From Candidatus Latescibacterota bacterium (GTDB taxonomy: Bacteria > Latescibacterota > UBA2968 > UBA8231): a DNA stretch of 64,000 bases. The notes beneath the pieces were generated by a model. That model did not search any database. It was not told the DNA's origin and was given only the letters and a program-made list of their open reading frames with translations. Below, one piece after another: positions 1 to 64,000 of this stretch (position 1 is its first letter; the number at the start of each line of letters is the position of its first letter). The DNA is taken from positions 3,872,001-3,936,000 of the forward strand of contig CBDFJF010000002.1 of assembly GCA_965248265.1 (NCBI GenBank), given 5' to 3'. A program made the position numbers and the translations under genes.

Positions 1-1
1 C

Positions 2-1399
2 GCCATCGTCCAGTTCACCCCGCAAAGACCCGGAACCTACACATTCTTCCTGACGGTGACCGCGGACGGGCAGGTCAGTACAGCTGATTCGGTCACCATA
101 ACCGTCCTCGACGTGGACAACAGCGCTCCCGTGGCTGACGCCGGGCCCGATCTGGGGTTTCCCCTCGATGCAATCATTTTTCTGGATGGCAGCGCCAGCA
201 GCGACGACGACGGTGATTCGCTGTCTTTTGTGTGGCGTTTGACCTCCGGTCAAGGAACTGTAACCCTGCTGGATTCTACCGCCGTCCAGACCAGTTTCAC
301 CGCAACCGTTGCCGGCGACTATGTTTTTGTTCTATTGGTCAGCGACTCGCTGCTAACCGTCAGCGACGACGTCACGATCAGCCTGTCGGCTGCCGACAAC
401 ATCCGCCCGATCGCCGTTGCCGGCGCCGATACGGTAGTTACTGTAGGTTCCGAGCTTGTCCTGGACGGATCCGCGAGTTCGGACCCCGACGGCGACGACG
501 GGAGCCTGGTGTACGCGTGGACGATTTCGGGACCAGCCGGGGTGCAGGTTACGCTCTCTGATCCCACCAGCCAGACGCCCTCGTTCACACCGCCTGAAGA
601 AGGCGAGTACGTCGTCGCCTTGACTGTCACCGACACCAAAGACCTGGTGAGTTTGCGGAATCAGATAACCGTCCATGCACAGGCCCAGATCTACGAGAAA
701 AGAGGCGGGATGATCGAGATTCCGGCCGGGCCGTTCGTGATGGGGACCATCGACGGGCTGGCCGACGAACGTCCCCCGCATACCGTCAGCGTCTCCACAT
801 TCTGGATCGATGAATTCGAGGTGACCGCCTCACAGTACCAGGTCTGCGTCGACGCCGGAAGCTGCGACGAGGCGGGGCTCGACGTTGGATGTAACGCCAA
901 TCTTCCTGGCCTGGGTGAACACCCGATCAACTGCGTGGAATGGTCGCAAGCTTCGAACTTCTGCTCGTGGGCAGGCAAGAGATTGCCGAGGGAAGCCGAA
1001 TGGGAAAAGGCCGCCAGGGGCACGGATGAACGCCGCTTCCCGTGGGGCCACACGGCACCCCAACCCAACCAGCTCAATTACAACGACCTGTTTGGCTCGA
1101 CCGTGGAGGTCGGTCTGTATGACGATGGCATCAGCTTCTATGGCCTCCACAACATGGCGGGCAACGTCCAGGAGTGGACGGCCGACCACTACGCCTCTGA
1201 CTACTACAGCATCGAACCGACCCCGCCGGACCCCCAGGGACCAGCCACCGGGGATTTCCGAGTGGTCAGAGGTGGCAACTGGAAACTGAAGATCAACCTG
1301 GGGGACGCGCTGTTTACGACGACGATACGAGGAAGATTCAGGCCGGATGACAGCGAGAACACGGTCGGCTTTCGCTGTGCCCGAAGCGATCCTCCCTGA
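2..1399 (+). CDS. PKD/Ig-repeat + formylglycine-generating-enzyme (SUMF1/FGE-sulfatase) domain protein, 5' end outside window
   Basis: Repeated PxAxAGxD..LDGSxSxDxDGD PKD motifs; FGE motifs FxMG, RLPREAEWEKAARG, NMAGNVxEW, RGG-W, GFRCA; frame open to the window edge. Confidence 0.9.
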   Translation, partial: AIVQFTPQRPGTYTFFLTVTADGQVSTADSVTITVLDVDNSAPVADAGPDLGFPLDAIIFLDGSASSDDDGDSLSFVWRLTSGQGTVTLLDSTAVQTSFTATVAGDYVFVLLVSDSLLTVSDDVTISLSAADNIRPIAVAGADTVVTVGSELVLDGSASSDPDGDDGSLVYAWTISGPAGVQVTLSDPTSQTPSFTPPEEGEYVVALTVTDTKDLVSLRNQITVHAQAQIYEKRGGMIEIPAGPFVMGTIDGLADERPPHTVSVSTFWIDEFEVTASQYQVCVDAGSCDEAGLDVGCNANLPGLGEHPINCVEWSQASNFCSWAGKRLPREAEWEKAARGTDERRFPWGHTAPQPNQLNYNDLFGSTVEVGLYDDGISFYGLHNMAGNVQEWTADHYASDYYSIEPTPPDPQGPATGDFRVVRGGNWKLKINLGDALFTTTIRGRFRPDDSENTVGFRCARSDPP

Positions 1400-1437
1400 T
1401 ACGATCATGAGACGCATAATGAGACGACGTGAGTTCG

Positions 1438-1812
1438 ATGACTGAAAGCGACACACAGGTTCTCGTCGTCGATGACGACGAGCAAGTTCGCGCGTTTCTG
1501 ACAAAAGTGCTGGAGCGGGAGGGCTACCTGATACTGCCTGCCGGCGACGCCGGCAAGGCCCTTGACGTCCTGGATCGCAACGATATTGATCTCGTCCTGC
1601 TCGATCTCCACATGCCCGGCCCCGCGGATGGAGAGGACTTGCTATTCCTGCTGCGGGACAGGGGCGATGATGTACCCATCATCATTGTGTCTGGCTTCGT
1701 CGATGACGAAACTACGGACCACCAGCCAGACTGCGTTCACGCCGTGTTGAAGAAACCCGTTCGCATCGAGGCCTTGGTTGCCAAGGTCCGGGAGGTCCTG
1801 GCTCTGTCCTGA
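1438..1812 (+). CDS. Single-domain response regulator (receiver)
   Basis: VLVVDDD, LLDLHMPG phosphoacceptor, IIVSG, KP motif. Confidence 0.9.
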   Translation: MTESDTQVLVVDDDEQVRAFLTKVLEREGYLILPAGDAGKALDVLDRNDIDLVLLDLHMPGPADGEDLLFLLRDRGDDVPIIIVSGFVDDETTDHQPDCVHAVLKKPVRIEALVAKVREVLALS

Positions 1813-1988
1813 GCCTCGTGGCGAATGTGCTCCCGGTCACGTTCAGGGACGTTGCCGGAGCCGTTATTTTGCGTATCTTCGCCATACCTCCTCCACGGGA
1901 CTCTTACAGCCCGGCAGCATATTCCCGATCAGTATTTCCACAGATACAAAGCGAAGGTGAGCTGAAGGAGCAGAGAGGTCTATCTGCC

Positions 1989-4319
1989 ATGCAATCTCTA
2001 ACAGCCCACATAGCCGAACCTGCTGGCGTGAATCGTCGCCGCTGGCCGATCACTGCAGGCGTCCCTTTTGCCCAGGGTGAGATCCGATCTGGCGACCAGA
2101 TCAGACTCGAGTGTGACGGACAACCGGCCCCGTGCCACTGGGACGTGCGCGCCCGATGGCCCGACGGCTCGGTACGTTGGACGTTGCTAGACACTCAGGT
2201 GGATGTGGCAGCCTCCTCGCGCACCGAATGCGTGATCCATTACGGCGCTGACGTCTCACCGGCACCCGAAACGGAGCCTTCCCCGCTGCAGGCAACCGAG
2301 ACTGAGGACACGATCGACATCGACACCGGCGTCGCCAAGATTTCCATCGGCCGCCGCGGACAACAGCTCTTCGCCGCCCTCTCAGTCGGAGGTCAGGCGC
2401 TGCTGGGAGACGGATCGAAGCCTCAGCTGATTGCGACTGCCAGCTCATGCACGTCACCTCTGCATGCGGAAATCGAGGACGCGATCATCGAAGAGCACAA
2501 TACCGTGCGGCTGGTTGTGCGCGTCCGCGGCCACTACGTGAGTCAAGGTGCTCCGTCATTTGGCTGGACCGTGAGGATGCATTTCTTCCTGAATCACAGC
2601 CATGTCAGAGTGTACCACACGATCCTCCACGACGACCCGACGCACCAGACGATAACGCTCAACTCACTTCGGCTATCGCTACCACTGCAACTGGATAAGC
2701 CTCGAACAGCCCTTGTGGGTTCCCTTGCCCCGACAGAGAATCCGTGTGGCCCCCGTCGAGACCGCAATCCTGCAGCGCACGAACTGAGCGCGCCCATCGG
2801 GCTATTGCAGACTCAACCACAACATCACCAGGTCTCGGGCATGGTCCCTGACGGCCAAGGTGTGCAGGAGAGAGAGGACAACTGCTTCGGGTGGATTCAT
2901 CTATCTGATCGAAGAATCGGTGTGACCATCAAGCTGATTCGGCCCTGGCAGAATGGGCCAATGGCGCTGTCTACCGATGGCTCGAACCTGGATCTGCACC
3001 TCTATCCGGACCTTGGCCAGCCCGGACTTACAGCCATGGGATCCACCTCCATGTCCGGCGTGAAACTCCCACAGGGAATCGCCAAGACACACGAACTGGC
3101 ACTCCATGTTGGCCCACCATGCGCGCAGTTTCTAGCCGCGGACCGCATAGCCATTGGGCTCGAGTATCCCCTTTTGTTGTCGCTGCCTGGCGAGCATTGG
3201 GCCGAAACCGGTGTTTTTGGATCGTTCCAGATTGTTGCGGAAGATTGCTGGCCCCTCGAAGCGAAACTGCGCACCTGGTCACGAGTGCCCTCCGACCTCG
3301 GCTTTCTTGAGTTTGGTGGTTGTGCAGATCCGAGCGAGCAGAGGTTTGGGCTGGTCCGTTCTCTGTTGTTGCAATACCTGCGCTCTGACGACCAATCCCT
3401 GTTCTGGCGAACTCAAGCGCTACTCTTCCACGAGATGGATGCGGGAACATGTCATTTTCACGCCGATCATCCCGAGTGGATCGGCGGCCCGTATCGGCCT
3501 GATCAGATTGGTTCCTCGGCACTGAGTGCAGAATTCGCCCGAGTGGACGGCTTGATCGATTTTTATTTCCTCACTGGGTACCGTCGCGCCTACGAAGTAG
3601 CCGAGTCCTGCGCTGACTTCTGCAGGCGCAATGCCCCCTATGACTGGCGAGAGGAGCTCGACGACAGCGCCGATTCTGGCAGCGCCGATTCTGGCGCTGG
3701 CATCAGCGGTTTCGGCGCCCTGGCGACCGTGGGAAACGCCTTGAACGCGATGGGAACCTTCTTCGCCGCCTTCCCGGAAGAGCGCTTCCTGCGTTCAATG
3801 GAAGCCCTCGTCGATCTGCTGGAAGCATGGCAGGACGCCGATGGGCGCTGGAGTCACCCGATCGGTCTCCACAGAAATGGCGCAGAGCCCGCCCTCACAG
3901 CCTCGGTGCTCGAGGGGCTTTCTCAATACAACGCGGCCTCAGGTGATGAGCGCGCCCGACGCATGGCCACCGATGGGGCCATGTACCTGGTGCATCACGG
4001 CCGGACGGCTGAGGGGCTCTTCTTCCGGCAGCAATCCCCTGCTGATCTTCGCCCGTGTGCGCGCTCACTGGCGCTGCTGCCGGCGCTGAGCGAAACCTTC
4101 GAACGCACTGGTGACTCCGAGTTGTTGGATGCCGGTCTGAGAGTATTCCGCTGGGCCATTCACCACGATCTCGTCACCGCTGCCCACCTCAAGGATCTGA
4201 TTGCCTTCATGCCTGTGTTGGAAAATCTGAAGCTTCTGGAGGAGTTCCGCGCACCCATTAGCGCAGTGGATCGCATGCGCGAACCCTGGCCACACTCGGT
4301 CGTATCCGGGGACCACTAG
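1989..4319 (+). CDS. Large hypothetical protein, exo-rhamnogalacturonan lyase (PcRGLX/YetA)-like architecture
   Basis: PITAGVPF..G and RWPDGSVRW N-terminal motifs, C-terminal alpha/alpha barrel-like YFLTG; start codon uncertain. Confidence 0.6.
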   Translation: MQSLTAHIAEPAGVNRRRWPITAGVPFAQGEIRSGDQIRLECDGQPAPCHWDVRARWPDGSVRWTLLDTQVDVAASSRTECVIHYGADVSPAPETEPSPLQATETEDTIDIDTGVAKISIGRRGQQLFAALSVGGQALLGDGSKPQLIATASSCTSPLHAEIEDAIIEEHNTVRLVVRVRGHYVSQGAPSFGWTVRMHFFLNHSHVRVYHTILHDDPTHQTITLNSLRLSLPLQLDKPRTALVGSLAPTENPCGPRRDRNPAAHELSAPIGLLQTQPQHHQVSGMVPDGQGVQEREDNCFGWIHLSDRRIGVTIKLIRPWQNGPMALSTDGSNLDLHLYPDLGQPGLTAMGSTSMSGVKLPQGIAKTHELALHVGPPCAQFLAADRIAIGLEYPLLLSLPGEHWAETGVFGSFQIVAEDCWPLEAKLRTWSRVPSDLGFLEFGGCADPSEQRFGLVRSLLLQYLRSDDQSLFWRTQALLFHEMDAGTCHFHADHPEWIGGPYRPDQIGSSALSAEFARVDGLIDFYFLTGYRRAYEVAESCADFCRRNAPYDWREELDDSADSGSADSGAGISGFGALATVGNALNAMGTFFAAFPEERFLRSMEALVDLLEAWQDADGRWSHPIGLHRNGAEPALTASVLEGLSQYNAASGDERARRMATDGAMYLVHHGRTAEGLFFRQQSPADLRPCARSLALLPALSETFERTGDSELLDAGLRVFRWAIHHDLVTAAHLKDLIAFMPVLENLKLLEEFRAPISAVDRMREPWPHSVVSGDH

Positions 4320-4341
4320 GCGGAAGGGAGCGTAGATTCTC

Positions 4342-5364
4342 ATGTGGCTCGGAGTATTCGCCGTTATCGTAGCCGTCAGCTTCGCCCTGATCAAGTTTCT
4401 GACGGGTGTACACTGGCGCCGGCTGCGAGAACGCCAGGCACGTCTACAGGCCGACTTGAACAAGAATCGCCTGAGGTTGCAATCACTCGACGGTACACTA
4501 CAGGTTGAGCGCGGCCGCAAAGGCGCAATCGAGCAGAAACTGAAACTGGGTCGCCGTTTCAAGGATGAACTCTATCACCGGCTGCGCCTAGAGCTCCCGG
4601 GCCCGCTCGTCAGCGAAGCGCAAAATTGTATCAACCACAACCCAATCCCCCAACCTCGGGGAGTTCGACTGTTTCACGAACTCAAAATCGCCGACAAAAT
4701 CGCCAAGACCCTGCAGTCCATGGCCGTCGGCTTGTTCGAGTTTTCGATCCCCGACGAAGACACGCGCTCAAATTTGATGGATGCCTTCATCGAAATGCTG
4801 GATGAGGCTGAAGTGTCCTACATCCGGGGTAAGCCTGGTCAGGAGGATGCCAGTGCCTCCCTGCTTGAAGAGCACGCGATCGTCTGCGCCTTCGACCATG
4901 CCACCACGTGCATGGAATTGACCAGAGCCTTCATCCAGAAAGCCGGCGGTGATGTGGTCGGTCAGGTGCGGGCCATGTTGCTGGCGGGGGTGAACACCAG
5001 CCGGCATGCCGACGACGACGTCAGTCGCCTTTTCGCCCGCGCCCTGGATCACGCCCTCGAGTTCATCGCGCGCTCGCCGGACGGTTCACTGTTGATGAAC
5101 GCTGTCGCCTATGAGGATCTCGGTGACACCGCGGATGGCGTGGAATTGTTCGACAAGGCAGAGCAACTGTACGTATTCGCGTGGCAGGCCCTGCAGGAAG
5201 AGACCGAGTCGGCCGAATCGGAGGAGACGGCCTCCGGGGAAGAGGTGGTTCCAGAGGGCGAAATCGAGGAGTCGGAGTCGGAGTCAGAGGCAACGGTCAC
5301 CGAGCAAACTGATGTTGACACGGACGTTGACACGGACGTTTCCACGGAGGAGGAAAGGCCCTGA
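4342..5364 (+). CDS. Membrane-anchored coiled-coil protein with possible degenerate nucleotide-cyclase-like domain and acidic tail
   Basis: N-terminal TM helix, coiled coil, RBS GGAG, overlaps next gene (TGATG). Confidence 0.65.
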   Translation: MWLGVFAVIVAVSFALIKFLTGVHWRRLRERQARLQADLNKNRLRLQSLDGTLQVERGRKGAIEQKLKLGRRFKDELYHRLRLELPGPLVSEAQNCINHNPIPQPRGVRLFHELKIADKIAKTLQSMAVGLFEFSIPDEDTRSNLMDAFIEMLDEAEVSYIRGKPGQEDASASLLEEHAIVCAFDHATTCMELTRAFIQKAGGDVVGQVRAMLLAGVNTSRHADDDVSRLFARALDHALEFIARSPDGSLLMNAVAYEDLGDTADGVELFDKAEQLYVFAWQALQEETESAESEETASGEEVVPEGEIEESESESEATVTEQTDVDTDVDTDVSTEEERP

Positions 5365-5657
5365 TGTCTGCATTTTACACCATCGTCATGATTGCCTTCG
5401 CCAGTTTGAGTGTCGTCACGCTCTTCAGCCATCTGGTGCGAATCAACGAAGCCAAAGAAGGCATCAACGAACTACGTGACGGCATAGAAAAAGAGGAGGA
5501 GCGTATTGCCATCATTCAGGCCGAGATCAAGGACCTCCGCTTTGATTCCCAGATACTCGATGAGGAACGCGTAGCGGTCGAAAAACAGACAGAGTGTATG
5601 CTCAAGGTCGAGGAGAAATACACCCGACACCGGGAGCGCACCGAGGGCAGGCAGTAG
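5364..5657 (+). CDS. Small membrane-anchored coiled-coil protein
   Basis: TM helix plus heptad-rich region; translationally coupled to the upstream gene. Confidence 0.7.
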   Translation: MSAFYTIVMIAFASLSVVTLFSHLVRINEAKEGINELRDGIEKEEERIAIIQAEIKDLRFDSQILDEERVAVEKQTECMLKVEEKYTRHRERTEGRQ

Positions 5658-5666
5658 GCGCTGAGT

Positions 5667-6593
5667 ATGGAACATGCGCTGGGTGAAGAGCTGCTGCAGG
5701 CCCACGTCGAAGTTGCGCTGCGAGAGGACCTCAACAGCGACTCTCTGGATGATGGCGCGGCCGATCTGACGACGTCGTTATTGATTCAGCCTTCTGCTCC
5801 CAGCAGCGCCCTGATCGTAGCCAAAGAGAGCGGTATTCTAGCTGGCACCCTGCTGGCGGAGGCCGTATTTCGCCGACTGGATCCGAAGGTTCACTGCGAG
5901 ATTATCAAGGCGGACGGGAACGCGGTTGGGCCAGGAGCGACCGTCATGACCATGACCGGTTCCGCGGGACCCCTGCTCACCGGAGAACGCACGGCACTGA
6001 ACTTTCTCCAGCATCTTTCCGGAATCGCCACCTGTACCCGAGGTTTCGTCGAGGCCATTGCCGCCAGCCCAGGGACACGAATCACAGACACTCGAAAGAC
6101 GACCCCAGGACTCCGACTCCTTGAAAAATACGCTGTCACCCAAGGCGGAGGAGTCAATCACCGCATGGGCCTATACGATGCCGTGCTGGTGAAGGAGAAT
6201 CACGCAGCCGAATCTGGCGGAGTGGCGGAGGCCATCAGGAAGGTGCGTTCACAAGAACGCGATTCGAACGTGAATGTCGTACGTGTAATGGTCGAGGCCA
6301 GACACCTCACCGAGGTCGAAGCCTTGCTCGCCCTCGAAATATCCGAACGTCCCGACCGCATTCTGTTGGACAACATGCCGCCGGTTGCCCTTGCTGAAGC
6401 GGTTGCCCTTATTCGCGCCACCGACGCAGGTCACATCGAGATCGAGGCGACCGGTGGCGTCGACCTGGACACTGTGGCTGAGATCGCGGCTACTGGAGTG
6501 GATTTGATTTCAGTAGGCACCCTCACCCACTCAGCTCCCGCCCTTGACCTGAGCCTGCTGTTCGAATCCGTGGACGAAAAGGTCAACGGCTAA
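5667..6593 (+). CDS. nadC: Nicotinate-nucleotide diphosphorylase (carboxylating)
   Basis: ERTALNFLQHLSGIAT, DTRKTTPGLR, NHRMGLYD, LLDNM, ISVGTLTHS. Confidence 0.97.
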   Translation: MEHALGEELLQAHVEVALREDLNSDSLDDGAADLTTSLLIQPSAPSSALIVAKESGILAGTLLAEAVFRRLDPKVHCEIIKADGNAVGPGATVMTMTGSAGPLLTGERTALNFLQHLSGIATCTRGFVEAIAASPGTRITDTRKTTPGLRLLEKYAVTQGGGVNHRMGLYDAVLVKENHAAESGGVAEAIRKVRSQERDSNVNVVRVMVEARHLTEVEALLALEISERPDRILLDNMPPVALAEAVALIRATDAGHIEIEATGGVDLDTVAEIAATGVDLISVGTLTHSAPALDLSLLFESVDEKVNG

Positions 6594-7624
6594 CGAAAAG
6601 CAGGTCGGACTGGCTGCGATCCTTTCGTTGCCGATTTGGTTGCCGCTTCCAGTACACCGATGACGCGCGATGACGACTCCGGGGTCACCGACAACCTTGC
6701 TCGTCCCTGTATGTGGCGGCAAACATTTCGGTAGTAGATTTCTGCGCCTTCGTTGGGCGCGTCCGAGGACAGCTCAGCGTTCATCTGACGACCGTTTACC
6801 AGGCTGTTGACGACGTAAGTCTTGCGATCCCACGATTCGATCGCGCCCTGTTCGCCCAGGATCCGCCACTGCGGTCTTGGAGCCATGCTCATCCCGGATA
6901 TGGTGACTGTGGCTTCGCAACCTCTCTTAAACTTCACGGTGACCTCCGAGTGATCATCGTTGGTGTAGCCCTTCCACTGCCTGTTCTTTACCTGAAAACC
7001 GCTGACCCAGTCTATGTCGTCTGAAACCAGCTGCAGCACCCAGTCGACGAAATGGGCACCCCAGTCGTACATGTTGCCGCCCGAAATCTTGCGGTCTGAG
7101 CGCCACCAATCACGCTGCATACCGTACCGGTGGAAGCCGCAATCGATGCGGAACACACGACCAACCAGTTTCTCCTTGCAGACCAGGTCCTTCAACAGCA
7201 GGAAATCGGGGTCCCAGCGACGGTTGTGGAAGGTTGACAGCATCACCCGCCGGCGGCGCGCCATGGCCAGCATGGCCTTGCACTGGGCACTCGTGATCGC
7301 CATCGGCTTCTCTGTAACCGTGTTCACCTTGGCGTCCAGGCACTGGGTTACGAGCTTGGCATGCGTGTTGTGAGGCGTGATCACGGCGACGAGGTCAAGA
7401 TCGGCGTGTCTGAGCATGTCACCAACCCGCGAATATAGCGCGGCTTGAGGCCAATCTTCGGCGGCGACTTCCAGCCGTGCCGGATCGAGTTCGCAGACGG
7501 CGGCTACCTCCATCCGTGGATTCAACGACATCATACTCAGATGCGCCCTGCCCATGTTGAAGGCACCTCCGTAGCCGATGACTCCACAGCGATACGTCCT
7601 GCCCTTGCTCCCCACACTCTTCAT
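6590..7624 (-). CDS. Gfo/Idh/MocA oxidoreductase
   Basis: GVIGYG, TPHNTH, EKPMA, HNRRWD, GGNMYDWGAH. Confidence 0.93.
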   Translation of the reverse strand: MKSVGSKGRTYRCGVIGYGGAFNMGRAHLSMMSLNPRMEVAAVCELDPARLEVAAEDWPQAALYSRVGDMLRHADLDLVAVITPHNTHAKLVTQCLDAKVNTVTEKPMAITSAQCKAMLAMARRRRVMLSTFHNRRWDPDFLLLKDLVCKEKLVGRVFRIDCGFHRYGMQRDWWRSDRKISGGNMYDWGAHFVDWVLQLVSDDIDWVSGFQVKNRQWKGYTNDDHSEVTVKFKRGCEATVTISGMSMAPRPQWRILGEQGAIESWDRKTYVVNSLVNGRQMNAELSSDAPNEGAEIYYRNVCRHIQGRARLSVTPESSSRVIGVLEAATKSATKGSQPVRPAFR

Positions 7625-7739
7625 CTGCGCACTCTCCTTGATCGATTCACTCGTACAACTTTTCTTGATGCGAGCGGGCCAAGCCTACTTAACCCATTGA
7701 CGAGAGTCAATCGACACCCACTACATACAGCTGCCACGC

Positions 7740-8606
7740 ATGAAACTATCCTGTACCAGTGTCATGTTGCCGCGATGGACCCTTGAAGAGACCTTCGACA
7801 AGCTGGCTGAACACGGCTACGACGGCATCGAGCTGCGCTGTCGCTACAATCCGGCGAAGACGAGCGACACCCCATCGTCCAGGTCCTTCTGGGGACCACA
7901 CCGGTGTGACATCGATCCTGACAACATCGTCACGCGCTCGTCGGAAATTCGGGACGCGGCCGCTCGAACAGGCGTGCGTGTCGTCGCACTTGCACCTCAA
8001 TGCAGACTGGGCGAGGATGAGCATTTCGGCAAGCTGCTGGCCGGCGCTGTGGCCATCGATCCGAATGCTCCACCGATGATTCGAGTGCAGGCGTTGCCCT
8101 ACGATCGCAACCAGCCGTACTCGCCGCAGTTCGATGACGCACGCGCCGGATTCGCTCGAATCGCCGAAGCCGCGGGTAAGGAGGGCGTCCGTGTCCTCTA
8201 CGAAATTCACGCCGGAACCCTTGCCGTGACGGCATCAAGAACCGTCGAACTGCTGCGTGATCTCGATCCCGTGACGATCGGTGCTATTTACGACGTACCC
8301 AACATGGTGGTCACCGGCTTGGAGGACACTCGTATGGGACTCGAACTCCTCGGTCCCTACCTCGCCCACTGCCACATCGGCAACCGCAAACCGGTTGGAA
8401 ACAGAGACGCCAGCGGCGAGTCCATGGAGTGGAAATGGGAATTCTGCGGATTAACCGAGGGACTCGCTCCGATCAAACAGATCATCGAAGATCTCAAGGT
8501 GATCGGGTATGGCGCATGCCTGTCCCTCGAGGACTTCGGTCCAGGTGACGACGAGGAAAAAATCCGTGACCAGGGGGCTTATTTGCGAAGGCTCATGAAC
8601 GCATGA
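7740..8606 (+). CDS. Sugar-phosphate isomerase/epimerase (AP endonuclease 2 TIM barrel)
   Basis: GYDGIELR, YEIH, YDVPN, HCH, SLE metal ligands. Confidence 0.88.
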   Translation: MKLSCTSVMLPRWTLEETFDKLAEHGYDGIELRCRYNPAKTSDTPSSRSFWGPHRCDIDPDNIVTRSSEIRDAAARTGVRVVALAPQCRLGEDEHFGKLLAGAVAIDPNAPPMIRVQALPYDRNQPYSPQFDDARAGFARIAEAAGKEGVRVLYEIHAGTLAVTASRTVELLRDLDPVTIGAIYDVPNMVVTGLEDTRMGLELLGPYLAHCHIGNRKPVGNRDASGESMEWKWEFCGLTEGLAPIKQIIEDLKVIGYGACLSLEDFGPGDDEEKIRDQGAYLRRLMNA

Positions 8607-9445
8607 TCAACGCGTACAGATCCTCGGTCTTCGCGGTAGCAGTATTCCTCACCTGTGGTCTGGCTGGCTGCTCCGCCGTACGTCAGACGTTGGGCATGAG
8701 CCTGGTCCCGGTCGAAACCGAAATCAAGCTGGGACGAGAGCTCGCGGCTCAAATCGAAAGCCAGCAGCGCTTGCTTCCCGACGAGGCCATCCAGCAGTAC
8801 GTCAACGATATCGCCCTGCCGTTGTTGCTCGCCAGCCGCGCCGACCGCTCGGACCTGCGCTACCACATCGCCGTACTCGACGATCCCAAGCAGGTCAATG
8901 CCTTCGCGCTGCCTGGTGGCTTCATTTACGTCTATTCTGGTTTGTTGCTGTTCGCTCACAACGAAGCGGAGGTTGCCGGCGTGCTGGCGCACGAAATCGG
9001 CCATGTCGTCGGTCGTCACTCAGCCAACAGCCTGGCGACCCAGATGGGCATGGGAGCGCTGCTGAGTCTTGCGCTGGGGCAGGCACAGGATGAACTGGCT
9101 GAGGCCGCCGCGCAGATGGCCGGCGCAGGTACCCTTGCCGCTTTCAGCCGAAAGGACGAACGTGAGGCTGACCGTTACGGGGTCGCCTACACGGTAGCTG
9201 CGGGATATCATCCGCGCGGACTTGTGACCTTCTTCACTCGGTTGATGCATGCTGAGGGGGGGTCTTCTTCGTACCGGACGTCGTACGAAGTACTCATGTC
9301 ATCCCATCCCGCCACCTCCGAGCGTATTCGGGACGTTGAGCGTCTCATCGCCAGCACCGGAGTTACATCCGGGCGTACGGAACAGGAACGCTTCGATGAC
9401 ATTCGCTCACGGCTGCAACGCGGCTACCGGGTACGATCGCCTTAG
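8603..9445 (+). CDS. M48 family metallopeptidase, lipoprotein
   Basis: LAGC lipobox, NAFALPGG, HEIGH, EREAD, SHP. Confidence 0.93.
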   Translation: MINAYRSSVFAVAVFLTCGLAGCSAVRQTLGMSLVPVETEIKLGRELAAQIESQQRLLPDEAIQQYVNDIALPLLLASRADRSDLRYHIAVLDDPKQVNAFALPGGFIYVYSGLLLFAHNEAEVAGVLAHEIGHVVGRHSANSLATQMGMGALLSLALGQAQDELAEAAAQMAGAGTLAAFSRKDEREADRYGVAYTVAAGYHPRGLVTFFTRLMHAEGGSSSYRTSYEVLMSSHPATSERIRDVERLIASTGVTSGRTEQERFDDIRSRLQRGYRVRSP

Positions 9446-9542
9446 CAGCAACTCAAGTTTGTGAAGCACAATAGAAACGGGCGCGATGGCTGGTTCCCAA
9501 ACCCACCACGCCGTCTGCTGAGACGTTACCACCAAGGTGATG

Positions 9543-10446
9543 CTACTTCAGAGAATAGCCCCTCACCTTGTCCTTGTGCTCGACCACCAACAGATCGTCG
9601 GTCACCAGGTAGAACTCCCCTACCACATCCTTGTCCGCCCACTTGACCTCTCCGGTCTTGCCGTCGATGCCGTGAAAGCCCTTGCAGGCGTAAACGATGT
9701 CGTCGTTGGCGCCTACGAAGATGGGATCGAACTGCAGATTCTTCTGGTCGTTGTCGTACTTCCATTGGTGCGTCCAGACGAGGGTCCCGTCCTTGTCAAC
9801 GCGGATGATCGCCTTGTCGCCGAAGACGATGAAATGCCCGCCGCGATTTTCGGCCCGCAGGATACGACGCGGATCCGACCAGGTCGTCGTCGTCGTCGAC
9901 CCGAAGCCGCTGAAAGTGCTCTTTTCACCTTGACGGCCCAGGCCTTGTCGCCAGCAGCTTGGAGCTAGGCGCCACCGGCAGTGACCACTTCTCCTCACCG
10001 GTTTCCGGGTCCAGGAGCATGAAGTTGTTCTTGATCTGAAACACCGCACCGTAGTCGGTCTCCCAGTACCGGTCGACGTTCTTGAACTTCAGGTTGCTGA
10101 GCTCCTTCGACCACGCAACTTCGCCTGTCGGAATATCGAGACGAGCGACTCCTTTCTTGGTCGAATACAGCAGGAACCGATCTTCCCATTTCAACGTGAA
10201 TTTGCCGTCGTACTCCGGCAGCTCCTTGTGTTTCCAGATCAGCTCTCCGGTGCGGGCATCGTGCAGTTCACGCCCTTTCTTTATGCTGAACCAGACGTAT
10301 TTCTCGTCGACGATATCGGTCCAGCTCTGGCCTTTCATCTTGAACTCGTAGAGCTGATCAGCTCCATCCGCGTCAGCGGCCGCCGCTCCAGTCAGCAATG
10401 CCAGGCAGATTACTCCGAAAACCAGCTGTGCGATCTTCAAGGTCAT
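9543..10446 (-). pseudogene. PQQ-like beta-propeller secreted protein split into two frames
   Basis: ORFs 9925-10446 (signal peptide, DxxTGExxW repeats) and 9543-10049 (same repeats) change frame near 9945-9960. Confidence 0.7.
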
Positions 10447-10672
10447 ATCCCTCCGTTGAGGTCAAAAAGCGGGTGCATTTTGGGGGCAGAAAAGATATAA
10501 ATCTAGGGGATTTCAGACAATCCAAGGAGCATGCCTGTTGCCACTTCCGATTCAGTAACAAGGAAGGCACTGACCCCTCACAATCGGGCTCACTGAGGTG
10601 ATCTGACGTAAGCAATGGTTTTTTTATATGTTATGGCCAATTCTACCACGCTGGCCCGACACGCGACTCGGC

Positions 10673-11176
10673 ATGGAAACAAACCCCTTATTGCCGGACC
10701 TCCAGCAGCTGCACGAGGGAATCGACACCAGGAATGCTCGCTTGTCGTCCCTTCACGCACAACGGCTCCAATGTCGTCTCGGCTGCACCATGTGCTGCGT
10801 CGATGACATCACAGTATTCGAGATAGAGGCAGAGAACATCCGTCGGCACCATCAAGAACTGCTCGAAACGGCACAGCCCCACCCACCTGGAGCCTGCGCC
10901 TTTCTCGACGACGGAGCCTGTCGCATATACGAACACCGCCCATACGTGTGCCGCACTCAGGGTTTGCCACTGCGCTGGTTTGAGACCTCTGCCGCTGGCT
11001 CCACGGTCGAGATGCGGGACATCTGCCCGCTGAATGAGTCCGGCGAGCCTCTGGAGAGTCTAAACGCAGATCACTGCTGGACCATAGGTCCAACCGAATC
11101 CTCGCTGGCGCAAATTCAGGCTGCCCAGGACGGCGAGCCGCTGCGGCGGGTGCCCTTGCGAGACCTGTTTCGTTGA
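10673..11176 (+). CDS. YkgJ family Cys-cluster protein
   Basis: CxxGCxxCC, CAFL, CxIYEHRPYVCR. Confidence 0.9.
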   Translation: METNPLLPDLQQLHEGIDTRNARLSSLHAQRLQCRLGCTMCCVDDITVFEIEAENIRRHHQELLETAQPHPPGACAFLDDGACRIYEHRPYVCRTQGLPLRWFETSAAGSTVEMRDICPLNESGEPLESLNADHCWTIGPTESSLAQIQAAQDGEPLRRVPLRDLFR

Positions 11177-11240
11177 GCCCAATTTACCAGCCAATCCCTC
11201 CGTGTTCGCATCGTGCATGTAGCTGCAAAAAAGAGAGGCT

Positions 11241-11804
11241 ATGATCGTGACCATTCCTGAACTCTGGCTCTGTATCGTGCTGGCCGCAGTGATCGTCTGG
11301 ATCGCCAGCGCCCTGATATGGATGGTGCTTCCCCACCACAAGTCCGACTTCAAGGGCATGCCGGACGAAGAAGCCGCACGCGCAGCGCTGGCACCGCAGT
11401 CCCTGCAACCGGGCCAGTACAACATCCCCCACCTGCCCTCGTGGGACGCCATGAAGGAGCCCGAGCATCGCCGCAAGTTCGATGAGGGCCCCGTGGGATT
11501 CCTGACCGTGTTGCCAAACCGCCCGCCTCCGATGGGCAAGGCGATGTTTCTGTCGTTCGTGTTCTTCGTCGTCGTCAGTATCATGGTCGCCTACGTCACC
11601 GGCAGGACGCTGTCTTCTGAAGCCGAGTACATGACGGTCTTCAGGGTCGCGGGGACGGTCTCATTCCTGGCGTATGGATTCGGCAGCATACCGAGTTCAA
11701 TCTGGTTTGGCAGACCCTGGTCGGCCGTGATCAAGGATCTGTTCGACTCACTGGTCTACGGCCTGCTCACAGCAGGAGCCTTTGCCGGCTTTTGGCCTGA
11801 ATGA
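11241..11804 (+). CDS. Conserved 4-TM membrane protein
   Basis: WMVLPHHKSD..PGQY..IWFGRPW, hydrophobic helices, RBS GAGG. Confidence 0.8.
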   Translation: MIVTIPELWLCIVLAAVIVWIASALIWMVLPHHKSDFKGMPDEEAARAALAPQSLQPGQYNIPHLPSWDAMKEPEHRRKFDEGPVGFLTVLPNRPPPMGKAMFLSFVFFVVVSIMVAYVTGRTLSSEAEYMTVFRVAGTVSFLAYGFGSIPSSIWFGRPWSAVIKDLFDSLVYGLLTAGAFAGFWPE

Positions 11805-12499
11805 ACATCTTCCTGCTCACAGGCCAATCCAATATGGCCGGTCGGGGTCCCCTCGACACTGTGGAGCCGTTGCGCAATCCGAATATCCTGGTACTGCGTG
11901 AAGAGGGCTGGACGGAAGCCAGCGAACCTCTTCACAGCGACAAACCTACCGCTGGGATCGGCCTCGCCATGAGTTTCGCGCAGCGCCTGCTGGAGCGTTC
12001 ACCGCAGGCGACCATCGGACTCGTCCCCTGCGCCGAAGGCGGCTCGCCCCTCAGTAGATGGATGCCGGGTCAGGATCTGAGTGACCAAGCGCTGGCACTC
12101 GGCCGCCAGGCGATGGAAGACGGTGAGTTGCGGGGAATCCTGTGGCACCAGGGTGAATCAGACTCGGGAACCAAGAGTGATGCCAGCTCCTATGCGTCCC
12201 GGCTGACGAAAGTGATTGCCCATCTTCGCGAGCAGTTGACCGCCACTGACGTGCCGTTCATAGCTGGAGAGATTGGACTGTTTCTGCGCGAAGTTGAGAG
12301 CAAGACGTATTTCGCCGTGGTGAATGATGCCCTGCGAACGGTAACCGAGAGCTTGTATGCCTGTGCCAGTGCCCGCGACCTGGCTGACACGGGCGATCAC
12401 GTTCATTTCGATTCTCCGTCCCTACGTGAGTTCGGCTGTCGCTACGCCGAGGAGTACCTCCGGTTGATTCAAGAACACCACCTGCCACCACTGAGTTGA
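11801..12499 (+). CDS. Sialate O-acetylesterase (SASA/CE6, SGNH)
   Basis: GQSNMAG, WHQGESD, DHVHF. Confidence 0.92.
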   Translation: MNIFLLTGQSNMAGRGPLDTVEPLRNPNILVLREEGWTEASEPLHSDKPTAGIGLAMSFAQRLLERSPQATIGLVPCAEGGSPLSRWMPGQDLSDQALALGRQAMEDGELRGILWHQGESDSGTKSDASSYASRLTKVIAHLREQLTATDVPFIAGEIGLFLREVESKTYFAVVNDALRTVTESLYACASARDLADTGDHVHFDSPSLREFGCRYAEEYLRLIQEHHLPPLS

Positions 12500-12517
12500 T
12501 ATTGAGGGAGCGAACGC

Positions 12518-12901
12518 ATGCCCGTTGTTACGTCGTTGAGGGCCAGTAACCCTCCGCTTTGGTCGGAGGTGACGGCCGCGGGCATCTTCCGCGTTAGCGC
12601 CGACGACAACGCCACCTTCGATTGCCATTTCCACGATTGCCACGAGTACTGGCTCGTGTACAAGGGGCGCGCCAAAATCGTCACCGAGGGCGTCGAACAC
12701 TACGTGAAGCCAGGTGATATCGTCTGTACCAAGGCTGGCGATGAGCACGACATGCTCGAGGTCTACGATGATTTCGAGGCGTTCTATTTCGAGGATAGCA
12801 CGCCTCCCGGAGGGCGCACCGGTCATCTGCACAAGAATGCCAGCAAGGCGGAAAAGCATCTCGTACCGACACGACCCCTACCACCCGACTTCCCTGTTTA
12901 G
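12518..12901 (+). CDS. Cupin-domain protein
   Basis: HFHDCHE..G, PGD..AGDEH. Confidence 0.85.
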   Translation: MPVVTSLRASNPPLWSEVTAAGIFRVSADDNATFDCHFHDCHEYWLVYKGRAKIVTEGVEHYVKPGDIVCTKAGDEHDMLEVYDDFEAFYFEDSTPPGGRTGHLHKNASKAEKHLVPTRPLPPDFPV

Positions 12902-12949
12902 ATTGTCAATGGAGGAATTGTTGCGACGACTCAACTCAGTACCGGAGGC

Positions 12950-15685
12950 GTGACCATGTCACGGAATTCCCAGTCGATGGGAGAGCCCGTACCCGACAGA
13001 GGCCAGCAAGGAGAGGAAGACGCCGAAGCCCGGGAGTGGATCGAATCCCTTGACTATGTGCTGGAGCAGTCGGACCCTGAGCGTGTCATCCAGCTGCTCG
13101 ACCTGCTGCAGACGCACGCTCGACAACGGGGGGTCCCCATTCCAAGCGCCACCAGCACCCCTTACGTGAACACGATTCCCGCAACGCACCAACCTCCGTA
13201 CCCTGGAAGCCACGACCTCGAACGACGCATTCGCAATATCATTCGCTGGAACGCCATGATCATGGTCGTGCGCGCCAACCGCGAAGACCCTACCATGGGC
13301 GGCCACATCGCCACCTACGCCTCGCTGGCGACGCTCTACGAAGTCGCCTTCAACCACTTTTTCCGGGGCGGTGATCCGTCAACCGACAGTGACTCATCAA
13401 CCGACCGCGATACGTCATCCGACGGGGACCTGGTTTACTTCCAAGCCCACACTTCCCCCGGCATTTACGCCAGAGCCTATCTCGAAGGACGGTTGAGTCA
13501 GGAACAGCTGGAGAATTTCCGTCATGAGCTGAGACCGGGTGGCGGATTGTCTTCCTACCCACACCCGTACCTGATGCCGGACTTCTGGCAGTTTCCGACC
13601 GCGTCGATGGGGCTTTGTCCGATCACGGCCATCTACCAGGCACGCTACAATCGATACCTGGAGGATCGTGGCCTGAAGGAACCATCAGACGCCAGGGTCT
13701 GGGCCTTTATCGGGGACGGTGAGACCGATGAACCCGAATCCCTCGGTGCCATCTCCCTGGCTGCCCGCGAACAACTGGACAACCTCGTTTTTGTCGTCAA
13801 CTGCAACCTGCAACGCCTGGATGGACCGGTCCGCGGCAACGGCAAGATCATTCAGGAATTGGAGACCTTTTTTCGCGGCGCCGGCTGGAATGTCATCAAG
13901 GTTATCTGGGGCAGCGACTGGGATCCCCTTCTGGCCATGGACAACGACGGATTGCTGAGCAGGCGCATGGGTGAACTCGTCGACGGCCAGTACCAGAAAT
14001 ACAGCGTCTCTGACGGCGACTACCAGCGCAACCATTTCTTCGGTGTTGACGAGCGCCTGATGGAACTCTCGCGACAACTCACGGACGAGCACATCCGCAC
14101 CATCAGGCGTGGCGGTCACGATGCCGACAAGGTCTACGCCGCCTACCAGGCTGCGGTCGAACACAAGGGCTCACCATCGGTAATTCTCGCTAAGACTATC
14201 AAGGGGTATGGCATGGGCTCGGTGGGCGAGGGTCGCATGACCGTCCATCAGCGCAAGGCGTTGGACACGGAGGCGTTGAGTGAGATCCGCACCCGCTTCG
14301 GCATCCCGATCTCGGACGACGAGGTCGAGCAACTCTCCTTCTACCGTCCACCCGATGACAGCCCGGAAATCGAATACCTGATGGAAAGGAGGCGCGCACT
14401 GGGCGGGTTCGTTCCGCAACGAAAGATCCCCAGCGCCCAAGCGCCTCAGCCACAGAGCGATCTCTTCGACGAATTCACCGCGGGCACGGGCGATCGCGAA
14501 AGTTCCTCGACCATGTCCTTCGTGCGAATACTGGCCAAGCTGCTACGCGATCCTGAAATGGGTAAATACATTGTCCCAATCGTCCCGGACGAAGCTCGCA
14601 CCTTCGGCATGGAGGGCCTGTTCAGGCAATACGGCATTTATTCTCATATCGGGCAGCTTTACGATCCGGTTGACAGCGAAAACCTCACGTATTACCGCGA
14701 GGCTCAAGATGGGCAACTCATCGAAGAGGGTATCAGCGAAGCCGGAGCCCTGTCTTCCTTCATCGCGGCTGGGACCGCGTATGCCAGTCACGGGGTGCCG
14801 ACCCTGCCGTTTTTCGTGTTTTACTCCATCTTCGGCTTCCAACGGGTCGGCGATTTGATTTATGCCGCCGGAGACCAACGCGCCCGTGGCTTCCTCATCG
14901 GTGCCACGTCGGGACGCACGACTCTCAACGGCGAAGGACTGCAGCACCAGGATGGCCACAGCCACTTGCTCGCCTATACCCACCCGCACGTCGTCGCCTA
15001 TGACCCCGCATTTTCCCACGAACTCGCCGTCATCATCCGCGAGGGCATCCGTAGAATGTACCAGCAACAGGACGACGTGATCTACTATTTGACCGTCCAG
15101 AATGAGAGCTATCCGATGCCGGACATGCCGGCTGGCGCCGAAGAGGGGATCCTCAAGGGGCTTTACCTGCTACGTGAACCCATTCGCCCGGCCGCCAAGA
15201 GATCCGCACAAGCGCATCTGTTCGCCAGCGGCAGCATCATCCGCGAAGCCTGCCGCGCCCAGGAGATCCTCGAAGACTACGGGGTGGCGGCTAGCGTCTG
15301 GAGCATCACCAGCTTCCAGCAGCTGCACCAGGACAGCGTCGACGTCAACCGTGTCGGCACCCTCAATCCCCTGGAAAAGCCCGGACAAGGATGGATACAG
15401 CAGTGCCTCGATGGCACGACCGGGGCCTACGTCGTCGCCTCCGACTACGTGAAAGCCCTGCCGCACACGATCTCGCATTGCTTCCCCCGCCAACCCGTAG
15501 TCCTCGGAACGGACGGGTTCGGACGCAGCGACAGCCGTGCCGCCCTTCGACGGTACTTCGAGATCGACGCCGCCGCCATCGCCTGGGCCGCCCTTGGTGA
15601 CCTGGCTCGCCAGGGCCTCGTCGATGGCAAGCTGTTGAACAAGGCGAGTGCAGCACTTGGAGTTGAAGCGGGAACACCAAGCTGA
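12950..15685 (+). CDS. aceE: Pyruvate dehydrogenase E1, homodimeric type
   Basis: GGHIATYAS, LSSYPHP, GDGETDEPE, NLQRLDGPVRGN, DEARTFGMEG, GEGLQHQDG, LGTDGFGRSD. Confidence 0.97.
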   Translation: MTMSRNSQSMGEPVPDRGQQGEEDAEAREWIESLDYVLEQSDPERVIQLLDLLQTHARQRGVPIPSATSTPYVNTIPATHQPPYPGSHDLERRIRNIIRWNAMIMVVRANREDPTMGGHIATYASLATLYEVAFNHFFRGGDPSTDSDSSTDRDTSSDGDLVYFQAHTSPGIYARAYLEGRLSQEQLENFRHELRPGGGLSSYPHPYLMPDFWQFPTASMGLCPITAIYQARYNRYLEDRGLKEPSDARVWAFIGDGETDEPESLGAISLAAREQLDNLVFVVNCNLQRLDGPVRGNGKIIQELETFFRGAGWNVIKVIWGSDWDPLLAMDNDGLLSRRMGELVDGQYQKYSVSDGDYQRNHFFGVDERLMELSRQLTDEHIRTIRRGGHDADKVYAAYQAAVEHKGSPSVILAKTIKGYGMGSVGEGRMTVHQRKALDTEALSEIRTRFGIPISDDEVEQLSFYRPPDDSPEIEYLMERRRALGGFVPQRKIPSAQAPQPQSDLFDEFTAGTGDRESSSTMSFVRILAKLLRDPEMGKYIVPIVPDEARTFGMEGLFRQYGIYSHIGQLYDPVDSENLTYYREAQDGQLIEEGISEAGALSSFIAAGTAYASHGVPTLPFFVFYSIFGFQRVGDLIYAAGDQRARGFLIGATSGRTTLNGEGLQHQDGHSHLLAYTHPHVVAYDPAFSHELAVIIREGIRRMYQQQDDVIYYLTVQNESYPMPDMPAGAEEGILKGLYLLREPIRPAAKRSAQAHLFASGSIIREACRAQEILEDYGVAASVWSITSFQQLHQDSVDVNRVGTLNPLEKPGQGWIQQCLDGTTGAYVVASDYVKALPHTISHCFPRQPVVLGTDGFGRSDSRAALRRYFEIDAAAIAWAALGDLARQGLVDGKLLNKASAALGVEAGTPS

Positions 15686-15776
15686 TCATCGCCCGAGGCA
15701 GCCTTGTCGGAATCGCCTCGCATCCTCACCTTTTGAGGCTTCCCGATTGTGTGAGAATTCTCTGACCGAGATACCT

Positions 15777-16817
15777 ATGGTAGACGGTGTGGTAGAAGGC
15801 GTGGCAGACGGCGACCCTACGAAAAAAGAGATCAAAGAGCCTCCGATGCTGTTCGACCGCACTCAGGAGCTCCTGTCTCATGTAGAAACCGTCATGGGCT
15901 GCAAGACCTTCACGTACTGGACGTCGGATCGCGGTATGGTTTGTGACAACGACGTGGTCGCCCTCTACGAGCTCTTCAAGAAGATCGGCCCCGCGGAAGA
16001 AATAGCCGTCTTCATCAAATCTCCGGGAGGCAGCGTCGAGGCGGCGCTGCGAATCGTCAACCTTATGCGTGAGTATTACACCAGAGTGACGGCACTGGTA
16101 CCGCTGCAATGCGCTTCAGCGGCCACGATGATCGCTCTTGGTGCGAATGAGATTCGGATGGGTCCCCTTGCCCATCTCACTGCCATCGACTCTTCCCTTA
16201 CCCACGATTTGTCCCCGCTCGATGACCGCGAAAATCGACGCGTCAGTGTCAGCCAGGACGAGCTCGCCCGCATCGTCAGCCTGTGGGACAAGAGTTCTCG
16301 GGAACACCACGGAAATCCCTATACCGACATCTTCAAGTACATCCATCCTCTCGTGGTCGGTGCCCTCGATCGCGCCAGTTCGCTCTCGATTCAGATCTGC
16401 AAGGAAATCCTCTCGTATCATGTAAGCAGTGAGGCCGAAGCAGAGCGCATCAGCACACACCTGAATTCGAATTACCCCTCACACACCTACCCGATCACCC
16501 TGCAGGAAGCCGGCCGCATCGGCCTCAACATCAAGGAACTGGACGGGGCGATGAACGACAGCCTCATCGACCTCAACGTATTGTATTCCGAGATGGCCCA
16601 GAAGGCGCTGACCGATTTCGATGAGTTCGCCTATCACGACAACGAAATCCTGAACATCCTCGAAGCCAACGGCTCACAGATCTACTACCAGAATGACCAG
16701 GATTGGAACTACATCAAGGAGGAACGTCGCTGGCACACCCTCAATGATGAGAGCTCATGGCGACGAATCGATCTGGAAAACGGGGAAAAGGTTCACGGGA
16801 TGTTCCACATTCGCTGA
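15777..16817 (+). CDS. SDH/ClpP-fold serine protease (DUF114-like)
   Basis: SPGG, SAATMIALGA, HTYPI; start may be 15846. Confidence 0.8.
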   Translation: MVDGVVEGVADGDPTKKEIKEPPMLFDRTQELLSHVETVMGCKTFTYWTSDRGMVCDNDVVALYELFKKIGPAEEIAVFIKSPGGSVEAALRIVNLMREYYTRVTALVPLQCASAATMIALGANEIRMGPLAHLTAIDSSLTHDLSPLDDRENRRVSVSQDELARIVSLWDKSSREHHGNPYTDIFKYIHPLVVGALDRASSLSIQICKEILSYHVSSEAEAERISTHLNSNYPSHTYPITLQEAGRIGLNIKELDGAMNDSLIDLNVLYSEMAQKALTDFDEFAYHDNEILNILEANGSQIYYQNDQDWNYIKEERRWHTLNDESSWRRIDLENGEKVHGMFHIR

Positions 16818-16888
16818 AGCCATCGCGGAGTGCGGAATTCTGTCCATCTAAGTATCCGCTAACAGAACGCGGACGAACCAGGATGAAC

Positions 16889-16920
16889 GGACGTGACCCA
16901 GCTAAGCCTGGGTCACGTCC
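16889..16920. terminator. Perfect 13-bp hairpin after the operon (terminator-like or REP)
   Basis: GGACGTGACCCAG-ctaagc-CTGGGTCACGTCC; no U-tract. Confidence 0.4.
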
Positions 16921-17064
16921 GACCTGAACGTTCTCCTCTAATCTTCCCAGCGTCCGCGACGGAGTATCGGTTCGACGTGGGCGCACAATCAGATCGCCTC
17001 GAAGGGCACCAAGTCCAGTATGCCTGAGTGGAATCCATCGAGTGTTGTGAAATGGCGATCGTCC

Positions 17065-17093
17065 TGACCCTCGTTCCCTGAATCTGATTACCG
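17065..17093. repeat. 11-7-11 palindromic site
   Basis: TGACCCTCGTT ccctgaa TCTGATTACCG. Confidence 0.65.
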
Positions 17094-17137
17094 GGCACTC
17101 GGCTGAAACTCGTGCGATTGGATTCCTTCCCGCGATT

Positions 17138-17340
17138 CCCGGGACTCCCTGAGGGGGGTCAGACCCCGGATCCGGTTTTCGGAGAGCTTGGACTACCGAT
17201 AAGATGTATTGCCGGTAGTATCGGACCGGTCTTCGCGGGTGACGGCGTGAGCGGGGACGGCCTCCCGCATCATCCCCGGGACTCCCTGAGGGGGTTTACA
17301 CCCCGGATCCGATTTTCGGAGAGCTTGGACTACCGATAAG
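17138..17340. repeat. Two 66-bp direct repeats (17138-17203, 17275-17340), REP-like
   Basis: CCCGGGACTCCCTGAGGGGG..ACCCCGGATCCGRTTTTCGGAGAGCTTGGACTACCGATAAG twice; first copy contains the GGGGTCAGACCCC palindrome. Confidence 0.85.
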
Positions 17341-17478
17341 GCGTTACTCGTTAGTCTGCACGTGAAACTCGATGAGGTTTTCCTCGGTGAGGGGCTAAGG
17401 GTAGACGCAGTGACAGAAGGCCGGCCTTCCGGTGTTGTACAGTAGATAGTGACCATACTGACATCCGGAGGAACACTC

Positions 17479-18183
17479 ATGTCTCCCTCAGCATTCCCAA
17501 TCCATACCCGCCGCTGTCTGCGGCCGTTTGCACTGTCCGTGATCTGCTCCCTCGGACTCTTGACCGCCTGTGGCGACGGGGCCGACTCGAGTACCGGGCC
17601 CGGTGATGATGATTCCGGAGAAATCACGACGCTGCAATCCTCGAAGGCGAGGGCGAGCGCTGCCGGGATCGATGCGGCCGACCTCCATGCACTGGTCGCA
17701 AGCAACACGGAGTTCGCTTTCGGTCTGTACGAATTACTGCGCGCCGAATCAGACGGCAACCTGTTCTATTCTCCATACAGCATCTCCCTGGCGCTGGCAA
17801 TGACCTGGGCCGGCGCGCGGGGCGAGACCGACGCACAGATGGCAGACGTCCTTCGGTTCAGTCTGCCCTCGGAGCGCCTGCATCCGGCCTTCAACGCCCT
17901 CGAACAAGAGCTGGCGAGTCGCGGCCAGAGCGTGCCCACCGATGAAGACGGGACCGGGTTCCAGCTCAGTATCGCTAACTCGATCTGGGGTCAGCGCGAC
18001 TTCGACTTCGAGGACGGCTTTCTGGATCTGCTGGCGGAGCAGTACGGCGCCGGTATGCGTCTCGTCGATTTCATCGGCTCTCCCGATCCATCGCGGCTGC
18101 TGATCAACGACTGGGTCGAACAGCAGACGGAAGACCGTATCAAGGATCTGTTGCCCGAAGGATCGGTGAATGTGTTGACGAGG
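17479..18183 (+). pseudogene. Serpin lipoprotein, 3'-truncated
   Basis: LTAC lipobox, NLFYSPYSISLALAM, ANSIW, INDWVEQQT..IKDLL; similarity stops at VLTR and there is no reactive-centre loop. Confidence 0.85.
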
Positions 18184-18184
18184 G

Positions 18185-18517
18185 GACCGCTGCAAGCATA
18201 TTATATGGGATGTTGCTTCCCGCATCTTGTCTTTGGGTGTTGATGCTGTACTGGATTTCGGGTTCTGGAGGAGGGCAGAGCGCGACAAATATCGAGGTCT
18301 TGTCCGGGAATGCGGCGCAAACTTCCAGCTCCACTACCTCGACTGCGAGCACTCTGAACTGAAGAATCGGCTCAAAGAACGAAACAGGGCGTTGCCCAAC
18401 GGCACATACGAAATAACAGAAGAGATGTTCGAAGAATTTATTCCCAGATTCGAGCCCCCTGAGTCAGAGGAGCTCATAACAAACGCATGCACCGGACGCG
18501 CTGGGGCGCGCCGGTGA
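18185..18517 (+). pseudogene. AAA_33-type P-loop kinase, 5'-truncated cassette gene
   Basis: DRCKHIIWDVASRILSLGVDAVLDFGFW..ER..RN..FEPP; Walker A missing; ends in an attC. Confidence 0.75.
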
Positions 18518-18532
18518 TGGCTGCCGTTAACA
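18474..18532 (+). other. attC site
   Basis: TCATAAC..CATGCACCGG / CCGGTGATG (one extrahelical base)..GTTAACA. Confidence 0.85.
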
Positions 18533-18543
18533 CGAAATAGAGA

Positions 18544-19311
18544 ATGACAAACGACTACCATAGAGCGAACAGGAATAGATGGGAGGCTAGTGCCGAGAAT
18601 TGGGCGAAGGGTGCTGATTCTCGCGGAATTTGGCGCCGATGTCCCACCGACCCCGCCCTTGTCCTGTCGCCAGTGGAGTTGGAATACCTCTCAGACGTGA
18701 AAGGAAAGCGCGTCTGCGTACTCGGTAGCGGCGACAACCAAGTCGTTTTCGCCCTGGCAGGGCTTGGCGCGAGCGTCACCTCGGTGGATATCGCTCAGGG
18801 GCAACTCGACGTTGGGTCGCGGCGGGCACAGGAATTAGGACTATCTGTGTCCTTTGTCCGTGCGGACGTGACAGATCTTGCAGAATTTGCAGATGGCCAC
18901 TTCGACATTGTTTACACGGGTGGACATGTCGCAGTGTGGGTGTCAAACCTGAAGCACTTCTACTCAGAGGCAGCTCGAGTTCTTCGTGTAGATGGATACC
19001 TGATCGTCGCCGAATACCATCCTTTCCGGCGAATATGGAAAGACTCATCGGAGCGATTGGAAGTCGGCGTGTCCTACTATGAACGCGGTCCATTCACGTT
19101 CGACTCGAACGACCATATCCTCAGGTCAGAGCCAGGTGACCTGAGATCCTATGAGTTCCATTGGAGAGTTTCCGACTACGTCAATGCGATCTGCCAAGCC
19201 GGTTGCCAAGTGTTGACGACGGACGAGTTCGGCGAGGACGTGGCAGATTGGGAAGGTGCCCCAATGCAAGGCCTGCCCGAGTTTCTTTTGATTGTCTCTC
19301 AAAAGAGATAG
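18544..19311 (+). CDS. Class I SAM-dependent methyltransferase (cassette)
   Basis: VCVLGSGD, VDI, ADVTDL, FDIVY, RVLRVDG, HPF. Confidence 0.9.
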   Translation: MTNDYHRANRNRWEASAENWAKGADSRGIWRRCPTDPALVLSPVELEYLSDVKGKRVCVLGSGDNQVVFALAGLGASVTSVDIAQGQLDVGSRRAQELGLSVSFVRADVTDLAEFADGHFDIVYTGGHVAVWVSNLKHFYSEAARVLRVDGYLIVAEYHPFRRIWKDSSERLEVGVSYYERGPFTFDSNDHILRSEPGDLRSYEFHWRVSDYVNAICQAGCQVLTTDEFGEDVADWEGAPMQGLPEFLLIVSQKR

Positions 19312-19410
19312 CGACAACAAGGTGACATCGGTCAGTCTCGACGGATCGAGGGAATCGGACTCATCGCCGCTCCTCAGGCCTCATTCGAGAAGTGGCAAGA
19401 CGATAGAGAC

Positions 19411-19531
19411 GTATAACACATGATCGAGCGGACCGAACGATGGTGATGTCGTGGCGAATGCGGCGTTGGGATACCAACATGGCCGTCCAAATGCCATTGC
19501 ATGGTCCGAGCCGCTCATCATTCTGTTGTCC
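19411..19531 (+). other. attC site
   Basis: GTATAAC..TGATCGAGCGG / CCGCTCATCA (extrahelical base)..GTTGTCC. Confidence 0.8.
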
Positions 19532-19547
19532 CAAGACGAATGCCCGT

Positions 19548-21591
19548 GTCGAGTAGCCGAGGCCCTGTCATGCGGCCCCGGCCCTCACCAGATCCCAGCG
19601 AGCAGATTTCCCGCACTGGGCTCCTCCATTGACACGTCTCGCGGTTAGGAAAACCAGATCGATACAACGATCCGGGGTCTTGGGAGTGGATACTGCCGGA
19701 GCAACCCCCGGTAGTATCGCTCCCACGTCAGGCGCGATCGCTGGCTACGTCGATTCAACCACTTGTACCACGCAAACATCGCTGCGGTAGTGAGTTGGGT
19801 TACGCTGTTCCCATTCCCGCTGATACCGAAGTAGTTGATGTGGCCTTGGATGCGCCTTACGAGGTCGGCGTGCTGCTTTGGTATCGGCCAGTTCCGATGG
19901 CGACGGCACAGCCGATACAGGGCCTGCACAGACCGCTTGAGCCGATCACGCCGTGTCTTGCTCGTCAGCACCCATCGACCATTCGGGGCTCTCCGCCAAA
20001 ACCACGTGAAACCCAGAAGGTCGAAGGTACCTGGCCCTTTACCCTTCGTCTGCTCCTGTGGTGGCCGCTCGAAAGGGATGAGCCGGGTCTTGTCTGGCTG
20101 CAGGGTTAGTCCGTATTTGTCCAGCCGCTTGCTCAGCACTGCCCTCACGCGCTCGGCATCCTCCGGCAGTTCGAAACCAATGATGAAATCATCGGCGTAT
20201 CGGACCAACGTTGCTCTACGACGCAACCGTGGTCTGATCTCGACTTCAAACCACTCGTCGAGGACGTGGTGCAGGTAGAGGTTGCCAAGCAGTGGCGACA
20301 AACAGGAGCCCTGTGCGGTGCCTCGGTCCGGCGTAGAAAACTGTTCGCCATCCAGCACCCCAACGTGCAAGCACTTCCCCACGAGCCGGGTGATCGACCC
20401 ATCGGGAATCCGCTCCCGGAGAAACTCCATCAGTTTGGATCGATCCAAACTGTCGAAGTAGGATGTAATATCCGCCTCCAGAATGACCTTCGCTTCCCCG
20501 TTCATCACCACCCGATTCAACACCCGCAGAGCGTCGTGGGCACTGCGTCCCGGACGGTAGCCGTATGAGCAATCCCGAAAGTCCTGCTCGTAGACCGCCG
20601 ACAGCACCTCGCGTAACGCCTCCTGGACAATCTTGTCCTCGAAGCACGAGATGCCAATGGGACGAGTCTTCTTGCCTTTGCCGTCCTTGGGGATGTGGAC
20701 TCTACGAATGGGCTGGTGGCGCCACCGCTTAGTGCGCAGTCGCCGGTGCAGATCCTGCAGATTCCTCTCCAGGTCCTGCCCATACTGCTCCTTGGTCACG
20801 CCATCTACCCCGACTGCAGCGCTCGGCTTTTGATGGTCGAACGCCCTACGCAGAGCTTCCACGTCGATCAGGTGTGCCAGCGAGTGAAACTTGGCCTGCG
20901 GCTCTCGCCTCGCTCTCTCCGCTACCTCCAAAAGTCCCGGTGACATGGACCCCGAAGTCAATGCATCGGTCATGGTGCCCTCCTGAAGTTCGTGTCAACA
21001 CGGACCGCCTTGGCTCCGCCGGGTCCAGCTGCCAACCGTTCCCCGACTTCTCAGCTACTACACGGTCCTCCGACTCCCCATGCTCCATCGGTCGCCGCTC
21101 CGGTTCCCCTCGCAAACGACCTACCACGGTGCCCACGCTTGTTCTTAATCGGCCACGCGTGCGTGTGCTGACGCGTGGCGCGTCGGAGACTTCTTCACCG
21201 GCTCTCCGTAGCACCGGAATCAATCCGTGGAGAGGCTGGGGCCTCCCAGGTTCCTGGGTCATCCTCTGCGAGCGTGCCCTGGTCGTATCACACCCCGCCG
21301 GGGTGTCGTCGCCTTGCCCACATAACGCCGACGACACTGCTGCCTTCAGGTAATCCGGCACCCTCAGCTATCCCGGAACGGTCTCATTTCAGGGCCGCAA
21401 TCCCACAGCCCGCTCGCTCACTGCCCTACTGCTTCGCCTGCCCCGTTACCGGGAACACACGCAAGGGCTCGTTTCTGGCCTGCCGGGCTCAGCTTTGGCC
21501 AGGCGGGTTTTGCACCCGCGGGACGACTAACCGTATTTCAAGAAAGTATCACCTCCTTCTATTCCTACGGACCAGACTTGCCTGGTCGCAT
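19548..21591 (-). mobile_element. Group II intron, apparently complete
   Basis: 5' end ATGCGACC at about 21591; domain V GAGCCCAGTGCGGGAAATCTGCTCGCTGGGATC with AGC triad; domain VI ending CTACTCGAC at 19548; internal RT ORF. Confidence 0.88.
19645..20973 (-). CDS. ltrA: Group II intron reverse transcriptase/maturase, no endonuclease domain
   Basis: GVDG, RPIGI..DKIVQ, SYGYRPGRS, GTAQG..SPLLGNLYL, RYADD, domain X WLNRRSQR. Confidence 0.95.
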   Translation of the reverse strand: MTDALTSGSMSPGLLEVAERARREPQAKFHSLAHLIDVEALRRAFDHQKPSAAVGVDGVTKEQYGQDLERNLQDLHRRLRTKRWRHQPIRRVHIPKDGKGKKTRPIGISCFEDKIVQEALREVLSAVYEQDFRDCSYGYRPGRSAHDALRVLNRVVMNGEAKVILEADITSYFDSLDRSKLMEFLRERIPDGSITRLVGKCLHVGVLDGEQFSTPDRGTAQGSCLSPLLGNLYLHHVLDEWFEVEIRPRLRRRATLVRYADDFIIGFELPEDAERVRAVLSKRLDKYGLTLQPDKTRLIPFERPPQEQTKGKGPGTFDLLGFTWFWRRAPNGRWVLTSKTRRDRLKRSVQALYRLCRRHRNWPIPKQHADLVRRIQGHINYFGISGNGNSVTQLTTAAMFAWYKWLNRRSQRSRLTWERYYRGLLRQYPLPRPRIVVSIWFS

Positions 21592-21651
21592 CCGGACACA
21601 GAGTCCGATGGGCACCAACAGGACCCGATCGGAAACGATCAACGACGATAG
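21592..21651. repeat. Tandem pair of 11-7-11 sites; the first is split by the intron (left part at 19541-19547)
   Basis: TGCCCGT|CCGGA cacagag TCCGATGGGCA and ACCCGATCGGA aacgatc AACGACGATAG. Confidence 0.7.
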
Positions 21652-21715
21652 AGGATTCAAATCGTACCCCTGTGCTGGGTCCGCATTGATTCGTGATCCG
21701 CAACGGGCTGCTTTC

Positions 21716-22105
21716 ATGAGGTCAAAATCTATGTACTATGCCGTCTTGCTTCTCCTGGCTAGCTGTGCTTCTCATGGCACTGGCAGCTCAGCGCTCATTG
21801 GGGATTGGACCATCGAGATGACTAAGCATGACCATCACATCAAAAAGACGATGAGGTTTGAAGCAGATGGTGTATACCAGGTTGTGATGAAAACGAGAAT
21901 GGCTGCAGCAAATGCAGACACTCAGTGGCGCGAACACACAGAGATTGGCACTTGGCGGATCGATGGCGACACCCTGTTCACGCATTTTGCGACTCTGGAT
22001 GTGCATCCGAAAATGCTTTACACAGTGAGAAGCGACACTCTTTTCCTTGGAGCGACATATGACGGCACTACTAGGTTCGTCCCCCACCTCAGAGAGATAG
22101 AATGA
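21716..22105 (+). CDS. Small lipoprotein, lipocalin-like beta protein
   Basis: LLASC lipobox, LIGDW, GTWRIDGDTL. Confidence 0.7.
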   Translation: MRSKSMYYAVLLLLASCASHGTGSSALIGDWTIEMTKHDHHIKKTMRFEADGVYQVVMKTRMAAANADTQWREHTEIGTWRIDGDTLFTHFATLDVHPKMLYTVRSDTLFLGATYDGTTRFVPHLREIE

Positions 22106-22165
22106 ATGCCGTTTCGGCGACAACTGTCGCTGGTCTGTGACGTCGCTATACGCAATTCGCTCAAG

Positions 22166-22225
22166 CGCCGGTCGGAGACAGAATCCGACGGTCAGCTGAC
22201 CCTCGAATCTTCCTTGTGATTGTTC
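22166..22225. repeat. Tandem pair of 11-7-11 sites
   Basis: CGCCGGTCGGA gacagaa TCCGACGGTCA gc TGACCCTCGAA tcttcct TGTGATTGTTC. Confidence 0.7.
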
Positions 22226-22283
22226 GAGGCCGAGTCCATCTTCCCCTGTTGAGCCCTGGACGCCTCGGCGTTGGAGAGAAATC

Positions 22284-22718
22284 GTGGAGGAACCCTTCAA
22301 CGTCACACTTGAGGAACGCCCCACGAACGAGGACCTGGAAATCGTTCGCAAAGGGCTCGCATCCTACAACAGAGCGAACGCACCCGAAGACGACCACCAA
22401 CGCATGTCGATCCTTCTACGCGACGCCAATGATCTCGTGATCGGTGGTGCGCTTGGCGGGACGTATTGGGGCTGGCTTTACATCGACTGGCTTTGGGTAG
22501 ATGAACCGGCTCGTCGGAGCGGGTACGGCAGTGCTCTACTTGCTGCTGCGGAGCGGGAAGCCGTTGAGCGTGGATGCCGATACGTACATCTCAACACTCA
22601 CTCGTTCCAAGCTGTGGAGTTCTACGAGCGCCACGGATATCGCAAGGCGGGTGAATTGCCGAACCTACCATCGGGACATATCAAGTTCCTGCTCTGGAAG
22701 GAATTGCCCGAGCGGTAA
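22284..22718 (+). CDS. GNAT N-acetyltransferase
   Basis: LWVDEPARRSGYGSALL, TxSFQAxxFYExxGY. Confidence 0.92.
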   Translation: MEEPFNVTLEERPTNEDLEIVRKGLASYNRANAPEDDHQRMSILLRDANDLVIGGALGGTYWGWLYIDWLWVDEPARRSGYGSALLAAAEREAVERGCRYVHLNTHSFQAVEFYERHGYRKAGELPNLPSGHIKFLLWKELPER

Positions 22719-22733
22719 TTAGTCCGATGCTTG
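22705..22733. repeat. 11-7-11 site containing the GNAT stop codon in its spacer
   Basis: TGCCCGAGCGG TAAttag TCCGATGCTTG. Confidence 0.6.
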
Positions 22734-22796
22734 GTTCGTCGGGAAACGACCGAACTGACGCGAAATTGTCCGTCCACCCACAAAGCATAGTCTGCA

Positions 22797-23597
22797 ATGA
22801 CTGATTCTAATCTTCCACGCAAACGAGCATCCCATCGCGAAATGTTAAGGGACGCCTGGGGCGACTACCACGAAGCCTACATGGACTTCAACCTGAAAGA
22901 GGTGCCGGACTTTCACAGGCGGTACGCTGAGGGCGCTGTCACGCTAGACTCTGATGTCGTGGAACTCGTTGGTGATGTGTCCGGGACGCATCTCCTGGAT
23001 ACCTGCTGCGCCGGTGACGCGAAACAGGCTTTCTCTTGGGAGAATCTAGGGGCGCGAGTCACGGCCTGTGACATCAGTCCGGTGGCGATTCGAATTGCGA
23101 AAGAAAACGCAGCCAAGATCGATTCGAACGTCACGTTCGTCGAAGCTGATGCACAGACCTTGGACCCGATACCCAACAATAGCATCGATATAGTGGTTGC
23201 CACATACATCTGCTGGTTCGAGGATCTGTTTTTGTGCTGCCGCAACTGGCATAGAGTCCTAAAGACCGCTGGTCGATTGGTTCTGACCCAGGGCAATCCA
23301 GTTATGGAGTGCCTATCGGAGCGCGATGGCATCTTCACGGTCGAAAGAGACTACTTCGATACATCACCCGAGTACTACCGCTTTGATGGAACTCCGTTAG
23401 CTGATAAACACGGCGGTTGGAAGGGAGAGCGAGAAATCGTCGAGTTCTTCCATCCCTTCGCTGAGGTTGTGAATGCGATCGCCGATGCCGGATTTCACAT
23501 TCGACGACTTCAAGAATTGGAGAGTTGGGATAATGTCGATAGTGAGAAGGATGTACCACGACTCCCGGTAGGAATGGCCATCTTGGCAGAAGCGTGA
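22797..23597 (+). CDS. Class I SAM-dependent methyltransferase
   Basis: LLDTCC, CDIS, ADAQTL, RVLKTAG. Confidence 0.88.
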   Translation: MTDSNLPRKRASHREMLRDAWGDYHEAYMDFNLKEVPDFHRRYAEGAVTLDSDVVELVGDVSGTHLLDTCCAGDAKQAFSWENLGARVTACDISPVAIRIAKENAAKIDSNVTFVEADAQTLDPIPNNSIDIVVATYICWFEDLFLCCRNWHRVLKTAGRLVLTQGNPVMECLSERDGIFTVERDYFDTSPEYYRFDGTPLADKHGGWKGEREIVEFFHPFAEVVNAIADAGFHIRRLQELESWDNVDSEKDVPRLPVGMAILAEA

Positions 23598-23679
23598 CTC
23601 TTCGCGTCACACGTCCGTGTCCCACTTTGGCTTTGGCACGCATTGGCGCAACCGCGGCTCAGCAAATGGGAGCTCGTCC

Positions 23680-23708
23680 CGGTAATCACTTCTACAGACC
23701 GATGCTCG
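23680..23708. repeat. 11-7-11 site
   Basis: CGGTAATCACT tctacag ACCGATGCTCG; close to the copy at 49957. Confidence 0.7.
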
Positions 23709-23709
23709 G

Positions 23710-23805
23710 TTTTACCCGATATTTTGTGTTACGACCAAAAGTTCGTGTACCAACCCGTTTTTCTGAAATTACGCGCACCTTTTGTTCACATATAAGCAGT
23801 TATGA
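23710..23805 (+). other. Putative attI-like site (AT-rich, ends CATATAAGCAG|TTATGA)
   Basis: GTT at 23799 starts a cassette (complementary to R'' at 27184-27198) but no attC fold precedes it. Confidence 0.55.
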
Positions 23806-23945
23806 GAAATGCCAAAAGCTTGCTCCATATTTCGTGTTGATTGCAAGTCGTTAGTTTTTGTCCAAGATGCTCGCCATGGTTATTTGTTTGAGCGGGGGAT
23901 CGTAACAGCCTACGTCTACAATTTTTTGGAAGGATAAGGTCTCCT

Positions 23946-26900
23946 ATGATAGCCAGACCCAAAGGCACTGCCAGGCGAGTAATCAAGGCCGTCGCGCTGG
24001 TCACAGCGGGCCTCGCGTTCCCAGCCACAGCTCAATTCTACGAGCGAGCTACCGCCTATCGAACACCCACACCCATCCAGATCGACGGTCAGCTCGATGA
24101 GGTCTCGTGGACCCTGGTCGCGCCCCTGGGACCGTTCAGAGATATAGAGTCGGGTGAAGCGGTGACTGCGACGACCTTGGCGCGCCTACTCTGGGACGAC
24201 GACAATCTTTACATAGCCTTTGAGTGCGAGGATGCTGACATCCAGGCCACGAAGACGGGTCGAGACCACAGACTCTTCGAGGAAGACGTGGTAAATATTA
24301 CACTGGGCTTGGCAACACAGGGTGAAGTCATCGACATCGAAATAAACCCTCTCAACGCTTTCAGCGATACGTACTATGCGGGGCGCTGGCAGGACGAAGA
24401 GGTGGATAGAGATTGGGACGCCGTGGGCATACAAACCGGCGTGCATGTAAGGGGCACGATTTCCGATTCCGAGGACCGGGACCAGAAATGGACCGTGGAA
24501 GTGGCAGTCCCCTGGCAACTCTTTGAATCTTTTGACCAAAGGAGTCGTCCTCTCCCCCCCACCGATGGAGATCTATGGCGCTTGGGTCTGTTCCGCGTCG
24601 AACGCTCCGCCACTGAAGGGGCCTTTGAGGCACAGGCTTGGTCTCCCACGAAAACCCTAAGTACTGGCTGGCCCGAACGATTTGGCGCCGTCCTTTTCTC
24701 CACCGCGACCGTGGCATTCGAACGGCCCGTTTTGACGCTCCAAGGTTTCCAGCTTGGCGGCCTTTCTGGTGCAGCACGGCACCGTGATTTGTCCGCCTCA
24801 GGCGGGGAACAGACGCTCAGACTTGTGCTCAGAAACCACGCGCCCCGTGCGACGGGCATGGTCACGGCTCTGCTGCGGAGCGAGAATCCCCTGGTAGCGG
24901 TGCTGGATTCGCTGGTCAACATCGGAACGATTGACGGCGAGACCGAGGTGCTGACCGATGCCTTCCGTGTCCAGGTCGGCGATGGCTATACAGCACAAAG
25001 GCCATTGCCGATGCTGCTCTTGCTCAAAGACAACGACGGCCGACGATGGATCGAGAGTCTGGACCTCTACCTCGACGGCATAGAAGACCGGCCTTACACG
25101 CTTGGCGACATCGAGGGTGAGAAGAAAATCACTCTGGTGAAGAAGTGGCGCTACCATGCCGCGACGACCTCTTATGGGCCGAGCCACACTACGACGATAG
25201 CGAGTGGGAGTTGGTCAACCCGCTGCTGTTACCCGGCAGCCTGCCTCAGGATGGTTGGCCGGGCCGCGGTTGGTTCCGCGTGCGCGTCGCCATCGACTCC
25301 ACCCTGTGGAATGTGCCCCTGGCCCTTGAGCACGTGCAGACAGGCGCATCTGAAATCTATCTGAACGGCCGACTTCTCTATTCTTCCGGCAAGATCGGAG
25401 CAGACCAAAACGAAGAAGAACCCTATGTGGAAATCTTCGCAGGGACTGATCCCAGATCGTTCATTTTCGATCGGCAATACGACCAGGTTATCGCCGTCCG
25501 CTATTCAAATCTCTCCCTCGATAAATTCCACTTGCACCACTTTCAGGGAGGGTTTGGTCTGGTCTTGGCAGACTTGAACGAGAGCATTGGCAATCGTGTC
25601 GAATGGGTCTCGAAGCAGAGAGTAGCACAAGCGATAACCACATCCGTCGCCGCGCTGCTTGCCCTCCTGCATTTGATGCTTTTTCTGTTTTACCCCAAGG
25701 CGCGGGAAAACCTCTACTACGCCATCGCGACGGCTCTTTTCGCGGTTTTCTTCTACTCCATCGTACAATGGTCCCGCGAGACGGATCCTGAGTTGATGTT
25801 CTACGGCTTCCATGTCATGGAAGTGTCCGTTTACCTTGCCCTCATCGCGACCCTACGCTTTGTGTATGCTGCTTTTTACGAGAGCTTGCCCAGGCTATTC
25901 TGGATCCTGTTCGCCTTGAGCCTGATTGCGAACATATTCGAATTCCACCGCGATAGTGGTCCCCCGCTCGCCATGGCTGCAAGTGTTCTGCTCCTAATCG
26001 CGGAGCTGTTGCGATCCATGTTCAAGCAGATCCTCGCTCGAAAACCAGATACGTGGATCATTGGCATGGGATTCCTCTGCTTGATGATGGGCATGGTCCA
26101 TTTCGTAATGGTTGTGTTTGACGTCATCTTGCCAATCGTTGACGGCCCTGCCCACCTCTGGGGCATGCTGGCACTGCTGGCATCGATGTCCGTTTACCTG
26201 ACCCGCACCATCGCTCAGACGAACAAGGACAGAGATTTTGTCCAGGGCGCCTTTGGCCAGTACCTCTCCCCCGCCGTTGTCGATGAGCTCATGGCCAACC
26301 CCGACATGGTCAACCAGCTCGGCGGTGAAGAGCGTGTCATGACTGCCCTGTTCTCCGACATCGCCAGTTTCTCTACCATCTCCGAGCGCCTCACCCCCGG
26401 CGAGCTCGTGCACTTCATCAACGAATATCTAAGTGAGATGTGCGCCATCATCGAAGAGTACGGCGGCACCATCGACAAGTTCGAGGGTGACGCTATTGTC
26501 GCGTTCTTCGGCGCACCCCTCCACTTCGACGACCATGCCGAGCGAGCCACCCGCGCCTGCCTTGATCAGCAGCAAAAATTGGTAGAATTGCGCCAGCGCT
26601 GGAACGAAGACGGAGCGTTACCCCCAGCGTTGTGCGAGTTGCGCTCCCAATGGCAGGCAGAAGGCCGCGTGTTCGCCCAGGTGCGCATGGGCCTGGCCGC
26701 CGGCCCAATGGTGGTGGGGAATATGGGCTCGCAGAACAGAACCGACTATACCATGATGGGCGATACGGTTAACCTGGCCGCCCGCTTTGAAAGCGGCCAG
26801 AAGATCTATGGCACCGATATCATGGTTAACGAACAGATCTACGAGCGGGTCAAAGAGCTGGTCGAGGCTCGCCAACTCGACGTGATCCAGGTGATGGGCA

Positions 26901-27157
26901 AAGAGGAGCCGGTAACGGCTTATGAGGTGCTGGCTCGCAAGGACCACCTGAGCGCAGAAAAGCGGGAGACGCTGGCCCTCTACAATCAGGGCTTGGCGGC
27001 CTACCACGCCTTCGAGTTCACCGAAGCGCTGCGACTCTTTGAGAAGGCGCTCGAACTGGACCCCCAGGATGGCCCTGCGCTGCTTTATGTTGATCGCTGC
27101 AAGGAATTCGCTGCGGATCCGCCGACAGATCTGGTTTTTCGGGCTCGGGCTAAGTAA
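23946..27157 (+). pseudogene. CBM9-like + sugar-binding + multi-TM + class III adenylate/guanylate cyclase + TPR protein, single frameshift near 25161
   Basis: IDGxLDExxW..WDDDNLY (CBM9-like); WRYHA[G]DD junction restored by one G; FSDIASFS, DKFEGD, GDTVNLAARFE. Confidence 0.85.
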
Positions 27158-27191
27158 CTAACGCCTAAACAAAGCCGGGAGGTGGCACATC

Positions 27192-27280
27192 TCATAACAA
27201 GCGCGTTTCCGCTGCGCGGCTTGCGCCGCTTGGCCTCTGGCAACCCACTTTGTGGGTTCGGAAACGCCTGCACGTTATAT
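27192..27280 (+). other. attC site (branched family)
   Basis: TCATAAC..CGTTTCCG / CGGAAACG..GTTATAT. Confidence 0.88.
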
Positions 27281-27305
27281 GAAATTGAGAATAGGTGACC
27301 ACAAT

Positions 27306-27629
27306 ATGAGACTTCATGGCGTTTTAACTTGGTTCACAGCTAACCGACACGGACTGATTCTTGGCCTTGTTGTTGGCGTGATTGCTCCGCCGTTTCTTGC
27401 GATGTTCGGGCTTGTCATTGCGTCCCCTGAGGTTGTACGCCCCCTCCTTATCGGACCATTTGATCTCATGGGAAGCTTCATTCCTTCCGTCTTAACCTCA
27501 CCGAACAGCGGCTACATTCCCTGGTACAAGTGGATTCTGACTTTGGGATTTAACGGTATCTGTTATTCTATGTTGGGCGGAATTGTTCAAAGCGTCATCC
27601 GCTTCTGGGCCTCTACACGTGAACGGTAG
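27306..27629 (+). CDS. Small membrane protein (cassette)
   Basis: Hydrophobic ORF directly after an attC. Confidence 0.65.
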   Translation: MRLHGVLTWFTANRHGLILGLVVGVIAPPFLAMFGLVIASPEVVRPLLIGPFDLMGSFIPSVLTSPNSGYIPWYKWILTLGFNGICYSMLGGIVQSVIRFWASTRER

Positions 27630-27639
27630 TCTCAAGGTC

Positions 27640-28953
27640 TGCAGCAACCGGGCTGATAGGTAACAGTCTAAACCGGGTTGATGGGTGACACTATTGTTTT
27701 GATTGAATTCACTCCCGTACGATCATGTCCCTCTCGTCGACGGTGGCTAGGAGGACGGTGTTGAAGTAGATGGCCCAGACGCCGTCGTCGATCTCCTCGA
27801 GACCGATGTCGAGATGCTTGAGAGACTGAGCGATGAAGATGAGCTTGTGGCCGAGGCGTATGGTCCCGGCTCGGGTGACGTGCTTGATGACGAAGTGACC
27901 GGGGTACTCAATGGTCGGCATGCGGCCGGGATAGGGCCGGGGTGATGGGTGGTACCGGGAGCCAGGAGTCTTGCCGTTGAGGGCGTCATGGGGACGCTCG
28001 TCGTTGTAGAGCTGTCGGAAGCGCTGGAAGGATCGCTGCTGGGCGGCCTTGTTGGCGGCGGGTGGCCGACAGGTAGCGGCCTTCAAGGTGCGATGCATGC
28101 GTTCGTGGGCGCCATTTTCCTGCGGCGATGCCGGGCGGATCCGCTGGTGCACGATGCCGAGCCTCATCCACCAAACGTTGAGTCGGCATAGCCCATGCAA
28201 TCCTCTGGAAGCAAAGGGAACGCCGTTGTCGGTGCGAATGGCCTGAGGCAGGCCGAATTCGCGGAAGGCTCTCTCGAAGACCGGACGCGCATGCAAGGTC
28301 TTGATGTCGGGCAGGGCGCGGCAGGTCAGGAGATAGCGAGTGTGCTGATCGCTGATGGTGAGAGGGAAACACCAAACTCCGTTCTTGGTAGGAAATTGGC
28401 CTTTGAAGTCGGCCGTCCACAGATCGTTGGGGTTGTCGGTGGTCGGCGGCACGGCTCCGGGGTGCTGACGTGGGCGTCGTCGTCGTCGCTTCTTCACCAG
28501 GCCTTCGCGCACCAGCAGATCGCCTGCCGTACTGACCGCCGGCCAGGAGCAGATGTGCGGATGTCGAGGCGCCAGCCAGTCCAACAGTTTGTTCGGTCCC
28601 CAATCGGGGTGCCGTGTGCGCGCTCCGAGAATGAGCTCGGCAATCTCTGGCGCCATGCGATGCGGACAGGTGTGGGGCGCGTGACTGCGGTCCTGTAACC
28701 CGGGCACCCCCTCTTCGGCGTGCCGCTGAAGCCACTTGTATCCGGTTTTGCGGCTGATCCCGTATCGCTCGCACAGCTCCGCTCTCGAGTAGTGCCCGCG
28801 CTGATCGTCGGCGATAAATCGCTTACGTTGTTCCATGGGTGCTGTCTCCATCCAGGGCATCGACCAACCTCCCAATTGGGGTTGGTCAAAAAGTAGAAGG
28901 AGTGTCACCCATCAACCCGGTCAGATGTGTTACCAATCTACCCGGTTTGTACC
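27640..28953 (-). mobile_element. IS481-family insertion sequence
   Basis: About 50-bp terminal inverted repeats, each holding two TGTYACCHATCWRCCCGGT units; exact ends uncertain by a few bp; sits between a cassette ORF and its attC. Confidence 0.85.
27709..28860 (-). CDS. IS481-family DDE transposase
   Basis: MPWMET, GISRKTGYKW, WTADFKG, RTDNG, NGAHERMHRTLK. Confidence 0.93.
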   Translation of the reverse strand: MPWMETAPMEQRKRFIADDQRGHYSRAELCERYGISRKTGYKWLQRHAEEGVPGLQDRSHAPHTCPHRMAPEIAELILGARTRHPDWGPNKLLDWLAPRHPHICSWPAVSTAGDLLVREGLVKKRRRRRPRQHPGAVPPTTDNPNDLWTADFKGQFPTKNGVWCFPLTISDQHTRYLLTCRALPDIKTLHARPVFERAFREFGLPQAIRTDNGVPFASRGLHGLCRLNVWWMRLGIVHQRIRPASPQENGAHERMHRTLKAATCRPPAANKAAQQRSFQRFRQLYNDERPHDALNGKTPGSRYHPSPRPYPGRMPTIEYPGHFVIKHVTRAGTIRLGHKLIFIAQSLKHLDIGLEEIDDGVWAIYFNTVLLATVDERDMIVRE

Positions 28954-28962
28954 GTCAACTTC

Positions 28963-29053
28963 ACCTAACAGCGCGTTTTGCGCTGCGGCGCGTTCGCGCC
29001 TTGGCCTTCGCCAACCCGCATTCGCGGGTTCGCAAACCGGCAAACCGTTAGCC
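28963..29053 (+). other. attC site (branched family)
   Basis: ACCTAAC..TTTGCG / CGCAAA..GTTAGCC. Confidence 0.9.
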
Positions 29054-29155
29054 GAAAGCAGGTAGAATTCATTGCGGAAGCGTATCGACTGAACCTTTAG
29101 TTCTCATCAGGGACCAATTTCACGATCCACGCTGTGCTTGACAGGGAGAGATTCT

Positions 29156-29608
29156 ATGTCGGCCATACATCACATTGGACTTCGCGTCTCGACCAGCGGT
29201 GAGCGGGCGAAGGGTTTTTACGACGCAGTGCTGGAGGGCCTGGGATTTTCGTCACCTTCAAGTAACGGGGTGTACCTAAAGGATGATCTGATTGTTCTGG
29301 TTGCTCCCGCAGAGCATAAGGAGAAACATAAACACGGAGCGATCGGTTTGGGCCATCTGGCTTTTTCGGTCGATTCACGGGAAGCAGTGGACACGTTTTA
29401 CAATGAAGTGCTTCTCAACCTGGATGGTGTCACTATCGAAGACCCACCAGTTGACTGCCCGGAGTACGGATACGAGGAGTACTACGCCACATTCTTCTAC
29501 GACGTAGACGGCATCAAACTGGAAGTTGTCTACTCAAAGGGGATTTGCACCTGGGCGGAAGCGGAGCCGGTTCGACCATTCAGGCGAAGTTCAGATCAAG
29601 CTTCGTAG
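29156..29608 (+). CDS. VOC/glyoxalase family protein (cassette)
   Basis: HHIGL, FY..LG, HLAF, YYATFFYDVDGIKLE. Confidence 0.9.
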   Translation: MSAIHHIGLRVSTSGERAKGFYDAVLEGLGFSSPSSNGVYLKDDLIVLVAPAEHKEKHKHGAIGLGHLAFSVDSREAVDTFYNEVLLNLDGVTIEDPPVDCPEYGYEEYYATFFYDVDGIKLEVVYSKGICTWAEAEPVRPFRRSSDQAS

Positions 29609-29644
29609 GGCGCTCACTGCGGCAATGCAGAAGTTATCGCCTTC

Positions 29645-29737
29645 GGCTAACAACACGTTTGCCGCTGCGCCGCCCTTTGGGCGTCTTGGCCTGCGGCAAC
29701 TCGCTTCGCGAGTTCGGCAACCGGTGAAACGTTATCG
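29645..29737 (+). other. attC site (branched family)
   Basis: GGCTAAC..GTTATCG; TTCGGCTAAC complements cassette start GTTAGCCGAA. Confidence 0.9.
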
Positions 29738-29780
29738 GTAATGGGGTGATGCGGTTAGACCAACATGAGAGGAGGACAAA

Positions 29781-30077
29781 ATGTGGGGATGGAAAACAGT
29801 GGAGAGGCAGATCACCCCGAGTATCTCACTCGAGAACGCCCGGGACTTACTGATCGAGGAGGGCTTTTCCGAGCATGTTGCAAACCCAAACCATATCATC
29901 ATGAAGCGTTCCGGGACCCAGCTTGCCGTATCAGGCGAGAAGTTCCCCGTAGAGTTAGCGGTCGCGCAAGCAGAAACAGGTCTCTTTCTCCAGCTTCGAT
30001 ACGATACTTTTGCCCTGTTCGACACCGGAGACCTTGGTCGATTAGCCGACTCACTCGCCGAAAAGCTGTCCCAATAG
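29781..30077 (+). CDS. Hypothetical protein (cassette)
   Basis: RBS AGGAGG; fills the cassette. Confidence 0.75.
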   Translation: MWGWKTVERQITPSISLENARDLLIEEGFSEHVANPNHIIMKRSGTQLAVSGEKFPVELAVAQAETGLFLQLRYDTFALFDTGDLGRLADSLAEKLSQ

Positions 30078-30086
30078 CCCCACAAC

Positions 30087-30174
30087 CGATAACAGCACCG
30101 TTCGCGCGGCGCGCCGTTCGGCGCTTGGCCTTCGGCAACCGCTTCGCGGTTCGCAAACCGGCGAAACGTTATAC
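30087..30174 (+). other. attC site (branched family)
   Basis: CGATAAC..GTTATAC; ACCGATAAC complements GTTATCGGT. Confidence 0.9.
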
Positions 30175-30192
30175 GAAATCCTTTGAGTGATC

Positions 30193-30729
30193 ATGTCAGA
30201 TAATCCCGCTGGCTGGTGTCTTGGCGGTAGCCATCCGAACGACTATGAAGTCGGAGTGGATAGAGATAAGGCTTATAGCGGTGGGGCCAGCGGCTTCATC
30301 AAGTGCACAACACCGAATCCGGCTGGCTTTGGTGCCCTTCATCAAGTATGCAAAGCGGATAAGTTTCTCGGACAACGTCTCAGAATGTCCGCATTCCTCG
30401 CAGCCAAATTCGTACAGAACTGGACAGGTCTCCTGCTCAGGGTGGACGGGATCGCTGGAAACCTATTGAGTTTCGACAACATGCAAGATAGGCCGCTTAG
30501 GGGATCCTTCGATTGGGAGAGTTTCGATGTAGTTCTAGATGTTCCACACGATGGCCATCGCATGACGTTCGGACTTCTCCTTGTTGGCCCCGGACAGGTT
30601 TGGGTTGACAGCTTTGCGTTCGAGCAAGTAGGGAGCGAGGTACCTACTACAGGAAGGGGCAAACGCCGGGCGGAGCTCAACCTTCCAGACGGACCGGTGA
30701 ATCTTGGCTTTGAGGATAGTCAGATGTAG
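30193..30729 (+). CDS. Carbohydrate-binding-like beta-sandwich protein (cassette)
   Basis: GW..GS.P.DY, RVDG..FDNMQDRP.RG..DW, PVNLGFE. Confidence 0.75.
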   Translation: MSDNPAGWCLGGSHPNDYEVGVDRDKAYSGGASGFIKCTTPNPAGFGALHQVCKADKFLGQRLRMSAFLAAKFVQNWTGLLLRVDGIAGNLLSFDNMQDRPLRGSFDWESFDVVLDVPHDGHRMTFGLLLVGPGQVWVDSFAFEQVGSEVPTTGRGKRRAELNLPDGPVNLGFEDSQM

Positions 30730-30769
30730 TGGCTGCGTTGCTGATGAGAATGGTTAGCTCTGCGGCTTC

Positions 30770-30854
30770 GTATAACACGTCCGTGCCCGGCTTCGGGCGT
30801 ACGCCCTTCGCGCAATCCGCTTCGCGGGTTCGGGCGGCGGCGAAAACATTATGC
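30770..30854 (+). other. attC site with variant R' (ATT instead of GTT)
   Basis: GTATAAC..ATTATGC; TTCGTATAAC complements GTTATACGAA. Confidence 0.8.
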
Positions 30855-30895
30855 GAAGGCTTTGACCAAGATGCTATTTTCGTCTAGGAGGCAAG

Positions 30896-31348
30896 ATGCT
30901 CGATTCGTCCGGATTGGCTCCTTACCGCACGGTGCACACGGTTGCCGTGGCGCTATTGGCAACAGTTTGTGCAAGCCTGATCCATGCTGGGGTCCACTGG
31001 CTCCAACCTGAGTCGGCCCACGCTACGAGACTCTCAATGACTCCCATCCTTCCGTTTCTCGCCGCCTCGCTGTTTGCCGGAACCCGCGCCAAATTTAGGC
31101 ACGCACCTGAGGCGTTTCTGTGGCTCAACTCAATTATCTTGTCCGCAATCGGGGTTGGCGCGCGCGTCGGGCATGCAATTCTGAGCGACGGCCATTTCGC
31201 ACATCACATATATGTTGGAATCTCTTGGCCGTTTCTGGCAGTCATCACGTTTCAGTTTGGATTGGCGTCTGCTCTCTTTTTCGGGCTTGGATTTGGTTCG
31301 TGGCGACTATCAAAACGCGTGGGGGTGAATCCGCACCATCCTGACTGA
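30896..31348 (+). CDS. Membrane protein (cassette)
   Basis: RBS AGGAGG; four hydrophobic segments. Confidence 0.7.
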   Translation: MLDSSGLAPYRTVHTVAVALLATVCASLIHAGVHWLQPESAHATRLSMTPILPFLAASLFAGTRAKFRHAPEAFLWLNSIILSAIGVGARVGHAILSDGHFAHHIYVGISWPFLAVITFQFGLASALFFGLGFGSWRLSKRVGVNPHHPD

Positions 31349-31419
31349 GACCTGGTTCAGCCTTCTCGAATCGAGGTGCTGACCATGGCGGAACGACCTG
31401 CGCGAGTTGGGAAGCCATC

Positions 31420-31502
31420 GCATAACACCGTGCCCCCGGCTACGGCGCGTTCGCGCCTTCGCCCAACCGCTACGCGGTTCAGGGACACGAGAACCGTTAT
31501 GA
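31420..31502 (+). other. attC site (branched family)
   Basis: GCATAAC..CGTGCCCC / GGGACACG..GTTATGA. Confidence 0.85.
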
Positions 31503-31723
31503 GAAATGCCCAACTAATACTATCGCTTGTTCCACTGAACTACCAATGGCACGTTTCCATCAGGGGTACTTTATACGTCGACAGAAGAAGCAGATGATCA
31601 CATCAAATGCCGGGCTGGAAAGATGGGTCGCACATGGTATAGAGCGTAGATGAAAGGCATTTTTGCTGGGTCAATGGGATCGATTCCGTTTTTGTAGTTC
31701 AATCACGCGTTTGCAGGCGAAAA

Positions 31724-32197
31724 ATGATGTTGCCGAAAGCATACAAAAGCTTAAACCGCTTTTCAAAATGGATGATGGCTCTATCGCTCCCCTTTGTTAT
31801 TACAGGGTTGGTGTTCGTCGTGCATACCTATTTCTTCCTTCAGCAGGTAGTGCCTGGCAAGGGTACCATCATACAGTTGATGGAAAGACCCAATGATGCT
31901 GGCGACATGCTCTATGCCGCCGTCTTCACTTTTTTCGATGCCGACGGACAACAGCACAAGATCGTCTCGTCGACCGCTAGTAATCCTCCCATTGGTGATG
32001 TGGGGGACGACATTGCGATTCTATATGATCCGAATGATCCTGAAAATGCGGAAGAGGACCGATTTATCAACCTGTGGGGTCCAGCAGTCATTTTTACAGG
32101 ATTGGGATCGTTCTATTTCATCATGTTCTGGAGCGTAGCGTACTTTACCAAACGAAGGATGCAATCTGCGAACCAAGTACGAGAGGCGACGCCCTAG
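31724..32197 (+). CDS. DUF3592-like membrane protein (cassette)
   Basis: TM - SNPP..VGD.I.ILYDPNDP - TM. Confidence 0.8.
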   Translation: MMLPKAYKSLNRFSKWMMALSLPFVITGLVFVVHTYFFLQQVVPGKGTIIQLMERPNDAGDMLYAAVFTFFDADGQQHKIVSSTASNPPIGDVGDDIAILYDPNDPENAEEDRFINLWGPAVIFTGLGSFYFIMFWSVAYFTKRRMQSANQVREATP

Positions 32198-32261
32198 AAT
32201 CGTGCCTCAGTGCTATCGTTAACCATCAACGATTTAAATTTTAGTTCTGTTGGCACGATTT

Positions 32262-32289
32262 GGCACTTCTCATAAAAGCAGTTAAGCGT
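32262..32289 (+). other. Minimal attC/attI hybrid junction
   Basis: GGCACTTCTCATAAAAGCAG|TTAAGCGT; left part complements the cassette start at 31496, right part complements R'' at 32867. Confidence 0.75.
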
Positions 32290-32342
32290 CATAAAGCTAA
32301 TACACTCGTAGAATCCATATAGTCTTTGTTCCATAGGAAGGG

Positions 32343-32874
32343 ATGATAGGATTGAGGCGCGGCGTGGTTACGCTCAGCTCGCACGATCCAGACTGGCTCG
32401 GTTTGGGCGCAGATGCTTGCCGAGATGTCACGAAAGCCTGCGGCGACTTGATGGTTGTTGTTGAGCATGTTGGAAGCACTTCGGTACCTGGTCTGGTCGC
32501 CAAACCCATTATTGATGTTGCTCTCGGCTTTCAGTCCAAGGAACTAGCTCCTGCTTTGATACATTCACTCACCAGTGCTGGGTTCATCTATCGCGGCGAA
32601 GGCGAAGGAAGCGTCGGACTTGTGTTTGTTTGGGAGTCGGAGCCGGATGTGAGAACCATCCATGTGCATGCCGTGCTTCATGCCTCATCTCATTGGGCAG
32701 GACTACATTGTTTTTCGGGATATTCTCCGAGCGGACGCAACAGTCCGCGAGGAGTACGCGCAGCTGAAGCTCATGAATGCCCAAGCGTTCGCCCATGACC
32801 GCAAGGGGTACACCTCAGCGAAAGAGAAGTTTGTTCAGGGCGTACTGTCCCGAAGTGATCTTTACAACGCTTAA
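32343..32874 (+). pseudogene. GrpB-family protein, frameshift near 32696
   Basis: EHVGSTSVPGLVAKPIID then FRD.LR..YAQLK..YTSAK in another frame; extra G in CATTGGGCAG. Confidence 0.85.
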
Positions 32875-32959
32875 CAGCACCGTTCGCGCTGCGCGCCTTT
32901 CGGCGCTTGGCCTTCGGCAACCCGCATGCGCGGGTTCGCAAACCGGCAAAACGTTAAAT
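32869..32959 (+). other. attC site (branched family)
   Basis: GCTTAAC..GTTAAAT; the grpB stop codon lies in R''. Confidence 0.9.
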
Positions 32960-32983
32960 GACATGGGTTGAAGAGATCGCATT

Positions 32984-33499
32984 ATGCCATCAACTGTGCC
33001 GCGCACACGAAAGCAACTTTTGGACGTTGTAGAAACCGGATACGCAGAATTGCAAGCCGAGCTTGCCAAGGGCGACCCGAGACTTGGGAATGTAGTTTGC
33101 GTCGACGACTGGACCGTTAAGGAATTGCTTGCGGTGCGTTGTTGGTGGAGCGAAGCCGTCGTGTCGTGGGTCCGCACTGCACGCGACGGAGGAGAGTTGG
33201 ATCTTCCAGCTCCAGGTTTCAAATGGAACGAAACGCCCAAACTGAACGCCAGCATCGCCCGTCGGTCCAAGCGAGAGACATATCTTGGCGTCAAAAGGCG
33301 CCTTGACAAAGCCTATCAAGATGTGCTGGTGTTAATCGGTGAGTTGTCGGACCGGGAGCTGTGCAAGCCAGGCGTCCTTGGCTGGACAGTAAAATGCGCG
33401 GCATGTCAGTTGATTGCTCTAAACACGGCGCGGCAATACTGTACAGCTCGGACCTTCATTCGACGCACTCTTAAATCCATGCAGGACGCCGTGCACTGA
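32984..33499 (+). CDS. ClbS/DfsB (DinB-like) four-helix bundle protein (cassette)
   Basis: PRTRKQLL, WTVKELL, PAPGFKWNETPKLN, NT..QY. Confidence 0.8.
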   Translation: MPSTVPRTRKQLLDVVETGYAELQAELAKGDPRLGNVVCVDDWTVKELLAVRCWWSEAVVSWVRTARDGGELDLPAPGFKWNETPKLNASIARRSKRETYLGVKRRLDKAYQDVLVLIGELSDRELCKPGVLGWTVKCAACQLIALNTARQYCTARTFIRRTLKSMQDAVH

Positions 33500-33585
33500 A
33501 GAGACGCTTGGATTCCGGATTTATTGACTCTTCATGGACTTGAGAGACAAGGACTGGTGTTGGGTGTCAGGGAACAATGTCCGAC

Positions 33586-33606
33586 GTCATTTAAAAGCAG
33601 ATAACC
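33586..33606 (+). other. Minimal attC/attI hybrid junction
   Basis: GTCATTTAAAAGCAG|AT; GTCATTTAA complements cassette start TTAAATGAC at 32954. Confidence 0.7.
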
Positions 33607-33754
33607 GTCATGGCTATGAGATGCTGATCACATTGATCGAGATGAACTTATTGGGTGAAACCGGTCTCTGGGCACATGCCCTTCCCCTTTTCGCCGCCGA
33701 TGACAACAGGCAGTAAAAATCATTGAGCGGCCCTCCGCAGGCGCTCAAAAATGA

Positions 33755-34363
33755 ATGGAGAGCTTGATGGCAACTACTGAGACAGCGCTACTACTGCTTG
33801 ACCTCCAAAACGAGATTGTCGATCCGAAAGGGAAAGCAGGTGCAGAAGGCCTCGCTGGTCCGGTCGCCGAACGGAAAATTCTTGAACGGACAGCCGACTT
33901 GTTGAAGGCGGTTCGGACGAGAGGAATAGCGGTAATTCATGTGGTGGTCTGTTATCGTCCAGGCCACCCCGAGTTGCCACAGGCGGTGCCATTGGCCGAA
34001 TGGTTCAGAGAGGATGAATTATTGGTTGAAGGGAGTTGGGGAGCCCAGATACATCCCTTGGTCGCACCTTTCCCGAACGAAATTGTTGTAACCAAACGAG
34101 GGATCAGCGCCTTTGCCAGTTCAGACCTAGATGTCGTCCTCAGATCGTTGGGGATTTCGACAATAGTTCTGGCTGGAGTCGCAACGCGCTTTGTCGTTGA
34201 AGGGACGGCGCGAGATGCCTTTGAGAAGGGGTTTTCGTACATAGTGCTGGAAGACTGCTGTGCGAGCAGTAGTCCAGCGATGCATGAATCAGCGATTTCT
34301 TTCATGTCTAATTTTGGGGAGATCACTACCTCAAAGGAATGGTTACAAACCCTCGAGATATAG
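33755..34363 (+). CDS. Isochorismatase-family cysteine hydrolase (cassette)
   Basis: ALLLLDLQN, K..ISAF, GVAT, TARDA. Confidence 0.9.
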   Translation: MESLMATTETALLLLDLQNEIVDPKGKAGAEGLAGPVAERKILERTADLLKAVRTRGIAVIHVVVCYRPGHPELPQAVPLAEWFREDELLVEGSWGAQIHPLVAPFPNEIVVTKRGISAFASSDLDVVLRSLGISTIVLAGVATRFVVEGTARDAFEKGFSYIVLEDCCASSSPAMHESAISFMSNFGEITTSKEWLQTLEI

Positions 34364-34376
34364 GAGATTGCCCGTC

Positions 34377-34481
34377 GTCTAACAGCACGGTGATGCGCTG
34401 CGCCGCATGCGCGGCTTGGCCTTCGGCAACCACTCTTCGCTATGCGCTCAGAGCGGTCCGCAAACCGGCAAGGCGTTACGC
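34377..34481 (+). other. attC site (branched family)
   Basis: GTCTAAC..GCTTGGCCTTCGGCAACC..CGCAAACCGGCAAGGC GTTACGC. Confidence 0.85.
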
Positions 34482-34614
34482 GCAAGCTGAATCACCCGGG
34501 TTTCTCCGGATGCTCGATTGTGTGAGTCACGAAGTCAGCGAGTACTGCGTCCCTGGCAACTGCACTGCGTCTGCTTAGTCCGCAGGGCACTTTCTCTAAG
34601 ATCAAGAGGCAAGA

Positions 34615-35025
34615 GTGACTGAAGACCTCGATGTCCTACGTCAGATACTGCTCGAGTTCTGCGACGCGGAGCGGGTCGAGTTCGATGTCGCCTCGATTGA
34701 GGAATATCCCTCTGCTAGGCCGCCATTCAAGGCTCGCTGGAACGACGATGAAATCGTAGCGATCGAGATTGCCGAAGTCAGTCCCGGAGGCGGTCTTCCA
34801 CCGGTGTACTATGAATACATGGAACTCCCACGTTCGGAGGCGCCCGTGGATTTGCTCCTCCACTGTGAGAGCTGCCCACAGCCTGAGCCGGAACCAGGCG
34901 CAGCCGATAGCTTGAGGCAGTTGGAAGTCGATCTGCTCCTGCGTGGAGGAAGCCGACGGCAACCTTTCAGGAGACTGTGGCTCTACGAGCGGTCGACGAA
35001 GCAAGTATTGGGTTGTTATTACTGA
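34615..35025 (+). CDS. Hypothetical protein
   Basis: RBS GAGG; co-oriented within the array. Confidence 0.6.
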   Translation: MTEDLDVLRQILLEFCDAERVEFDVASIEEYPSARPPFKARWNDDEIVAIEIAEVSPGGGLPPVYYEYMELPRSEAPVDLLLHCESCPQPEPEPGAADSLRQLEVDLLLRGGSRRQPFRRLWLYERSTKQVLGCYY

Positions 35026-35039
35026 GGCGGTAAAACACC

Positions 35040-35615
35040 TTGTCCAATAGAGGTTTACTAAACCTTCCCGAGGAATTCGAGGACATTTTAACCGCGCAGG
35101 TCTTGCCCGGTCAGGGCAGGCCTATCGACTGGCCGCCACACCTAGCAAAGCATGAGTTCCTAGAGTTTTTGGTCCGACGCAATTATTGTCTGCACGGCTC
35201 TACCCACAAGAGCCTAACCATTCTGGAACCAAGGACGGCAAGTAGTCCGGTTGCAGGACAAGCAGAGACTGCTGTGTATGTCACTACGGATACACTCATG
35301 GCCCTATTTTTTGCAATCTTAGATAGATCAAAGATTTCATTCTTCGCTACCCGCTCTGATCCATCCTTTTTCTTTCTTTCTCCAGGGGCACTCCACCTGA
35401 AGCCGTGGACCGATGGCATGGTCTATATCTTCAAGCGGGACGATTTTGAATTTGCTGGCGGGCATCATGTGAGCTACCAACCCGTATCACCCGATGCGAA
35501 ATTGCAGTTGTCACCGTGCGACTTTCCTCTCTTCAATAGGATTTACGAGATTGAGAGTCTTGAGGAGACAGACGAGAAGTTCGAGAAGCTCAAAACCGAA
35601 TTCTACAGCCGATAA
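35040..35615 (+). CDS. Hypothetical protein (HGS..LEPR..VY motif, ART-fold-like)
   Basis: Stop codon lies in attC R''; RBS GAGG. Confidence 0.65.
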   Translation: MSNRGLLNLPEEFEDILTAQVLPGQGRPIDWPPHLAKHEFLEFLVRRNYCLHGSTHKSLTILEPRTASSPVAGQAETAVYVTTDTLMALFFAILDRSKISFFATRSDPSFFFLSPGALHLKPWTDGMVYIFKRDDFEFAGGHHVSYQPVSPDAKLQLSPCDFPLFNRIYEIESLEETDEKFEKLKTEFYSR

Positions 35616-35692
35616 CAGCGGGTTGATGCTGCGCGCCATACGGCGCTTGGCCCTCCGGGCAACCCCTTCGGGGGTTCATCAACCCAGCGGGG
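35610..35692 (+). other. Terminal attC lacking the R' GTT
   Basis: CGATAAC..GGGTTGATG / CATCAACCC with branched core; no GTT follows. Confidence 0.75.
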
Positions 35693-35694
35693 AA

Positions 35695-37017
35695 TCAGTC
35701 GGTCCCGCCGATGCAGTACAGGTGGGTCCCGGTGCGGATGAACAGCTGGTCTCCGGCCACCGCCATCGACGACAGGGTGAGGCTGCCGTCGAGTTCGTTG
35801 ACGTCCAGCTGCTGCAGCTTCGGTCCGGCGGCGAGGACCGTGGTGACGCCGTCCTCATTGGTGACGTACAGCTTGCCGTCCGCGAGCACGGGAGAGGCGC
35901 TGACTGAGCCTTCGGATGTGCGGTGAGGTCCCCACGTGAGGCGGCCAGTGGCGGCGTCAAGGCAGGTCACCTTCCCGCGGTCATCGACCATGTAGAAGTA
36001 ACCCTTGTCCGCGACCGGCGTAGGCACGTCAGGGGCGCCGGCGCCGGTCCAGCTCCAGGCCAAATCGTCGCTCGATACCGTCTCCGAGGCGCCGAGACGG
36101 AAGGCCTGCAACGGTTTCTCCACGGTCGGCACGAACAGCATGTCGCCGGCCACGACGGGCGAACCGACGATCCGGCAGGCGCCCCACTTCTCCGGATTGA
36201 GGCCACCGACGCGCCACACCTCCACACCGGTCGCCGGGTCGTGGGCGGTCACGTAATCGGCCCCGGACACCACGATCTCGCGCCGACCGTCACGCTCGAT
36301 GAGCACGGGCGTGGTGTAGGCGTCCGGCGACTCGGCGACCGCATCCGTATGACGCTCTCGACGCCACAGCACCTCCCCCGTGGCCGTGTCCAGGGCGATG
36401 ACGTAAGAAGGGTTGCCCGCCTGCTCCCCGTGGAGGACTGCGAGGATGAGCCTGCTTTCCGTGAGCAAGGGCGACGATGCATACCCGAACTGCATCCCGA
36501 ACCGGCCGTATTGCTCCTGCAAGTCCCGTCGCCAGACCACGTTTCCACCCATGTCCAGGGCGGTCACGAGTCCGGCGCCAGTGACCGTCCATACGTGCCT
36601 GCCATCGGTGACCGGAGACGGCGAGGTGTTGTCGTGCTTCCTGTGCATCTGGTTGCCGGTATCGAGTGATCGGCGCCAGAGCTCCGCGCCATCCGCTCTG
36701 GCGAGACACAAGAGCAACAGCGCATCCTCACCCGGGTCGTGTCCGGTCTCCGACGACTGAGTTCCCTCCACGGGCCTGCTCGCGGAGGTGACCAACACCC
36801 GATCTCCCCACACCACCGGCGAGCCGCCGCTCCACGACGGCAGCGGTGCCGACCAGGCGATGTTCTCGGCGGCGCTCCAGCTTGTGGGCAAGCCCGTCGA
36901 CGCACTGACGCCATTTCCGTGAGGGCCGCGCCACTGCGGCCAGTTCACATCGGCTTCGGTGTGCACGCTCCAGATCAGTGCGATAAGTACCGCAGCGCTT
37001 GTGCCACGCATAACCAT
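35695..37017 (-). CDS. PQQ-binding-like (BamB-like) beta-propeller protein
   Basis: Signal peptide, NWPQWRGP, SSP repeats, D..TG..LW, LFIRT..HLYCI. Confidence 0.9.
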   Translation of the reverse strand: MVMRGTSAAVLIALIWSVHTEADVNWPQWRGPHGNGVSASTGLPTSWSAAENIAWSAPLPSWSGGSPVVWGDRVLVTSASRPVEGTQSSETGHDPGEDALLLLCLARADGAELWRRSLDTGNQMHRKHDNTSPSPVTDGRHVWTVTGAGLVTALDMGGNVVWRRDLQEQYGRFGMQFGYASSPLLTESRLILAVLHGEQAGNPSYVIALDTATGEVLWRRERHTDAVAESPDAYTTPVLIERDGRREIVVSGADYVTAHDPATGVEVWRVGGLNPEKWGACRIVGSPVVAGDMLFVPTVEKPLQAFRLGASETVSSDDLAWSWTGAGAPDVPTPVADKGYFYMVDDRGKVTCLDAATGRLTWGPHRTSEGSVSASPVLADGKLYVTNEDGVTTVLAAGPKLQQLDVNELDGSLTLSSMAVAGDQLFIRTGTHLYCIGGTD

Positions 37018-37140
37018 GGACTCCCGTGTTTTCTGGCGAATTCGGTTGACGACCACTCAGTGTCGCCCGGGTTGCCATGGGGTCGGGCGCCCGTTCCCGG
37101 ACCGTGAGTATGGCAGCCAGTCATGAATATCTCGCAAGGA

Positions 37141-37169
37141 CGCCCATCAGTCTATCAGGACGATGCCCG
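37141..37169. repeat. 11-7-11 site (diverged)
   Basis: CGCCCATCAGT ctatcag GACGATGCCCG. Confidence 0.5.
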
Positions 37170-37356
37170 CACGGCATTTACGGAACCAACAACAGCTTGC
37201 TGGTATGCGCCGTCCGATTGCTGCTTCGTAGCCGCGACAGATATATGCCAGTGCCCAACATGCGGCCCCGGCTGTCTCGCCCGTTCCAGAAGACGTTGTA
37301 CGTTCCGGCGAGGCGGGGTCCGGACACCAGCGTCGTGACCTTCTGCCCCGCCAAGT

Positions 37357-39102
37357 CTACTGCCCCATCGGCGTGAGCCGCTCTACGAGCTGCGCCTCTG
37401 CTGGCACATCGAAGGCGAACAATCCTTTCGGCAGTTCTCCATCGATTTCGATGGCTACGTGCTTTTCCAACCGTCTCTTGACGATTTCCTCGCGCTGCCC
37501 AGCCGGGCTCTCAGTGAGTCCCGCGGCTGCGTCCACCCTTTGCTCGAACTCTACCTGACGGATCAGGTGATCATCCTGGCCCACCCACACTCGCATCGTG
37601 ATCGGATCATTTTCGGCGCCTGCGATTCTCGACATGTGCAGGGCCCTGGGGAAACGGTCTACCTCGAGCACGGTGGTCTGCGTCCCGTCCAGCTCGTCTG
37701 AGCCCACCATGCGCATGGCCGTCGTTCCGGTCATGAGCTCAGACAGCGGATCCTCGCTCAAGAGCAGTCGCAGCACGAGCCCGTCCAGAGGCATGCCCAT
37801 GGGTACCACGGCGTGCACGTCCGACCGCGAGAGTGTACCAGGCGCCTTCCGTTGCACATACTGCTTCCGGTCGAAAATCATACCCCGATCCAGGCCTGCG
37901 AAGAGCGTCTTGCCGTCGCTCACCACGACCAAGTCTCCACCTCGGGCTTCGTGATCCGTGACTCGGATTCGGTTCGGGCGTTCGAAGGCCAGCGTCGTGG
38001 GTCGGGCGCCATGCTGCTTCGCCATGCCATACCACACCGTTCTGATGTGAAGCGTCGTATCACGGTAGCTCCGCAGGCCGGCATACCGCGTCGCCACCTC
38101 GCGAAGCTCGTCCGGGATCGACAGCGGTGTCGCCACCAGCTCGACCTGCGCGTCACCAGACAAGGTGACATTGAGCGTCTCGCCCTCCCTGGCCCCGAAC
38201 CCCGGCAGTACCCCGATCGCATACCTGCCAGGCAGAAGATCCACGTGGAAGGCGCCATTTGCGTCCGTTCGAGCAGAGGCAGTGAGACGCCCTTCACGCA
38301 TGATACCGAGGACGAGCGCGTGGAAAGCCTCGCCCTCCAGTGTGCGCACCGTCCCCGTCAACGCTGCGGCTCGGCCCCGGGGAAGCGGCGCCACCGGCAC
38401 CAGCTCTCCGGTCGGGAACTGGCCTCCAGTCTGGACGGCCACTTTCGCCAACTCACCGGCTCTCCAGGAGATCCAGCTGCTCCGCGCCCCGCCATCTGCA
38501 TCAGCCACTGCGATGGCGAGTCCGACTGTGTCACCCGGGGTCGCCTCGAGCGGGATGGACCACTCGTAGACCGTCGTCGTCCCGAGCCGAACGACGGCGC
38601 CTTTGACATCGTAGCTCCCCGTACCGGGTGGAAATGACTGCGGTCCAGGATTCCGTTCGTGGCTGTCCCGACTCGGACCGACCCCCATGAAATAACGCTG
38701 CGCATCACCCGAGGTGCTGTGTTCGTCCACCCCGAGCACACAGCCGTCTTGGTCCTGGAACGGCAGGCCGAGTTCATCGTCCTCGACTACGACGGCCACG
38801 TACAGGTCGCCCGTGGCTTCGTCGTATCCCGTGTGAAAGCGCCCGGTGAAGTCCGCAGGACCATTGGGCGGTTCCCCTTGCAGGTGCGGAGAGGCCTCCC
38901 CGACTTCGGCGATAGGATGGGACACCATCCGCTCGGGCCAGTCTTCGAGCCTGCCATCGATGACGATGCCCCTCAGTGGGACTGCGTCTGCAAGGTACGG
39001 CTCATCACCTGCCGCCGACCAGGGCCGTCCTGCAACCGGGCAGAGGATCAGGAGCATCGTCCATCGAACTGTGCAAAGCGTCAGTGATCTGATATGGCTC
39101 AT
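37357..39102 (-). CDS. Secreted CBM9-like + carboxypeptidase-regulatory-like + LolA/DUF2092-like protein
   Basis: IDGRLEDW, TDANGAF..PGRY, FERPNRIR..VSDGKTL..F.FDVP..A. Confidence 0.7.
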   Translation of the reverse strand: MSHIRSLTLCTVRWTMLLILCPVAGRPWSAAGDEPYLADAVPLRGIVIDGRLEDWPERMVSHPIAEVGEASPHLQGEPPNGPADFTGRFHTGYDEATGDLYVAVVVEDDELGLPFQDQDGCVLGVDEHSTSGDAQRYFMGVGPSRDSHERNPGPQSFPPGTGSYDVKGAVVRLGTTTVYEWSIPLEATPGDTVGLAIAVADADGGARSSWISWRAGELAKVAVQTGGQFPTGELVPVAPLPRGRAAALTGTVRTLEGEAFHALVLGIMREGRLTASARTDANGAFHVDLLPGRYAIGVLPGFGAREGETLNVTLSGDAQVELVATPLSIPDELREVATRYAGLRSYRDTTLHIRTVWYGMAKQHGARPTTLAFERPNRIRVTDHEARGGDLVVVSDGKTLFAGLDRGMIFDRKQYVQRKAPGTLSRSDVHAVVPMGMPLDGLVLRLLLSEDPLSELMTGTTAMRMVGSDELDGTQTTVLEVDRFPRALHMSRIAGAENDPITMRVWVGQDDHLIRQVEFEQRVDAAAGLTESPAGQREEIVKRRLEKHVAIEIDGELPKGLFAFDVPAEAQLVERLTPMGQ

Positions 39103-39178
39103 TGCTGTGGCTCCTGTCGAGTATGCCAACCGGACCCATACAGTTGTCCAACTGTTTGCACGATGCAAGCCGCCGACG

Positions 39179-39207
39179 TGACCTGCAGATAATGAGTCCG
39201 ATGGTCA
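39179..39207. repeat. 11-7-11 site
   Basis: TGACCTGCAGA taatgag TCCGATGGTCA. Confidence 0.8.
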
Positions 39208-39223
39208 ATACTAGCACTGCAGG

Positions 39224-39895
39224 TCAATACGCAGCTTTCACTTGCCCCCAACTCCGCGCTGCCACCACAGTGACCGGGTTCAACCGACGATACACCGTCT
39301 CGAAGCCATCCTCGTCCATGAGGACGAGCGTGTCGCCGTCAAGGCTGAACTCGGTACCTTCTATGAAATTGAGGGTGGTCTCAAAGAACTCCTCCAGGTT
39401 GATCCGCACGTTGACATGGGGTCCCTGGCCTAGGCCAGGCAGTTCGACCACTTCCCGTTCCAGAGCCGCCCAGAAGTTCTCTTCGTTGAGCCCGCTGTAG
39501 CTTACACTGAAATCTGTTGCAGAGAGGCTGAATTGTGTGCCCGTGACCTCCCAGCGGCCAGTCATGACGAATCTCACACGGAACCCCTCTGTGAAGAAGG
39601 GCGTATCCGGCAGTTCGGCCAACTCCCCGTTCGCAAGAGACACAGAGACAAAATCCGGCCCAAAGTGTGCCTCGATCGTCAGCTCCGCTGTGCCATCCTC
39701 TTTGACGGCGAGCCGATTGGACCCGTCCCCTTCCGCTATCAGGTGTACCCACGTGCTAACCAGCCCATCTTGGGCATGCACAGCGGAGGAGGCAATGCAG
39801 ATCGCGGCGAAAAGCGCACCAAATGATGTCACGAGTGCAGCCCCAAACCCTCTACGATTGCATGATGTATCCCGTTTCACCGTAGCAGCGAGCAT
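39224..39895 (-). CDS. Secreted protein with C-terminal SWGQVK tail
   Basis: Signal peptide ..VHA-QD; ends TVVAARSWGQVKAAY. Confidence 0.75.
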   Translation of the reverse strand: MLAATVKRDTSCNRRGFGAALVTSFGALFAAICIASSAVHAQDGLVSTWVHLIAEGDGSNRLAVKEDGTAELTIEAHFGPDFVSVSLANGELAELPDTPFFTEGFRVRFVMTGRWEVTGTQFSLSATDFSVSYSGLNEENFWAALEREVVELPGLGQGPHVNVRINLEEFFETTLNFIEGTEFSLDGDTLVLMDEDGFETVYRRLNPVTVVAARSWGQVKAAY

Positions 39896-39899
39896 TTGA

Positions 39900-41168
39900 T
39901 CACCGACTGAACGAGGCTTTGATTCGGCCCCAGGTTTCACTTTCCGCCGCGGGTTCCAGTCTCTTACCCGCACAATCGCCTGACAACGGTTCGTCGATCC
40001 AGCGCGTGAGTCGCCACAGGCCGTCATCGCCCTGGCGCAGCTTGAAGTTCATGTTCTGGTCGACGCGGACGCCTTCGTCCGGGGCGGACAGCAGCAGTAT
40101 CTGCACGCGGCCGCGAAAGACCTCCCAGTCCTCGTCTGTATGGCCGTCGGGGTCCCCCTCGAAGGCGATGGGAAAATCCCGTCCCAGCTCGGTCCAGCGC
40201 TCGATCAGAACGAACTCGTACTCAATCGTTCTGAAAAAGTCGAAGAGGCCCTGGCGCGAGCCATCGCGCGGACTCATGATCTCGAGCTCCTCTTCCTTCC
40301 CGTTCGCGAACACGAGGTCGCCCAGGCAATCGCCCTCGGTGAACCAGAAGTCGTTATCGAGCAGGGTCTCGTAGAGCTCCTTGTCACGCTCGTTGAAGGC
40401 GCGCTCGAGATTGTCCATGGCAGTCTCTGAGGTGCTGGCTGGGCTCGGCTGAGACGCCACAACAAAATCCATTGTCGTGTCTTCTGTAATAAGAACGCCT
40501 GTTTGCTCGAACGGCTCGATGGATGGTCCGGTGATCGTAACCCGAAACCTGTGTGACTGGTCTTGCATTAATTTGGCGGCTATTCCAACAACGGTGGGAA
40601 GCCCAGGTTTGGGTGAGAGACCGACAGCCCCGTCAGTCAGGCTCATCTTGCGCGTGTCAACGAAGTGGCCTGAGATAAGCCTGTAGAAATACACCCCAGC
40701 AGCAACTCCACGTGCTGACTCATCGCGGGCGTCCCACTGTATTGAATGGTGGCCTGCATCCTGCCAATTATCAAGCAATGTGATCACACGATGTCCGAGA
40801 ATGTTGTAGATCTCTATTGTGGTATGACCGGCTGTTGCCAGACTGTAGGAGATAATCGTTGAGGGATTGAACGGGTTGGGATAGTTCTGGTTTAGGTTGG
40901 ACGAGGCTGGGGTCGGTTTGCTCTCGCTCTGTACGGCGGTGGCGATTCGTAGGTCAATCCGGTAGTGACCTTGTTCGTCAGTGACATCACTGAATCGCTC
41001 GTTTGGGCTGGCTTCATTTATGAAAGTTACTTCGACGCCTGTAACGTCCGAGCCGTCAGCACGGCTCACAGTGCCGGACACCTCCAAGCTCCACGAAGGT
41101 CCGCTCAGAAACAGGATGGCAAACAGACCGGTGAGAAGTCTCGCGCAAGCATTTTTTCGATGTCGCAT
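39900..41168 (-). CDS. Secreted protein with internal FlgD/T9SS-CTD-like Ig domain and TWGRIK tail
   Basis: QNYPNPFNPST..IYNILG..WDARD..GVYFY; ends SETWGRIKASFSR. Confidence 0.85.
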   Translation of the reverse strand: MRHRKNACARLLTGLFAILFLSGPSWSLEVSGTVSRADGSDVTGVEVTFINEASPNERFSDVTDEQGHYRIDLRIATAVQSESKPTPASSNLNQNYPNPFNPSTIISYSLATAGHTTIEIYNILGHRVITLLDNWQDAGHHSIQWDARDESARGVAAGVYFYRLISGHFVDTRKMSLTDGAVGLSPKPGLPTVVGIAAKLMQDQSHRFRVTITGPSIEPFEQTGVLITEDTTMDFVVASQPSPASTSETAMDNLERAFNERDKELYETLLDNDFWFTEGDCLGDLVFANGKEEELEIMSPRDGSRQGLFDFFRTIEYEFVLIERWTELGRDFPIAFEGDPDGHTDEDWEVFRGRVQILLLSAPDEGVRVDQNMNFKLRQGDDGLWRLTRWIDEPLSGDCAGKRLEPAAESETWGRIKASFSR

Positions 41169-41196
41169 TTGTCAGGCTATTACCTCCCTCGTGGTA

Positions 41197-41225
41197 TGTC
41201 CGTCGTTGTCTCAATCCGAGGCGCG
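41197..41225. repeat. 11-7-11 site
   Basis: TGTCCGTCGTT gtctcaa TCCGAGGCGCG. Confidence 0.65.
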
Positions 41226-41232
41226 TGATTCG

Positions 41233-41706
41233 CTAACCGTATTGCTGTCGCAGAACCCCCGCCCACACAAGGTGGACCATCGACAGCGCCAGGGCTGCAG
41301 TACCAAGAGCGGTGGGTTTTTGCGTCAGGATTCTGATCGCTGAGACGTACCGGCCATCCGTGTCGATGCCAGCTTGCGCGGCCAGACGAACAACATCTCC
41401 CAACACGAGTAAAATGAGCAATCCGGAAACTGCGGCCGATGTCGCCATTTGCAGGTACATGTAAAGTTGCTGCACCTCACCGAGAGTCAACCCCCACAAC
41501 AATGGCGGAACGGCTATGGCAGCCATCGTGCCGTTGTTTATCCAGCCTGCGACCAGATTCGTGGCCGTGCTCAAACCCACGCCGATACAGACCCAAATAA
41601 TGCTCGTCCATTGCAGGTGGCGTTTTGTCCAGACAGCCGCTCCGATGAGCAGGACGCCAATCGCGAGCCAGATCGCCAGATTTACGGAACCCAGAGCTAT
41701 GATCAC
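41233..41706 (-). CDS. Membrane protein
   Basis: Four hydrophobic helices; G-rich RBS. Confidence 0.7.
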   Translation of the reverse strand: MIIALGSVNLAIWLAIGVLLIGAAVWTKRHLQWTSIIWVCIGVGLSTATNLVAGWINNGTMAAIAVPPLLWGLTLGEVQQLYMYLQMATSAAVSGLLILLVLGDVVRLAAQAGIDTDGRYVSAIRILTQKPTALGTAALALSMVHLVWAGVLRQQYG

Positions 41707-41735
41707 GTTCCACCCCCTGTTACTTTGAAGCCTGA

Positions 41736-41764
41736 CGACCCGCGGAGTCCTGATCCGATGGTCA
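41736..41764. repeat. 11-7-11 site (direct repeat with 45552)
   Basis: CGACCCGCGGA gtcctga TCCGATGGTCA. Confidence 0.85.
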
Positions 41765-41773
41765 CTCGGCTCA

Positions 41774-44700
41774 CTATCTCAACACGACCATCTTCTGAGA
41801 GACAGCCGCCCTGCCAGCGACGAGCACTCCCACGTAGACGCCCGAAGCCACCGACTGGCCGTCCGCGTTCCTGCCGTCCCAGATAGCGGCTTGCAGGGGT
41901 GCCGCGTAAAGGCCGGGCTCGCGGTCGCCGACATCGAGCTCCCTGACCAGCTGACCGAGGGTATCGTAGATCTTAATTTTAACCGAACTCTGTCTGAACA
42001 CGCGGAACGGCAGGTGCGTTCCCTGGTTGAACGGATTGGGGTAAATCGGCAGCAGCACGGCGTCCTTCGGTGTCACCGTCGTCAGTCCATCAGCGGAGCT
42101 CTCGTCCCATACTTGCCAGAATTGCAGCGTGCCGTTCCACGTTCCCGTCGTGAGTTGAGTTCCGTCCGGACTGAATGCGATCGCTCGTATGCCGCCGGCA
42201 TTCGTCAGTTTGACCACTGAGCTGAGGGAGGTATCGATCCTGCGCAGATAGATCGTCCCGTCAAGGCTCGCGGTTGCCAGGCCTAGTCCATCGGGAGTGA
42301 ACGCCGCTGCCTCGATCCAGTCGTCGTGTTCGCTGAGGACCTGACGAAGCGCTAAATAGATTCCTCCTCCAGTGCGAAGTCGCGCCGTCCTGTCGCGGCC
42401 CGCCGAAACGAATCTCGACCCGTCCGCATTGAAGGCGACGGACGCCACCTCGCCGCGGTGACTCTTCAGCACGGCGAGCAACGTGTGATCCGTCGTCTCC
42501 CACATCGCAACTGAGCCGTCACTGCTGCCGGCAGCCAGAACATTGCCGCCGACCGGGTCCATGGCCAGCGACATGACCGGCTGAGGTTCATCTCGCCTCA
42601 GTGTCGCCAGCTTCTGTCGCTCGTTCACATCCCACAGATCCAGACTACCGTCGAGACCTGCGGAGACGAGCGTCGGCCGCACAGAGCTGAAGACGAGGCC
42701 AGATATCCCCTCGCTTTCGTGCCCCTGAAACTCAGCAATCTGTTCGCGCGACCTCGCGTCCCACAGGCGAACCGTTCCGGCCGCATCCCCCGAAGCGAGG
42801 AACGGATCATTCGGGCTGAACGCCACCGCTGTCACCTCGTCCTCATGGCCGTTCAACACAGCCGTTCTCCGCAGTGAGACCGGATCGTACAGCTCGATGC
42901 TTGTGCCAGTAGCCACTGCCAGCTGGGCTCCCTTCGGGGAATACGCCAGATCGGCGACCGGCGCGGAGACAATGAGCTCAACGACCCCGCCGGGCAACGG
43001 TCCGGCTTGTCCACCTCCCATGTTCACGAGGTGCAGTGGCGTCTCGGTCACGTTCCCCGCCCCATCTGTCGCAATACCTTTGAGGAGATAGGTTTCCTCG
43101 GTGGCGTCTCGCCAGATCGCCTCGTACCGACCGGCCTTTTTCGCCAGAGCTATAGTCGCAATCTGAGTCGTGTCCCCGACGCTGTAGATTACACCCGTCG
43201 CCTCGAGCGGTCCCGCGTTCGTAACCCGACTCTCGGGCAGTACGATCGACAGCCCATCTGGCACACTCTGGGTCAGGAATGGCAGTACGCGCGGCGGCGT
43301 GCGGTCGCCACCTGCGGCCACCTCCAACTGCAGGGTATCGATGGATGTTTCATACCCGCTGTCGAAGTCGATCTCGAACTCCAGGACGGTGCCGGGGATC
43401 AAGTCGGATGCCAGCAGAAATTCCGGTGAACGAATCGCCCCGGCCCCGAGTGCATCGTCCTCGTCGAAACCGGAAAACGGGAACGGCACCGGCATCGCCT
43501 CCTCCTGCAGACTTCGAATCCTCACGGATGTGGCGTCCACCATCTCCGCTCGTCCTTCCACCTCCACGGCCAACCTGATGAACTCGCCGGCTTGCACCAA
43601 TCCGTCGCCGTTCCCGGCACTGTCCACGACGGCAATACGGGTGATTCGCGGGGGCTCCGAGGAGACCACTTCGAGGGGGAACTGCTCCATCCACAGCAGC
43701 TCTCGGCTTTTATCCCGGGGGTACACCGACAAATTCACCCGAAACGCGTGGATACCTACGAATCCTGGCTTCACCTCGAGTATGGGTATGCCGTTCGTCG
43801 ACTTCGATTCCGCGGCGTCATAGAACCGCATGCCGGCTTGGAGCTCGCCCTCAAAATCGTTCCAGCTGTTCGGAATTCGCTGCTCTGGTGTCCCCGCGTG
43901 AAAATCCACCACCGGATCTGTGATGGTGATCAGCGTGTCCTCACTTGTCACTTCCATTTGGAGCCACGGTGTAAGATTCGGCCAGGACGCGAGTCTGAAT
44001 TCGATCTGGGCGGTTTCTCCCACCACCAGAACACCGTCGCCGTTTTCGTCCCGGATCCGCACATCCATCTTCACGAGCGGCTCGATCTCGACCTGTGCCG
44101 TGGCGACACCACCCGCTTCGAACGCAATATCCTCGATGCGAACTCTCCACCAGCCGTCATTGCTGGCGGAGCTTGGATTGCTTTCGGGGGTGAAGGAGCG
44201 AAACCGATCGCCGTCGAACGGGTCCGTGTCGTCTCCGAGATTGCCGGCGTGATCTCGGGTGTACCTTTCGTCATGGGCCCAGAAGTCGAGGTTGTCCTTC
44301 CCAGTTTCGGGATTGGCCTCCGTTCCCTTCGGAAACCCGGACGAGCGCCACTTGCCGTCGGCGCATTCCAGATCAACCCGCTGCGCTCCGCGCCTCCTCG
44401 GATCGAAGTGCCAGATCAGCAGGCCCTCGGCAGGCATGTTGCGGTCGTAGTGCGCGCTGGACCGCTGGCGATTCGAGATGAGAAATCGCTCGTTATTCGG
44501 AAGCAGGATCTCGTAGATCTCACCACTCTCTTCCACCGGCGGCAGTCGCATGCTGCTGAGCCGCTGGGTTGGCCGCCGCCGCTCCAGCCATCCGAGTTGA
44601 CTTCGACTCCAGGCGCTGAACGGGTTTGGACCGTCTGCGCCACTCCAGCCAAGGGCGCCCCACCCCATCAGACCCCAGGCGCCGATGCCGGCAGAATCCT

Positions 44701-45520
44701 CAGCGGGTTCCAGGGGGACCTCACTGCGTAGGTACCCGACGTTGCGCAGGTCCGGCAACCCCAGGATGTGACCGTATTCATGGCTGATCGTTGCGGCGAG
44801 CACAGCATAGGATCGGCCGGCCTGAATCGTACCGTGTAGCACCTCGATCGGCTCACCCGATGCCCTTCGATCGGCCGTGACGAACGTCGGCTCGAGCCCG
44901 AGACTAGCCACTCCGGTGGCCGGTCCGAACAGGAAGTTCCGCGGCGCAGAACGCACAGCTATGAACACGACATCGACGAAGCCGTCGTCGTCGCCGGAGT
45001 CCGGCAAGCCGTCGGGACCATCGTTGTCGAATCGCGAGAAATCGACGTCCCGATCCGCCTTGCGAAGGATCTCCGACGCGAACACTCCGAAGTGGCCGCG
45101 CTCCGACGATGAATCGGAAAGGTATGCTGAGACTTCACTGTCGGATTCGTACCAGGTTGGTACCACCTCGCCGCGCAATGTGTGCACTCCAAACGACATC
45201 GTGTCGTAGAAGTGACTGACGCTGCCAGGTCGATCGGGATCGAAGAGGTCATCCGCCCAGTCGGGGATTGCCGTATCGGCAGGCAGTTCGTCCTTGAAAT
45301 GAGCGAAAAGAACAATCCCCGTACGAGTGGTAGCGACCTGAGCTTGAGTGGGCTTCGCTGGCCCATGGAGCTTCAGTGTAGCTGCATCCGTGGCCACATG
45401 GCCAACGCACACAAACTCATCGCCAGCCCAGACGTTCGTCGTGAGCACGGTACATAGCGGGATCAAGGCCTTGAGTGTAGCAGTTTTAGGCGATGGCAGC
45501 ACTCTGATTTCCTTCACCAA
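41774..45520 (-). CDS. M6 (immune inhibitor A-like) metalloprotease + WD40 repeats + FlgD-like CTD
   Basis: HEYGHILGLPD, WGLM Met-turn, GLLIWH; GH..WD repeats; YPNPFN..WDGRN..SGVY. Confidence 0.9.
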   Translation of the reverse strand: MVKEIRVLPSPKTATLKALIPLCTVLTTNVWAGDEFVCVGHVATDAATLKLHGPAKPTQAQVATTRTGIVLFAHFKDELPADTAIPDWADDLFDPDRPGSVSHFYDTMSFGVHTLRGEVVPTWYESDSEVSAYLSDSSSERGHFGVFASEILRKADRDVDFSRFDNDGPDGLPDSGDDDGFVDVVFIAVRSAPRNFLFGPATGVASLGLEPTFVTADRRASGEPIEVLHGTIQAGRSYAVLAATISHEYGHILGLPDLRNVGYLRSEVPLEPAEDSAGIGAWGLMGWGALGWSGADGPNPFSAWSRSQLGWLERRRPTQRLSSMRLPPVEESGEIYEILLPNNERFLISNRQRSSAHYDRNMPAEGLLIWHFDPRRRGAQRVDLECADGKWRSSGFPKGTEANPETGKDNLDFWAHDERYTRDHAGNLGDDTDPFDGDRFRSFTPESNPSSASNDGWWRVRIEDIAFEAGGVATAQVEIEPLVKMDVRIRDENGDGVLVVGETAQIEFRLASWPNLTPWLQMEVTSEDTLITITDPVVDFHAGTPEQRIPNSWNDFEGELQAGMRFYDAAESKSTNGIPILEVKPGFVGIHAFRVNLSVYPRDKSRELLWMEQFPLEVVSSEPPRITRIAVVDSAGNGDGLVQAGEFIRLAVEVEGRAEMVDATSVRIRSLQEEAMPVPFPFSGFDEDDALGAGAIRSPEFLLASDLIPGTVLEFEIDFDSGYETSIDTLQLEVAAGGDRTPPRVLPFLTQSVPDGLSIVLPESRVTNAGPLEATGVIYSVGDTTQIATIALAKKAGRYEAIWRDATEETYLLKGIATDGAGNVTETPLHLVNMGGGQAGPLPGGVVELIVSAPVADLAYSPKGAQLAVATGTSIELYDPVSLRRTAVLNGHEDEVTAVAFSPNDPFLASGDAAGTVRLWDARSREQIAEFQGHESEGISGLVFSSVRPTLVSAGLDGSLDLWDVNERQKLATLRRDEPQPVMSLAMDPVGGNVLAAGSSDGSVAMWETTDHTLLAVLKSHRGEVASVAFNADGSRFVSAGRDRTARLRTGGGIYLALRQVLSEHDDWIEAAAFTPDGLGLATASLDGTIYLRRIDTSLSSVVKLTNAGGIRAIAFSPDGTQLTTGTWNGTLQFWQVWDESSADGLTTVTPKDAVLLPIYPNPFNQGTHLPFRVFRQSSVKIKIYDTLGQLVRELDVGDREPGLYAAPLQAAIWDGRNADGQSVASGVYVGVLVAGRAAVSQKMVVLR

Positions 45521-45551
45521 TGTTTCATTGCAAATGCATGCCTTCGTCCAA

Positions 45552-45580
45552 TGACCCTCGCAGTCCTGATCCGATGGTCA
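45552..45580. repeat. 11-7-11 site containing the original phosphotransferase stop codon
   Basis: TGACCCTCGCA gtcctga TCCGATGGTCA. Confidence 0.85.
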
Positions 45581-45642
45581 CCTGTTTCGTCGAGCTCGCT
45601 CAAGGTAGTATTTGAATCGCCCCGGGTTTTTCGGAGACTCGG

Positions 45643-46874
<1,232 letters not shown>

Positions 46875-46887
46875 GACTCCAATCCTC

Positions 46888-47856
46888 TCAAGAAATGGAG
46901 CCTCCGGCAACCCCGGGGCGATTCAATTCGTACTTCGCCTGCGTACTCTGGCTCCATTCACGAGTCACGACAGACAGGCGACGTCGGCTTTCCTGCTTTC
47001 CCTCAAGGACCTCCGCTATTCGCACCAGCCAACCCGCGATAGAAATAGACAAACAAGCGCGTATGCGATTCTCGACATCAGGGATATCAGTAACACTCGC
47101 GTAGCTCGATATGACCCACTCCCAGCGTGACTCCGATACATCCATGTAGGTAGCGTGTGTCATCATCTCGGCGATATCGAAGGCAGGATCGCCCCAACCG
47201 CTGTATTCCCAGTCTACTGACCTGATTGACCCATCGTGCCGGATGAAGTTACGTACGTTGTGATCAGCGCGGCAGAGGCCGGCGGGCACACGAGGACATC
47301 CGCCAAAGTTCAGTTCGGCAAGATTCCCAGTGACGTCAAGAACAGGCGTCGGTAGCCGCTTCTCCTGAGCAATTGCGTGTAATCTGCTCGCCTCTCGTGC
47401 GTATTCCTCTGCACCATTCGCATTGTTGTAGCACCCAAGAAGATCGACCGTGGCATGGCGGAGCGCATGGACTGTAGCCAGATACTCAAGCAGATCGGAC
47501 CATTCCTGGTCCTCGCGGGGTGCCGTCTGGATCATGTCGCCGGGCAGCCAAGTCTGGACGACTACCGGTTGCGGGTAGCTGTCCGTGTCCAACAGAATAG
47601 GCTCCGGTGCCAATGCACCACCTGCCTCTTTCAAGGCACAGAGGGCCCCATATTCACGGTTAGCGCGGTCTCGCTCATCACGAATCGTGAACTTGATGGC
47701 GAAATCACCGGAATCGCCACATGCCCTGAATAGCAGATTGTTTGCCCCGCCCGTAACCTGCCCTATATGCCAACCGTGCCAGATCTCTTCGGGACGATCA
47801 CTACCCGCGAGGTAGTCCAACAAGGCTCGAAGCTGTTGTTCGTACACTGCGCTCAT
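46888..47856 (-). CDS. Aminoglycoside/choline-kinase-like phosphotransferase; last 10 codons displaced by IS3
   Basis: GGANN, AIK, D(H)[19 protein letters not shown]; removing the IS restores KYEYYLERARRNR-stop at 45578. Confidence 0.85.
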
Positions 47857-48010
47857 CCTCAGCTGCCGTCGGTTGGAGTTGCTCTGCCAGGCTACTCTCT
47901 GACATTACTTTACGCAATTGGCCACAGCCAGCACTCCGTATTTCCACGAATATTCTTGTTATCCAGAACACAGTATATTGGTGGCTTGACCGTCTCAACG
48001 AGTGGTTTGC

Positions 48011-48187
48011 ATGCAGAAAATCAACCGTGAACACATCGAGAGAGCCGCCAGGCTCTATAATTCGAACAAGGAAGCTAGCGATGCTCTCGGGATCCACGTG
48101 AGTTCATTTGGGCGGGCCTGCCGGAACTACGGCATAGAAACGCCTGCTGCGAAGAAGCTCAGACAGAGAAGCCGGGCGTCGTTGTAG
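48011..48187 (+). CDS. Small HTH protein
   Basis: SNKEASDALGIHVSSFGRACRNYGI. Confidence 0.7.
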   Translation: MQKINREHIERAARLYNSNKEASDALGIHVSSFGRACRNYGIETPAAKKLRQRSRASL

Positions 48188-48201
48188 CAGTCTGCAGGTC
48201 A
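48173..48201. repeat. 11-7-11 site with the HTH gene stop codon in its spacer
   Basis: CGGGCGTCGTT gTAGcag TCTGCAGGTCA; the right arm is the exact reverse complement of the 39179 left arm. Confidence 0.75.
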
Positions 48202-48369
48202 AGGGGATTTGCTCCCAATCCCCACAATCGAGGGGCGTTTTTTAGAGCCAGGGGTCGGCTCAGATTATCGGCGAAAACTCACAGCGTTTGCCGGACAGGA
48301 GAAACGAGCTAAAAGCTCGCAGAACAGTCGTGAAAGCCGCCAGGGGCCATGCCTGTCTGGGTGCGTCAA

Positions 48370-48585
48370 ACGTCGGCTCCTCTTGAGCCGGGCACGCCGA
48401 TTCCCAGCAAGATCTTTTCGAGTTCAGCGAGGGATCGTATTTTCGTAGTCCGACACGATTCCCGAGTCGTTCGCTTTGCCGTCACGATTGAGCCACACCG
48501 AGGTCGCACCGACTCCGTTTGCACCAGCCACGTCGGTATGCAATGAGTCACCCACTCCGTGCACACAATTGTGTATTCTCTGGAC
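48370..48585 (-). pseudogene. HAD-family hydrolase C-terminal fragment
   Basis: VGDSLHTDVAGANGVGATSVWLNR..IRSLAEL across frameshifts. Confidence 0.7.
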
Positions 48586-48591
48586 CAATAA

Positions 48592-48674
48592 CGTGATGCA
48601 GATTCGGGGCACGAATCAGCACTGTAGTGCGGCCGAGACCAGTGCTGTAATACAGATTCAGGTACGGAATCCGC
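48592..48674. repeat. Two diverged 11-7-11 sites within an imperfect tandem repeat of about 54 bp
   Basis: CGTGATGCAGA ttcgggg CACGAATCAGC and TGTAATACAGA ttcaggt ACGGAATCCGC. Confidence 0.45.
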
Positions 48675-48786
48675 ACGATAGGCAAACTTTACGCCTGAGG
48701 CGTCACAGCCCTTCCGCCGCCACCGACGACGCGCCTCGAGGTGCAAATGACAGCGCGATCCAAGGCCACACCATGACCCAAATCGG

Positions 48787-49821
48787 GTGATCAGGATGGA
48801 TGTCAGAGACGGCTTCATCGAGACCATCGGCAATACCCCGCTCATCAGACTTCGTCGGGTCTCGGAGCAGTCCGGCTGCGACATTCTGGCCAAGGCCGAG
48901 TCCCTCAATCCCGGCGGGTCGGTCAAGGATCGTGCTGCCTGGGCGATCGTCAAGGATGCCGAGACCAAGGGCCAGCTTCGCCCCGGAGGCATGATCGTCG
49001 AGGGCACGGCGGGCAACACAGGCATTGGCTTGGCGCTGGTAGCCCGCGCCCGCGGTTATCGCGTCACCATCGTGATTCCCGAGACCCAGTCGGCGGAAAA
49101 AAAAGACATGCTTCGGCTGTGCGGCGCCGATGTTCGCGAGGTTCCCGAAGCGCCCTACAGAAGTCCGGAGAACTACGTACACTTCTCTCGCCGGCTGGCA
49201 GACGAGTTGGCGAAGAGCGAGCCGAACGGTGCGCTGTGGGCCAATCAGTTCGACAACACCGCAAACCGGCAGGGGCACTTCGAAACCACCGGACAGGAGA
49301 TCTGGCGACAGACAGATGGCAAGGTGGACGGTTTCATCTGTGCAGTCGGCAGCGGAGGTACCCTGGGCGGGGTGTCCCTGGCGCTGAAGGAACACAACAG
49401 GAACATTTCAATCGGCCTGGCAGACCCGATGGGGGCCGCGTTGTACAGCTACTATTCGAAGGGCGATCTCAAGTCCGAAGGCGACTCGATCAGCGAAGGC
49501 ATCGGCCAGGGCCGGGTCACGGCCAACCTCGAGGACGTCGTGATCGACCGACCCTACCAGATCAGCGATGCGGAGGCGCTTCCCCAGGTCTTCGACTTGC
49601 TGGAACACGAGGGGTTCTGCGTTGGCCTGTCGAGCGGCATCAACGTTGCCGGCGCGCTCAGACTGGCAAAGGACCTCGGCCCCGGAAAGGTGATCGTAAC
49701 CGTGCTCTGCGACTCCGGCACTCGTTATCAGAGCACACTCTTCAACCCGGCGTTTTTACGCGAAGCAGGATTGCCGCATCCGCCTTGGCTGGAGAGATCC
49801 TCCCCCCTTGGGCTGATCTAG
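48787..49821 (+). CDS. cysK: Cysteine synthase A family PLP enzyme
   Basis: IGNTPL, NPGGSVKDR, TAGNTG, GSGGT, EGIG, SSG, LCDSG.RY. Confidence 0.92.
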   Translation: MIRMDVRDGFIETIGNTPLIRLRRVSEQSGCDILAKAESLNPGGSVKDRAAWAIVKDAETKGQLRPGGMIVEGTAGNTGIGLALVARARGYRVTIVIPETQSAEKKDMLRLCGADVREVPEAPYRSPENYVHFSRRLADELAKSEPNGALWANQFDNTANRQGHFETTGQEIWRQTDGKVDGFICAVGSGGTLGGVSLALKEHNRNISIGLADPMGAALYSYYSKGDLKSEGDSISEGIGQGRVTANLEDVVIDRPYQISDAEALPQVFDLLEHEGFCVGLSSGINVAGALRLAKDLGPGKVIVTVLCDSGTRYQSTLFNPAFLREAGLPHPPWLERSSPLGLI

Positions 49822-49956
49822 CATGCGAGATGCTCAGGGCGCCGTTGCGACTAACTCAGTGTCATGGGTCGTTCCTACGCCGCCATTCTCTACCCTTACA
49901 GTTGGCGCGAGTCAGGATTCATTTTCATTTAGAGCCGGAAAGGATTCGAGGCACAC

Positions 49957-49985
49957 CGGGAATCAGATTGGAAGTCCGATGCTCG
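49957..49985. repeat. 11-7-11 site
   Basis: CGGGAATCAGA ttggaag TCCGATGCTCG. Confidence 0.75.
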
Positions 49986-50321
49986 GAGGGTCAGTCTTGC
50001 CATAGAGGCCACGACCACATGACGCGGACGAACGACACAATCTAACCCCAGCCGCTACTCTACTGCACCGGCTTGGCGCCTTTTCGCCAACGGATTGGGG
50101 GTCCGTTGTCCTCTCAAATTTGCCAATCTGTCCAGGAAACAGACGAACAGCCTCCATCTGTCCTGAAAGCTGGACTCAGGCCAATTTGAGCCGCTTCTCA
50201 GGTGATCCTCTCTGCCTCAATCCCCACAGCTACAATGAGTTAGCGCCGCCTGACGCCCGTGAGAGCGTTCTTGGCACATCCCTTGCAATGGTGTATGGTA
50301 GTGACCTCGGACAACTATGCC

Positions 50322-52454
50322 ATGAACTCCTACACCAAATCCATCTGCTTGCTGGCCGTGCTCCTGCTGGGAGCTTGCGGTCACGACGCCAAGCGGGATA
50401 ACCCCCTCGATCCCGCGCTGACGCCTCCAGTCGAGCTTGAAGTCGCGCTCAACGATACCCTCGGTACTGCTACGCTGACATGGACACCGTACTCGGGCGC
50501 CCAACCCTTCGCCGAGTACTGGGTGCTGCGCAAACAACCGGGGCTGGAGTCCGTCGATACCCTCTCCGTCATCATCGATGCCGCGATCACGACCTACACC
50601 GACACATCCCTCGGCCTGACGGCGAGCTACAGCTATCGCGTGTCAACGGTGAATGCTTCGGGGCTGGAGGCCCAATCCGGACCGGCGGAAGTTCCTCCCC
50701 GCAGCCCGCCACCCATCGAGATTCGCGAGCTGACATTTGACTCGAACACCGCCTCCGCAACGCTGACCTGGACCCGGTACGCCGGAACGGATTTCGGGGC
50801 CTATCGAGTAATACGGGCAAGCGGACTTGAAACGGAGGCCATCGCCGAGACCGAATCACGAGGCGATACCACGTTCACAGATGCTGATCTGCGGGGCAAC
50901 ACAGAGTATACCTACCATGTCGTCGTGCTCACCAAGGGGGGCGAGAGCATCTCCAACCCGGCCGCGACAGGTATGTTCCATCGACTCGTCGACAGCTGGC
51001 CCATCGATGTGGGGGACGGCGGCTACATACGCCTCTACAGGCAAGGCGCCGACCTCGTGGCGCTCGTGTCCGAGCCGCAGCGGATTCGACACATCACACT
51101 GGATAGCGACGGCATCGTCGATGAGCAGGTGCTGCTGGAGGATCGCTGGTTGGATATCGCACCGTTCGCCGTGGGTTGGACAATGGATCCCGATGGGACC
51201 CGGTATCTGGGGTTCGTCAGGAGAGAGACGGATGGAGACACACACACGGCGATGCTCCTGGCATTCGACAACCAGGGACAGCCACTGTACCAGACGGAAC
51301 ATGCGACACCCCCCCTGGACCTGCATGACTTCGCCGATCAAAATCCAGAATTTGATGTGGATGGGTTCCGGACTATCGGCGTGTCCCGCGCGAATGCGTT
51401 CGACAACCTGATCGTCAGCTCGAATGACCGTGAGTTACTCGCGGAGGACTTCTCTTCGGCGAATCTCGATGATTGGACCTCGGATTGTGGCCCCGTCACT
51501 GCCGCCGAGGCCAATGTCGAGGAAGGTGAGGTGGTCGTCGAGCCTATTCGATCAATTCGCCGGGTTTTGCAAACTGACGGCAACAATCTCGTTTTAGAAG
51601 TGGATCTCACCCCCTCCGGACGTTCCGTGTGGGCGTTTTTTAGCATCGACGGATGCGAGGGCTTTGATTTCGCCCAAGGCCTCAATGTCGGCGCTAGTTC
51701 TCAAATCTTATGGTTAGTCGCAGGTGTCCAAGATGCGAGGGGTGAGGTGCTCGGTTCGACACAAGTGCAGCAAGCCTTTCCGCGCGTGCCGGGTTTGGCC
51801 TATAAGCTTCGTCTGGGCCTCGAAGACGGGGTCGCCCGGGCGACGGTAACATCCCCGATGGTCTGGTCCCTATCGTTGGAGAGTGACGATCCACTCGGCG
51901 TCCCCGGTCTCGTCGCTCTGGAAGACTACCACGTGTTCGCGTTCTTAGGGGGAGCGTATGGGATTCCCGGCAGGTTCAATTTCACCACGCCTCGCTTACC
52001 CCTCGAAGGGAATGCAAGTGAGGTGCGGATCTGGGAAACTGAAGATGGGCAACGGCTGGGTGTGTGCCTCCCCGAACTGCATCAGATCAGCATCGGCGAA
52101 ACGGGCTTCTTCGACGCCGCAAACATTTCCTGGCCGTTCAGGGGACCTCCGGAAATCGCCATTGGCGCTTTGGTCGGTCAGGGAGCAGGTGAGTTCGTCT
52201 TTCCGCTCTCGATGGATCGCAGTCCGGATGGCCGGTATTACGTACTCGATGCCGGCAACAGCCGCATCCAATCCTTCGATGAAGTCGGCGCTTACATCAC
52301 CCAGTGGGGCGAACGCGGGAGCAGCGATACGGGCTTCAATTTCGGCGCAGGTAACGCCGCCGTGGACTTCGTCGGTAGCATCGCCGTAGACGACGACGGC
52401 TTCATCTACGTTGCCGACGTGGGCAACAAGCGGATACAGAAGTTCACGCCTTAA
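50322..52454 (+). CDS. Lipoprotein with fibronectin-III repeats and C-terminal NHL repeats
   Basis: LGAC lipobox, RDNPLDP, LTW..Y.Y.V repeats, YVADVGNKRIQKF. Confidence 0.85.
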   Translation: MNSYTKSICLLAVLLLGACGHDAKRDNPLDPALTPPVELEVALNDTLGTATLTWTPYSGAQPFAEYWVLRKQPGLESVDTLSVIIDAAITTYTDTSLGLTASYSYRVSTVNASGLEAQSGPAEVPPRSPPPIEIRELTFDSNTASATLTWTRYAGTDFGAYRVIRASGLETEAIAETESRGDTTFTDADLRGNTEYTYHVVVLTKGGESISNPAATGMFHRLVDSWPIDVGDGGYIRLYRQGADLVALVSEPQRIRHITLDSDGIVDEQVLLEDRWLDIAPFAVGWTMDPDGTRYLGFVRRETDGDTHTAMLLAFDNQGQPLYQTEHATPPLDLHDFADQNPEFDVDGFRTIGVSRANAFDNLIVSSNDRELLAEDFSSANLDDWTSDCGPVTAAEANVEEGEVVVEPIRSIRRVLQTDGNNLVLEVDLTPSGRSVWAFFSIDGCEGFDFAQGLNVGASSQILWLVAGVQDARGEVLGSTQVQQAFPRVPGLAYKLRLGLEDGVARATVTSPMVWSLSLESDDPLGVPGLVALEDYHVFAFLGGAYGIPGRFNFTTPRLPLEGNASEVRIWETEDGQRLGVCLPELHQISIGETGFFDAANISWPFRGPPEIAIGALVGQGAGEFVFPLSMDRSPDGRYYVLDAGNSRIQSFDEVGAYITQWGERGSSDTGFNFGAGNAAVDFVGSIAVDDDGFIYVADVGNKRIQKFTP

Positions 52455-52455
52455 C

Positions 52456-52610
52456 TCATCCCTGTAGTGCATCGATAGCCTCCATTATCTGCACCGGGTT
52501 CGCTTGTGCATAGCGAGCGAAGGGTCATCACTATCGTCTTGTGCCCAAGCAACTCCTTGATTCGATCCAGTGGCACTTCCTTGTCGCGAAAGCGACTGCG
52601 AAAGCAATCT
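52456..52610 (-). pseudogene. Tyrosine recombinase C-terminal remnant
   Basis: RDKEVPLDRIKELLGHKTIVMTLR / YAQANPVQIMEAIDAL; resembles the C-terminus of 58247-59098. Confidence 0.75.
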
Positions 52611-53399
52611 GATGGACTTTCGCCACCAATACGCGCAACGCTTAGGAACGATAAGGGCCCGTTATAAGTAGTCAAGATCGCTTGCGGCTTGGTGTCGAAT
52701 GAAAGCTTGAGGTTTTTCTGAGGGGCGGGATGGTATATAGGGCTTGCAGAGCTTGGCGAGGGTGGATTCAGGAGGCGGGCTGGTGTTTCATGGCGGTTTT
52801 CCAGACCCGGACGGGCGATTCAAGCGAATCGATCCCGTCGGATCTGGCAGTGCGGCGAATCAGGCCGCGTATTCGAACTCAGACTGCTGGGAAGTCCTTG
52901 CCGGTGCGATGGGCGGAGGCCGAGCGGGCAGGCCGACGCCCTCAAGGTAAGACCGAATGGAAGCGGGATCCGTCAGCGCTCAGGCGGCCTGTCCAATCAA
53001 CATACTCACCCAATTCCAGTTTCCTGGACAGATCCCCCCCGGCAGTCCTGTTTTCAGGAATCTTGACATCCAAACTTCGCCGCTTGCGGCACGGCGTCGG
53101 CCAGCTATCCCACTGTAAAAACAAACCTTACACTGAGTTCAACCGGTCCTGGTACAGGGATTGCCTGTCATGCAGCAGAGATTGGCAACTCATCGGGCAC
53201 CTTGTCGACTGGCTTCGTGCCCGATGAAACACGCGGCATGACAGACGACGCCGGCGTTCCGATGTCGAATGGTCCATGCCCTTTGCGGACTCAGGCCTGT
53301 AATGCTTGCACGCTGAGTCGGAGGAAACGACCCATGACAGCTGTTCAGAAGTTGGCGCAACCATACAAGGAGGGTTCTGTTTTCTGGAAGGTGGGCAAG

Positions 53400-54485
53400 A
53401 TGCTCAGTCTGACCGCACCGCTCGTCGTTATCATCGCGCTCATCGTTTCATCCCCCTCCTGGTCTCAGGATAGCGAGGGGACGATAGAGATTGTCGAGTT
53501 CACAAGCTCCGCTCTGGAGTCCAACCTGATAGGTGACACGCCCACCCGTACCCTCATCGTCTACTTGCCACCTGGATACGAGACCAGCGGCCGGCGCTAT
53601 CCCGTGTACTACTTTCTTACCGCCTTCGGCATATCCTACTCGGTTGAGGGATGGCACGACCTCTTTCGCAACAATCTCCGGCCCCACCTTGATGGGCTGC
53701 TTGAGGATGGCAGGTCCCGGGAGATGATCACCGTCTTCATAGACGGGTTCAACCCCTTTGGTGGGAGCTTGTATGCCAGTTCGCCCGCCACCGGCGATTG
53801 GGAGTCCTTCGTAGTCCGTGAGCTGGTCGAGCACATCGATGCAACATACAGGACCATTTCACACAGGGACAGCCGAGGCATCGATGGCATCTCGATGGGG
53901 GGATTCGGCTCATTGCGCCTTGCGCTGAAGTACCCAGAGGTGTTCTGTGCGGTTGTGGCGCAGGGTGCCCCATTCGACTTGACAGCAGGGGGCTGGTGGG
54001 AAGGCGGTGCAACTCCCGAGGTTGACCCAGAAGACTGGGAAGATATGAACCTGCTCTCGGCCTTCGACCGCTTCTGGTTTGCTATGGCGGCTGCCTTTGC
54101 GCCCAATCCGGATCGCCCTCCCTTCTACCTCGACAGGCCGTACGAGCTCGTCGATGGGCAGGCGAGACCGGTACCCGAGGTGTTTGAGCGGATCTCGGAC
54201 ATGGACGTGTATGGTGAGCTGGACCGCTATGTTGCCCAGCCGACGAGGCTCAAGTCGATCATGATCCACCATGGTAGTGCAGACGAGGTCGTCCCTGTCA
54301 GCCAGGCACACGCCCTCGTTGCGCGCCTCACAGAGCTGGGGCTCGACCATGTCTACGAGGAGCACTCCGGGGGACACATCGCAATTCATGGACCCTCCAG
54401 GATCTTCTTCTCAGAGAACCTCTCATTCGAGAGCCCAACTGCGATCGCCAGTGACACATGGGGCGAGGTTAAGGCCCGCCACTGA
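53400..54485 (+). CDS. Secreted alpha/beta-hydrolase esterase with TWGEVK tail
   Basis: VYLPPGY..RYPV, GISMGG nucleophile, D and H; start may be 53334. Confidence 0.88.
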   Translation: MLSLTAPLVVIIALIVSSPSWSQDSEGTIEIVEFTSSALESNLIGDTPTRTLIVYLPPGYETSGRRYPVYYFLTAFGISYSVEGWHDLFRNNLRPHLDGLLEDGRSREMITVFIDGFNPFGGSLYASSPATGDWESFVVRELVEHIDATYRTISHRDSRGIDGISMGGFGSLRLALKYPEVFCAVVAQGAPFDLTAGGWWEGGATPEVDPEDWEDMNLLSAFDRFWFAMAAAFAPNPDRPPFYLDRPYELVDGQARPVPEVFERISDMDVYGELDRYVAQPTRLKSIMIHHGSADEVVPVSQAHALVARLTELGLDHVYEEHSGGHIAIHGPSRIFFSENLSFESPTAIASDTWGEVKARH

Positions 54486-54628
54486 CGTTGCTGGATGATG
54501 CAGGATACAACCGGATGACCGAGGTTATGGATGCTGCCGTGCGGTCAACGATTGTGGATGCAGAAGGCGGCAGCAGCATCGACCGATCCCAGACCCGGTC
54601 GATGCTGCTGCAATAGAGGCAACGCACC

Positions 54629-54706
54629 ATGAGCGAATCGCAGATCGGACTGAAAGGGTCACGCATCCTGCTGGTGGACGACCAGCCACGCCTGTTGGCG
54701 TCTTGA
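54629..54706 (+). pseudogene. Response-regulator N-terminal remnant
   Basis: MSESQIGLKGSRILLVDDQP then stop. Confidence 0.45.
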
Positions 54707-54906
54707 TCCTGCAACTCTTGGCGATCAATACGGGCAGTTTTCAGGTGATCATATGCGGGGCAGAGAAGCCAGGTGGGATTTAGATGGAGAGATTATGGAG
54801 AGAGCCCCCGAGACATGCACGCAACGTGGCGTCCAGAACGGACGAATGGGTTTCGAACTTGCCCCTGCAGGGCTCACAACCGCCTTTTCTACATTGACTT
54901 ACGGGG

Positions 54907-54974
54907 TGGCGGGAACGTGTGGGAATCGAACCCACCCAGCGCCGCTGTCGCGACACCGCAACGGATTTGAAGTC
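54907..54974 (-). tRNA. selC: 3' fragment of tRNA-Sec (att duplication; 5' half absent)
   Basis: GACTTCAAATCC (UCA anticodon), long variable arm, GGTTCGATTCC, CGTTCCCGCCA; no complementary 5' acceptor strand upstream. Confidence 0.88.
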
Positions 54975-55144
54975 TGACGCTTTGTGTAACCCTCTTTGGA
55001 TTGTTGATCCAATGCAGCGGCCCGGTGGACTTATGCTCTAGTGGAGTCGTGGAAACGGGCAGAGACTGCAGCCGCTTCGTGAGCGAGGCCCAACGACCCA
55101 GTTCTGCTAAGCCAGCGAGAATCAGTCAAACCTGTGGTGCTCTG

Positions 55145-55173
55145 CGGGCATCTCAGTGATATAACGAAGCGCG
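55145..55173. repeat. 11-7-11 site (diverged)
   Basis: CGGGCATCTCA gtgatat AACGAAGCGCG. Confidence 0.5.
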
Positions 55174-55204
55174 GATCGGCCGTTCGGGCTCGAGTCCACT
55201 TGTA

Positions 55205-56413
55205 TTAGTGCAGCTGGTCCCAGTTGCGTCTAAGCAAAGGGCCTCTATTCTGGACGAGGGCGGCCAGAGCTCCGTTGTTGACCGCGACAATGTCACCAAA
55301 GTCCCTCTTATTTCCATGTATTCCGGCAGTGTGCAGCACTGCAAGTACCTGCTCGGCGTCCGCAAGTGCTTGCTGATGCTCCTCCACTGCGGAATCAAAA
55401 CTGACCGAGGCTGTGTCTGTGATCTGCTCGCGCAAGCAGTGCAGATAGTGTCGAAAAGCCTGTTGCTCTCCCAATCCTATGGATGAGGGTTGTGCACCGG
55501 TAAAAAGCGGAGAGACAAATTCGGACTCCATTGATGCTGGGGGTTGCATGGTCGCCAGCACTTGTGTGTTTTGGGCAAGATCTAGGAAGGGTATTGTGAA
55601 TTCAGACAGTGCCTGGGGACAGTAATACCAGGTAGTCCGCTGCCTGATTTCATCTTCATGCACCTGTTGGAACTTCTCGGGAGGAAACGAACGCACGTTC
55701 ATCCAGGTTCCGGAGCAAATTGCGTTTACTCCGGCAGCTGATGCGATGAGCATCTGGTGGTTGCAATACCCAATCACAACCTCAGAGTTTCTCAACCGCA
55801 ATCCCGCACACACGTCAAGAAGATTAGCAAGCCAATTCGGATCTGTCGTAAGGTAGTCTCCCCTCGGATGCTCCCAAACCAAATAGAAACCTGTGTCAGT
55901 CCATGCCTCTGATCGATCCATCAGCAATGCAATCTGCTCATTGTTACGTGCTGCATCAGCAGATAGAGCAATCGTCATGAGAATCGGTATGTCTCTCGAT
56001 TGAGCTCGGGCTTCCTCGAGTATTAGGCTGTGTATTGCAATCCAATCCTCATTCACTTCGTTAGCGAGTACACCCGGCAGGATGAATCTGTCTGTGGCCA
56101 AACGACGGTTTTCGCTCAATAGCTCACTTATCAGGAGAGCCAACCTTGGACCGTCCCAAAAAGTGCCGGTATCGTATTCATCGGGCCAGTAGAAATGAGA
56201 CCGAAGCCTCTCGTGAGAGGCGTGCGGGAGATAGAACTGTGGGTCAAGGAGCACGCGTCCGTTTGGGTGTTTCGTGATATCATCTGCCAACCTGTCTAGT
56301 TGGCCGGAATCGAGATCTCGAGGACTCAAAACTACTGTCCCACCTTCCCACCGCGCGACTAATTCGCGGCAATGTCCCATCATGCCGTGGCCAAACTGTA
56401 GGTATAACTCCAC
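55205..56413 (-). CDS. Hypothetical protein (possible TIM-barrel, beta-protein/sce7725-like)
   Basis: 402-aa ORF coupled to the kinase; LSPRD, LDPQFY, SGTW.N.R.F, HYL motifs. Confidence 0.75.
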   Translation of the reverse strand: MELYLQFGHGMMGHCRELVARWEGGTVVLSPRDLDSGQLDRLADDITKHPNGRVLLDPQFYLPHASHERLRSHFYWPDEYDTGTFWDGPRLALLISELLSENRRLATDRFILPGVLANEVNEDWIAIHSLILEEARAQSRDIPILMTIALSADAARNNEQIALLMDRSEAWTDTGFYLVWEHPRGDYLTTDPNWLANLLDVCAGLRLRNSEVVIGYCNHQMLIASAAGVNAICSGTWMNVRSFPPEKFQQVHEDEIRQRTTWYYCPQALSEFTIPFLDLAQNTQVLATMQPPASMESEFVSPLFTGAQPSSIGLGEQQAFRHYLHCLREQITDTASVSFDSAVEEHQQALADAEQVLAVLHTAGIHGNKRDFGDIVAVNNGALAALVQNRGPLLRRNWDQLH

Positions 56414-56424
56414 CTTCTGTACTC

Positions 56425-57285
56425 CTATTCCTCGATGCCTTCCGCGGCACAGATTTCCTTGACCCAGACGAAAACGCCTTCGGCAGTAGTTGGCCGTTGA
56501 TCTCTGCGTATCTGCGTCAGAGACTGAACTAAGTCACCGAAACTATCCTCTTGCTCCATATCCACGGTGACCCTTGGCAGTCGTTGAGTCTCAACGCGCT
56601 TCAGGACGTCTAGATCATTTCTGGCGCCCAGCCTGAATGGATTCGTGCCAGTCGCACACTCGTAGATGGTTACACCAAGGGCGAAAAGATCTGCTCGGAT
56701 ATCGATGTCCGCTTTCACGTTCCGAAACTGCTCTGGGGGGGCATAGCCGGGAGTGAATTTCCCAAAAGGGTTGCCAGACGGTGTGTGCGAGGTGAGCTCC
56801 AGATGACGCGAGATTCCGAAATCAAGCAACCAGAAATCGCCAACGTCATCATGAATGATGTTTCCTGGTTTAATGTCTCGATGAACGATCTCGTTCTCCT
56901 CGGCAGCAACAAGGGCCTCCAACATTTGGCGAGATAGACGAAGTAGTGCGAGAGCCTGCATTGGGCCAGATGCCGACAGCTCTGCGCTAACCGGGGAACC
57001 AGGGATCCGTTGCTCTAAGAGAAAAGAGCACAGGCCAAACGGGGCGCTGATTTGACCGTACTCGAGAATTGGTGGGACCCGACTTGAACTGACACGCTGA
57101 ACCGCCCGAATCTCCCGCGCCACAGATTCGGCATCCTGTGTCGGCTTGATGATCTTGAGTACGATGTCGCCGTGATCAGGATGAGTTGCCGAAAACACCC
57201 ACTTTTGCCCCCCAGGCGTCAGAGCTGTCACGTTGTCAAGAGAGGGAAACTCGTTCCTCACCCACCCGGCGGACAGCTGCATCAC
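56425..57285 (-). CDS. Hanks-type Ser/Thr protein kinase (soluble)
   Basis: GGQK.V, VLK, RE, HRDIKPGN, DFG, PGYAPPEQ, DLFALG. Confidence 0.95.
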   Translation of the reverse strand: MMQLSAGWVRNEFPSLDNVTALTPGGQKWVFSATHPDHGDIVLKIIKPTQDAESVAREIRAVQRVSSSRVPPILEYGQISAPFGLCSFLLEQRIPGSPVSAELSASGPMQALALLRLSRQMLEALVAAEENEIVHRDIKPGNIIHDDVGDFWLLDFGISRHLELTSHTPSGNPFGKFTPGYAPPEQFRNVKADIDIRADLFALGVTIYECATGTNPFRLGARNDLDVLKRVETQRLPRVTVDMEQEDSFGDLVQSLTQIRRDQRPTTAEGVFVWVKEICAAEGIEE

Positions 57286-58019
57286 AATCTTCCGCTATAC
57301 AGAGCTGCGCGCCAGGAGGACTCGTTAAACACCCAAGAGGCGTGAGAACGAGGGGAGCCAATCCGAGGACTTTTGGATATATCAATTACTCCCGTGCCTG
57401 GACAGATGATGCCGACTCCGTGTGCTTCAGCGACATCCGCAGCTCGCGAAGCGACGGGCGAAGGAACCAAAATGTAGGAGCTGGTGGCGAACCATGTATT
57501 CAAGAACGCCTGTCTTACAGCCGATCGCCAGTCCCCGATCTTGGCCTCAAAAGCCACAATCTGTCTGATGGCGTAGTTGTGGGAAATGCTTCGCGGCTTG
57601 ATAAGACCGCCCGAGATTTGGATTGTGTCTGCGTACAACAGGTGCTCCAGAATCCTGTCGAGGCTTGTTGGAAAAACTGAACGCAATCCCTCGTACCTGC
57701 ATGCCCCACGGCCTGTCAGATAGTGTAACACACGAAGTGTTGACGGATTCAGGATCGCCCGCAGGGCCGACCACCGGCGGGTAACTCCTGGTGACCATAC
57801 AACCACTACCACATCTGGGTAGCCCGAGTCGATCCGCGGTTCACAGAATACAGTCGTTTCGCAGTCTCGCGGAATTCGAACTCGCTGTTCGGCAAGAAAC
57901 CATCGTACCATCTCGGTCTCCGGCCCCTCCCGAGGGCGTCGGAACGCCATCCCAAACTCTTCTCCATGCTCGTAGTCAATAATCCATGGCTTCGTTGCCG
58001 AATCCATCACTTGGACCAA
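57282..58019 (-). CDS. PD-(D/E)XK-like protein with inserted HTH-like segment
   Basis: E..E...GYPD..AFEAK..W..A..QA..N..F. Confidence 0.7.
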   Translation of the reverse strand: MVQVMDSATKPWIIDYEHGEEFGMAFRRPREGPETEMVRWFLAEQRVRIPRDCETTVFCEPRIDSGYPDVVVVVWSPGVTRRWSALRAILNPSTLRVLHYLTGRGACRYEGLRSVFPTSLDRILEHLLYADTIQISGGLIKPRSISHNYAIRQIVAFEAKIGDWRSAVRQAFLNTWFATSSYILVPSPVASRAADVAEAHGVGIICPGTGVIDISKSPRIGSPRSHASWVFNESSWRAALYSGRL

Positions 58020-58137
58020 AACCCGACTCCCCTTCTACATAGTGAGAGCTGCTGTGTACCTCGAATATACCCCGGCTCGTGTTTCCTTGACAATGAAATA
58101 CAAACTGCTCGTACCAGCGCAGATCGCCACTTCTGGC

Positions 58138-58195
58138 CGACCGTCAGTCGAACATCCGATGCTCGGCGAGCATCGTTGTCTTGCAACGACAATCC
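58138..58195. repeat. Tandem pair of sites (11-6-11 and 11-7-11) next to the tyrosine recombinase
   Basis: CGACCGTCAGT cgaaca TCCGATGCTCG g CGAGCATCGTT gtcttgc AACGACAATCC. Confidence 0.7.
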
Positions 58196-58246
58196 GTCAC
58201 ACTGGGGAGGGCAGGTCGATTCGATTGACAGGCGCGTGACGACGGC

Positions 58247-59098
58247 TCAGAAGCCGCCAGATGCTCGGGGTGCGGCGATCGGGTGATTTGCATTGAGAGC
58301 TGCGATCGCTTCTACAAGCTGCTGAGGACGTGCGTGAGCATATCGCAACGACATTTCCATTGTCCGGTGTCCCATCACTTGCATGATGCGATCTATGGGT
58401 ACACCTCGGTCTCGTAGGCGGGTAGCTAGGGTATGGCGTAGCATGTGTAGGTGGACGTGACCGACGTTAGCCCGCATTCCGGCACTGTGCAATGACCTCT
58501 TGATGTCCCCGAACACGATGACACGTTGTTCGGGTTCCGTCAGCTCGGGCTTCAACCTCATCAACATCGATCGGACCCGATCCGTCATAGGGATCACTCT
58601 GTAGTCCTTATTCTTGGACTGTCGCACGGTCACGGTGCCGGTCTCGAAATTTACATCGCGCCAGGACAGTCGTTGGAGCTCGGAGCGCCTCATTCCCGTG
58701 TCCGCTGCCATAATCACAACCTGCCGGGTACGCTCCGGACATTCGGCGATCAGCGCATCTAGCTCATGATCGCTCAGTGCGTCCGGCACACGGCTCTGTT
58801 CCTTGAGCATAGAGAGCCTTGTCGTGGGGTTGTCTGATATATAGTCCCAGTTGCAGGCTGTCTTGAACAGCGTCTTCAGGGTCGCCAGATAGCGATTGGC
58901 TGTGGCCGTGGTGATTCCGTCAGTGTTGCGCCGGCGCGTCAGGTATCGCTCGATCTGGCGTGTGGTGATGGAATCCAGAGAATGGCCCCCGAACTCCTCA
59001 TCGAGCTTCCTGAGCATTCCGGACAGGCCTCGCCAGGTATTGGGGCTCCAACCTCCGAAATCAGTGCGAAACTCGCTAAGGAACTCACCGAATGTCAT
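58247..59098 (-). CDS. Tyrosine recombinase (core-binding + catalytic domains)
   Basis: TGMRRSE, SKN, HMLRH, GH..MSLRY; no IntI-specific insertion. Confidence 0.93.
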   Translation of the reverse strand: MTFGEFLSEFRTDFGGWSPNTWRGLSGMLRKLDEEFGGHSLDSITTRQIERYLTRRRNTDGITTATANRYLATLKTLFKTACNWDYISDNPTTRLSMLKEQSRVPDALSDHELDALIAECPERTRQVVIMAADTGMRRSELQRLSWRDVNFETGTVTVRQSKNKDYRVIPMTDRVRSMLMRLKPELTEPEQRVIVFGDIKRSLHSAGMRANVGHVHLHMLRHTLATRLRDRGVPIDRIMQVMGHRTMEMSLRYAHARPQQLVEAIAALNANHPIAAPRASGGF

Positions 59099-59251
59099 GC
59101 GGATCCGCGTCTATTGAGGGAATCTGGCCGGACAGGAGTCGTGACCTCCGATCCGGCCAGAACAGAAAAACGGGCGCCATAACCGGTGGTCACGACACCC
59201 GCATTCAGTGCTGCTACTGTCATCTAAAACTAGAGATCCGCGGCGACAGCG

Positions 59252-59839
59252 TCAATGATTTCGGCTGGATTTTGCGTACCTCATCGCCGTGCCCGGCGCG
59301 ATGCCCAGTTGCTTGGCGATGTCACGGTATGACAGCCCGCCAGAGCGTAAGGCTCGGACCTTGGACTGCTTGGTCAGCGGGATCTGCTTCCGTCCTACAT
59401 GCTTGCCCCTTGCCTTGGCAGCCGCCATTCCAGTCTTCACCCGCTCGCGGATCATTTCCCGCTCGAACTCGGCGATTCCGGCCAGAATGGTGAACGTCAA
59501 TTTCCCAGCCGCCGTGGACGTGTCGATCTGCTGTCGGAAGCTGATGAAGTCCACCCCAAGCTGCTGAAACTCTTCGAGCGTGTTCACTAGGTGAGACGTG
59601 CTGCGGGCGAAGCGATCGAACGCCCATACGAGCACGAGATCCACCTTGCCTGTCCGAACTTGCTCCAGCATCTGATCGAGCTCTGGACGCTGTCTGGCGG
59701 TTCCTGAGGCCTTATCAATGTATTCCCCGACAACCTCGAACCCACGGTGGTTGGCGTATTCCCGCAGCTCGTCCACCTGGCCGTCCACGTCTTGATCGGT
59801 GGTCGAGACTCTGTAGTAGATCGCGGCGCGCTTGGCCAT
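59252..59839 (-). CDS. Serine recombinase (resolvase/invertase) with C-terminal HTH
   Basis: YYRVST..Q, SG...RP, DRFARS, AEFERE, GR. Confidence 0.95.
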   Translation of the reverse strand: MAKRAAIYYRVSTTDQDVDGQVDELREYANHRGFEVVGEYIDKASGTARQRPELDQMLEQVRTGKVDLVLVWAFDRFARSTSHLVNTLEEFQQLGVDFISFRQQIDTSTAAGKLTFTILAGIAEFEREMIRERVKTGMAAAKARGKHVGRKQIPLTKQSKVRALRSGGLSYRDIAKQLGIAPGTAMRYAKSSRNH

Positions 59840-59976
59840 GATCTGCCCCCTTCGTAAGGTGTATGAAAAGGTATAGGTTTCTAGACGATCAAATCAAAGA
59901 AAAACCGCGTTGCGCCACAAGGCGCTGAAGCGGTCGCTGCTGCTACCCTTTTTGAACGCGAAAGACAGGAGCCCTT

Positions 59977-60318
59977 CTAAGGCTCGTCGATGCGCTTGAA
60001 CAGTCGGCGCACGATATCCCTCGCGAATCGGACATCCTCCGCGCTTCGCACTCTCAGGATGTCAACGAGCTCCTGAAGCTCCTGCTCCACGGTTGAGCCT
60101 GGAGCCGCTGCAGGGGTAATCAGATCCGCCACGGTCACATTCAGCACTTGCGCGAGCTGTTCCAGGGTCTCGAATGACGCCGTTGATTTTTCCCGTTCAA
60201 TTGCCCAAACGCTGTCCACGCTGATCTGGGATTCCTCGGCAAGTTGTGCCTGGGTCAGACCTCTGGCCTTTCGGTATCTCTTCAGTTGATGGCCGATTGT
60301 CTGTCTGATTTGGCTCAT
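59977..60318 (-). CDS. XRE-family HTH regulator
   Basis: RKARGLTQAQLAE..IER. Confidence 0.9.
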   Translation of the reverse strand: MSQIRQTIGHQLKRYRKARGLTQAQLAEESQISVDSVWAIEREKSTASFETLEQLAQVLNVTVADLITPAAAPGSTVEQELQELVDILRVRSAEDVRFARDIVRRLFKRIDEP

Positions 60319-60457
60319 CCCTCAAGCTCCCATTCGTCCCGCATGGAACGAAGTTAGGGTGCGCTGATGAGCCCAGGCAGATGATCATGCTACGTATTTT
60401 GTTTATGAAATACTTGATTAGACTCAGGGTGCAAGTGTTTATTACCGGACACAACTA

Positions 60458-61201
60458 ATGTCGAACGTGAGAGGTTGCGTGTCAGAGATCACTAAGCATA
60501 TAGGGATTGCGATCAACGATGCAGATGCTGGCAGAATCACCTATCAGCATCTACTAAAGATCTTCCAAGAGGCAATTGATAATGGTGACATTCTCCTCGA
60601 AGAAAACGAGCTGTACGTAGTAGGTACTGTCTTGCCCCTTTTGGATCGGGATGTTCTAAAGAGATCTCCCTACGTTGACGATTTCGAGGCAAGGATGAAT
60701 GCCACTTTGCAGGGGTGGATTCGCAATCGTCAGGACGCAACTGCTGGTATGGGTTCCAATTCAGACGTCACCGTCTCGTCCGAACCGACCGAGGTGGCTC
60801 CATTGGAATCTGAACCAGACGTTGCTCACCAAGTTGTGAAACGCAAACGGACGCTGTTGCTGAATGTACTCATCGTCGCAGCACATATCGCCATAGCAGC
60901 GTTGACAGGAAGTCCCTGGGTGATGTTCAGTGGGTTTCTCCTGCTTGCGGTGGGGATTCGCTGTGCAACGCTCTGCTGGTTGAGGTTCACGCGTGCAGAG
61001 TCAGAGAGGCCATCCCTCGTGTTCATTCTTGCCAATTTGGTTCTTGGAATACTTTTCGCCTCAGTTCTTCTCTGGTTCCTTTGGTGGCTCGGCCGCTTCT
61101 GGCTACCCGGCATCAAGATACTTGCCCCCGCTATAGCGGTTTTCGTGGCGTACAAGTCAACCTTCCCGTTAGGACCATCCAGACAGGACACACAAACATG
61201 A
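60458..61201 (+). CDS. Hypothetical membrane protein
   Basis: Soluble N-terminal half, four C-terminal TM helices. Confidence 0.65.
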   Translation: MSNVRGCVSEITKHIGIAINDADAGRITYQHLLKIFQEAIDNGDILLEENELYVVGTVLPLLDRDVLKRSPYVDDFEARMNATLQGWIRNRQDATAGMGSNSDVTVSSEPTEVAPLESEPDVAHQVVKRKRTLLLNVLIVAAHIAIAALTGSPWVMFSGFLLLAVGIRCATLCWLRFTRAESERPSLVFILANLVLGILFASVLLWFLWWLGRFWLPGIKILAPAIAVFVAYKSTFPLGPSRQDTQT

Positions 61202-61271
61202 GTCCGCTACCGCCCTGAAAACACCATCCGGACATCGAAGGCCCGACGAAGTCACATCGATCACCACAAAC

Positions 61272-61883
61272 TCATTCGTGTTTGGTCCTCAACAGCTCCA
61301 CCACTTCCTCGACCGTGGCCAGCCTGTGCTTCATCGAGAATTCCTCCAACCAGGCCGCAGCCTGCAGGCTGTGCTGGTAAGCCTCATCAGGACTGATCTG
61401 TTCCTCGATTTGCTTCAGCGCAGCAGGACCAACGATCCCGTGAAACTTCGCCAGGCGCTCGATCGACGGGTGCCGGTTGTGGAACTTGATCGACACGCCG
61501 TCCTTCGTGTCCGTCACACTGGAGATACACCTGCGGATCTCCACTGGCACTGATTCGAGATCCTTCACCACGACACCCCTGGAGCTGAACGAGAGCACTT
61601 CGAGGGGGTCCAGAGAAGCCTGGTCCGAGTCTAGCTTCAGCACTTCTGCCCTACTCAGATGCGTCTCCTGCTCGACCTTCTCAGCCACCTGTGCCTGCAG
61701 ATATTGAAGTCGGGCCTGGATGATGTCATTTGATTTCAGGCGAGAGGCATTCCCTCGATTGTCCTTGAACCCCGCGAGCCGGTAGGCCTCGTCGGCTGAT
61801 TTGCCTTCCAGGAGGTGGAGACAGAATTGTTCGCGTCTCTGGTTGGGTAGGGGCTTTGAGGGGGTAGGGACAAGATCAGTCAT
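61272..61883 (-). CDS. Phage terminase small subunit-like protein
   Basis: RREQFC..G.SA.EAY..AGF....NASRL....IQAR...LQ. Confidence 0.75.
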   Translation of the reverse strand: MTDLVPTPSKPLPNQRREQFCLHLLEGKSADEAYRLAGFKDNRGNASRLKSNDIIQARLQYLQAQVAEKVEQETHLSRAEVLKLDSDQASLDPLEVLSFSSRGVVVKDLESVPVEIRRCISSVTDTKDGVSIKFHNRHPSIERLAKFHGIVGPAALKQIEEQISPDEAYQHSLQAAAWLEEFSMKHRLATVEEVVELLRTKHE

Positions 61884-62147
61884 GACGGCCTTCTCCGTGG
61901 CGACAAGCGCGCGTAGTGAACTCTACTACTAAGATACAGGCCGTGCCTGTTGTGGGCTAGCCTCCATGCTCAGGAGCGTGTCAGCCATGCTCTCAGCCAT
62001 CTGCCGCCTCGCTCACGGGCTTCCCAAGCCATGTTGTGTTATAGTTCTGTTGCTCCAGATGATGCCCTGCTCACCTGGCCCCCCGCGCGCTCGGCCTTGG
62101 CCCCGCTTCTTCCTCTCAGCGCGGGCCTCGTATGCCGGAACAACAGC

Positions 62148-63998
62148 ATGGATCTTGGCCCCACCACCTTCGATGATCCGCACATAAAGACTGCGATCCT
62201 CGGGGCGATACGCGAAGGTGAAGACCTTCCCTTTACTTCCGAGTTGGATCAAGCCCTCTCCACAAACTGGCGAGGATTTGAGAGTTCGACCAAGCCCCTG
62301 GCTGCCCTGCAGAGCATGCTTCGACATGAGGATGTTCCGCGCCTGCTAGAGCATTCCCAAGGACCTCCCCTGAAAGCGTTCCGGGCCTTGTGGCACTCCG
62401 GCCTCTTCCGCAAGGCTCGAGAGCTCGCTCAGGACTCAGAGCTGGGCATCGGGGTGCCTTCCACTCCCACTTCGACCGTGCGTTCTGCTGGGCCACATAT
62501 ATACACTCAGCCTCAGGAGGAAGGATTCGCTGATGCAGAAACCCTGTCGGAGTGGGGAATCTGGGGCATTTCGGCGGAGGCGCTAAGACTCATGAGGGAC
62601 GTGCTCATTCGGGGGTCGCTACCGTGGGTTCTACGATCGAACATACTGCTCACCGGACCCGAAGGCACGGACAAACTGAACGTCGCTCGAGCCCTGCACG
62701 CCCTCAGAAAACGGGGACACTTCGAGATACTCGACTGCCGGTGTATCGAGTCAGACCCAAGCGAGCTGATCCAGGCGTGTGTAGCGGGTGGGACCGTTTT
62801 CCTTAGGGGCCTTGAGTTAGTGCCTGCGCAGTGGGGAGCAGCCGTTTACGAGGCCGTGGCGCCAACGCACAAACTAAGAGGAAAAGAAGCTTCTATTCGT
62901 GAAGACGAAGCGATTCACATCGCTGACACTCTATTCATCGTGGACGTAAGCAATCGATATGCACACGGGGTAGCGGGCGCGCTCTGCCGCCAAGGTCACT
63001 GGGACGAGGTGGGAATGCCGCCCCTCTCGCAGCGTACGGCAGACATTCCACTCCTGGTGAACCAAGCTCTACTGAGACACGGAGTGCCAAGCCCGATAGA
63101 CGAGAGCCGCCATCGTTTCGCCGTTGCGTTGTGGGAGTTCTACGAGGAACATGAGCCACCAGGCGACAGTGCTTGGCTGGAGAGCGAGATAAAACGATGG
63201 CTGGGGTTTCTGGCGCCCGCGACATTGCCGGCACAGAGCGATCCCGTAAGTGAATCCACGGACACACTTATGGACGAACAATCAGAGTGCGTTTTCAGAC
63301 ACGCAGACAACCGATGGGAATTCGTGTTTGAGGGCATGAGACGCGATGTGGCCGTGGCCCTAGATGGATTCCGTTATATACGGTATTTACTGAAAACAGG
63401 GGGCTGGGAAGGGGGAGTGTCGGCTACTGACGTCCGAGCCTGTAAGATCAGCCGCGAGGTGGCGGGCTACGAGGACGAAGCAACGCGCCAAACGGACAGA
63501 GCCATCAGTGAAGGTAAGATGCAGAGTGACAGGACCCAGGTCGCTCGCCATATCACCGGGATGGTGCCCGACGACCCAGAGGACGACTCCTCATTGAGTG
63601 AGGGTGAATTGGATGAGGGTGATAACGACGGGAAAAGGGTAGATCGTGGCGAAATTACGGATCCTCAGACAGTAAATGTCGTCACAAAGGGGATTGCGGA
63701 CATCGAAGAGGAACTAAGGATAGAGGAAATGGATCGAGAGAAGCGAGAACAACTGGAAGAAAAGAGAATCCAGCTCAAACGCTATCTCAGTGAGAGCACT
63801 GGCCTTGGTGGTCATCCGCGCAAATTTTCGGAACAACAGAAGAAAGATCGGGATGCTGTGAGGAATGCGATCGGGCGAGCGAAGAAGCTTCTAGATATGC
63901 ACCATCCGATTCTTGCAGGACACATCCACAGCTACGTGCACTACTCGGGGGGTACCTGGCACTATACGCCCCCCAAGCCCCTCGACTGGCACACCTAA
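62148..63998 (+). CDS. Hypothetical protein with degenerate sigma-54-activator-like AAA domain
   Basis: ILLTGPEGTDK..VARALH, GGTVFL, PPLSQRTADIPLL; no GAFTGA loop. Confidence 0.7.
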   Translation: MDLGPTTFDDPHIKTAILGAIREGEDLPFTSELDQALSTNWRGFESSTKPLAALQSMLRHEDVPRLLEHSQGPPLKAFRALWHSGLFRKARELAQDSELGIGVPSTPTSTVRSAGPHIYTQPQEEGFADAETLSEWGIWGISAEALRLMRDVLIRGSLPWVLRSNILLTGPEGTDKLNVARALHALRKRGHFEILDCRCIESDPSELIQACVAGGTVFLRGLELVPAQWGAAVYEAVAPTHKLRGKEASIREDEAIHIADTLFIVDVSNRYAHGVAGALCRQGHWDEVGMPPLSQRTADIPLLVNQALLRHGVPSPIDESRHRFAVALWEFYEEHEPPGDSAWLESEIKRWLGFLAPATLPAQSDPVSESTDTLMDEQSECVFRHADNRWEFVFEGMRRDVAVALDGFRYIRYLLKTGGWEGGVSATDVRACKISREVAGYEDEATRQTDRAISEGKMQSDRTQVARHITGMVPDDPEDDSSLSEGELDEGDNDGKRVDRGEITDPQTVNVVTKGIADIEEELRIEEMDREKREQLEEKRIQLKRYLSESTGLGGHPRKFSEQQKKDRDAVRNAIGRAKKLLDMHHPILAGHIHSYVHYSGGTWHYTPPKPLDWHT

Positions 63999-64000
63999 CC

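Follow-up and report, generated by a model that had tools for sequence, protein, structure and literature searches.

Integrons carry a tyrosine recombinase gene at one end of an array of co-oriented sites, between which lie small gene modules that are mostly unrelated, and such arrays can be large, sedentary and chromosomal. Their folded attC sites range from 57 to 141 bp, and group IIC-attC introns home into them. The arrangement described here, found in a window of 64,000 nucleotides (the whole stretch of DNA that was analysed), resembles an integron in its layout and in the homing of a group II intron into its sites, yet is distinct from it. Its sites are 29-bp palindromes of a double-strand type without folding selection in the arms, its recombinase is not IntI, its genes lie on either strand, and, unlike anything in integrons, its ∼20 site types keep a fixed order.

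In Xer/dif and in the pdif modules of Acinetobacter plasmids, as far as the accessible accounts describe them, short sites with two 11-bp arms surround a 6-bp central region, bound mobile modules with one gene or a few and are served by the host XerC/XerD pair. The present sites share the arms and the modules, and the recombinase is Xer-like by sequence. In contrast, the central region is 7 bp, one dedicated recombinase is encoded in the array, the site types keep a fixed order, and the orientation is direct throughout and not alternating between C/D and D/C as in pdif. Like Cre/lox, the system combines a two-domain recombinase and sites that are both minimal, and an asymmetric spacer sets the polarity of each site. 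Recombinase-mediated cassette exchange rests on a set of sites with the same arms and different spacers, as in engineered heterospecific lox sites, a principle known to us only as an engineering design. With ∼20 spacers in a fixed order, the present arrays would be a natural form of heterospecific-site cassette exchange if their putative spacer dependence is true.

An anticodon-loop class of tRNA-gene att sites was reportedly described by Williams in 2002. The accessible text of the Islander paper treats crossover in the anticodon loop as a recognised att class and counts just 4 tandem arrays of at least three islands among 3919 islands (PMC4383910). The anticodon stem (5)–loop (7)–stem (5) geometry with flanks is shared by our sites, and distant homologues of the recombinase adjoin tRNA-Arg genes whose anticodon arm matches the site matrix. 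The present sites, however, lie outside tRNA genes, are symmetrised and number ∼90 in arrays with 3 intact integrases. The tycheposon islands of marine picocyanobacteria share with this locus a marine setting, Xer-like integrases, growth by site-specific cargo insertion and att repeats scattered through the island; in contrast, those repeats consist of partial tRNA genes, each integrase lineage has a single target, and the accessible text describes no ordered multi-type site scaffold (10.1101/2020.12.28.424599).

The 29-bp sites and their genomic distribution

The original prediction, a new gene-cassette system punctuated by 11-7-11 palindromes, is partly supported. The 29-bp palindrome family is real and far above chance, and extends well beyond what was first reported, which had missed the 362-kb array of such sites on the other contig. 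The first consensus, allowing at most three mismatches, gave 3 matches in the window compared to none in 100 shuffles. A matrix trained on 13 window copies and then refined scored ≥18 bits at 95 positions of the genome, compared to 10 and 13 in two genomes simulated by a third-order Markov model, and ≥20 bits at 87, compared to 4 and 4 in such simulated genomes. As the matrix was trained on window sites, their scores are partly circular; the C1 array, the integrase loci and the simulations are free of this circularity. At ≥16 bits, 90 of the 113 matches fall in three regions (Table 1), with a median site spacing of 2.3–2.8 kb. The arms share the consensus YGNCCNTCNNN / NNNGATGGNCR. Left arms vary (80 distinct among 90 sites), while exact 7-mer spacers persist.

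Intergenic placement was borne out: the double site and all 11 strong window sites fall in the gaps from one ORF to the next, and open frames of at least 300 codons contain 8 of the 90 cluster sites compared to 63% of 3000 random positions from the same regions. Among the 18 main copies first listed, 11 are strong (18.8–29.5 bits), one is split by an intron and two constitute the double site; the other four are unsupported. Together with four copies called weaker, 8 of the 22 listed are not sites. Copies 21623 and 22197, as well as the weaker 47880, 48592, 48646 and 54990, score at background (≤2.6 bits), and 22705 has a good right arm only (3.7 bits). The copy placed at 19541/21592 is a genuine site whose true register is 21586, interrupted by a 2.07-kb group II intron, across which its outer left arm lies at 19541–19546. 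The double site consists of a site with a 6-bp spacer followed by a moderate one at 58167 (12.6 bits) with the spacer GTCTTGC and a degenerate recombinase-side arm. The first site, at 17065, follows an NfeD/ClpP-like gene (15648–16817) by 248 bp, and the part before it is site-free as suspected, with no match ≥11 bits at 1–17064 in the matrix scan.

Table 1. Coordinates of the features in the window and of the site clusters
Feature	Position	Strand	Details
Site, spacer CCCTGAA	17065..17093	+	23.1 bits; intergenic; first of window array
Group II intron, inside a site arm	19536..21611	-	RT/maturase ORF 19645-20973
Site remnant, spacer CACAGAG and right arm	21586..21614	+	11.2 bits; intron end replaces left arm
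Site, spacer GACAGAA	22166..22194	+	24.3 bits
Site, spacer TCTACAG	23680..23708	+	22.1 bits
IS481-family IS	27638..28957	-	Transposase 27709-28908; Pfam rve/LZ_Tnp_IS481; directly borders first attC
Classical integron-type cassette array	28958..35685	+	~8 attC, 85-105 bp, xxTAAC ... GTTAxxx
Site, spacer CTATCAG	37141..37169	+	25.7 bits
Site, spacer TAATGAG	39179..39207	+	26.2 bits; 55-bp gap between two - strand genes
Site, spacer GTCTCAA	41197..41225	+	24.8 bits
Site, spacer GTCCTGA	41736..41764	+	26.3 bits
Site, spacer GTCCTGA	45552..45580	+	29.5 bits
IS3-family IS	45610..46927	-	Pfam rve/HTH_21; Rfam ALIL frameshift pseudoknot
Site, spacer GTAGCAG	48173..48201	+	20.3 bits
Site, spacer TTGGAAG	49957..49985	+	28.6 bits
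Site, spacer GTGATAT	55145..55173	+	18.8 bits
Double site	58138..58195	+	52 bp past recombinase stop codon; copy kept downstream of paralogue C2:3033502-3034338
283-aa Xer-like tyrosine recombinase	58247..59098	-	Pfam Phage_integrase + Phage_int_SAM_1
Site clusters (three)	Window; C2 3.03-3.06 Mb; 362-kb array on contig C1		Genome scan

Palindromic, intergenic elements that often lie 10–35 bp from gene ends might also be REP/BIME-like or terminator-like hairpin repeats acting as RNA or single-strand DNA, and the group II intron homing into them fits this, since some group II intron classes recognise stem-loops. We regard this as very improbable. Arm complementarity equals the expectation from column composition at all 11 positions, and the majority of sites have just 5–8 of 11 complementary positions; without arm covariation the sites are not hairpins. 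In the flanks read, no T run follows the sites. Dispersed repeats would also not be expected to keep to three regions, to share one strict orientation and to carry spacer types in order.

The adjoining recombinase and its paralogues

The claim that the 29-bp elements have the anatomy of tyrosine-recombinase core sites was upheld, and a dedicated non-IntI recombinase family adjoins them. The recombinase encoded beside the double site has the catalytic Arg, Lys, His-x-x-Arg, His and Tyr motifs, as its translation and the invariant columns show, and consists of core-binding and catalytic domains only; such a two-domain recombinase fits minimal sites. Its best NCBIfam match is XerA_Arch (122.5 bits). 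Four paralogues, 80–84% identical over the matched part, all lie in or at site clusters, and each cluster has paralogues (80–81% identical); one is interrupted by an internal TGA and another is fragmentary. The recombinase genes that are intact number 3, compared to ∼90 sites. Site polarity reverses with the orientation of the recombinase (gene on the − strand and sites on the + strand in the window, the opposite at C2 3.03 Mb), and a double site is conserved 50–110 bp past the recombinase stop codon. Further GTCTTGC sites adjoin recombinase genes at C1 702796 and C2 3034403.

At 12 loci with 28–37% identical integrases, the matrix matched a tRNA-Arg gene 30–170 bp downstream, where it falls on the anticodon arm with the 7-bp spacer exactly over the anticodon loop. 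We also observed the following. A serine resolvase, an XRE regulator and a terminase-small-subunit-like gene lie to the right of the window recombinase. Two of the C1 recombinases have a small ParB-HTH gene next to them. An 18-kb segment that contains a recombinase is bounded by two TTGATGG sites. The C1 array begins ∼2.8 kb from a tRNA-Glu gene.

Spacer order, slot content and module breakpoints

The sites are co-oriented within arrays and fall into ∼20 (up to ∼21) spacer types, whose fixed order ends at the GTCTTGC site and the recombinase gene. Spacer words are strand-specific when compared with their reverse complements (GACAGAA, 8 versus 0; TCCATAC, 7 versus 0; TCCTATG, 6 versus 0). Taking the reference order from C1 651961–702796 only, the window gave 53 concordant and 1 discordant pairs (p ≤ 1e-5), C1 705–731 kb gave 21 and 0 (p = 2e-4), and C2 3.03 Mb gave 6 and 0 (p = 0.04). 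The remainder of C1 showed 7 descents compared to 14 ± 1.6 in permutations. Two metagenome contigs (L097 and L098), whose recombinase is 52% identical, carry CCCTGAA, TGCCCAC, CACAGAG and TCTACAG in matching order and polarity.

The content of the slots is mostly unrelated, with modules of one to a few genes. Among the 126 pairs of slots that agree in their left-site type, 118 have no homologous protein in common and 8 do (E 1e-10); the figure for comparison is 68 of 3949. The orientation of the sites is independent of gene strand, with + strand genes at 22–27 kb and − strand genes at 35–48 kb. The expected gene-module system is supported in that the sites frame modules with one gene or a few; simple stacking of the modules gave way to ∼20 spacer types in a conserved order, which had at first gone unnoticed.

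The sites coincide with the homology breakpoints of duplicated modules, the similarity stopping where the 7-bp spacer begins or ends. At site 37141, a 1497-bp module copy on C1 (98.4% identical) stops just beyond the spacer, ∼4 nt inside the right arm. At site 41197, a C1 copy with 99% identity starts within the left arm, and in a third (C1 778468–778594) homology begins at the spacer of site 23680. A site centre is no more than 14 nt away from at least 11 more ends of duplicates.

Tandem amplification of an ancient ∼20-gene unit with conserved protein-binding motifs (operators, insulators or nucleoid sites) would explain the order by duplication and make recombination irrelevant. Collinear order and tandem C1 runs are expected from it, the mild enrichment of homologues in same-type slots is in its favour, and so is the ParB-HTH gene beside two C1 recombinases. 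We consider it quite unlikely, because 118 of the 126 same-type slot pairs lack a common protein though the recombinase paralogues are 80% identical, and because recent copies (98–99%) lose homology at the spacer edges. Site orientation that ignores gene strand also argues against it, as does an architecture that is that of a recombinase core site and of the att class of the relatives.

The link to tRNA-Arg genes suggests another origin, in which serial integration of tRNA-att type left fossil islands, comparable to tandem genomic islands or those built by tycheposons, with the 29-bp elements as inert attL/attR scars and the integrases mostly lost. The distant relatives adjoining tRNA-Arg genes, the mimicry of the anticodon arm by the site, the tRNA-Glu gene near the C1 array start, the resemblance of the resolvase, XRE and terminase-like genes to an integrative element or satellite, and the 18-kb recombinase segment between TTGATGG sites are all consistent with it; so are the partial tRNAs scattered through tycheposon islands in the accessible text of that report (10.1101/2020.12.28.424599). 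Fossil islands are nevertheless unlikely. One att site should yield one overlap word, and not ∼20 in a conserved order that is common to independent arrays and to the contig whose recombinase is 52% identical. The 29-bp palindromes include nothing else of a tRNA, none falls inside any of the tRNA genes listed, and they far outnumber the intact recombinase genes. Unselected scars should also not retain exact 7-mers while their arms vary.

We prefer, at a probability of about 0.6, a polar array of heterospecific core sites for lineage-specific small Xer-like tyrosine recombinases, framing exchangeable modules. The 29-bp element would be a simple double-stranded core site, with each of the two inverted 11-bp arms taken by one monomer and strand exchange placed in the asymmetric 7-bp overlap. 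The array, with recombinase genes encoded at its end or inside it, would be a polar scaffold in which the site types have the arms in common and are told apart by their overlap words. Tyrosine recombinases such as lambda Int, Cre, Flp and XerCD require matching overlaps, so recombination is expected only between sites of the same type. The array would thereby be protected against internal deletion, and a matching site elsewhere, in a second array or on DNA entering the cell, could allow one or several successive modules to be integrated, removed or replaced. Four sequence runs, all of them assembled contigs, gave no joint at a site that would mark excision or a circle; present-day activity is therefore inferred, as are recombinase binding, cleavage positions and the dependence on overlap identity.

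Only occasionally do two adjacent sites have the same spacer, as 41736 and 45552 do in the window, where the identical words bracket one 1248-aa WD40 gene. Simple excision of single modules by overlap-matched neighbours thus cannot be the usual reaction. As some types differ by one base (TCCTATA/TCCTATG, GACAGAG/GACAGAA), strict heterospecificity is uncertain. The interrupted and the fragmentary paralogue also speak against the scaffold model. In the distal C1 array, runs break off at arbitrary types, which needs deletions where the model predicts none, and its account leaves out the paired sites that directly adjoin each other (58138/58167, and a further pair before 55145).

Other elements of the interval

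The interval 17065–58195 is composite and contains, besides the 29-bp sites, an attC array, IS481 and IS3 elements and the group II intron. The attC array, overlooked at first, fills part of the 23.7–37.1 kb gap between 29-bp sites. Its attC lie between small + strand ORFs with no integrase nearby, and the same attC type also adjoins an IntI-like gene at C1:1754213–1755118 (TIGR02249, 239.6 bits). With this integrase and real attC arrays in the genome, one of them within the interval, the 29-bp sites could be taken for divergent attC sites served by the integron integrase. That is extremely unlikely: genuine attC here look quite different in length and in their TAAC...GTTA ends, the 29-bp sites have neither paired R/L boxes nor folding selection, and the adjoining recombinase scores 74.3 bits for integron integrase against a cut-off of 265. 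Consistent with the early claim, a length of 29 bp and arms without covariation mean that the sites are not attC.

The intron ORF matches Pfam RVT_1 and NCBIfam TIGR04416 (309.7 bits), an Rfam group-II-D1D4-6 match lies at 21283–21512, and the intron has 5 other genome copies. The IS3 element lies 30 bp from site 45552 and has 13 other copies in the genome, and the IS481 element has 7 more at 98–100% identity and one partial copy.

Degenerate 29-bp sites concentrated in three regions

The original prediction described a 29-bp element, two inverted 11-bp arms around a 7-bp spacer, that punctuates gene boundaries. Its consensus, allowing at most three mismatches, matched 3 places in the window and none in 100 shuffles, and printing all 22 claimed copies revealed a degenerate family whose left arm is less well preserved than the right (TCCGATGGTCA or TCCGATGCTCG). 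We trained a weight matrix on 13 window copies and then refined it (refined consensus YGNCCNTCRNN-N7-TCCGATGGTCR). Unexpectedly, the majority of the high scores of the first matrix fell on contig C1 of the source genome (7.32 Mb, two contigs designated C1 and C2, 59.6% G+C). The excess over background that had been anticipated was found genome-wide: 95 positions reached at least 18 bits, where two genomes simulated by a third-order Markov model yielded 10 and 13, and 87 reached at least 20 bits, compared with 4 and 4. Matches of at least 16 bits were confined to three regions in 90 of 113 cases (see the table), with a median site spacing of 2.3–2.8 kb.

Matrix scoring upheld 11 of the claimed copies as strong sites, those starting at 17065, 22166, 23680, 37141, 39179, 41197, 41736, 45552, 48173, 49957 and 55145. 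The entry 19541/21592 is a single real site split by a group II intron; 58138 and 58167 together make up one double site; 22705 is a half-site at best, and 21623, 22197, 47880, 48592, 48646 and 54990 scored at background level. The first 17 kb are indeed free of sites (no match of at least 11 bits). The claimed position between genes holds on the ORF map for all strong window sites, including the minus-strand gene run at 35.7–45.5 kb, where the sites sit inside intergenic gaps of merely 55–70 bp. Open frames of at least 300 codons contain 8 of the 90 sites, compared with 63% of 3000 random positions from the same regions.

The spacer is 7 bp long in every matrix site, and 6 bp solely at the recombinase-proximal site 58138. 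At none of the 11 arm positions did left/right complementarity exceed the expectation from column composition (at positions 3/27, for example, 34 complementary pairs were observed versus 31.6 ± 3.9 expected). This absence of covariation argues against folding of the attC, REP or terminator kind, and the arm pattern fits two independently bound half-sites. The attC sites of integrons are imperfect palindromes with R''/L''...L'/R' boxes (RYYYAAC...GTTRRRY) that are active as folded single strands; both the boxes and a folding signal are missing from the 29-bp sites, which look different from the true attC of this genome, and the earlier view that they are not attC stands. REP/BIME repeats are hairpin-forming palindromes dispersed in many intergenic regions and linked to a RAYT transposase, which disagrees both with the confinement of most matches to three regions and with the arms observed here.

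The spacer words are strand-specific (word versus reverse complement: GACAGAA 8 versus 0, TCCATAC 7 versus 0, TCCTATG 6 versus 0). Such an asymmetric spacer therefore sets the polarity of a site, and polarity read in this way is uniform within an array regardless of gene strand. A simple tyrosine recombinase site consists of two inverted binding arms around an asymmetric 6–8-bp overlap. Site anatomy and polarity, together with a two-domain recombinase carrying the catalytic residues, correspond to those of a Cre/Xer-like core-site system; binding and cleavage of the sites by this enzyme are predicted. The Xer/dif site is 28 bp long (11-bp XerC arm, 6-bp centre, 11-bp XerD arm), whereas the array sites, 58138 excepted, have a 7-bp centre. 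The pdif modules, which the host XerC/XerD pair recombines, are flanked by sites of opposite orientation (C/D and D/C), whereas all sites of an array share one polarity here. Sites of the GTGATAT type are directly preceded by a second site-like palindrome (GGGAATCAGTCAAAC...GATG.CTC). These doublets lie at window 55114–55173, C1 177612–177671 and C2 1145209–1145268, two of them outside the arrays, and resemble the double site 58138–58195.

Features of the arrays and associated elements (plain coordinates are window positions; C1 and C2 are contigs of the source genome)
Feature	Location	Strand	Details
Window array			11 sites, span 38 kb
C1 array	C1 651,961-1,014,347		74 sites, span 362 kb
C2 cluster	C2 3,039,422-3,061,199		5 sites, span 22 kb
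Recombinase	58247-59098	-	283 aa
Paralogue	C2:3033502-3034338	+	81% identical, intact
Paralogue	C1:685712-686521	-	80% identical, intact
Paralogue	C1:703260-704069	-	81% identical, one internal TGA
Paralogue	C1:731073-731336	-	84% identical, fragment
Duplicate	35684-37179 = C1 762434-763929		98.4%; runs through left arm and spacer of site 37141, ends ~4 nt into right arm
Duplicate	41203-41556 = C1 767394-767747		99%; starts within left arm of site 41197
Duplicate	23690-23817 = C1 778468-778594		starts at spacer of site 23680
Classical attC array	28958-35685		85-105-bp repeats (ends xxTAAC...GTTAxxx) lying between small + ORFs; no integrase nearby
IntI-like gene	C1:1754213-1755118		301 aa; TIGR02249 239.6 bits, just below cut-off 265
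Group II intron, six copies	19536-21611; C1 647273-649331, 655002-657077, 695941-697986, 725094-727136; C2 783713-785762		

Conserved order of site types, changing slot contents

Of the 131 positions at or above 15 bits, 83 carry one of about 20 spacer words. With the spacer word taken as the site type, the types follow one order along the arrays: (CCCTGAA) TGCCCAC, CAGGTAA, TTCACAA, CACAGAG, GACAGAG/GACAGAA, TCTACAG, TCCTATA/G, TCCATAC, CTATCAG, TAATGAG, TGCTCAG, GTCTCAA, GTCCTGA, GTAGCAG, TTGGAAG, TTGATGG, GTGATAT and GTCTTGC, followed by the recombinase gene. For the statistics a reference order was taken solely from C1 651961–702796. The window array follows this reference with 53 concordant pairs and 1 discordant pair among 11 shared-type sites (P ≤ 1e-5). 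The same holds for C1 705180–730822 (7 shared-type sites, 21 concordant and 0 discordant pairs, P = 2e-4) and C2 3.03–3.06 Mb (4 sites, 6 and 0 pairs, P = 0.04). Along C1 741–1020 kb, 30 shared-type sites gave 7 descents versus 14 ± 1.6 in 20,000 permutations, none of which fell below 8. L097 and L098, contigs from marine metagenomes that overlap each other, have a recombinase only 52% identical; they carry CCCTGAA, TGCCCAC, CACAGAG and TCTACAG in the same order and with the same polarity relative to the recombinase.

Slots are the intervals between neighbouring sites. ORFs of at least 70 aa from 92 slots were compared all-versus-all after 16 IS, intron and large-family proteins had been dropped. 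A homologue was shared by 8 of 126 slot pairs with the same left-site type and by 1 of 134 with the same right-site type, compared with 68 of 3949 pairs having neither site type in common. The scaffold is conserved and the slot content mostly is not. Modules of the window encode a probably truncated serpin, methyltransferases, a GNAT acetyltransferase, CBM9 and WD40 proteins, an adenylate cyclase, a PQQ-propeller protein, kinases, an esterase and a PLP enzyme. The serpin ORF (17449–18243) covers only the first 153 of 370 Pfam positions, and a 69-bp direct repeat (17135–17203 and 17272–17340, 92.8% identical) lies just inside the first module.

Self-comparison of the genome revealed recent duplicates between arrays that begin or end on sites (see the table), and on C1 and C2 no fewer than 11 additional duplicates have an end within 14 nt of a site centre. 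Sites with the same spacer are mostly alike over only ~25–30 bp, the site itself, and not in their flanks. Identity of neighbouring spacers, as a signature of single insertion, was dropped as a general rule: adjacent sites sharing a word are few (41736/45552, C1 711715/715056 and C1 682220/700336), about as frequent as chance. Four sequencing runs, of one sample containing the window, were available as assembled contigs. Over 35600–45650 these had no joint at a site, which is uninformative for or against excision; assembled contigs break at repeat boundaries, and two of them overlap exactly at 37133–37162, on site 37141. Separately, the final 124 bp of the NfeD/ClpP-like gene bordering the window array (16694–16817) recur inverted, at 93.5% identity, at C2:3031796–3031919, and the C2 3.03 Mb paralogue of the recombinase is 1.6 kb away. 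This may be the trace of an earlier inversion of ~0.86 Mb between these two arrays, which face opposite ways.

The window array also has guests. The classical attC array encodes a glyoxalase, GrpB, DUF1706 and an isochorismatase, and its attC type also flanks cassettes beside the IntI-like gene on the other contig (C1:1756870–1758880). An IS481 copy adjoins the first attC, and site 45552 has an IS3 copy 30 bp away. The last attC (35607–35685) is without a clear GTT end at its junction with the duplicated PQQ module. Five of the six group II intron copies occupy the same insertion point within a site arm, separating the outer YGNCCR from a known spacer word and the right arm (CACAGAG twice, CCCTGAA once, GTAGCAG twice). 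This looks like site-directed homing, by analogy with attC-targeting introns. From the copy at C1 647273 it follows that the C1 array starts with a CCCTGAA site near 649.3 kb. A tRNA-Glu gene (C1:646463–646538), whose anticodon arm is unlike the sites, lies ~0.7 kb to the left of this intron-split site.

The recombinase, its relatives and tRNA-linked integrases

The window recombinase has a SAM-like core-binding domain (Phage_int_SAM_1) and a catalytic domain (Phage_integrase) only, and its catalytic motifs are intact. Its best NCBIfam match is archaeal XerA (122.5 bits, cut-off 220). The XerC and XerD models score 93.8 and 93.6 bits, below their cut-offs of 335 and 330, and the array-linked protein is therefore neither. 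Integron integrases are of the IntI type, with an extra domain; this protein scores below the cut-offs of TIGR02249 (74.3 bits in two stretches, cut-off 265) and PRK15417 (31.9 bits, cut-off 435). The nearest solved structures are Xer-like proteins (E 3e-17 and weaker). The family is rare: 5.8 billion proteins contained 137 relatives at a threshold of E 1e-3, mainly metagenomic and bearing no name beyond 'integrase'.

Every paralogue is located in a site cluster. The paralogue at C2 3.03 Mb has the opposite strand, and the sites past its 3' end are reversed, the mirror image of the window; a double site 50–110 bp beyond the stop codon is common to both. To the right of the window recombinase lie a serine resolvase (59252–59839, minus strand), an XRE-type HTH gene (59977–60318, minus) and a terminase-small-subunit-like gene (61272–61883, minus), and an element of the integrative or satellite kind may have its edge at the recombinase. 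Two C1 copies have a small ParB-HTH-domain gene (143–145 aa) upstream (C1:704087–704518 and C1:688151–688588, corresponding to L174:4087–4518 and L173:8151–8588 in locus coordinates), which overlaps the start of one of them and is missing beside the copy in the window.

At 12 loci of recombinase relatives the matrix matched a tRNA-Arg gene 30–170 bp downstream of a 28–37% identical integrase, and in all 12 the 7-bp spacer coincided exactly with the anticodon loop and the inner arms with the anticodon stem. Sites of att centred on the anticodon form a recognised class, to which 2083 of 3919 islands in Islander belong (PMC4383910). Among the 57 tRNA genes of the source genome (ARAGORN) one only (tRNA-Met) reaches 18 bits, and none contains an array site. 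No T-arm or acceptor sequence was found in the site flanks, and no displaced tRNA fragment in the available flanks of the 12 tRNA-Arg-linked loci. The array sites do not behave as islands integrating in tRNA genes, for which the att lies within a tRNA or tmRNA gene and a fragment is displaced. In a tandem array of tRNA islands each island would have its own integrase; here three intact, one interrupted and one fragmentary recombinase genes stand against about 90 sites. Position 2 of a tRNA anticodon loop is universally T, and only 48% of the sites have T there, so we rejected a reading of the spacers as genuine anticodon loops; likeness to a tRNA is confined to geometry and arms. Judged from this likeness, the array sites look like symmetrised descendants of an anticodon-arm att site rather than tRNA fragments. 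A search for inverted 11-(6–8)-11 repeats, up to 20 kb on each side of 34–46% identical homologues in six related genomes (G021, G007, G027, G019, G012 and G006), gave no recurrent family; at two of these loci a tRNA T-arm was recognised by eye near the integrase.

On 80 genome-contig loci encoding recombinase relatives the matrix gave nothing convincing. On 80 metagenome loci, besides the tRNA-Arg matches, strong sites occurred only in L097 and L098 and weaker single ones in three other loci (L092, L111 and L112). In viral contigs a strict pattern matched 75 loci at one place each, with no array. A covariance model of the sites (R1) gave 0–6 matches in each of 60 other genomes of the family at E ≤ 1, compared with 103 in the source genome, and at most 4 in each of 150 genomes of the phylum at E ≤ 0.3, compared with at least 47. 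Arrays were found in none of these family or phylum genomes, and the system is therefore rare among the genomes searched. Fragments of the window region are present in marine metagenomes, two of which share 6–9% of its words. In G026, a genome belonging to a different genus, three sites carry known words (GACAGAA in one, the reverse of TCCATAC in two) and a fourth carries a near match. A lone 29-mer with a TCCATAC-type spacer outside the arrays (C2:1851670–1851698) is identical to two G026 copies (on its contig C10, near 1873176 and 2004761).

Overlap words as possible slot addresses

The evidence fits the proposed system that stacks gene modules into arrays, a recombinase and its sites filing the modules, to which we add an organisation by ordered site types. 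To our knowledge, integrons are the sole well-understood case of a recombinase that files unrelated genes into long arrays on a chromosome; a second case, the dif modules, is poorly understood. Beside intI, integrons carry an attI site and a Pc promoter, and the integrase gene diverges from the cassettes; beside the recombinase here, only the conserved double site downstream of it was seen. The arrays described here appear to follow a third design, in which the recombinase differs and the sites are of the double-strand type. Because of established properties of other tyrosine recombinases, we infer that sites with different overlaps would not recombine with each other, which would give each slot its own address. 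We put at roughly 0.4 the probability of the full reading, a natural counterpart of recombinase-mediated cassette exchange: about 20 incompatible sites, alike in their arms and different in their 7-bp overlaps, in an order conserved across arrays and organisms and descended from an anticodon-arm att site, would hold addressed slots that can be swapped between arrays or genomes and do not delete themselves, making up a third cassette platform of independent origin. Counting against this model, or not accounted for by it, are site types that are one base apart, the truncated type runs in distal C1, the double sites, and the defects in two of the five recombinase copies.

We know of ordered site types only as engineering, with heterospecific lox or FRT sites, and a natural description of such arrays was not found in the mainly open-access literature searched. 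If the overlap words do act as addresses, this would explain the stability of a 362-kb direct-repeat array, outline a testable path by which cassette platforms could have arisen from tRNA-targeting integrases, and offer genome engineering a ready set of about 20 orthogonal sites that share one small recombinase. The TTGATGG sites at C1 682220 and 700336 bracket an 18-kb segment with an intact recombinase gene, the pattern expected after integration of a circle carrying one TTGATGG site.

Follow-up and report, generated by a model that had tools for sequence, protein, structure and literature searches.

A compact tyrosine recombinase of a Latescibacterota bacterium and its putative tRNA-mimicking core sites

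In this study, we describe a gene for a compact tyrosine recombinase, hereafter rec, and a family of short two-armed sites around it in a 64,000-nt stretch (the window, G000:C2:3872001-3936000) of a 7.32 Mb Latescibacterota genome that is assembled in two contigs (C1 and C2) and has 59.6% G+C. The rec gene (58247-59098, minus strand) encodes a protein of 283 aa that consists of just two domains, core-binding and catalytic, and whose nearest named relatives are found in Gemmatimonadetes and Latescibacterota MAGs. It is the last gene of a block of about 10 kb that also carries genes for a small terminase subunit, a family A DNA polymerase, an HTH repressor-like protein and a serine resolvase, and that has two tRNA-Thr genes as its boundary on the far side. 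The serine resolvase/invertase gene (59252-59839, minus strand) lies directly upstream of rec and outside the unit common to the rec paralogues. The rec leader (59113-59207, minus strand) is 92% identical over 95 nt to that of paralogue P1 and contains two interleaved inverted repeats, the first of which is followed by a T run in a terminator-like manner. Beyond the rec stop codon (58247-58249) there follow, towards lower coordinates, a tandem pair of sites (58136-58194), a variable three-gene segment (55163-58143, minus strand), a second site pair (55112-55172, plus strand), the final 15 codons, with the stop, of a sigma-70/TPR gene (55035-55082, plus strand) and an orphan 3' part of selC (54905-54974, minus strand), 70 nt long, which extends from the anticodon stem to 2 nt past the CCA. 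Apart from a group II intron and an IS3 frameshift signal, Rfam returns nothing for the window at gathering scores, and ARAGORN finds no whole tRNA in it. A true attC array is present elsewhere in the window. When ISCR/IS91 stumps were compared with the sites, one site was found to lie about 100 nt past a stump copy, and no common sequence was detected.

The assignment of Rec to the tyrosine recombinase superfamily rests on a match to Pfam Phage_integrase (PF00589; 2.3e-27, 96.3 bits against a cut-off of 27.1), on a match to a SAM-like core-binding domain (1.7e-6) and on the R-K-H-R-H/W-Y signature of the catalytic domain. All residues of the R-K-H-R-H-Y set named in the original prediction are there: R137, K162, H218, R221 and Y253 are invariant in an alignment of 15 sequences, and H244 is present in the window protein and replaced by Q in two of the 15. 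The prediction had further described a recombinase of the type that acts on core sites alone, lacking both an arm-binding domain and the IntI insertion, and it was right on both counts: neither is found by the Pfam domain matches or in the AlphaFold model (pLDDT 85.9), which begins with a four-helix core-binding domain (helix at residues 3-13), continues with the catalytic domain and has nothing in front. A longer in-frame N-terminus is impossible because the open reading frame begins at the first start codon after a stop. Rec has the architecture of the simple tyrosine recombinases, composed of a core-binding and a catalytic domain, as defined in PMC8138268. The best curated model is that of archaeal XerA, which Rec matches at 122.5 bits, under the cut-off of 220; the scores with XerC (93.8 against 335), XerD (93.6 against 330) and XerS (40.5 against 267) are also below cut-off, as are those with the integron-integrase models TIGR02249 (74.3 against 265) and NF011946 (31.9 against 435). 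Among solved structures, Rec comes closest to XerA, the Tn1549 integrase lacking its arm domain, IntI4, XerH and residues 75-356 of lambda Int, and the catalytic domains of the P2 and HP1 integrases likewise rank among its nearest solved relatives. To judge from alignment and models, Rec groups by descent with arm-domain proteins.

An alignment of all copies resolves each site pair into two adjacent core sites, each consisting of inverted arms of about 10 nt, with a consensus near GACCATCGGA and its complement, around a spacer of 7 and sometimes 6 nt. The pair that had been predicted just past the rec stop codon lies 53-111 nt downstream of it. Its site 1 (58168-58194, plus strand) has the 7-nt spacer GTCTTGC between a rec-side arm that varies between paralogues and a conserved far arm; its site 2 (58139-58164, plus strand) consists of an arm, a 6-nt spacer and the arm TCCGATGCTC, which is the one singled out originally. 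The two inner arms form a perfect 9+1+9 palindrome (58157-58175) that is terminator-like on the plus strand only, which is not the strand of rec. Folding of the whole 48-nt site into a single hairpin through its outer arms was considered and rejected, as the left arm varies, the right arm is fixed and no covariation is seen. The second pair, of B type, closes the three-gene stretch and is made up of site 1' (55146-55172, plus strand, spacer GTGATAT) and site 2' (55117-55142, plus strand). Farther away, two partner core sites (41737-41763 and 45553-45579, both on the plus strand, with spacer GTCCTGA and agreement at 18 of 20 arm positions) flank a 1248-aa WD40 gene as direct copies, and a degenerate site of the same family (49954-49999, minus strand) holds the arm at 49975 that had been reported as identical to one beside rec. 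That repeat is exact, TCCGATGCTCG being found twice in the window (49975 and 58155); however, if one mismatch is tolerated, the window has 5 matches where 2.45 would be expected, and as many as 5 turn up in 13 of 100 shuffles, so that the identity of the two arms is not significant by itself.

The association between gene and site pair becomes apparent when the paralogues are compared. A tblastn search retrieved, besides the window gene, full-length copies at C2:3033502, C1:703266 and C1:685715 (four full copies in all) and an 88-codon fragment at C1:731073. Instead of a single housekeeping Xer copy at one dif site, the genome has these four copies and one fragment, all in accessory regions, and dozens of sites. 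The copies are about 80-84% identical in protein sequence, and pairwise dN/dS values of 0.06-0.12 with dS of 0.9-2.1 among the four full-length genes indicate that they are old and under selection. A tandem site pair is located downstream of all four, in the same orientation, with a small unrelated ORF between gene and pair in two of them. Between copies, the pair retains 92% identity over 38 nt and 89% over 47 nt, whereas the neighbouring DNA is not alignable. In a DNA comparison of 8 kb on each side, the copies had in common, outside the gene, only this site pair and the 95-nt leader, the latter with one copy only. The pair is thus better conserved than the synonymous positions of rec, which are near saturation, and it is very likely the recombinase's own site, as had been proposed. 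A profile built from seven sites finds nine places at E <= 3.5e-9 in the 7.32 Mb, and a regular-expression search together with the profile likewise places the full tandem site at nine positions in the genome. At three loci, rec is followed by a site pair, a stretch of cargo and then another site pair that points the same way; this cargo consists of a kinase and two unknowns in the window, TetR, MFS and PAS histidine kinase genes at C2:3.03 Mb and a single 250-aa ORF at C1:702 kb. The spacers differ between the sites that flank each cargo.

Beyond these pairs, the genome contains a wider family of core sites. A plain scan with the arm consensus over 20 arm positions, with the reversed sequence as control, gave 119 sites against 43 in the control at a threshold of at least 15 matching positions, 40 against 6 at 16 or more and 13 against none at 17 or more; many of the 119 are therefore noise. 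Fifty of the 119 fall within C1:650-1050 kb, where the only recombinase homologues found with rec as query are three rec copies, and five fall in the window. The genome is also rich in solitary core sites in which these arms enclose other spacers. Most of the sites are intergenic, near stop codons and kilobases apart, not in a tight array; several are halves, broken off after the inner arm, and group II introns lie inside such sites. Three sites have about 45 nt in common on one side only, and in two further site pairs one flank is alike (78% and 85%) and the other is not (12% and 20%). Among 76 genomes of the family the site motif was found in one, with no match in the 75 others, and that genome is the only one of them with rec copies of at least 80% identity. 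A search of 40 other genomes for close rec homologues gave a best match of 60% identity, cut off by a contig end, and a metagenome scan with the inner-arm pattern gave 10 matches, all by chance in unrelated coding DNA and none accompanied by a rec homologue. Close homologues of 77-91% identity exist in other assemblies.

The three-gene segment next to rec offers a view of how DNA may come and go at the sites. It encodes a 245-aa protein (57282-58019) and a 402-aa protein (55205-56413), neither of which has a match in Pfam, PHROGs or PADLOC, and between them a Ser/Thr kinase (56425-57285) that matches the anti-phage family PD-T4-6 of PADLOC at 4e-36; all three genes are on the minus strand, and the segment has a promoter-like site of its own at 58093-58064. 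Logan contigs from four runs of a single sample cover the stretch. X3 and X4 each yield a contig (depth 8.6 and 9.0, respectively) whose alignment breaks off after 55162 and starts again at 58144, so that 2,981 nt are skipped or replaced, and the main contigs that contain the segment have depths of 9.6 and 12.4. The joint was seen in these two of the four runs, with a shorter aligned side of 25 nt; X1 and X2 are of low depth and carry no weight either way. In three of the four runs, the main contigs break off at 58187-58189, where the site pair has its outer edge. In the second pair, the border 55162|55163 coincides with an edge of the 7-nt spacer; the border 58143|58144 is not at a spacer edge but inside the outer arm of site 2, at a point where the window site departs from the consensus of the other copies. 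The flanks are mosaic and break at sites, as with the sigma-70/TPR tail beyond the second pair. These observations fit the earlier suggestion that a site-flanked operon had been loaded as cargo next to rec, and we regard such loading as plausible. However, classical reciprocal exchange is not what the data show, because the two borders have no letters in common and the paired sites differ in their spacers.

The shape of the sites points to the ancestry of the enzyme. In a tRNA, the D-stem edge with the anticodon stem, and the anticodon stem with the variable loop, form the layout that the arms resemble. Among its matches, the consensus scan includes two true anticodon arms of this genome, those of tRNA-Met and tRNA-Lys genes; the site profile detects, in other genomes, the anticodon arms of tRNAs that adjoin distant integrase homologues; and most spacers, read on one strand, have T at the second place as anticodon loops do. 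The sites have only 12-nt chance matches to the 57 tRNA genes of the genome, with no continuation into the T-arm, and are for this reason mimics and not tRNA fragments. The 11-7-11 sites of the original prediction are real, then, but they are not a free-standing novelty: in shape they copy the target of the ancestral family, the anticodon arm of a tRNA. At 58 of 91 loci with homologues of 26-60% identity (several loci being the same place counted twice), a tRNA or tmRNA gene lies within 700 nt, and all 58 carry homologues of at most 45% identity (26-45%). In many of the 91, the integrase gene faces an antisense tRNA 77-212 nt downstream, which is the layout of rec with its mimic site. None of the five rec copies is within 700 nt of a tRNA, and the intact tRNA with a displaced fragment that marks a tRNA integrase is absent.

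The relatives at 26-45% identity are ascribed an N-terminal lambda-Int-like domain. Homologues at 50-60% identity are 310-352 aa long, with 55-84 extra N-terminal residues; one of them, when modelled, has four strands (11-41) and a helix (47-62) at the N-terminus (pLDDT 82-87), and full-length lambda Int aligns with it over 350 columns against 272-280 with the short protein. Pfam arm-domain models give faint matches only (E 0.018 and 0.13). In this genome, the N-domain of the long form occurs only at a classical integrase beside tRNA-Gly and never upstream of the short copies, which indicates that the short clade lost it cleanly. Rec probably descends from integrases that cross over in the tRNA anticodon loop, its clade having shed the N-terminal arm-binding domain; in the sections of PMC8138268 available to us, the same kind of loss is recorded for Rci of the IntP2 group.

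Taken together, an intact enzyme precedes a conserved tRNA-mimic pair and a three-gene block ends at such sites, so the locus has the appearance of a working gene-swapping device of partly new design. We propose that Rec is an active recombinase on cognate core sites, a reading that, taken as a whole, seems to us somewhat probable. Its substrates would be short core sites with two inverted arms of about 10 nt and a spacer of 6-7 nt, mimicking the D-stem edge, anticodon arm and variable loop of a tRNA. A Rec dimer would bind the two arms and cleave at the spacer edges, and exchange would either tolerate unlike spacers or need one pair of strand exchanges only, a possibility suggested by the fact that the two borders of the segment have no letters in common. 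The pair at 58136-58194 would be Rec's own site and the junction between the phage- or satellite-like block of about 10 kb and the neighbouring DNA, and gene blocks such as the kinase segment would enter, leave or be exchanged at these sites. Because rec closes a phage-like block bounded by tRNA-Thr genes, the pair may equally be an end junction of that block, or a resolution site, and not an integron-like loading platform. Within this one genome, the pairing of enzyme and site appears well supported by the comparison of copies; the mechanism, like the wider cassette idea discussed below, is what we infer from it.

It could be argued that Rec and its site are instead a multimer-resolution or stabilising pair of a plasmid- or phage-like element, the cargo being incidental. 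Recombinases without an arm domain that adjoin their own site are typically resolution systems, and Cre-loxP of P1, TnpI-IRS of Tn4430 and XerS-difSL are resolution or stabilising pairs of this kind. A ParB-HTH gene lies upstream of paralogues P2, P3 and P4, and the block that ends with rec also encodes a small terminase subunit, a polymerase of family A, a repressor-like HTH protein and a resolvase. When a partner site was sought at the far end of each rec block (at least 12 of 20 arm positions), nothing convincing was found except the true tRNA-Thr anticodon arm at C2:3940398. However, a maintenance role leaves without explanation the dozens of like sites spread over 365 kb, the second site pair that closes the cargo in three loci and the segment borders that fall at sites, and the block in the window already encodes a serine resolvase. 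We consider it unlikely as an account of the whole.

Somewhat less likely again is that the sites are fossil junctions, scars left by arm-domain integrases at tRNA-like targets, and that Rec moves nothing now. One such scar is present next to the second pair in the form of the selC fragment, which is 100% identical to the intact selC at C1:3016780-3016878 and the next 2 nt. With regard to that gene, a join of C1 and C2 in which selC and the fragment bound a candidate 377-kb island would fit in orientation. The unlike spacers of paired sites and the several half sites that end after the inner arm are also what scars might look like. Nevertheless, the strong purifying selection on the four rec copies and a site conservation that exceeds that of synonymous positions are difficult to reconcile with an idle enzyme, the sites are unlike all 57 tRNA genes and lack a T-arm continuation, and both forms of the segment appear to be present in the sample.

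That the sites are merely structural repeats at gene ends, REP-like or terminator hairpins unlinked to rec, is very improbable. Their intergenic positions near stop codons would suit such elements, as would the ability of the rec-side pair to fold into three hairpins and the presence of group II introns, which often target hairpins, inside such sites. Yet the second pair folds no better than shuffled sequences (z +1.4 and +1.6) and the first only weakly so (z -1.5 and -2.0), there is no T run on the strand of rec, 4 terminator-like matches were obtained where 3.0 are expected, changes in the arms do not compensate one another, and the sites are confined to the few regions that also hold rec copies. 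The fallback of the original prediction, an integrase of a selC island whose N-terminus was lost or frameshifted, draws on the selC 3' fragment 3.3 kb away on the same strand and on the preference of the wider family for tRNA anticodon loops, and it can be set aside almost entirely, as the short form is the rule in the rec clade (several paralogues and other assemblies, under purifying selection), no N-domain remnant exists near rec in any frame, no intact tRNA adjoins any copy, between rec and the fragment there are a site pair and a remnant of the sigma-70/TPR gene, whose complete form occupies the corresponding position next to paralogue P3, and the other contig, which carries the intact selC, has no integrase of the rec family near that gene.

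Among systems already described, the archaeal XerA proteins (PDB 4a8e and 5hxy) are the best match to Rec in sequence and fold among solved structures (E 3.2e-17; Foldseek E 7.3e-13) and have the same two-domain size of about 280-290 aa. They differ in that rec is a multi-copy gene located in islands and not a single housekeeping gene, and in the low score of Rec with their family model (122.5 bits against 220). The resemblance to the integrases that use tRNA anticodon loops is more extensive: Rec belongs to the same protein family, its homologues at 26-45% identity adjoin tRNA genes, the gene is followed about 60-150 nt on by an antisense tRNA or tRNA-like site, and the selC fragment of the window begins at the anticodon stem. 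The passages of the Islander report available to us describe a 7-nt overlap between inverted stem arms, as in the sites seen here, and assign 2083 of 3919 islands to attP subsite 'A', with crossover in the anticodon loop (PMC4383910). Unlike these integrases, Rec has no arm-binding domain, its target is a mimic of about 27 bp in many copies and not a tRNA gene, and its far end carries no displaced tRNA fragment.

The Rci recombinase of the R64 shufflon acts on short sfx core sites with a 7-bp spacer and inverts segments between inverted sites within the 3' end of a gene. Rec resembles it as an offshoot of arm-domain proteins that lacks the arm domain and uses short core sites; according to the excerpts of PMC8138268 at our disposal, Rci is a member of an arm-domain clade (IntP2), yet has no arm-binding domain. 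In contrast to the inverted sites of a shufflon, the paired sites of Rec are direct, intergenic and bound whole genes at three loci, which sets the system apart from shufflons.

Integrons share with the present system a recombinase with an adjoining site followed by cargo that ends in a second site, and they likewise do without identity of the border overlaps. Group IIC-attC introns sit inside integron attC sites, and group II introns are found inside the sites described here. However, Rec scores far under the IntI cut-off (74.3 against 265) and has no IntI insertion, its sites lack the GTTRRRY core and the second pair has no fold of its own beyond that of shuffles, so that they are not of the attC/attI type, and recombinase and cargo are co-oriented, with sites kilobases apart and not in a tight array. 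The dif modules are alike in that gene modules are bounded by two-arm recombinase sites in many copies, although pdif sites alternate in orientation. The parts of the literature on Acinetobacter plasmids that we could draw on (PMC6449649 and others) describe modules of one to several genes bounded by many two-arm pdif sites of 27-28 bp, which are recombined by the housekeeping XerC/XerD of the host and have a 6-bp spacer. Here, by contrast, dedicated paralogous recombinases are interspersed with sites whose resemblance is to a tRNA arm and not to dif, although the host Xer proteins might act on them too. In the portions available to us of the literature on tyrosine-recombinase gene cassettes, dif modules, anticodon-loop integrases and tycheposons, no description of this arrangement was found.

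The generality of the case is limited, as it is built on one genome and one sample, and we put forward only as a tentative and doubtful proposition that it represents a third gene-cassette system beside integrons and dif modules. In such a system, recombinases without an arm domain, recruited from tRNA integrases, would move modules of one to four genes, anti-phage genes included, among some 50-75 mimics of the anticodon arm over a 365-kb region and several smaller islands, and would do so without matching spacers. If this is true, a tRNA-targeting integrase can shed its arm-binding domain and still act on portable mimics of its old target, a one-site integration system has been turned into a many-site system of module exchange, and a compact recombinase of 283 aa with a site of about 27 bp may be of use as a tool for genome engineering. 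It would also provide a natural comparison for the origin of integrons and dif modules.

The 283-aa tyrosine recombinase rec, which lacks an arm-binding domain, and its paralogue P1 have a common leader (window 59113-59207, minus strand) containing two interleaved 9-nt inverted repeats, arranged in a pseudoknot-like order and with a T run directly after the first repeat. Because the leader stems are identical in the rec and P1 copies, they offer no covariation by which to judge them. The phage-like or satellite-like block in which rec is the last gene also includes, at window 61950-63998 and L106:1429-3357, an ORF exceeding 682 aa, for which the AAA/sigma-54-type match is weak, and a 642-aa family A DNA polymerase gene. 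Together with the small terminase subunit present in the same block, these genes suggest that it is either a phage satellite or a prophage that has become defective. The only selC fragment in the genome lies at window 54905-54974, on contig C2, and the intact selC is found on the other contig (C1:3016780-3016878). Were the C1 end joined to the C2 end, the orientations of selC and the fragment would be compatible, and the two would lie 377 kb apart.

The core sites, each composed of two inverted arms and a short spacer, are the proposed substrate of rec. Two of them (window 41737-45579) bound a gene for a 1248-aa WD40-repeat protein (window 41774-45520, minus strand); they are in direct orientation, have an identical spacer and each match the consensus at 18 of 20 arm positions. 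Just outside the pair lies an IS3-family element (45643-46910), which includes its frameshift signal. On contig C1, the region 650000-1050000 holds 50 core sites over approximately 365 kb, with a median spacing of about 5 kb, along with three rec copies accompanied by ParB-HTH genes, multiple occurrences of small HTH genes, every one with a site at its end, group II introns and numerous internal repeats. This region may represent a large element that has integrated, or else a hypervariable region. On C2, a 214-nt module occurs in four copies (C2:1141662-1156705), and a full tandem site (C2:1145207-1145262) is located about 100 nt past one 507-nt copy.

The window also contains a classical integron-type cassette array (28960-35700, plus strand), in which six or more repeats, each about 95 nt long, contain both an inverse core such as GCTTAAC and a core such as GTTAAAT. 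The small genes between the repeats, all on the same strand, encode glyoxalase, DUF3592, GrpB, DUF1706 and isochorismatase proteins, and an IS481-type transposase directly adjoins the first repeat. No integron integrase scored above the cut-off in the whole genome; the top-scoring match (C1:1754240-1755055), which is in two pieces that score 138 and 101 bits, fell below it.

Group II intron copies at window ~19560-21613 (minus strand), C1:695942-697995 and C1:725092-727145 are each inserted inside a core site of the rec-associated family. In all three copies read, the insertion point is in the right arm, between CG and ATGG, directly past the 7-nt spacer, and intact sister sites are present at C1:680381 and C1:876903. 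Some introns are known to home into integron attC sites, and the placement of the group II introns within core sites recalls these attC-homing introns.
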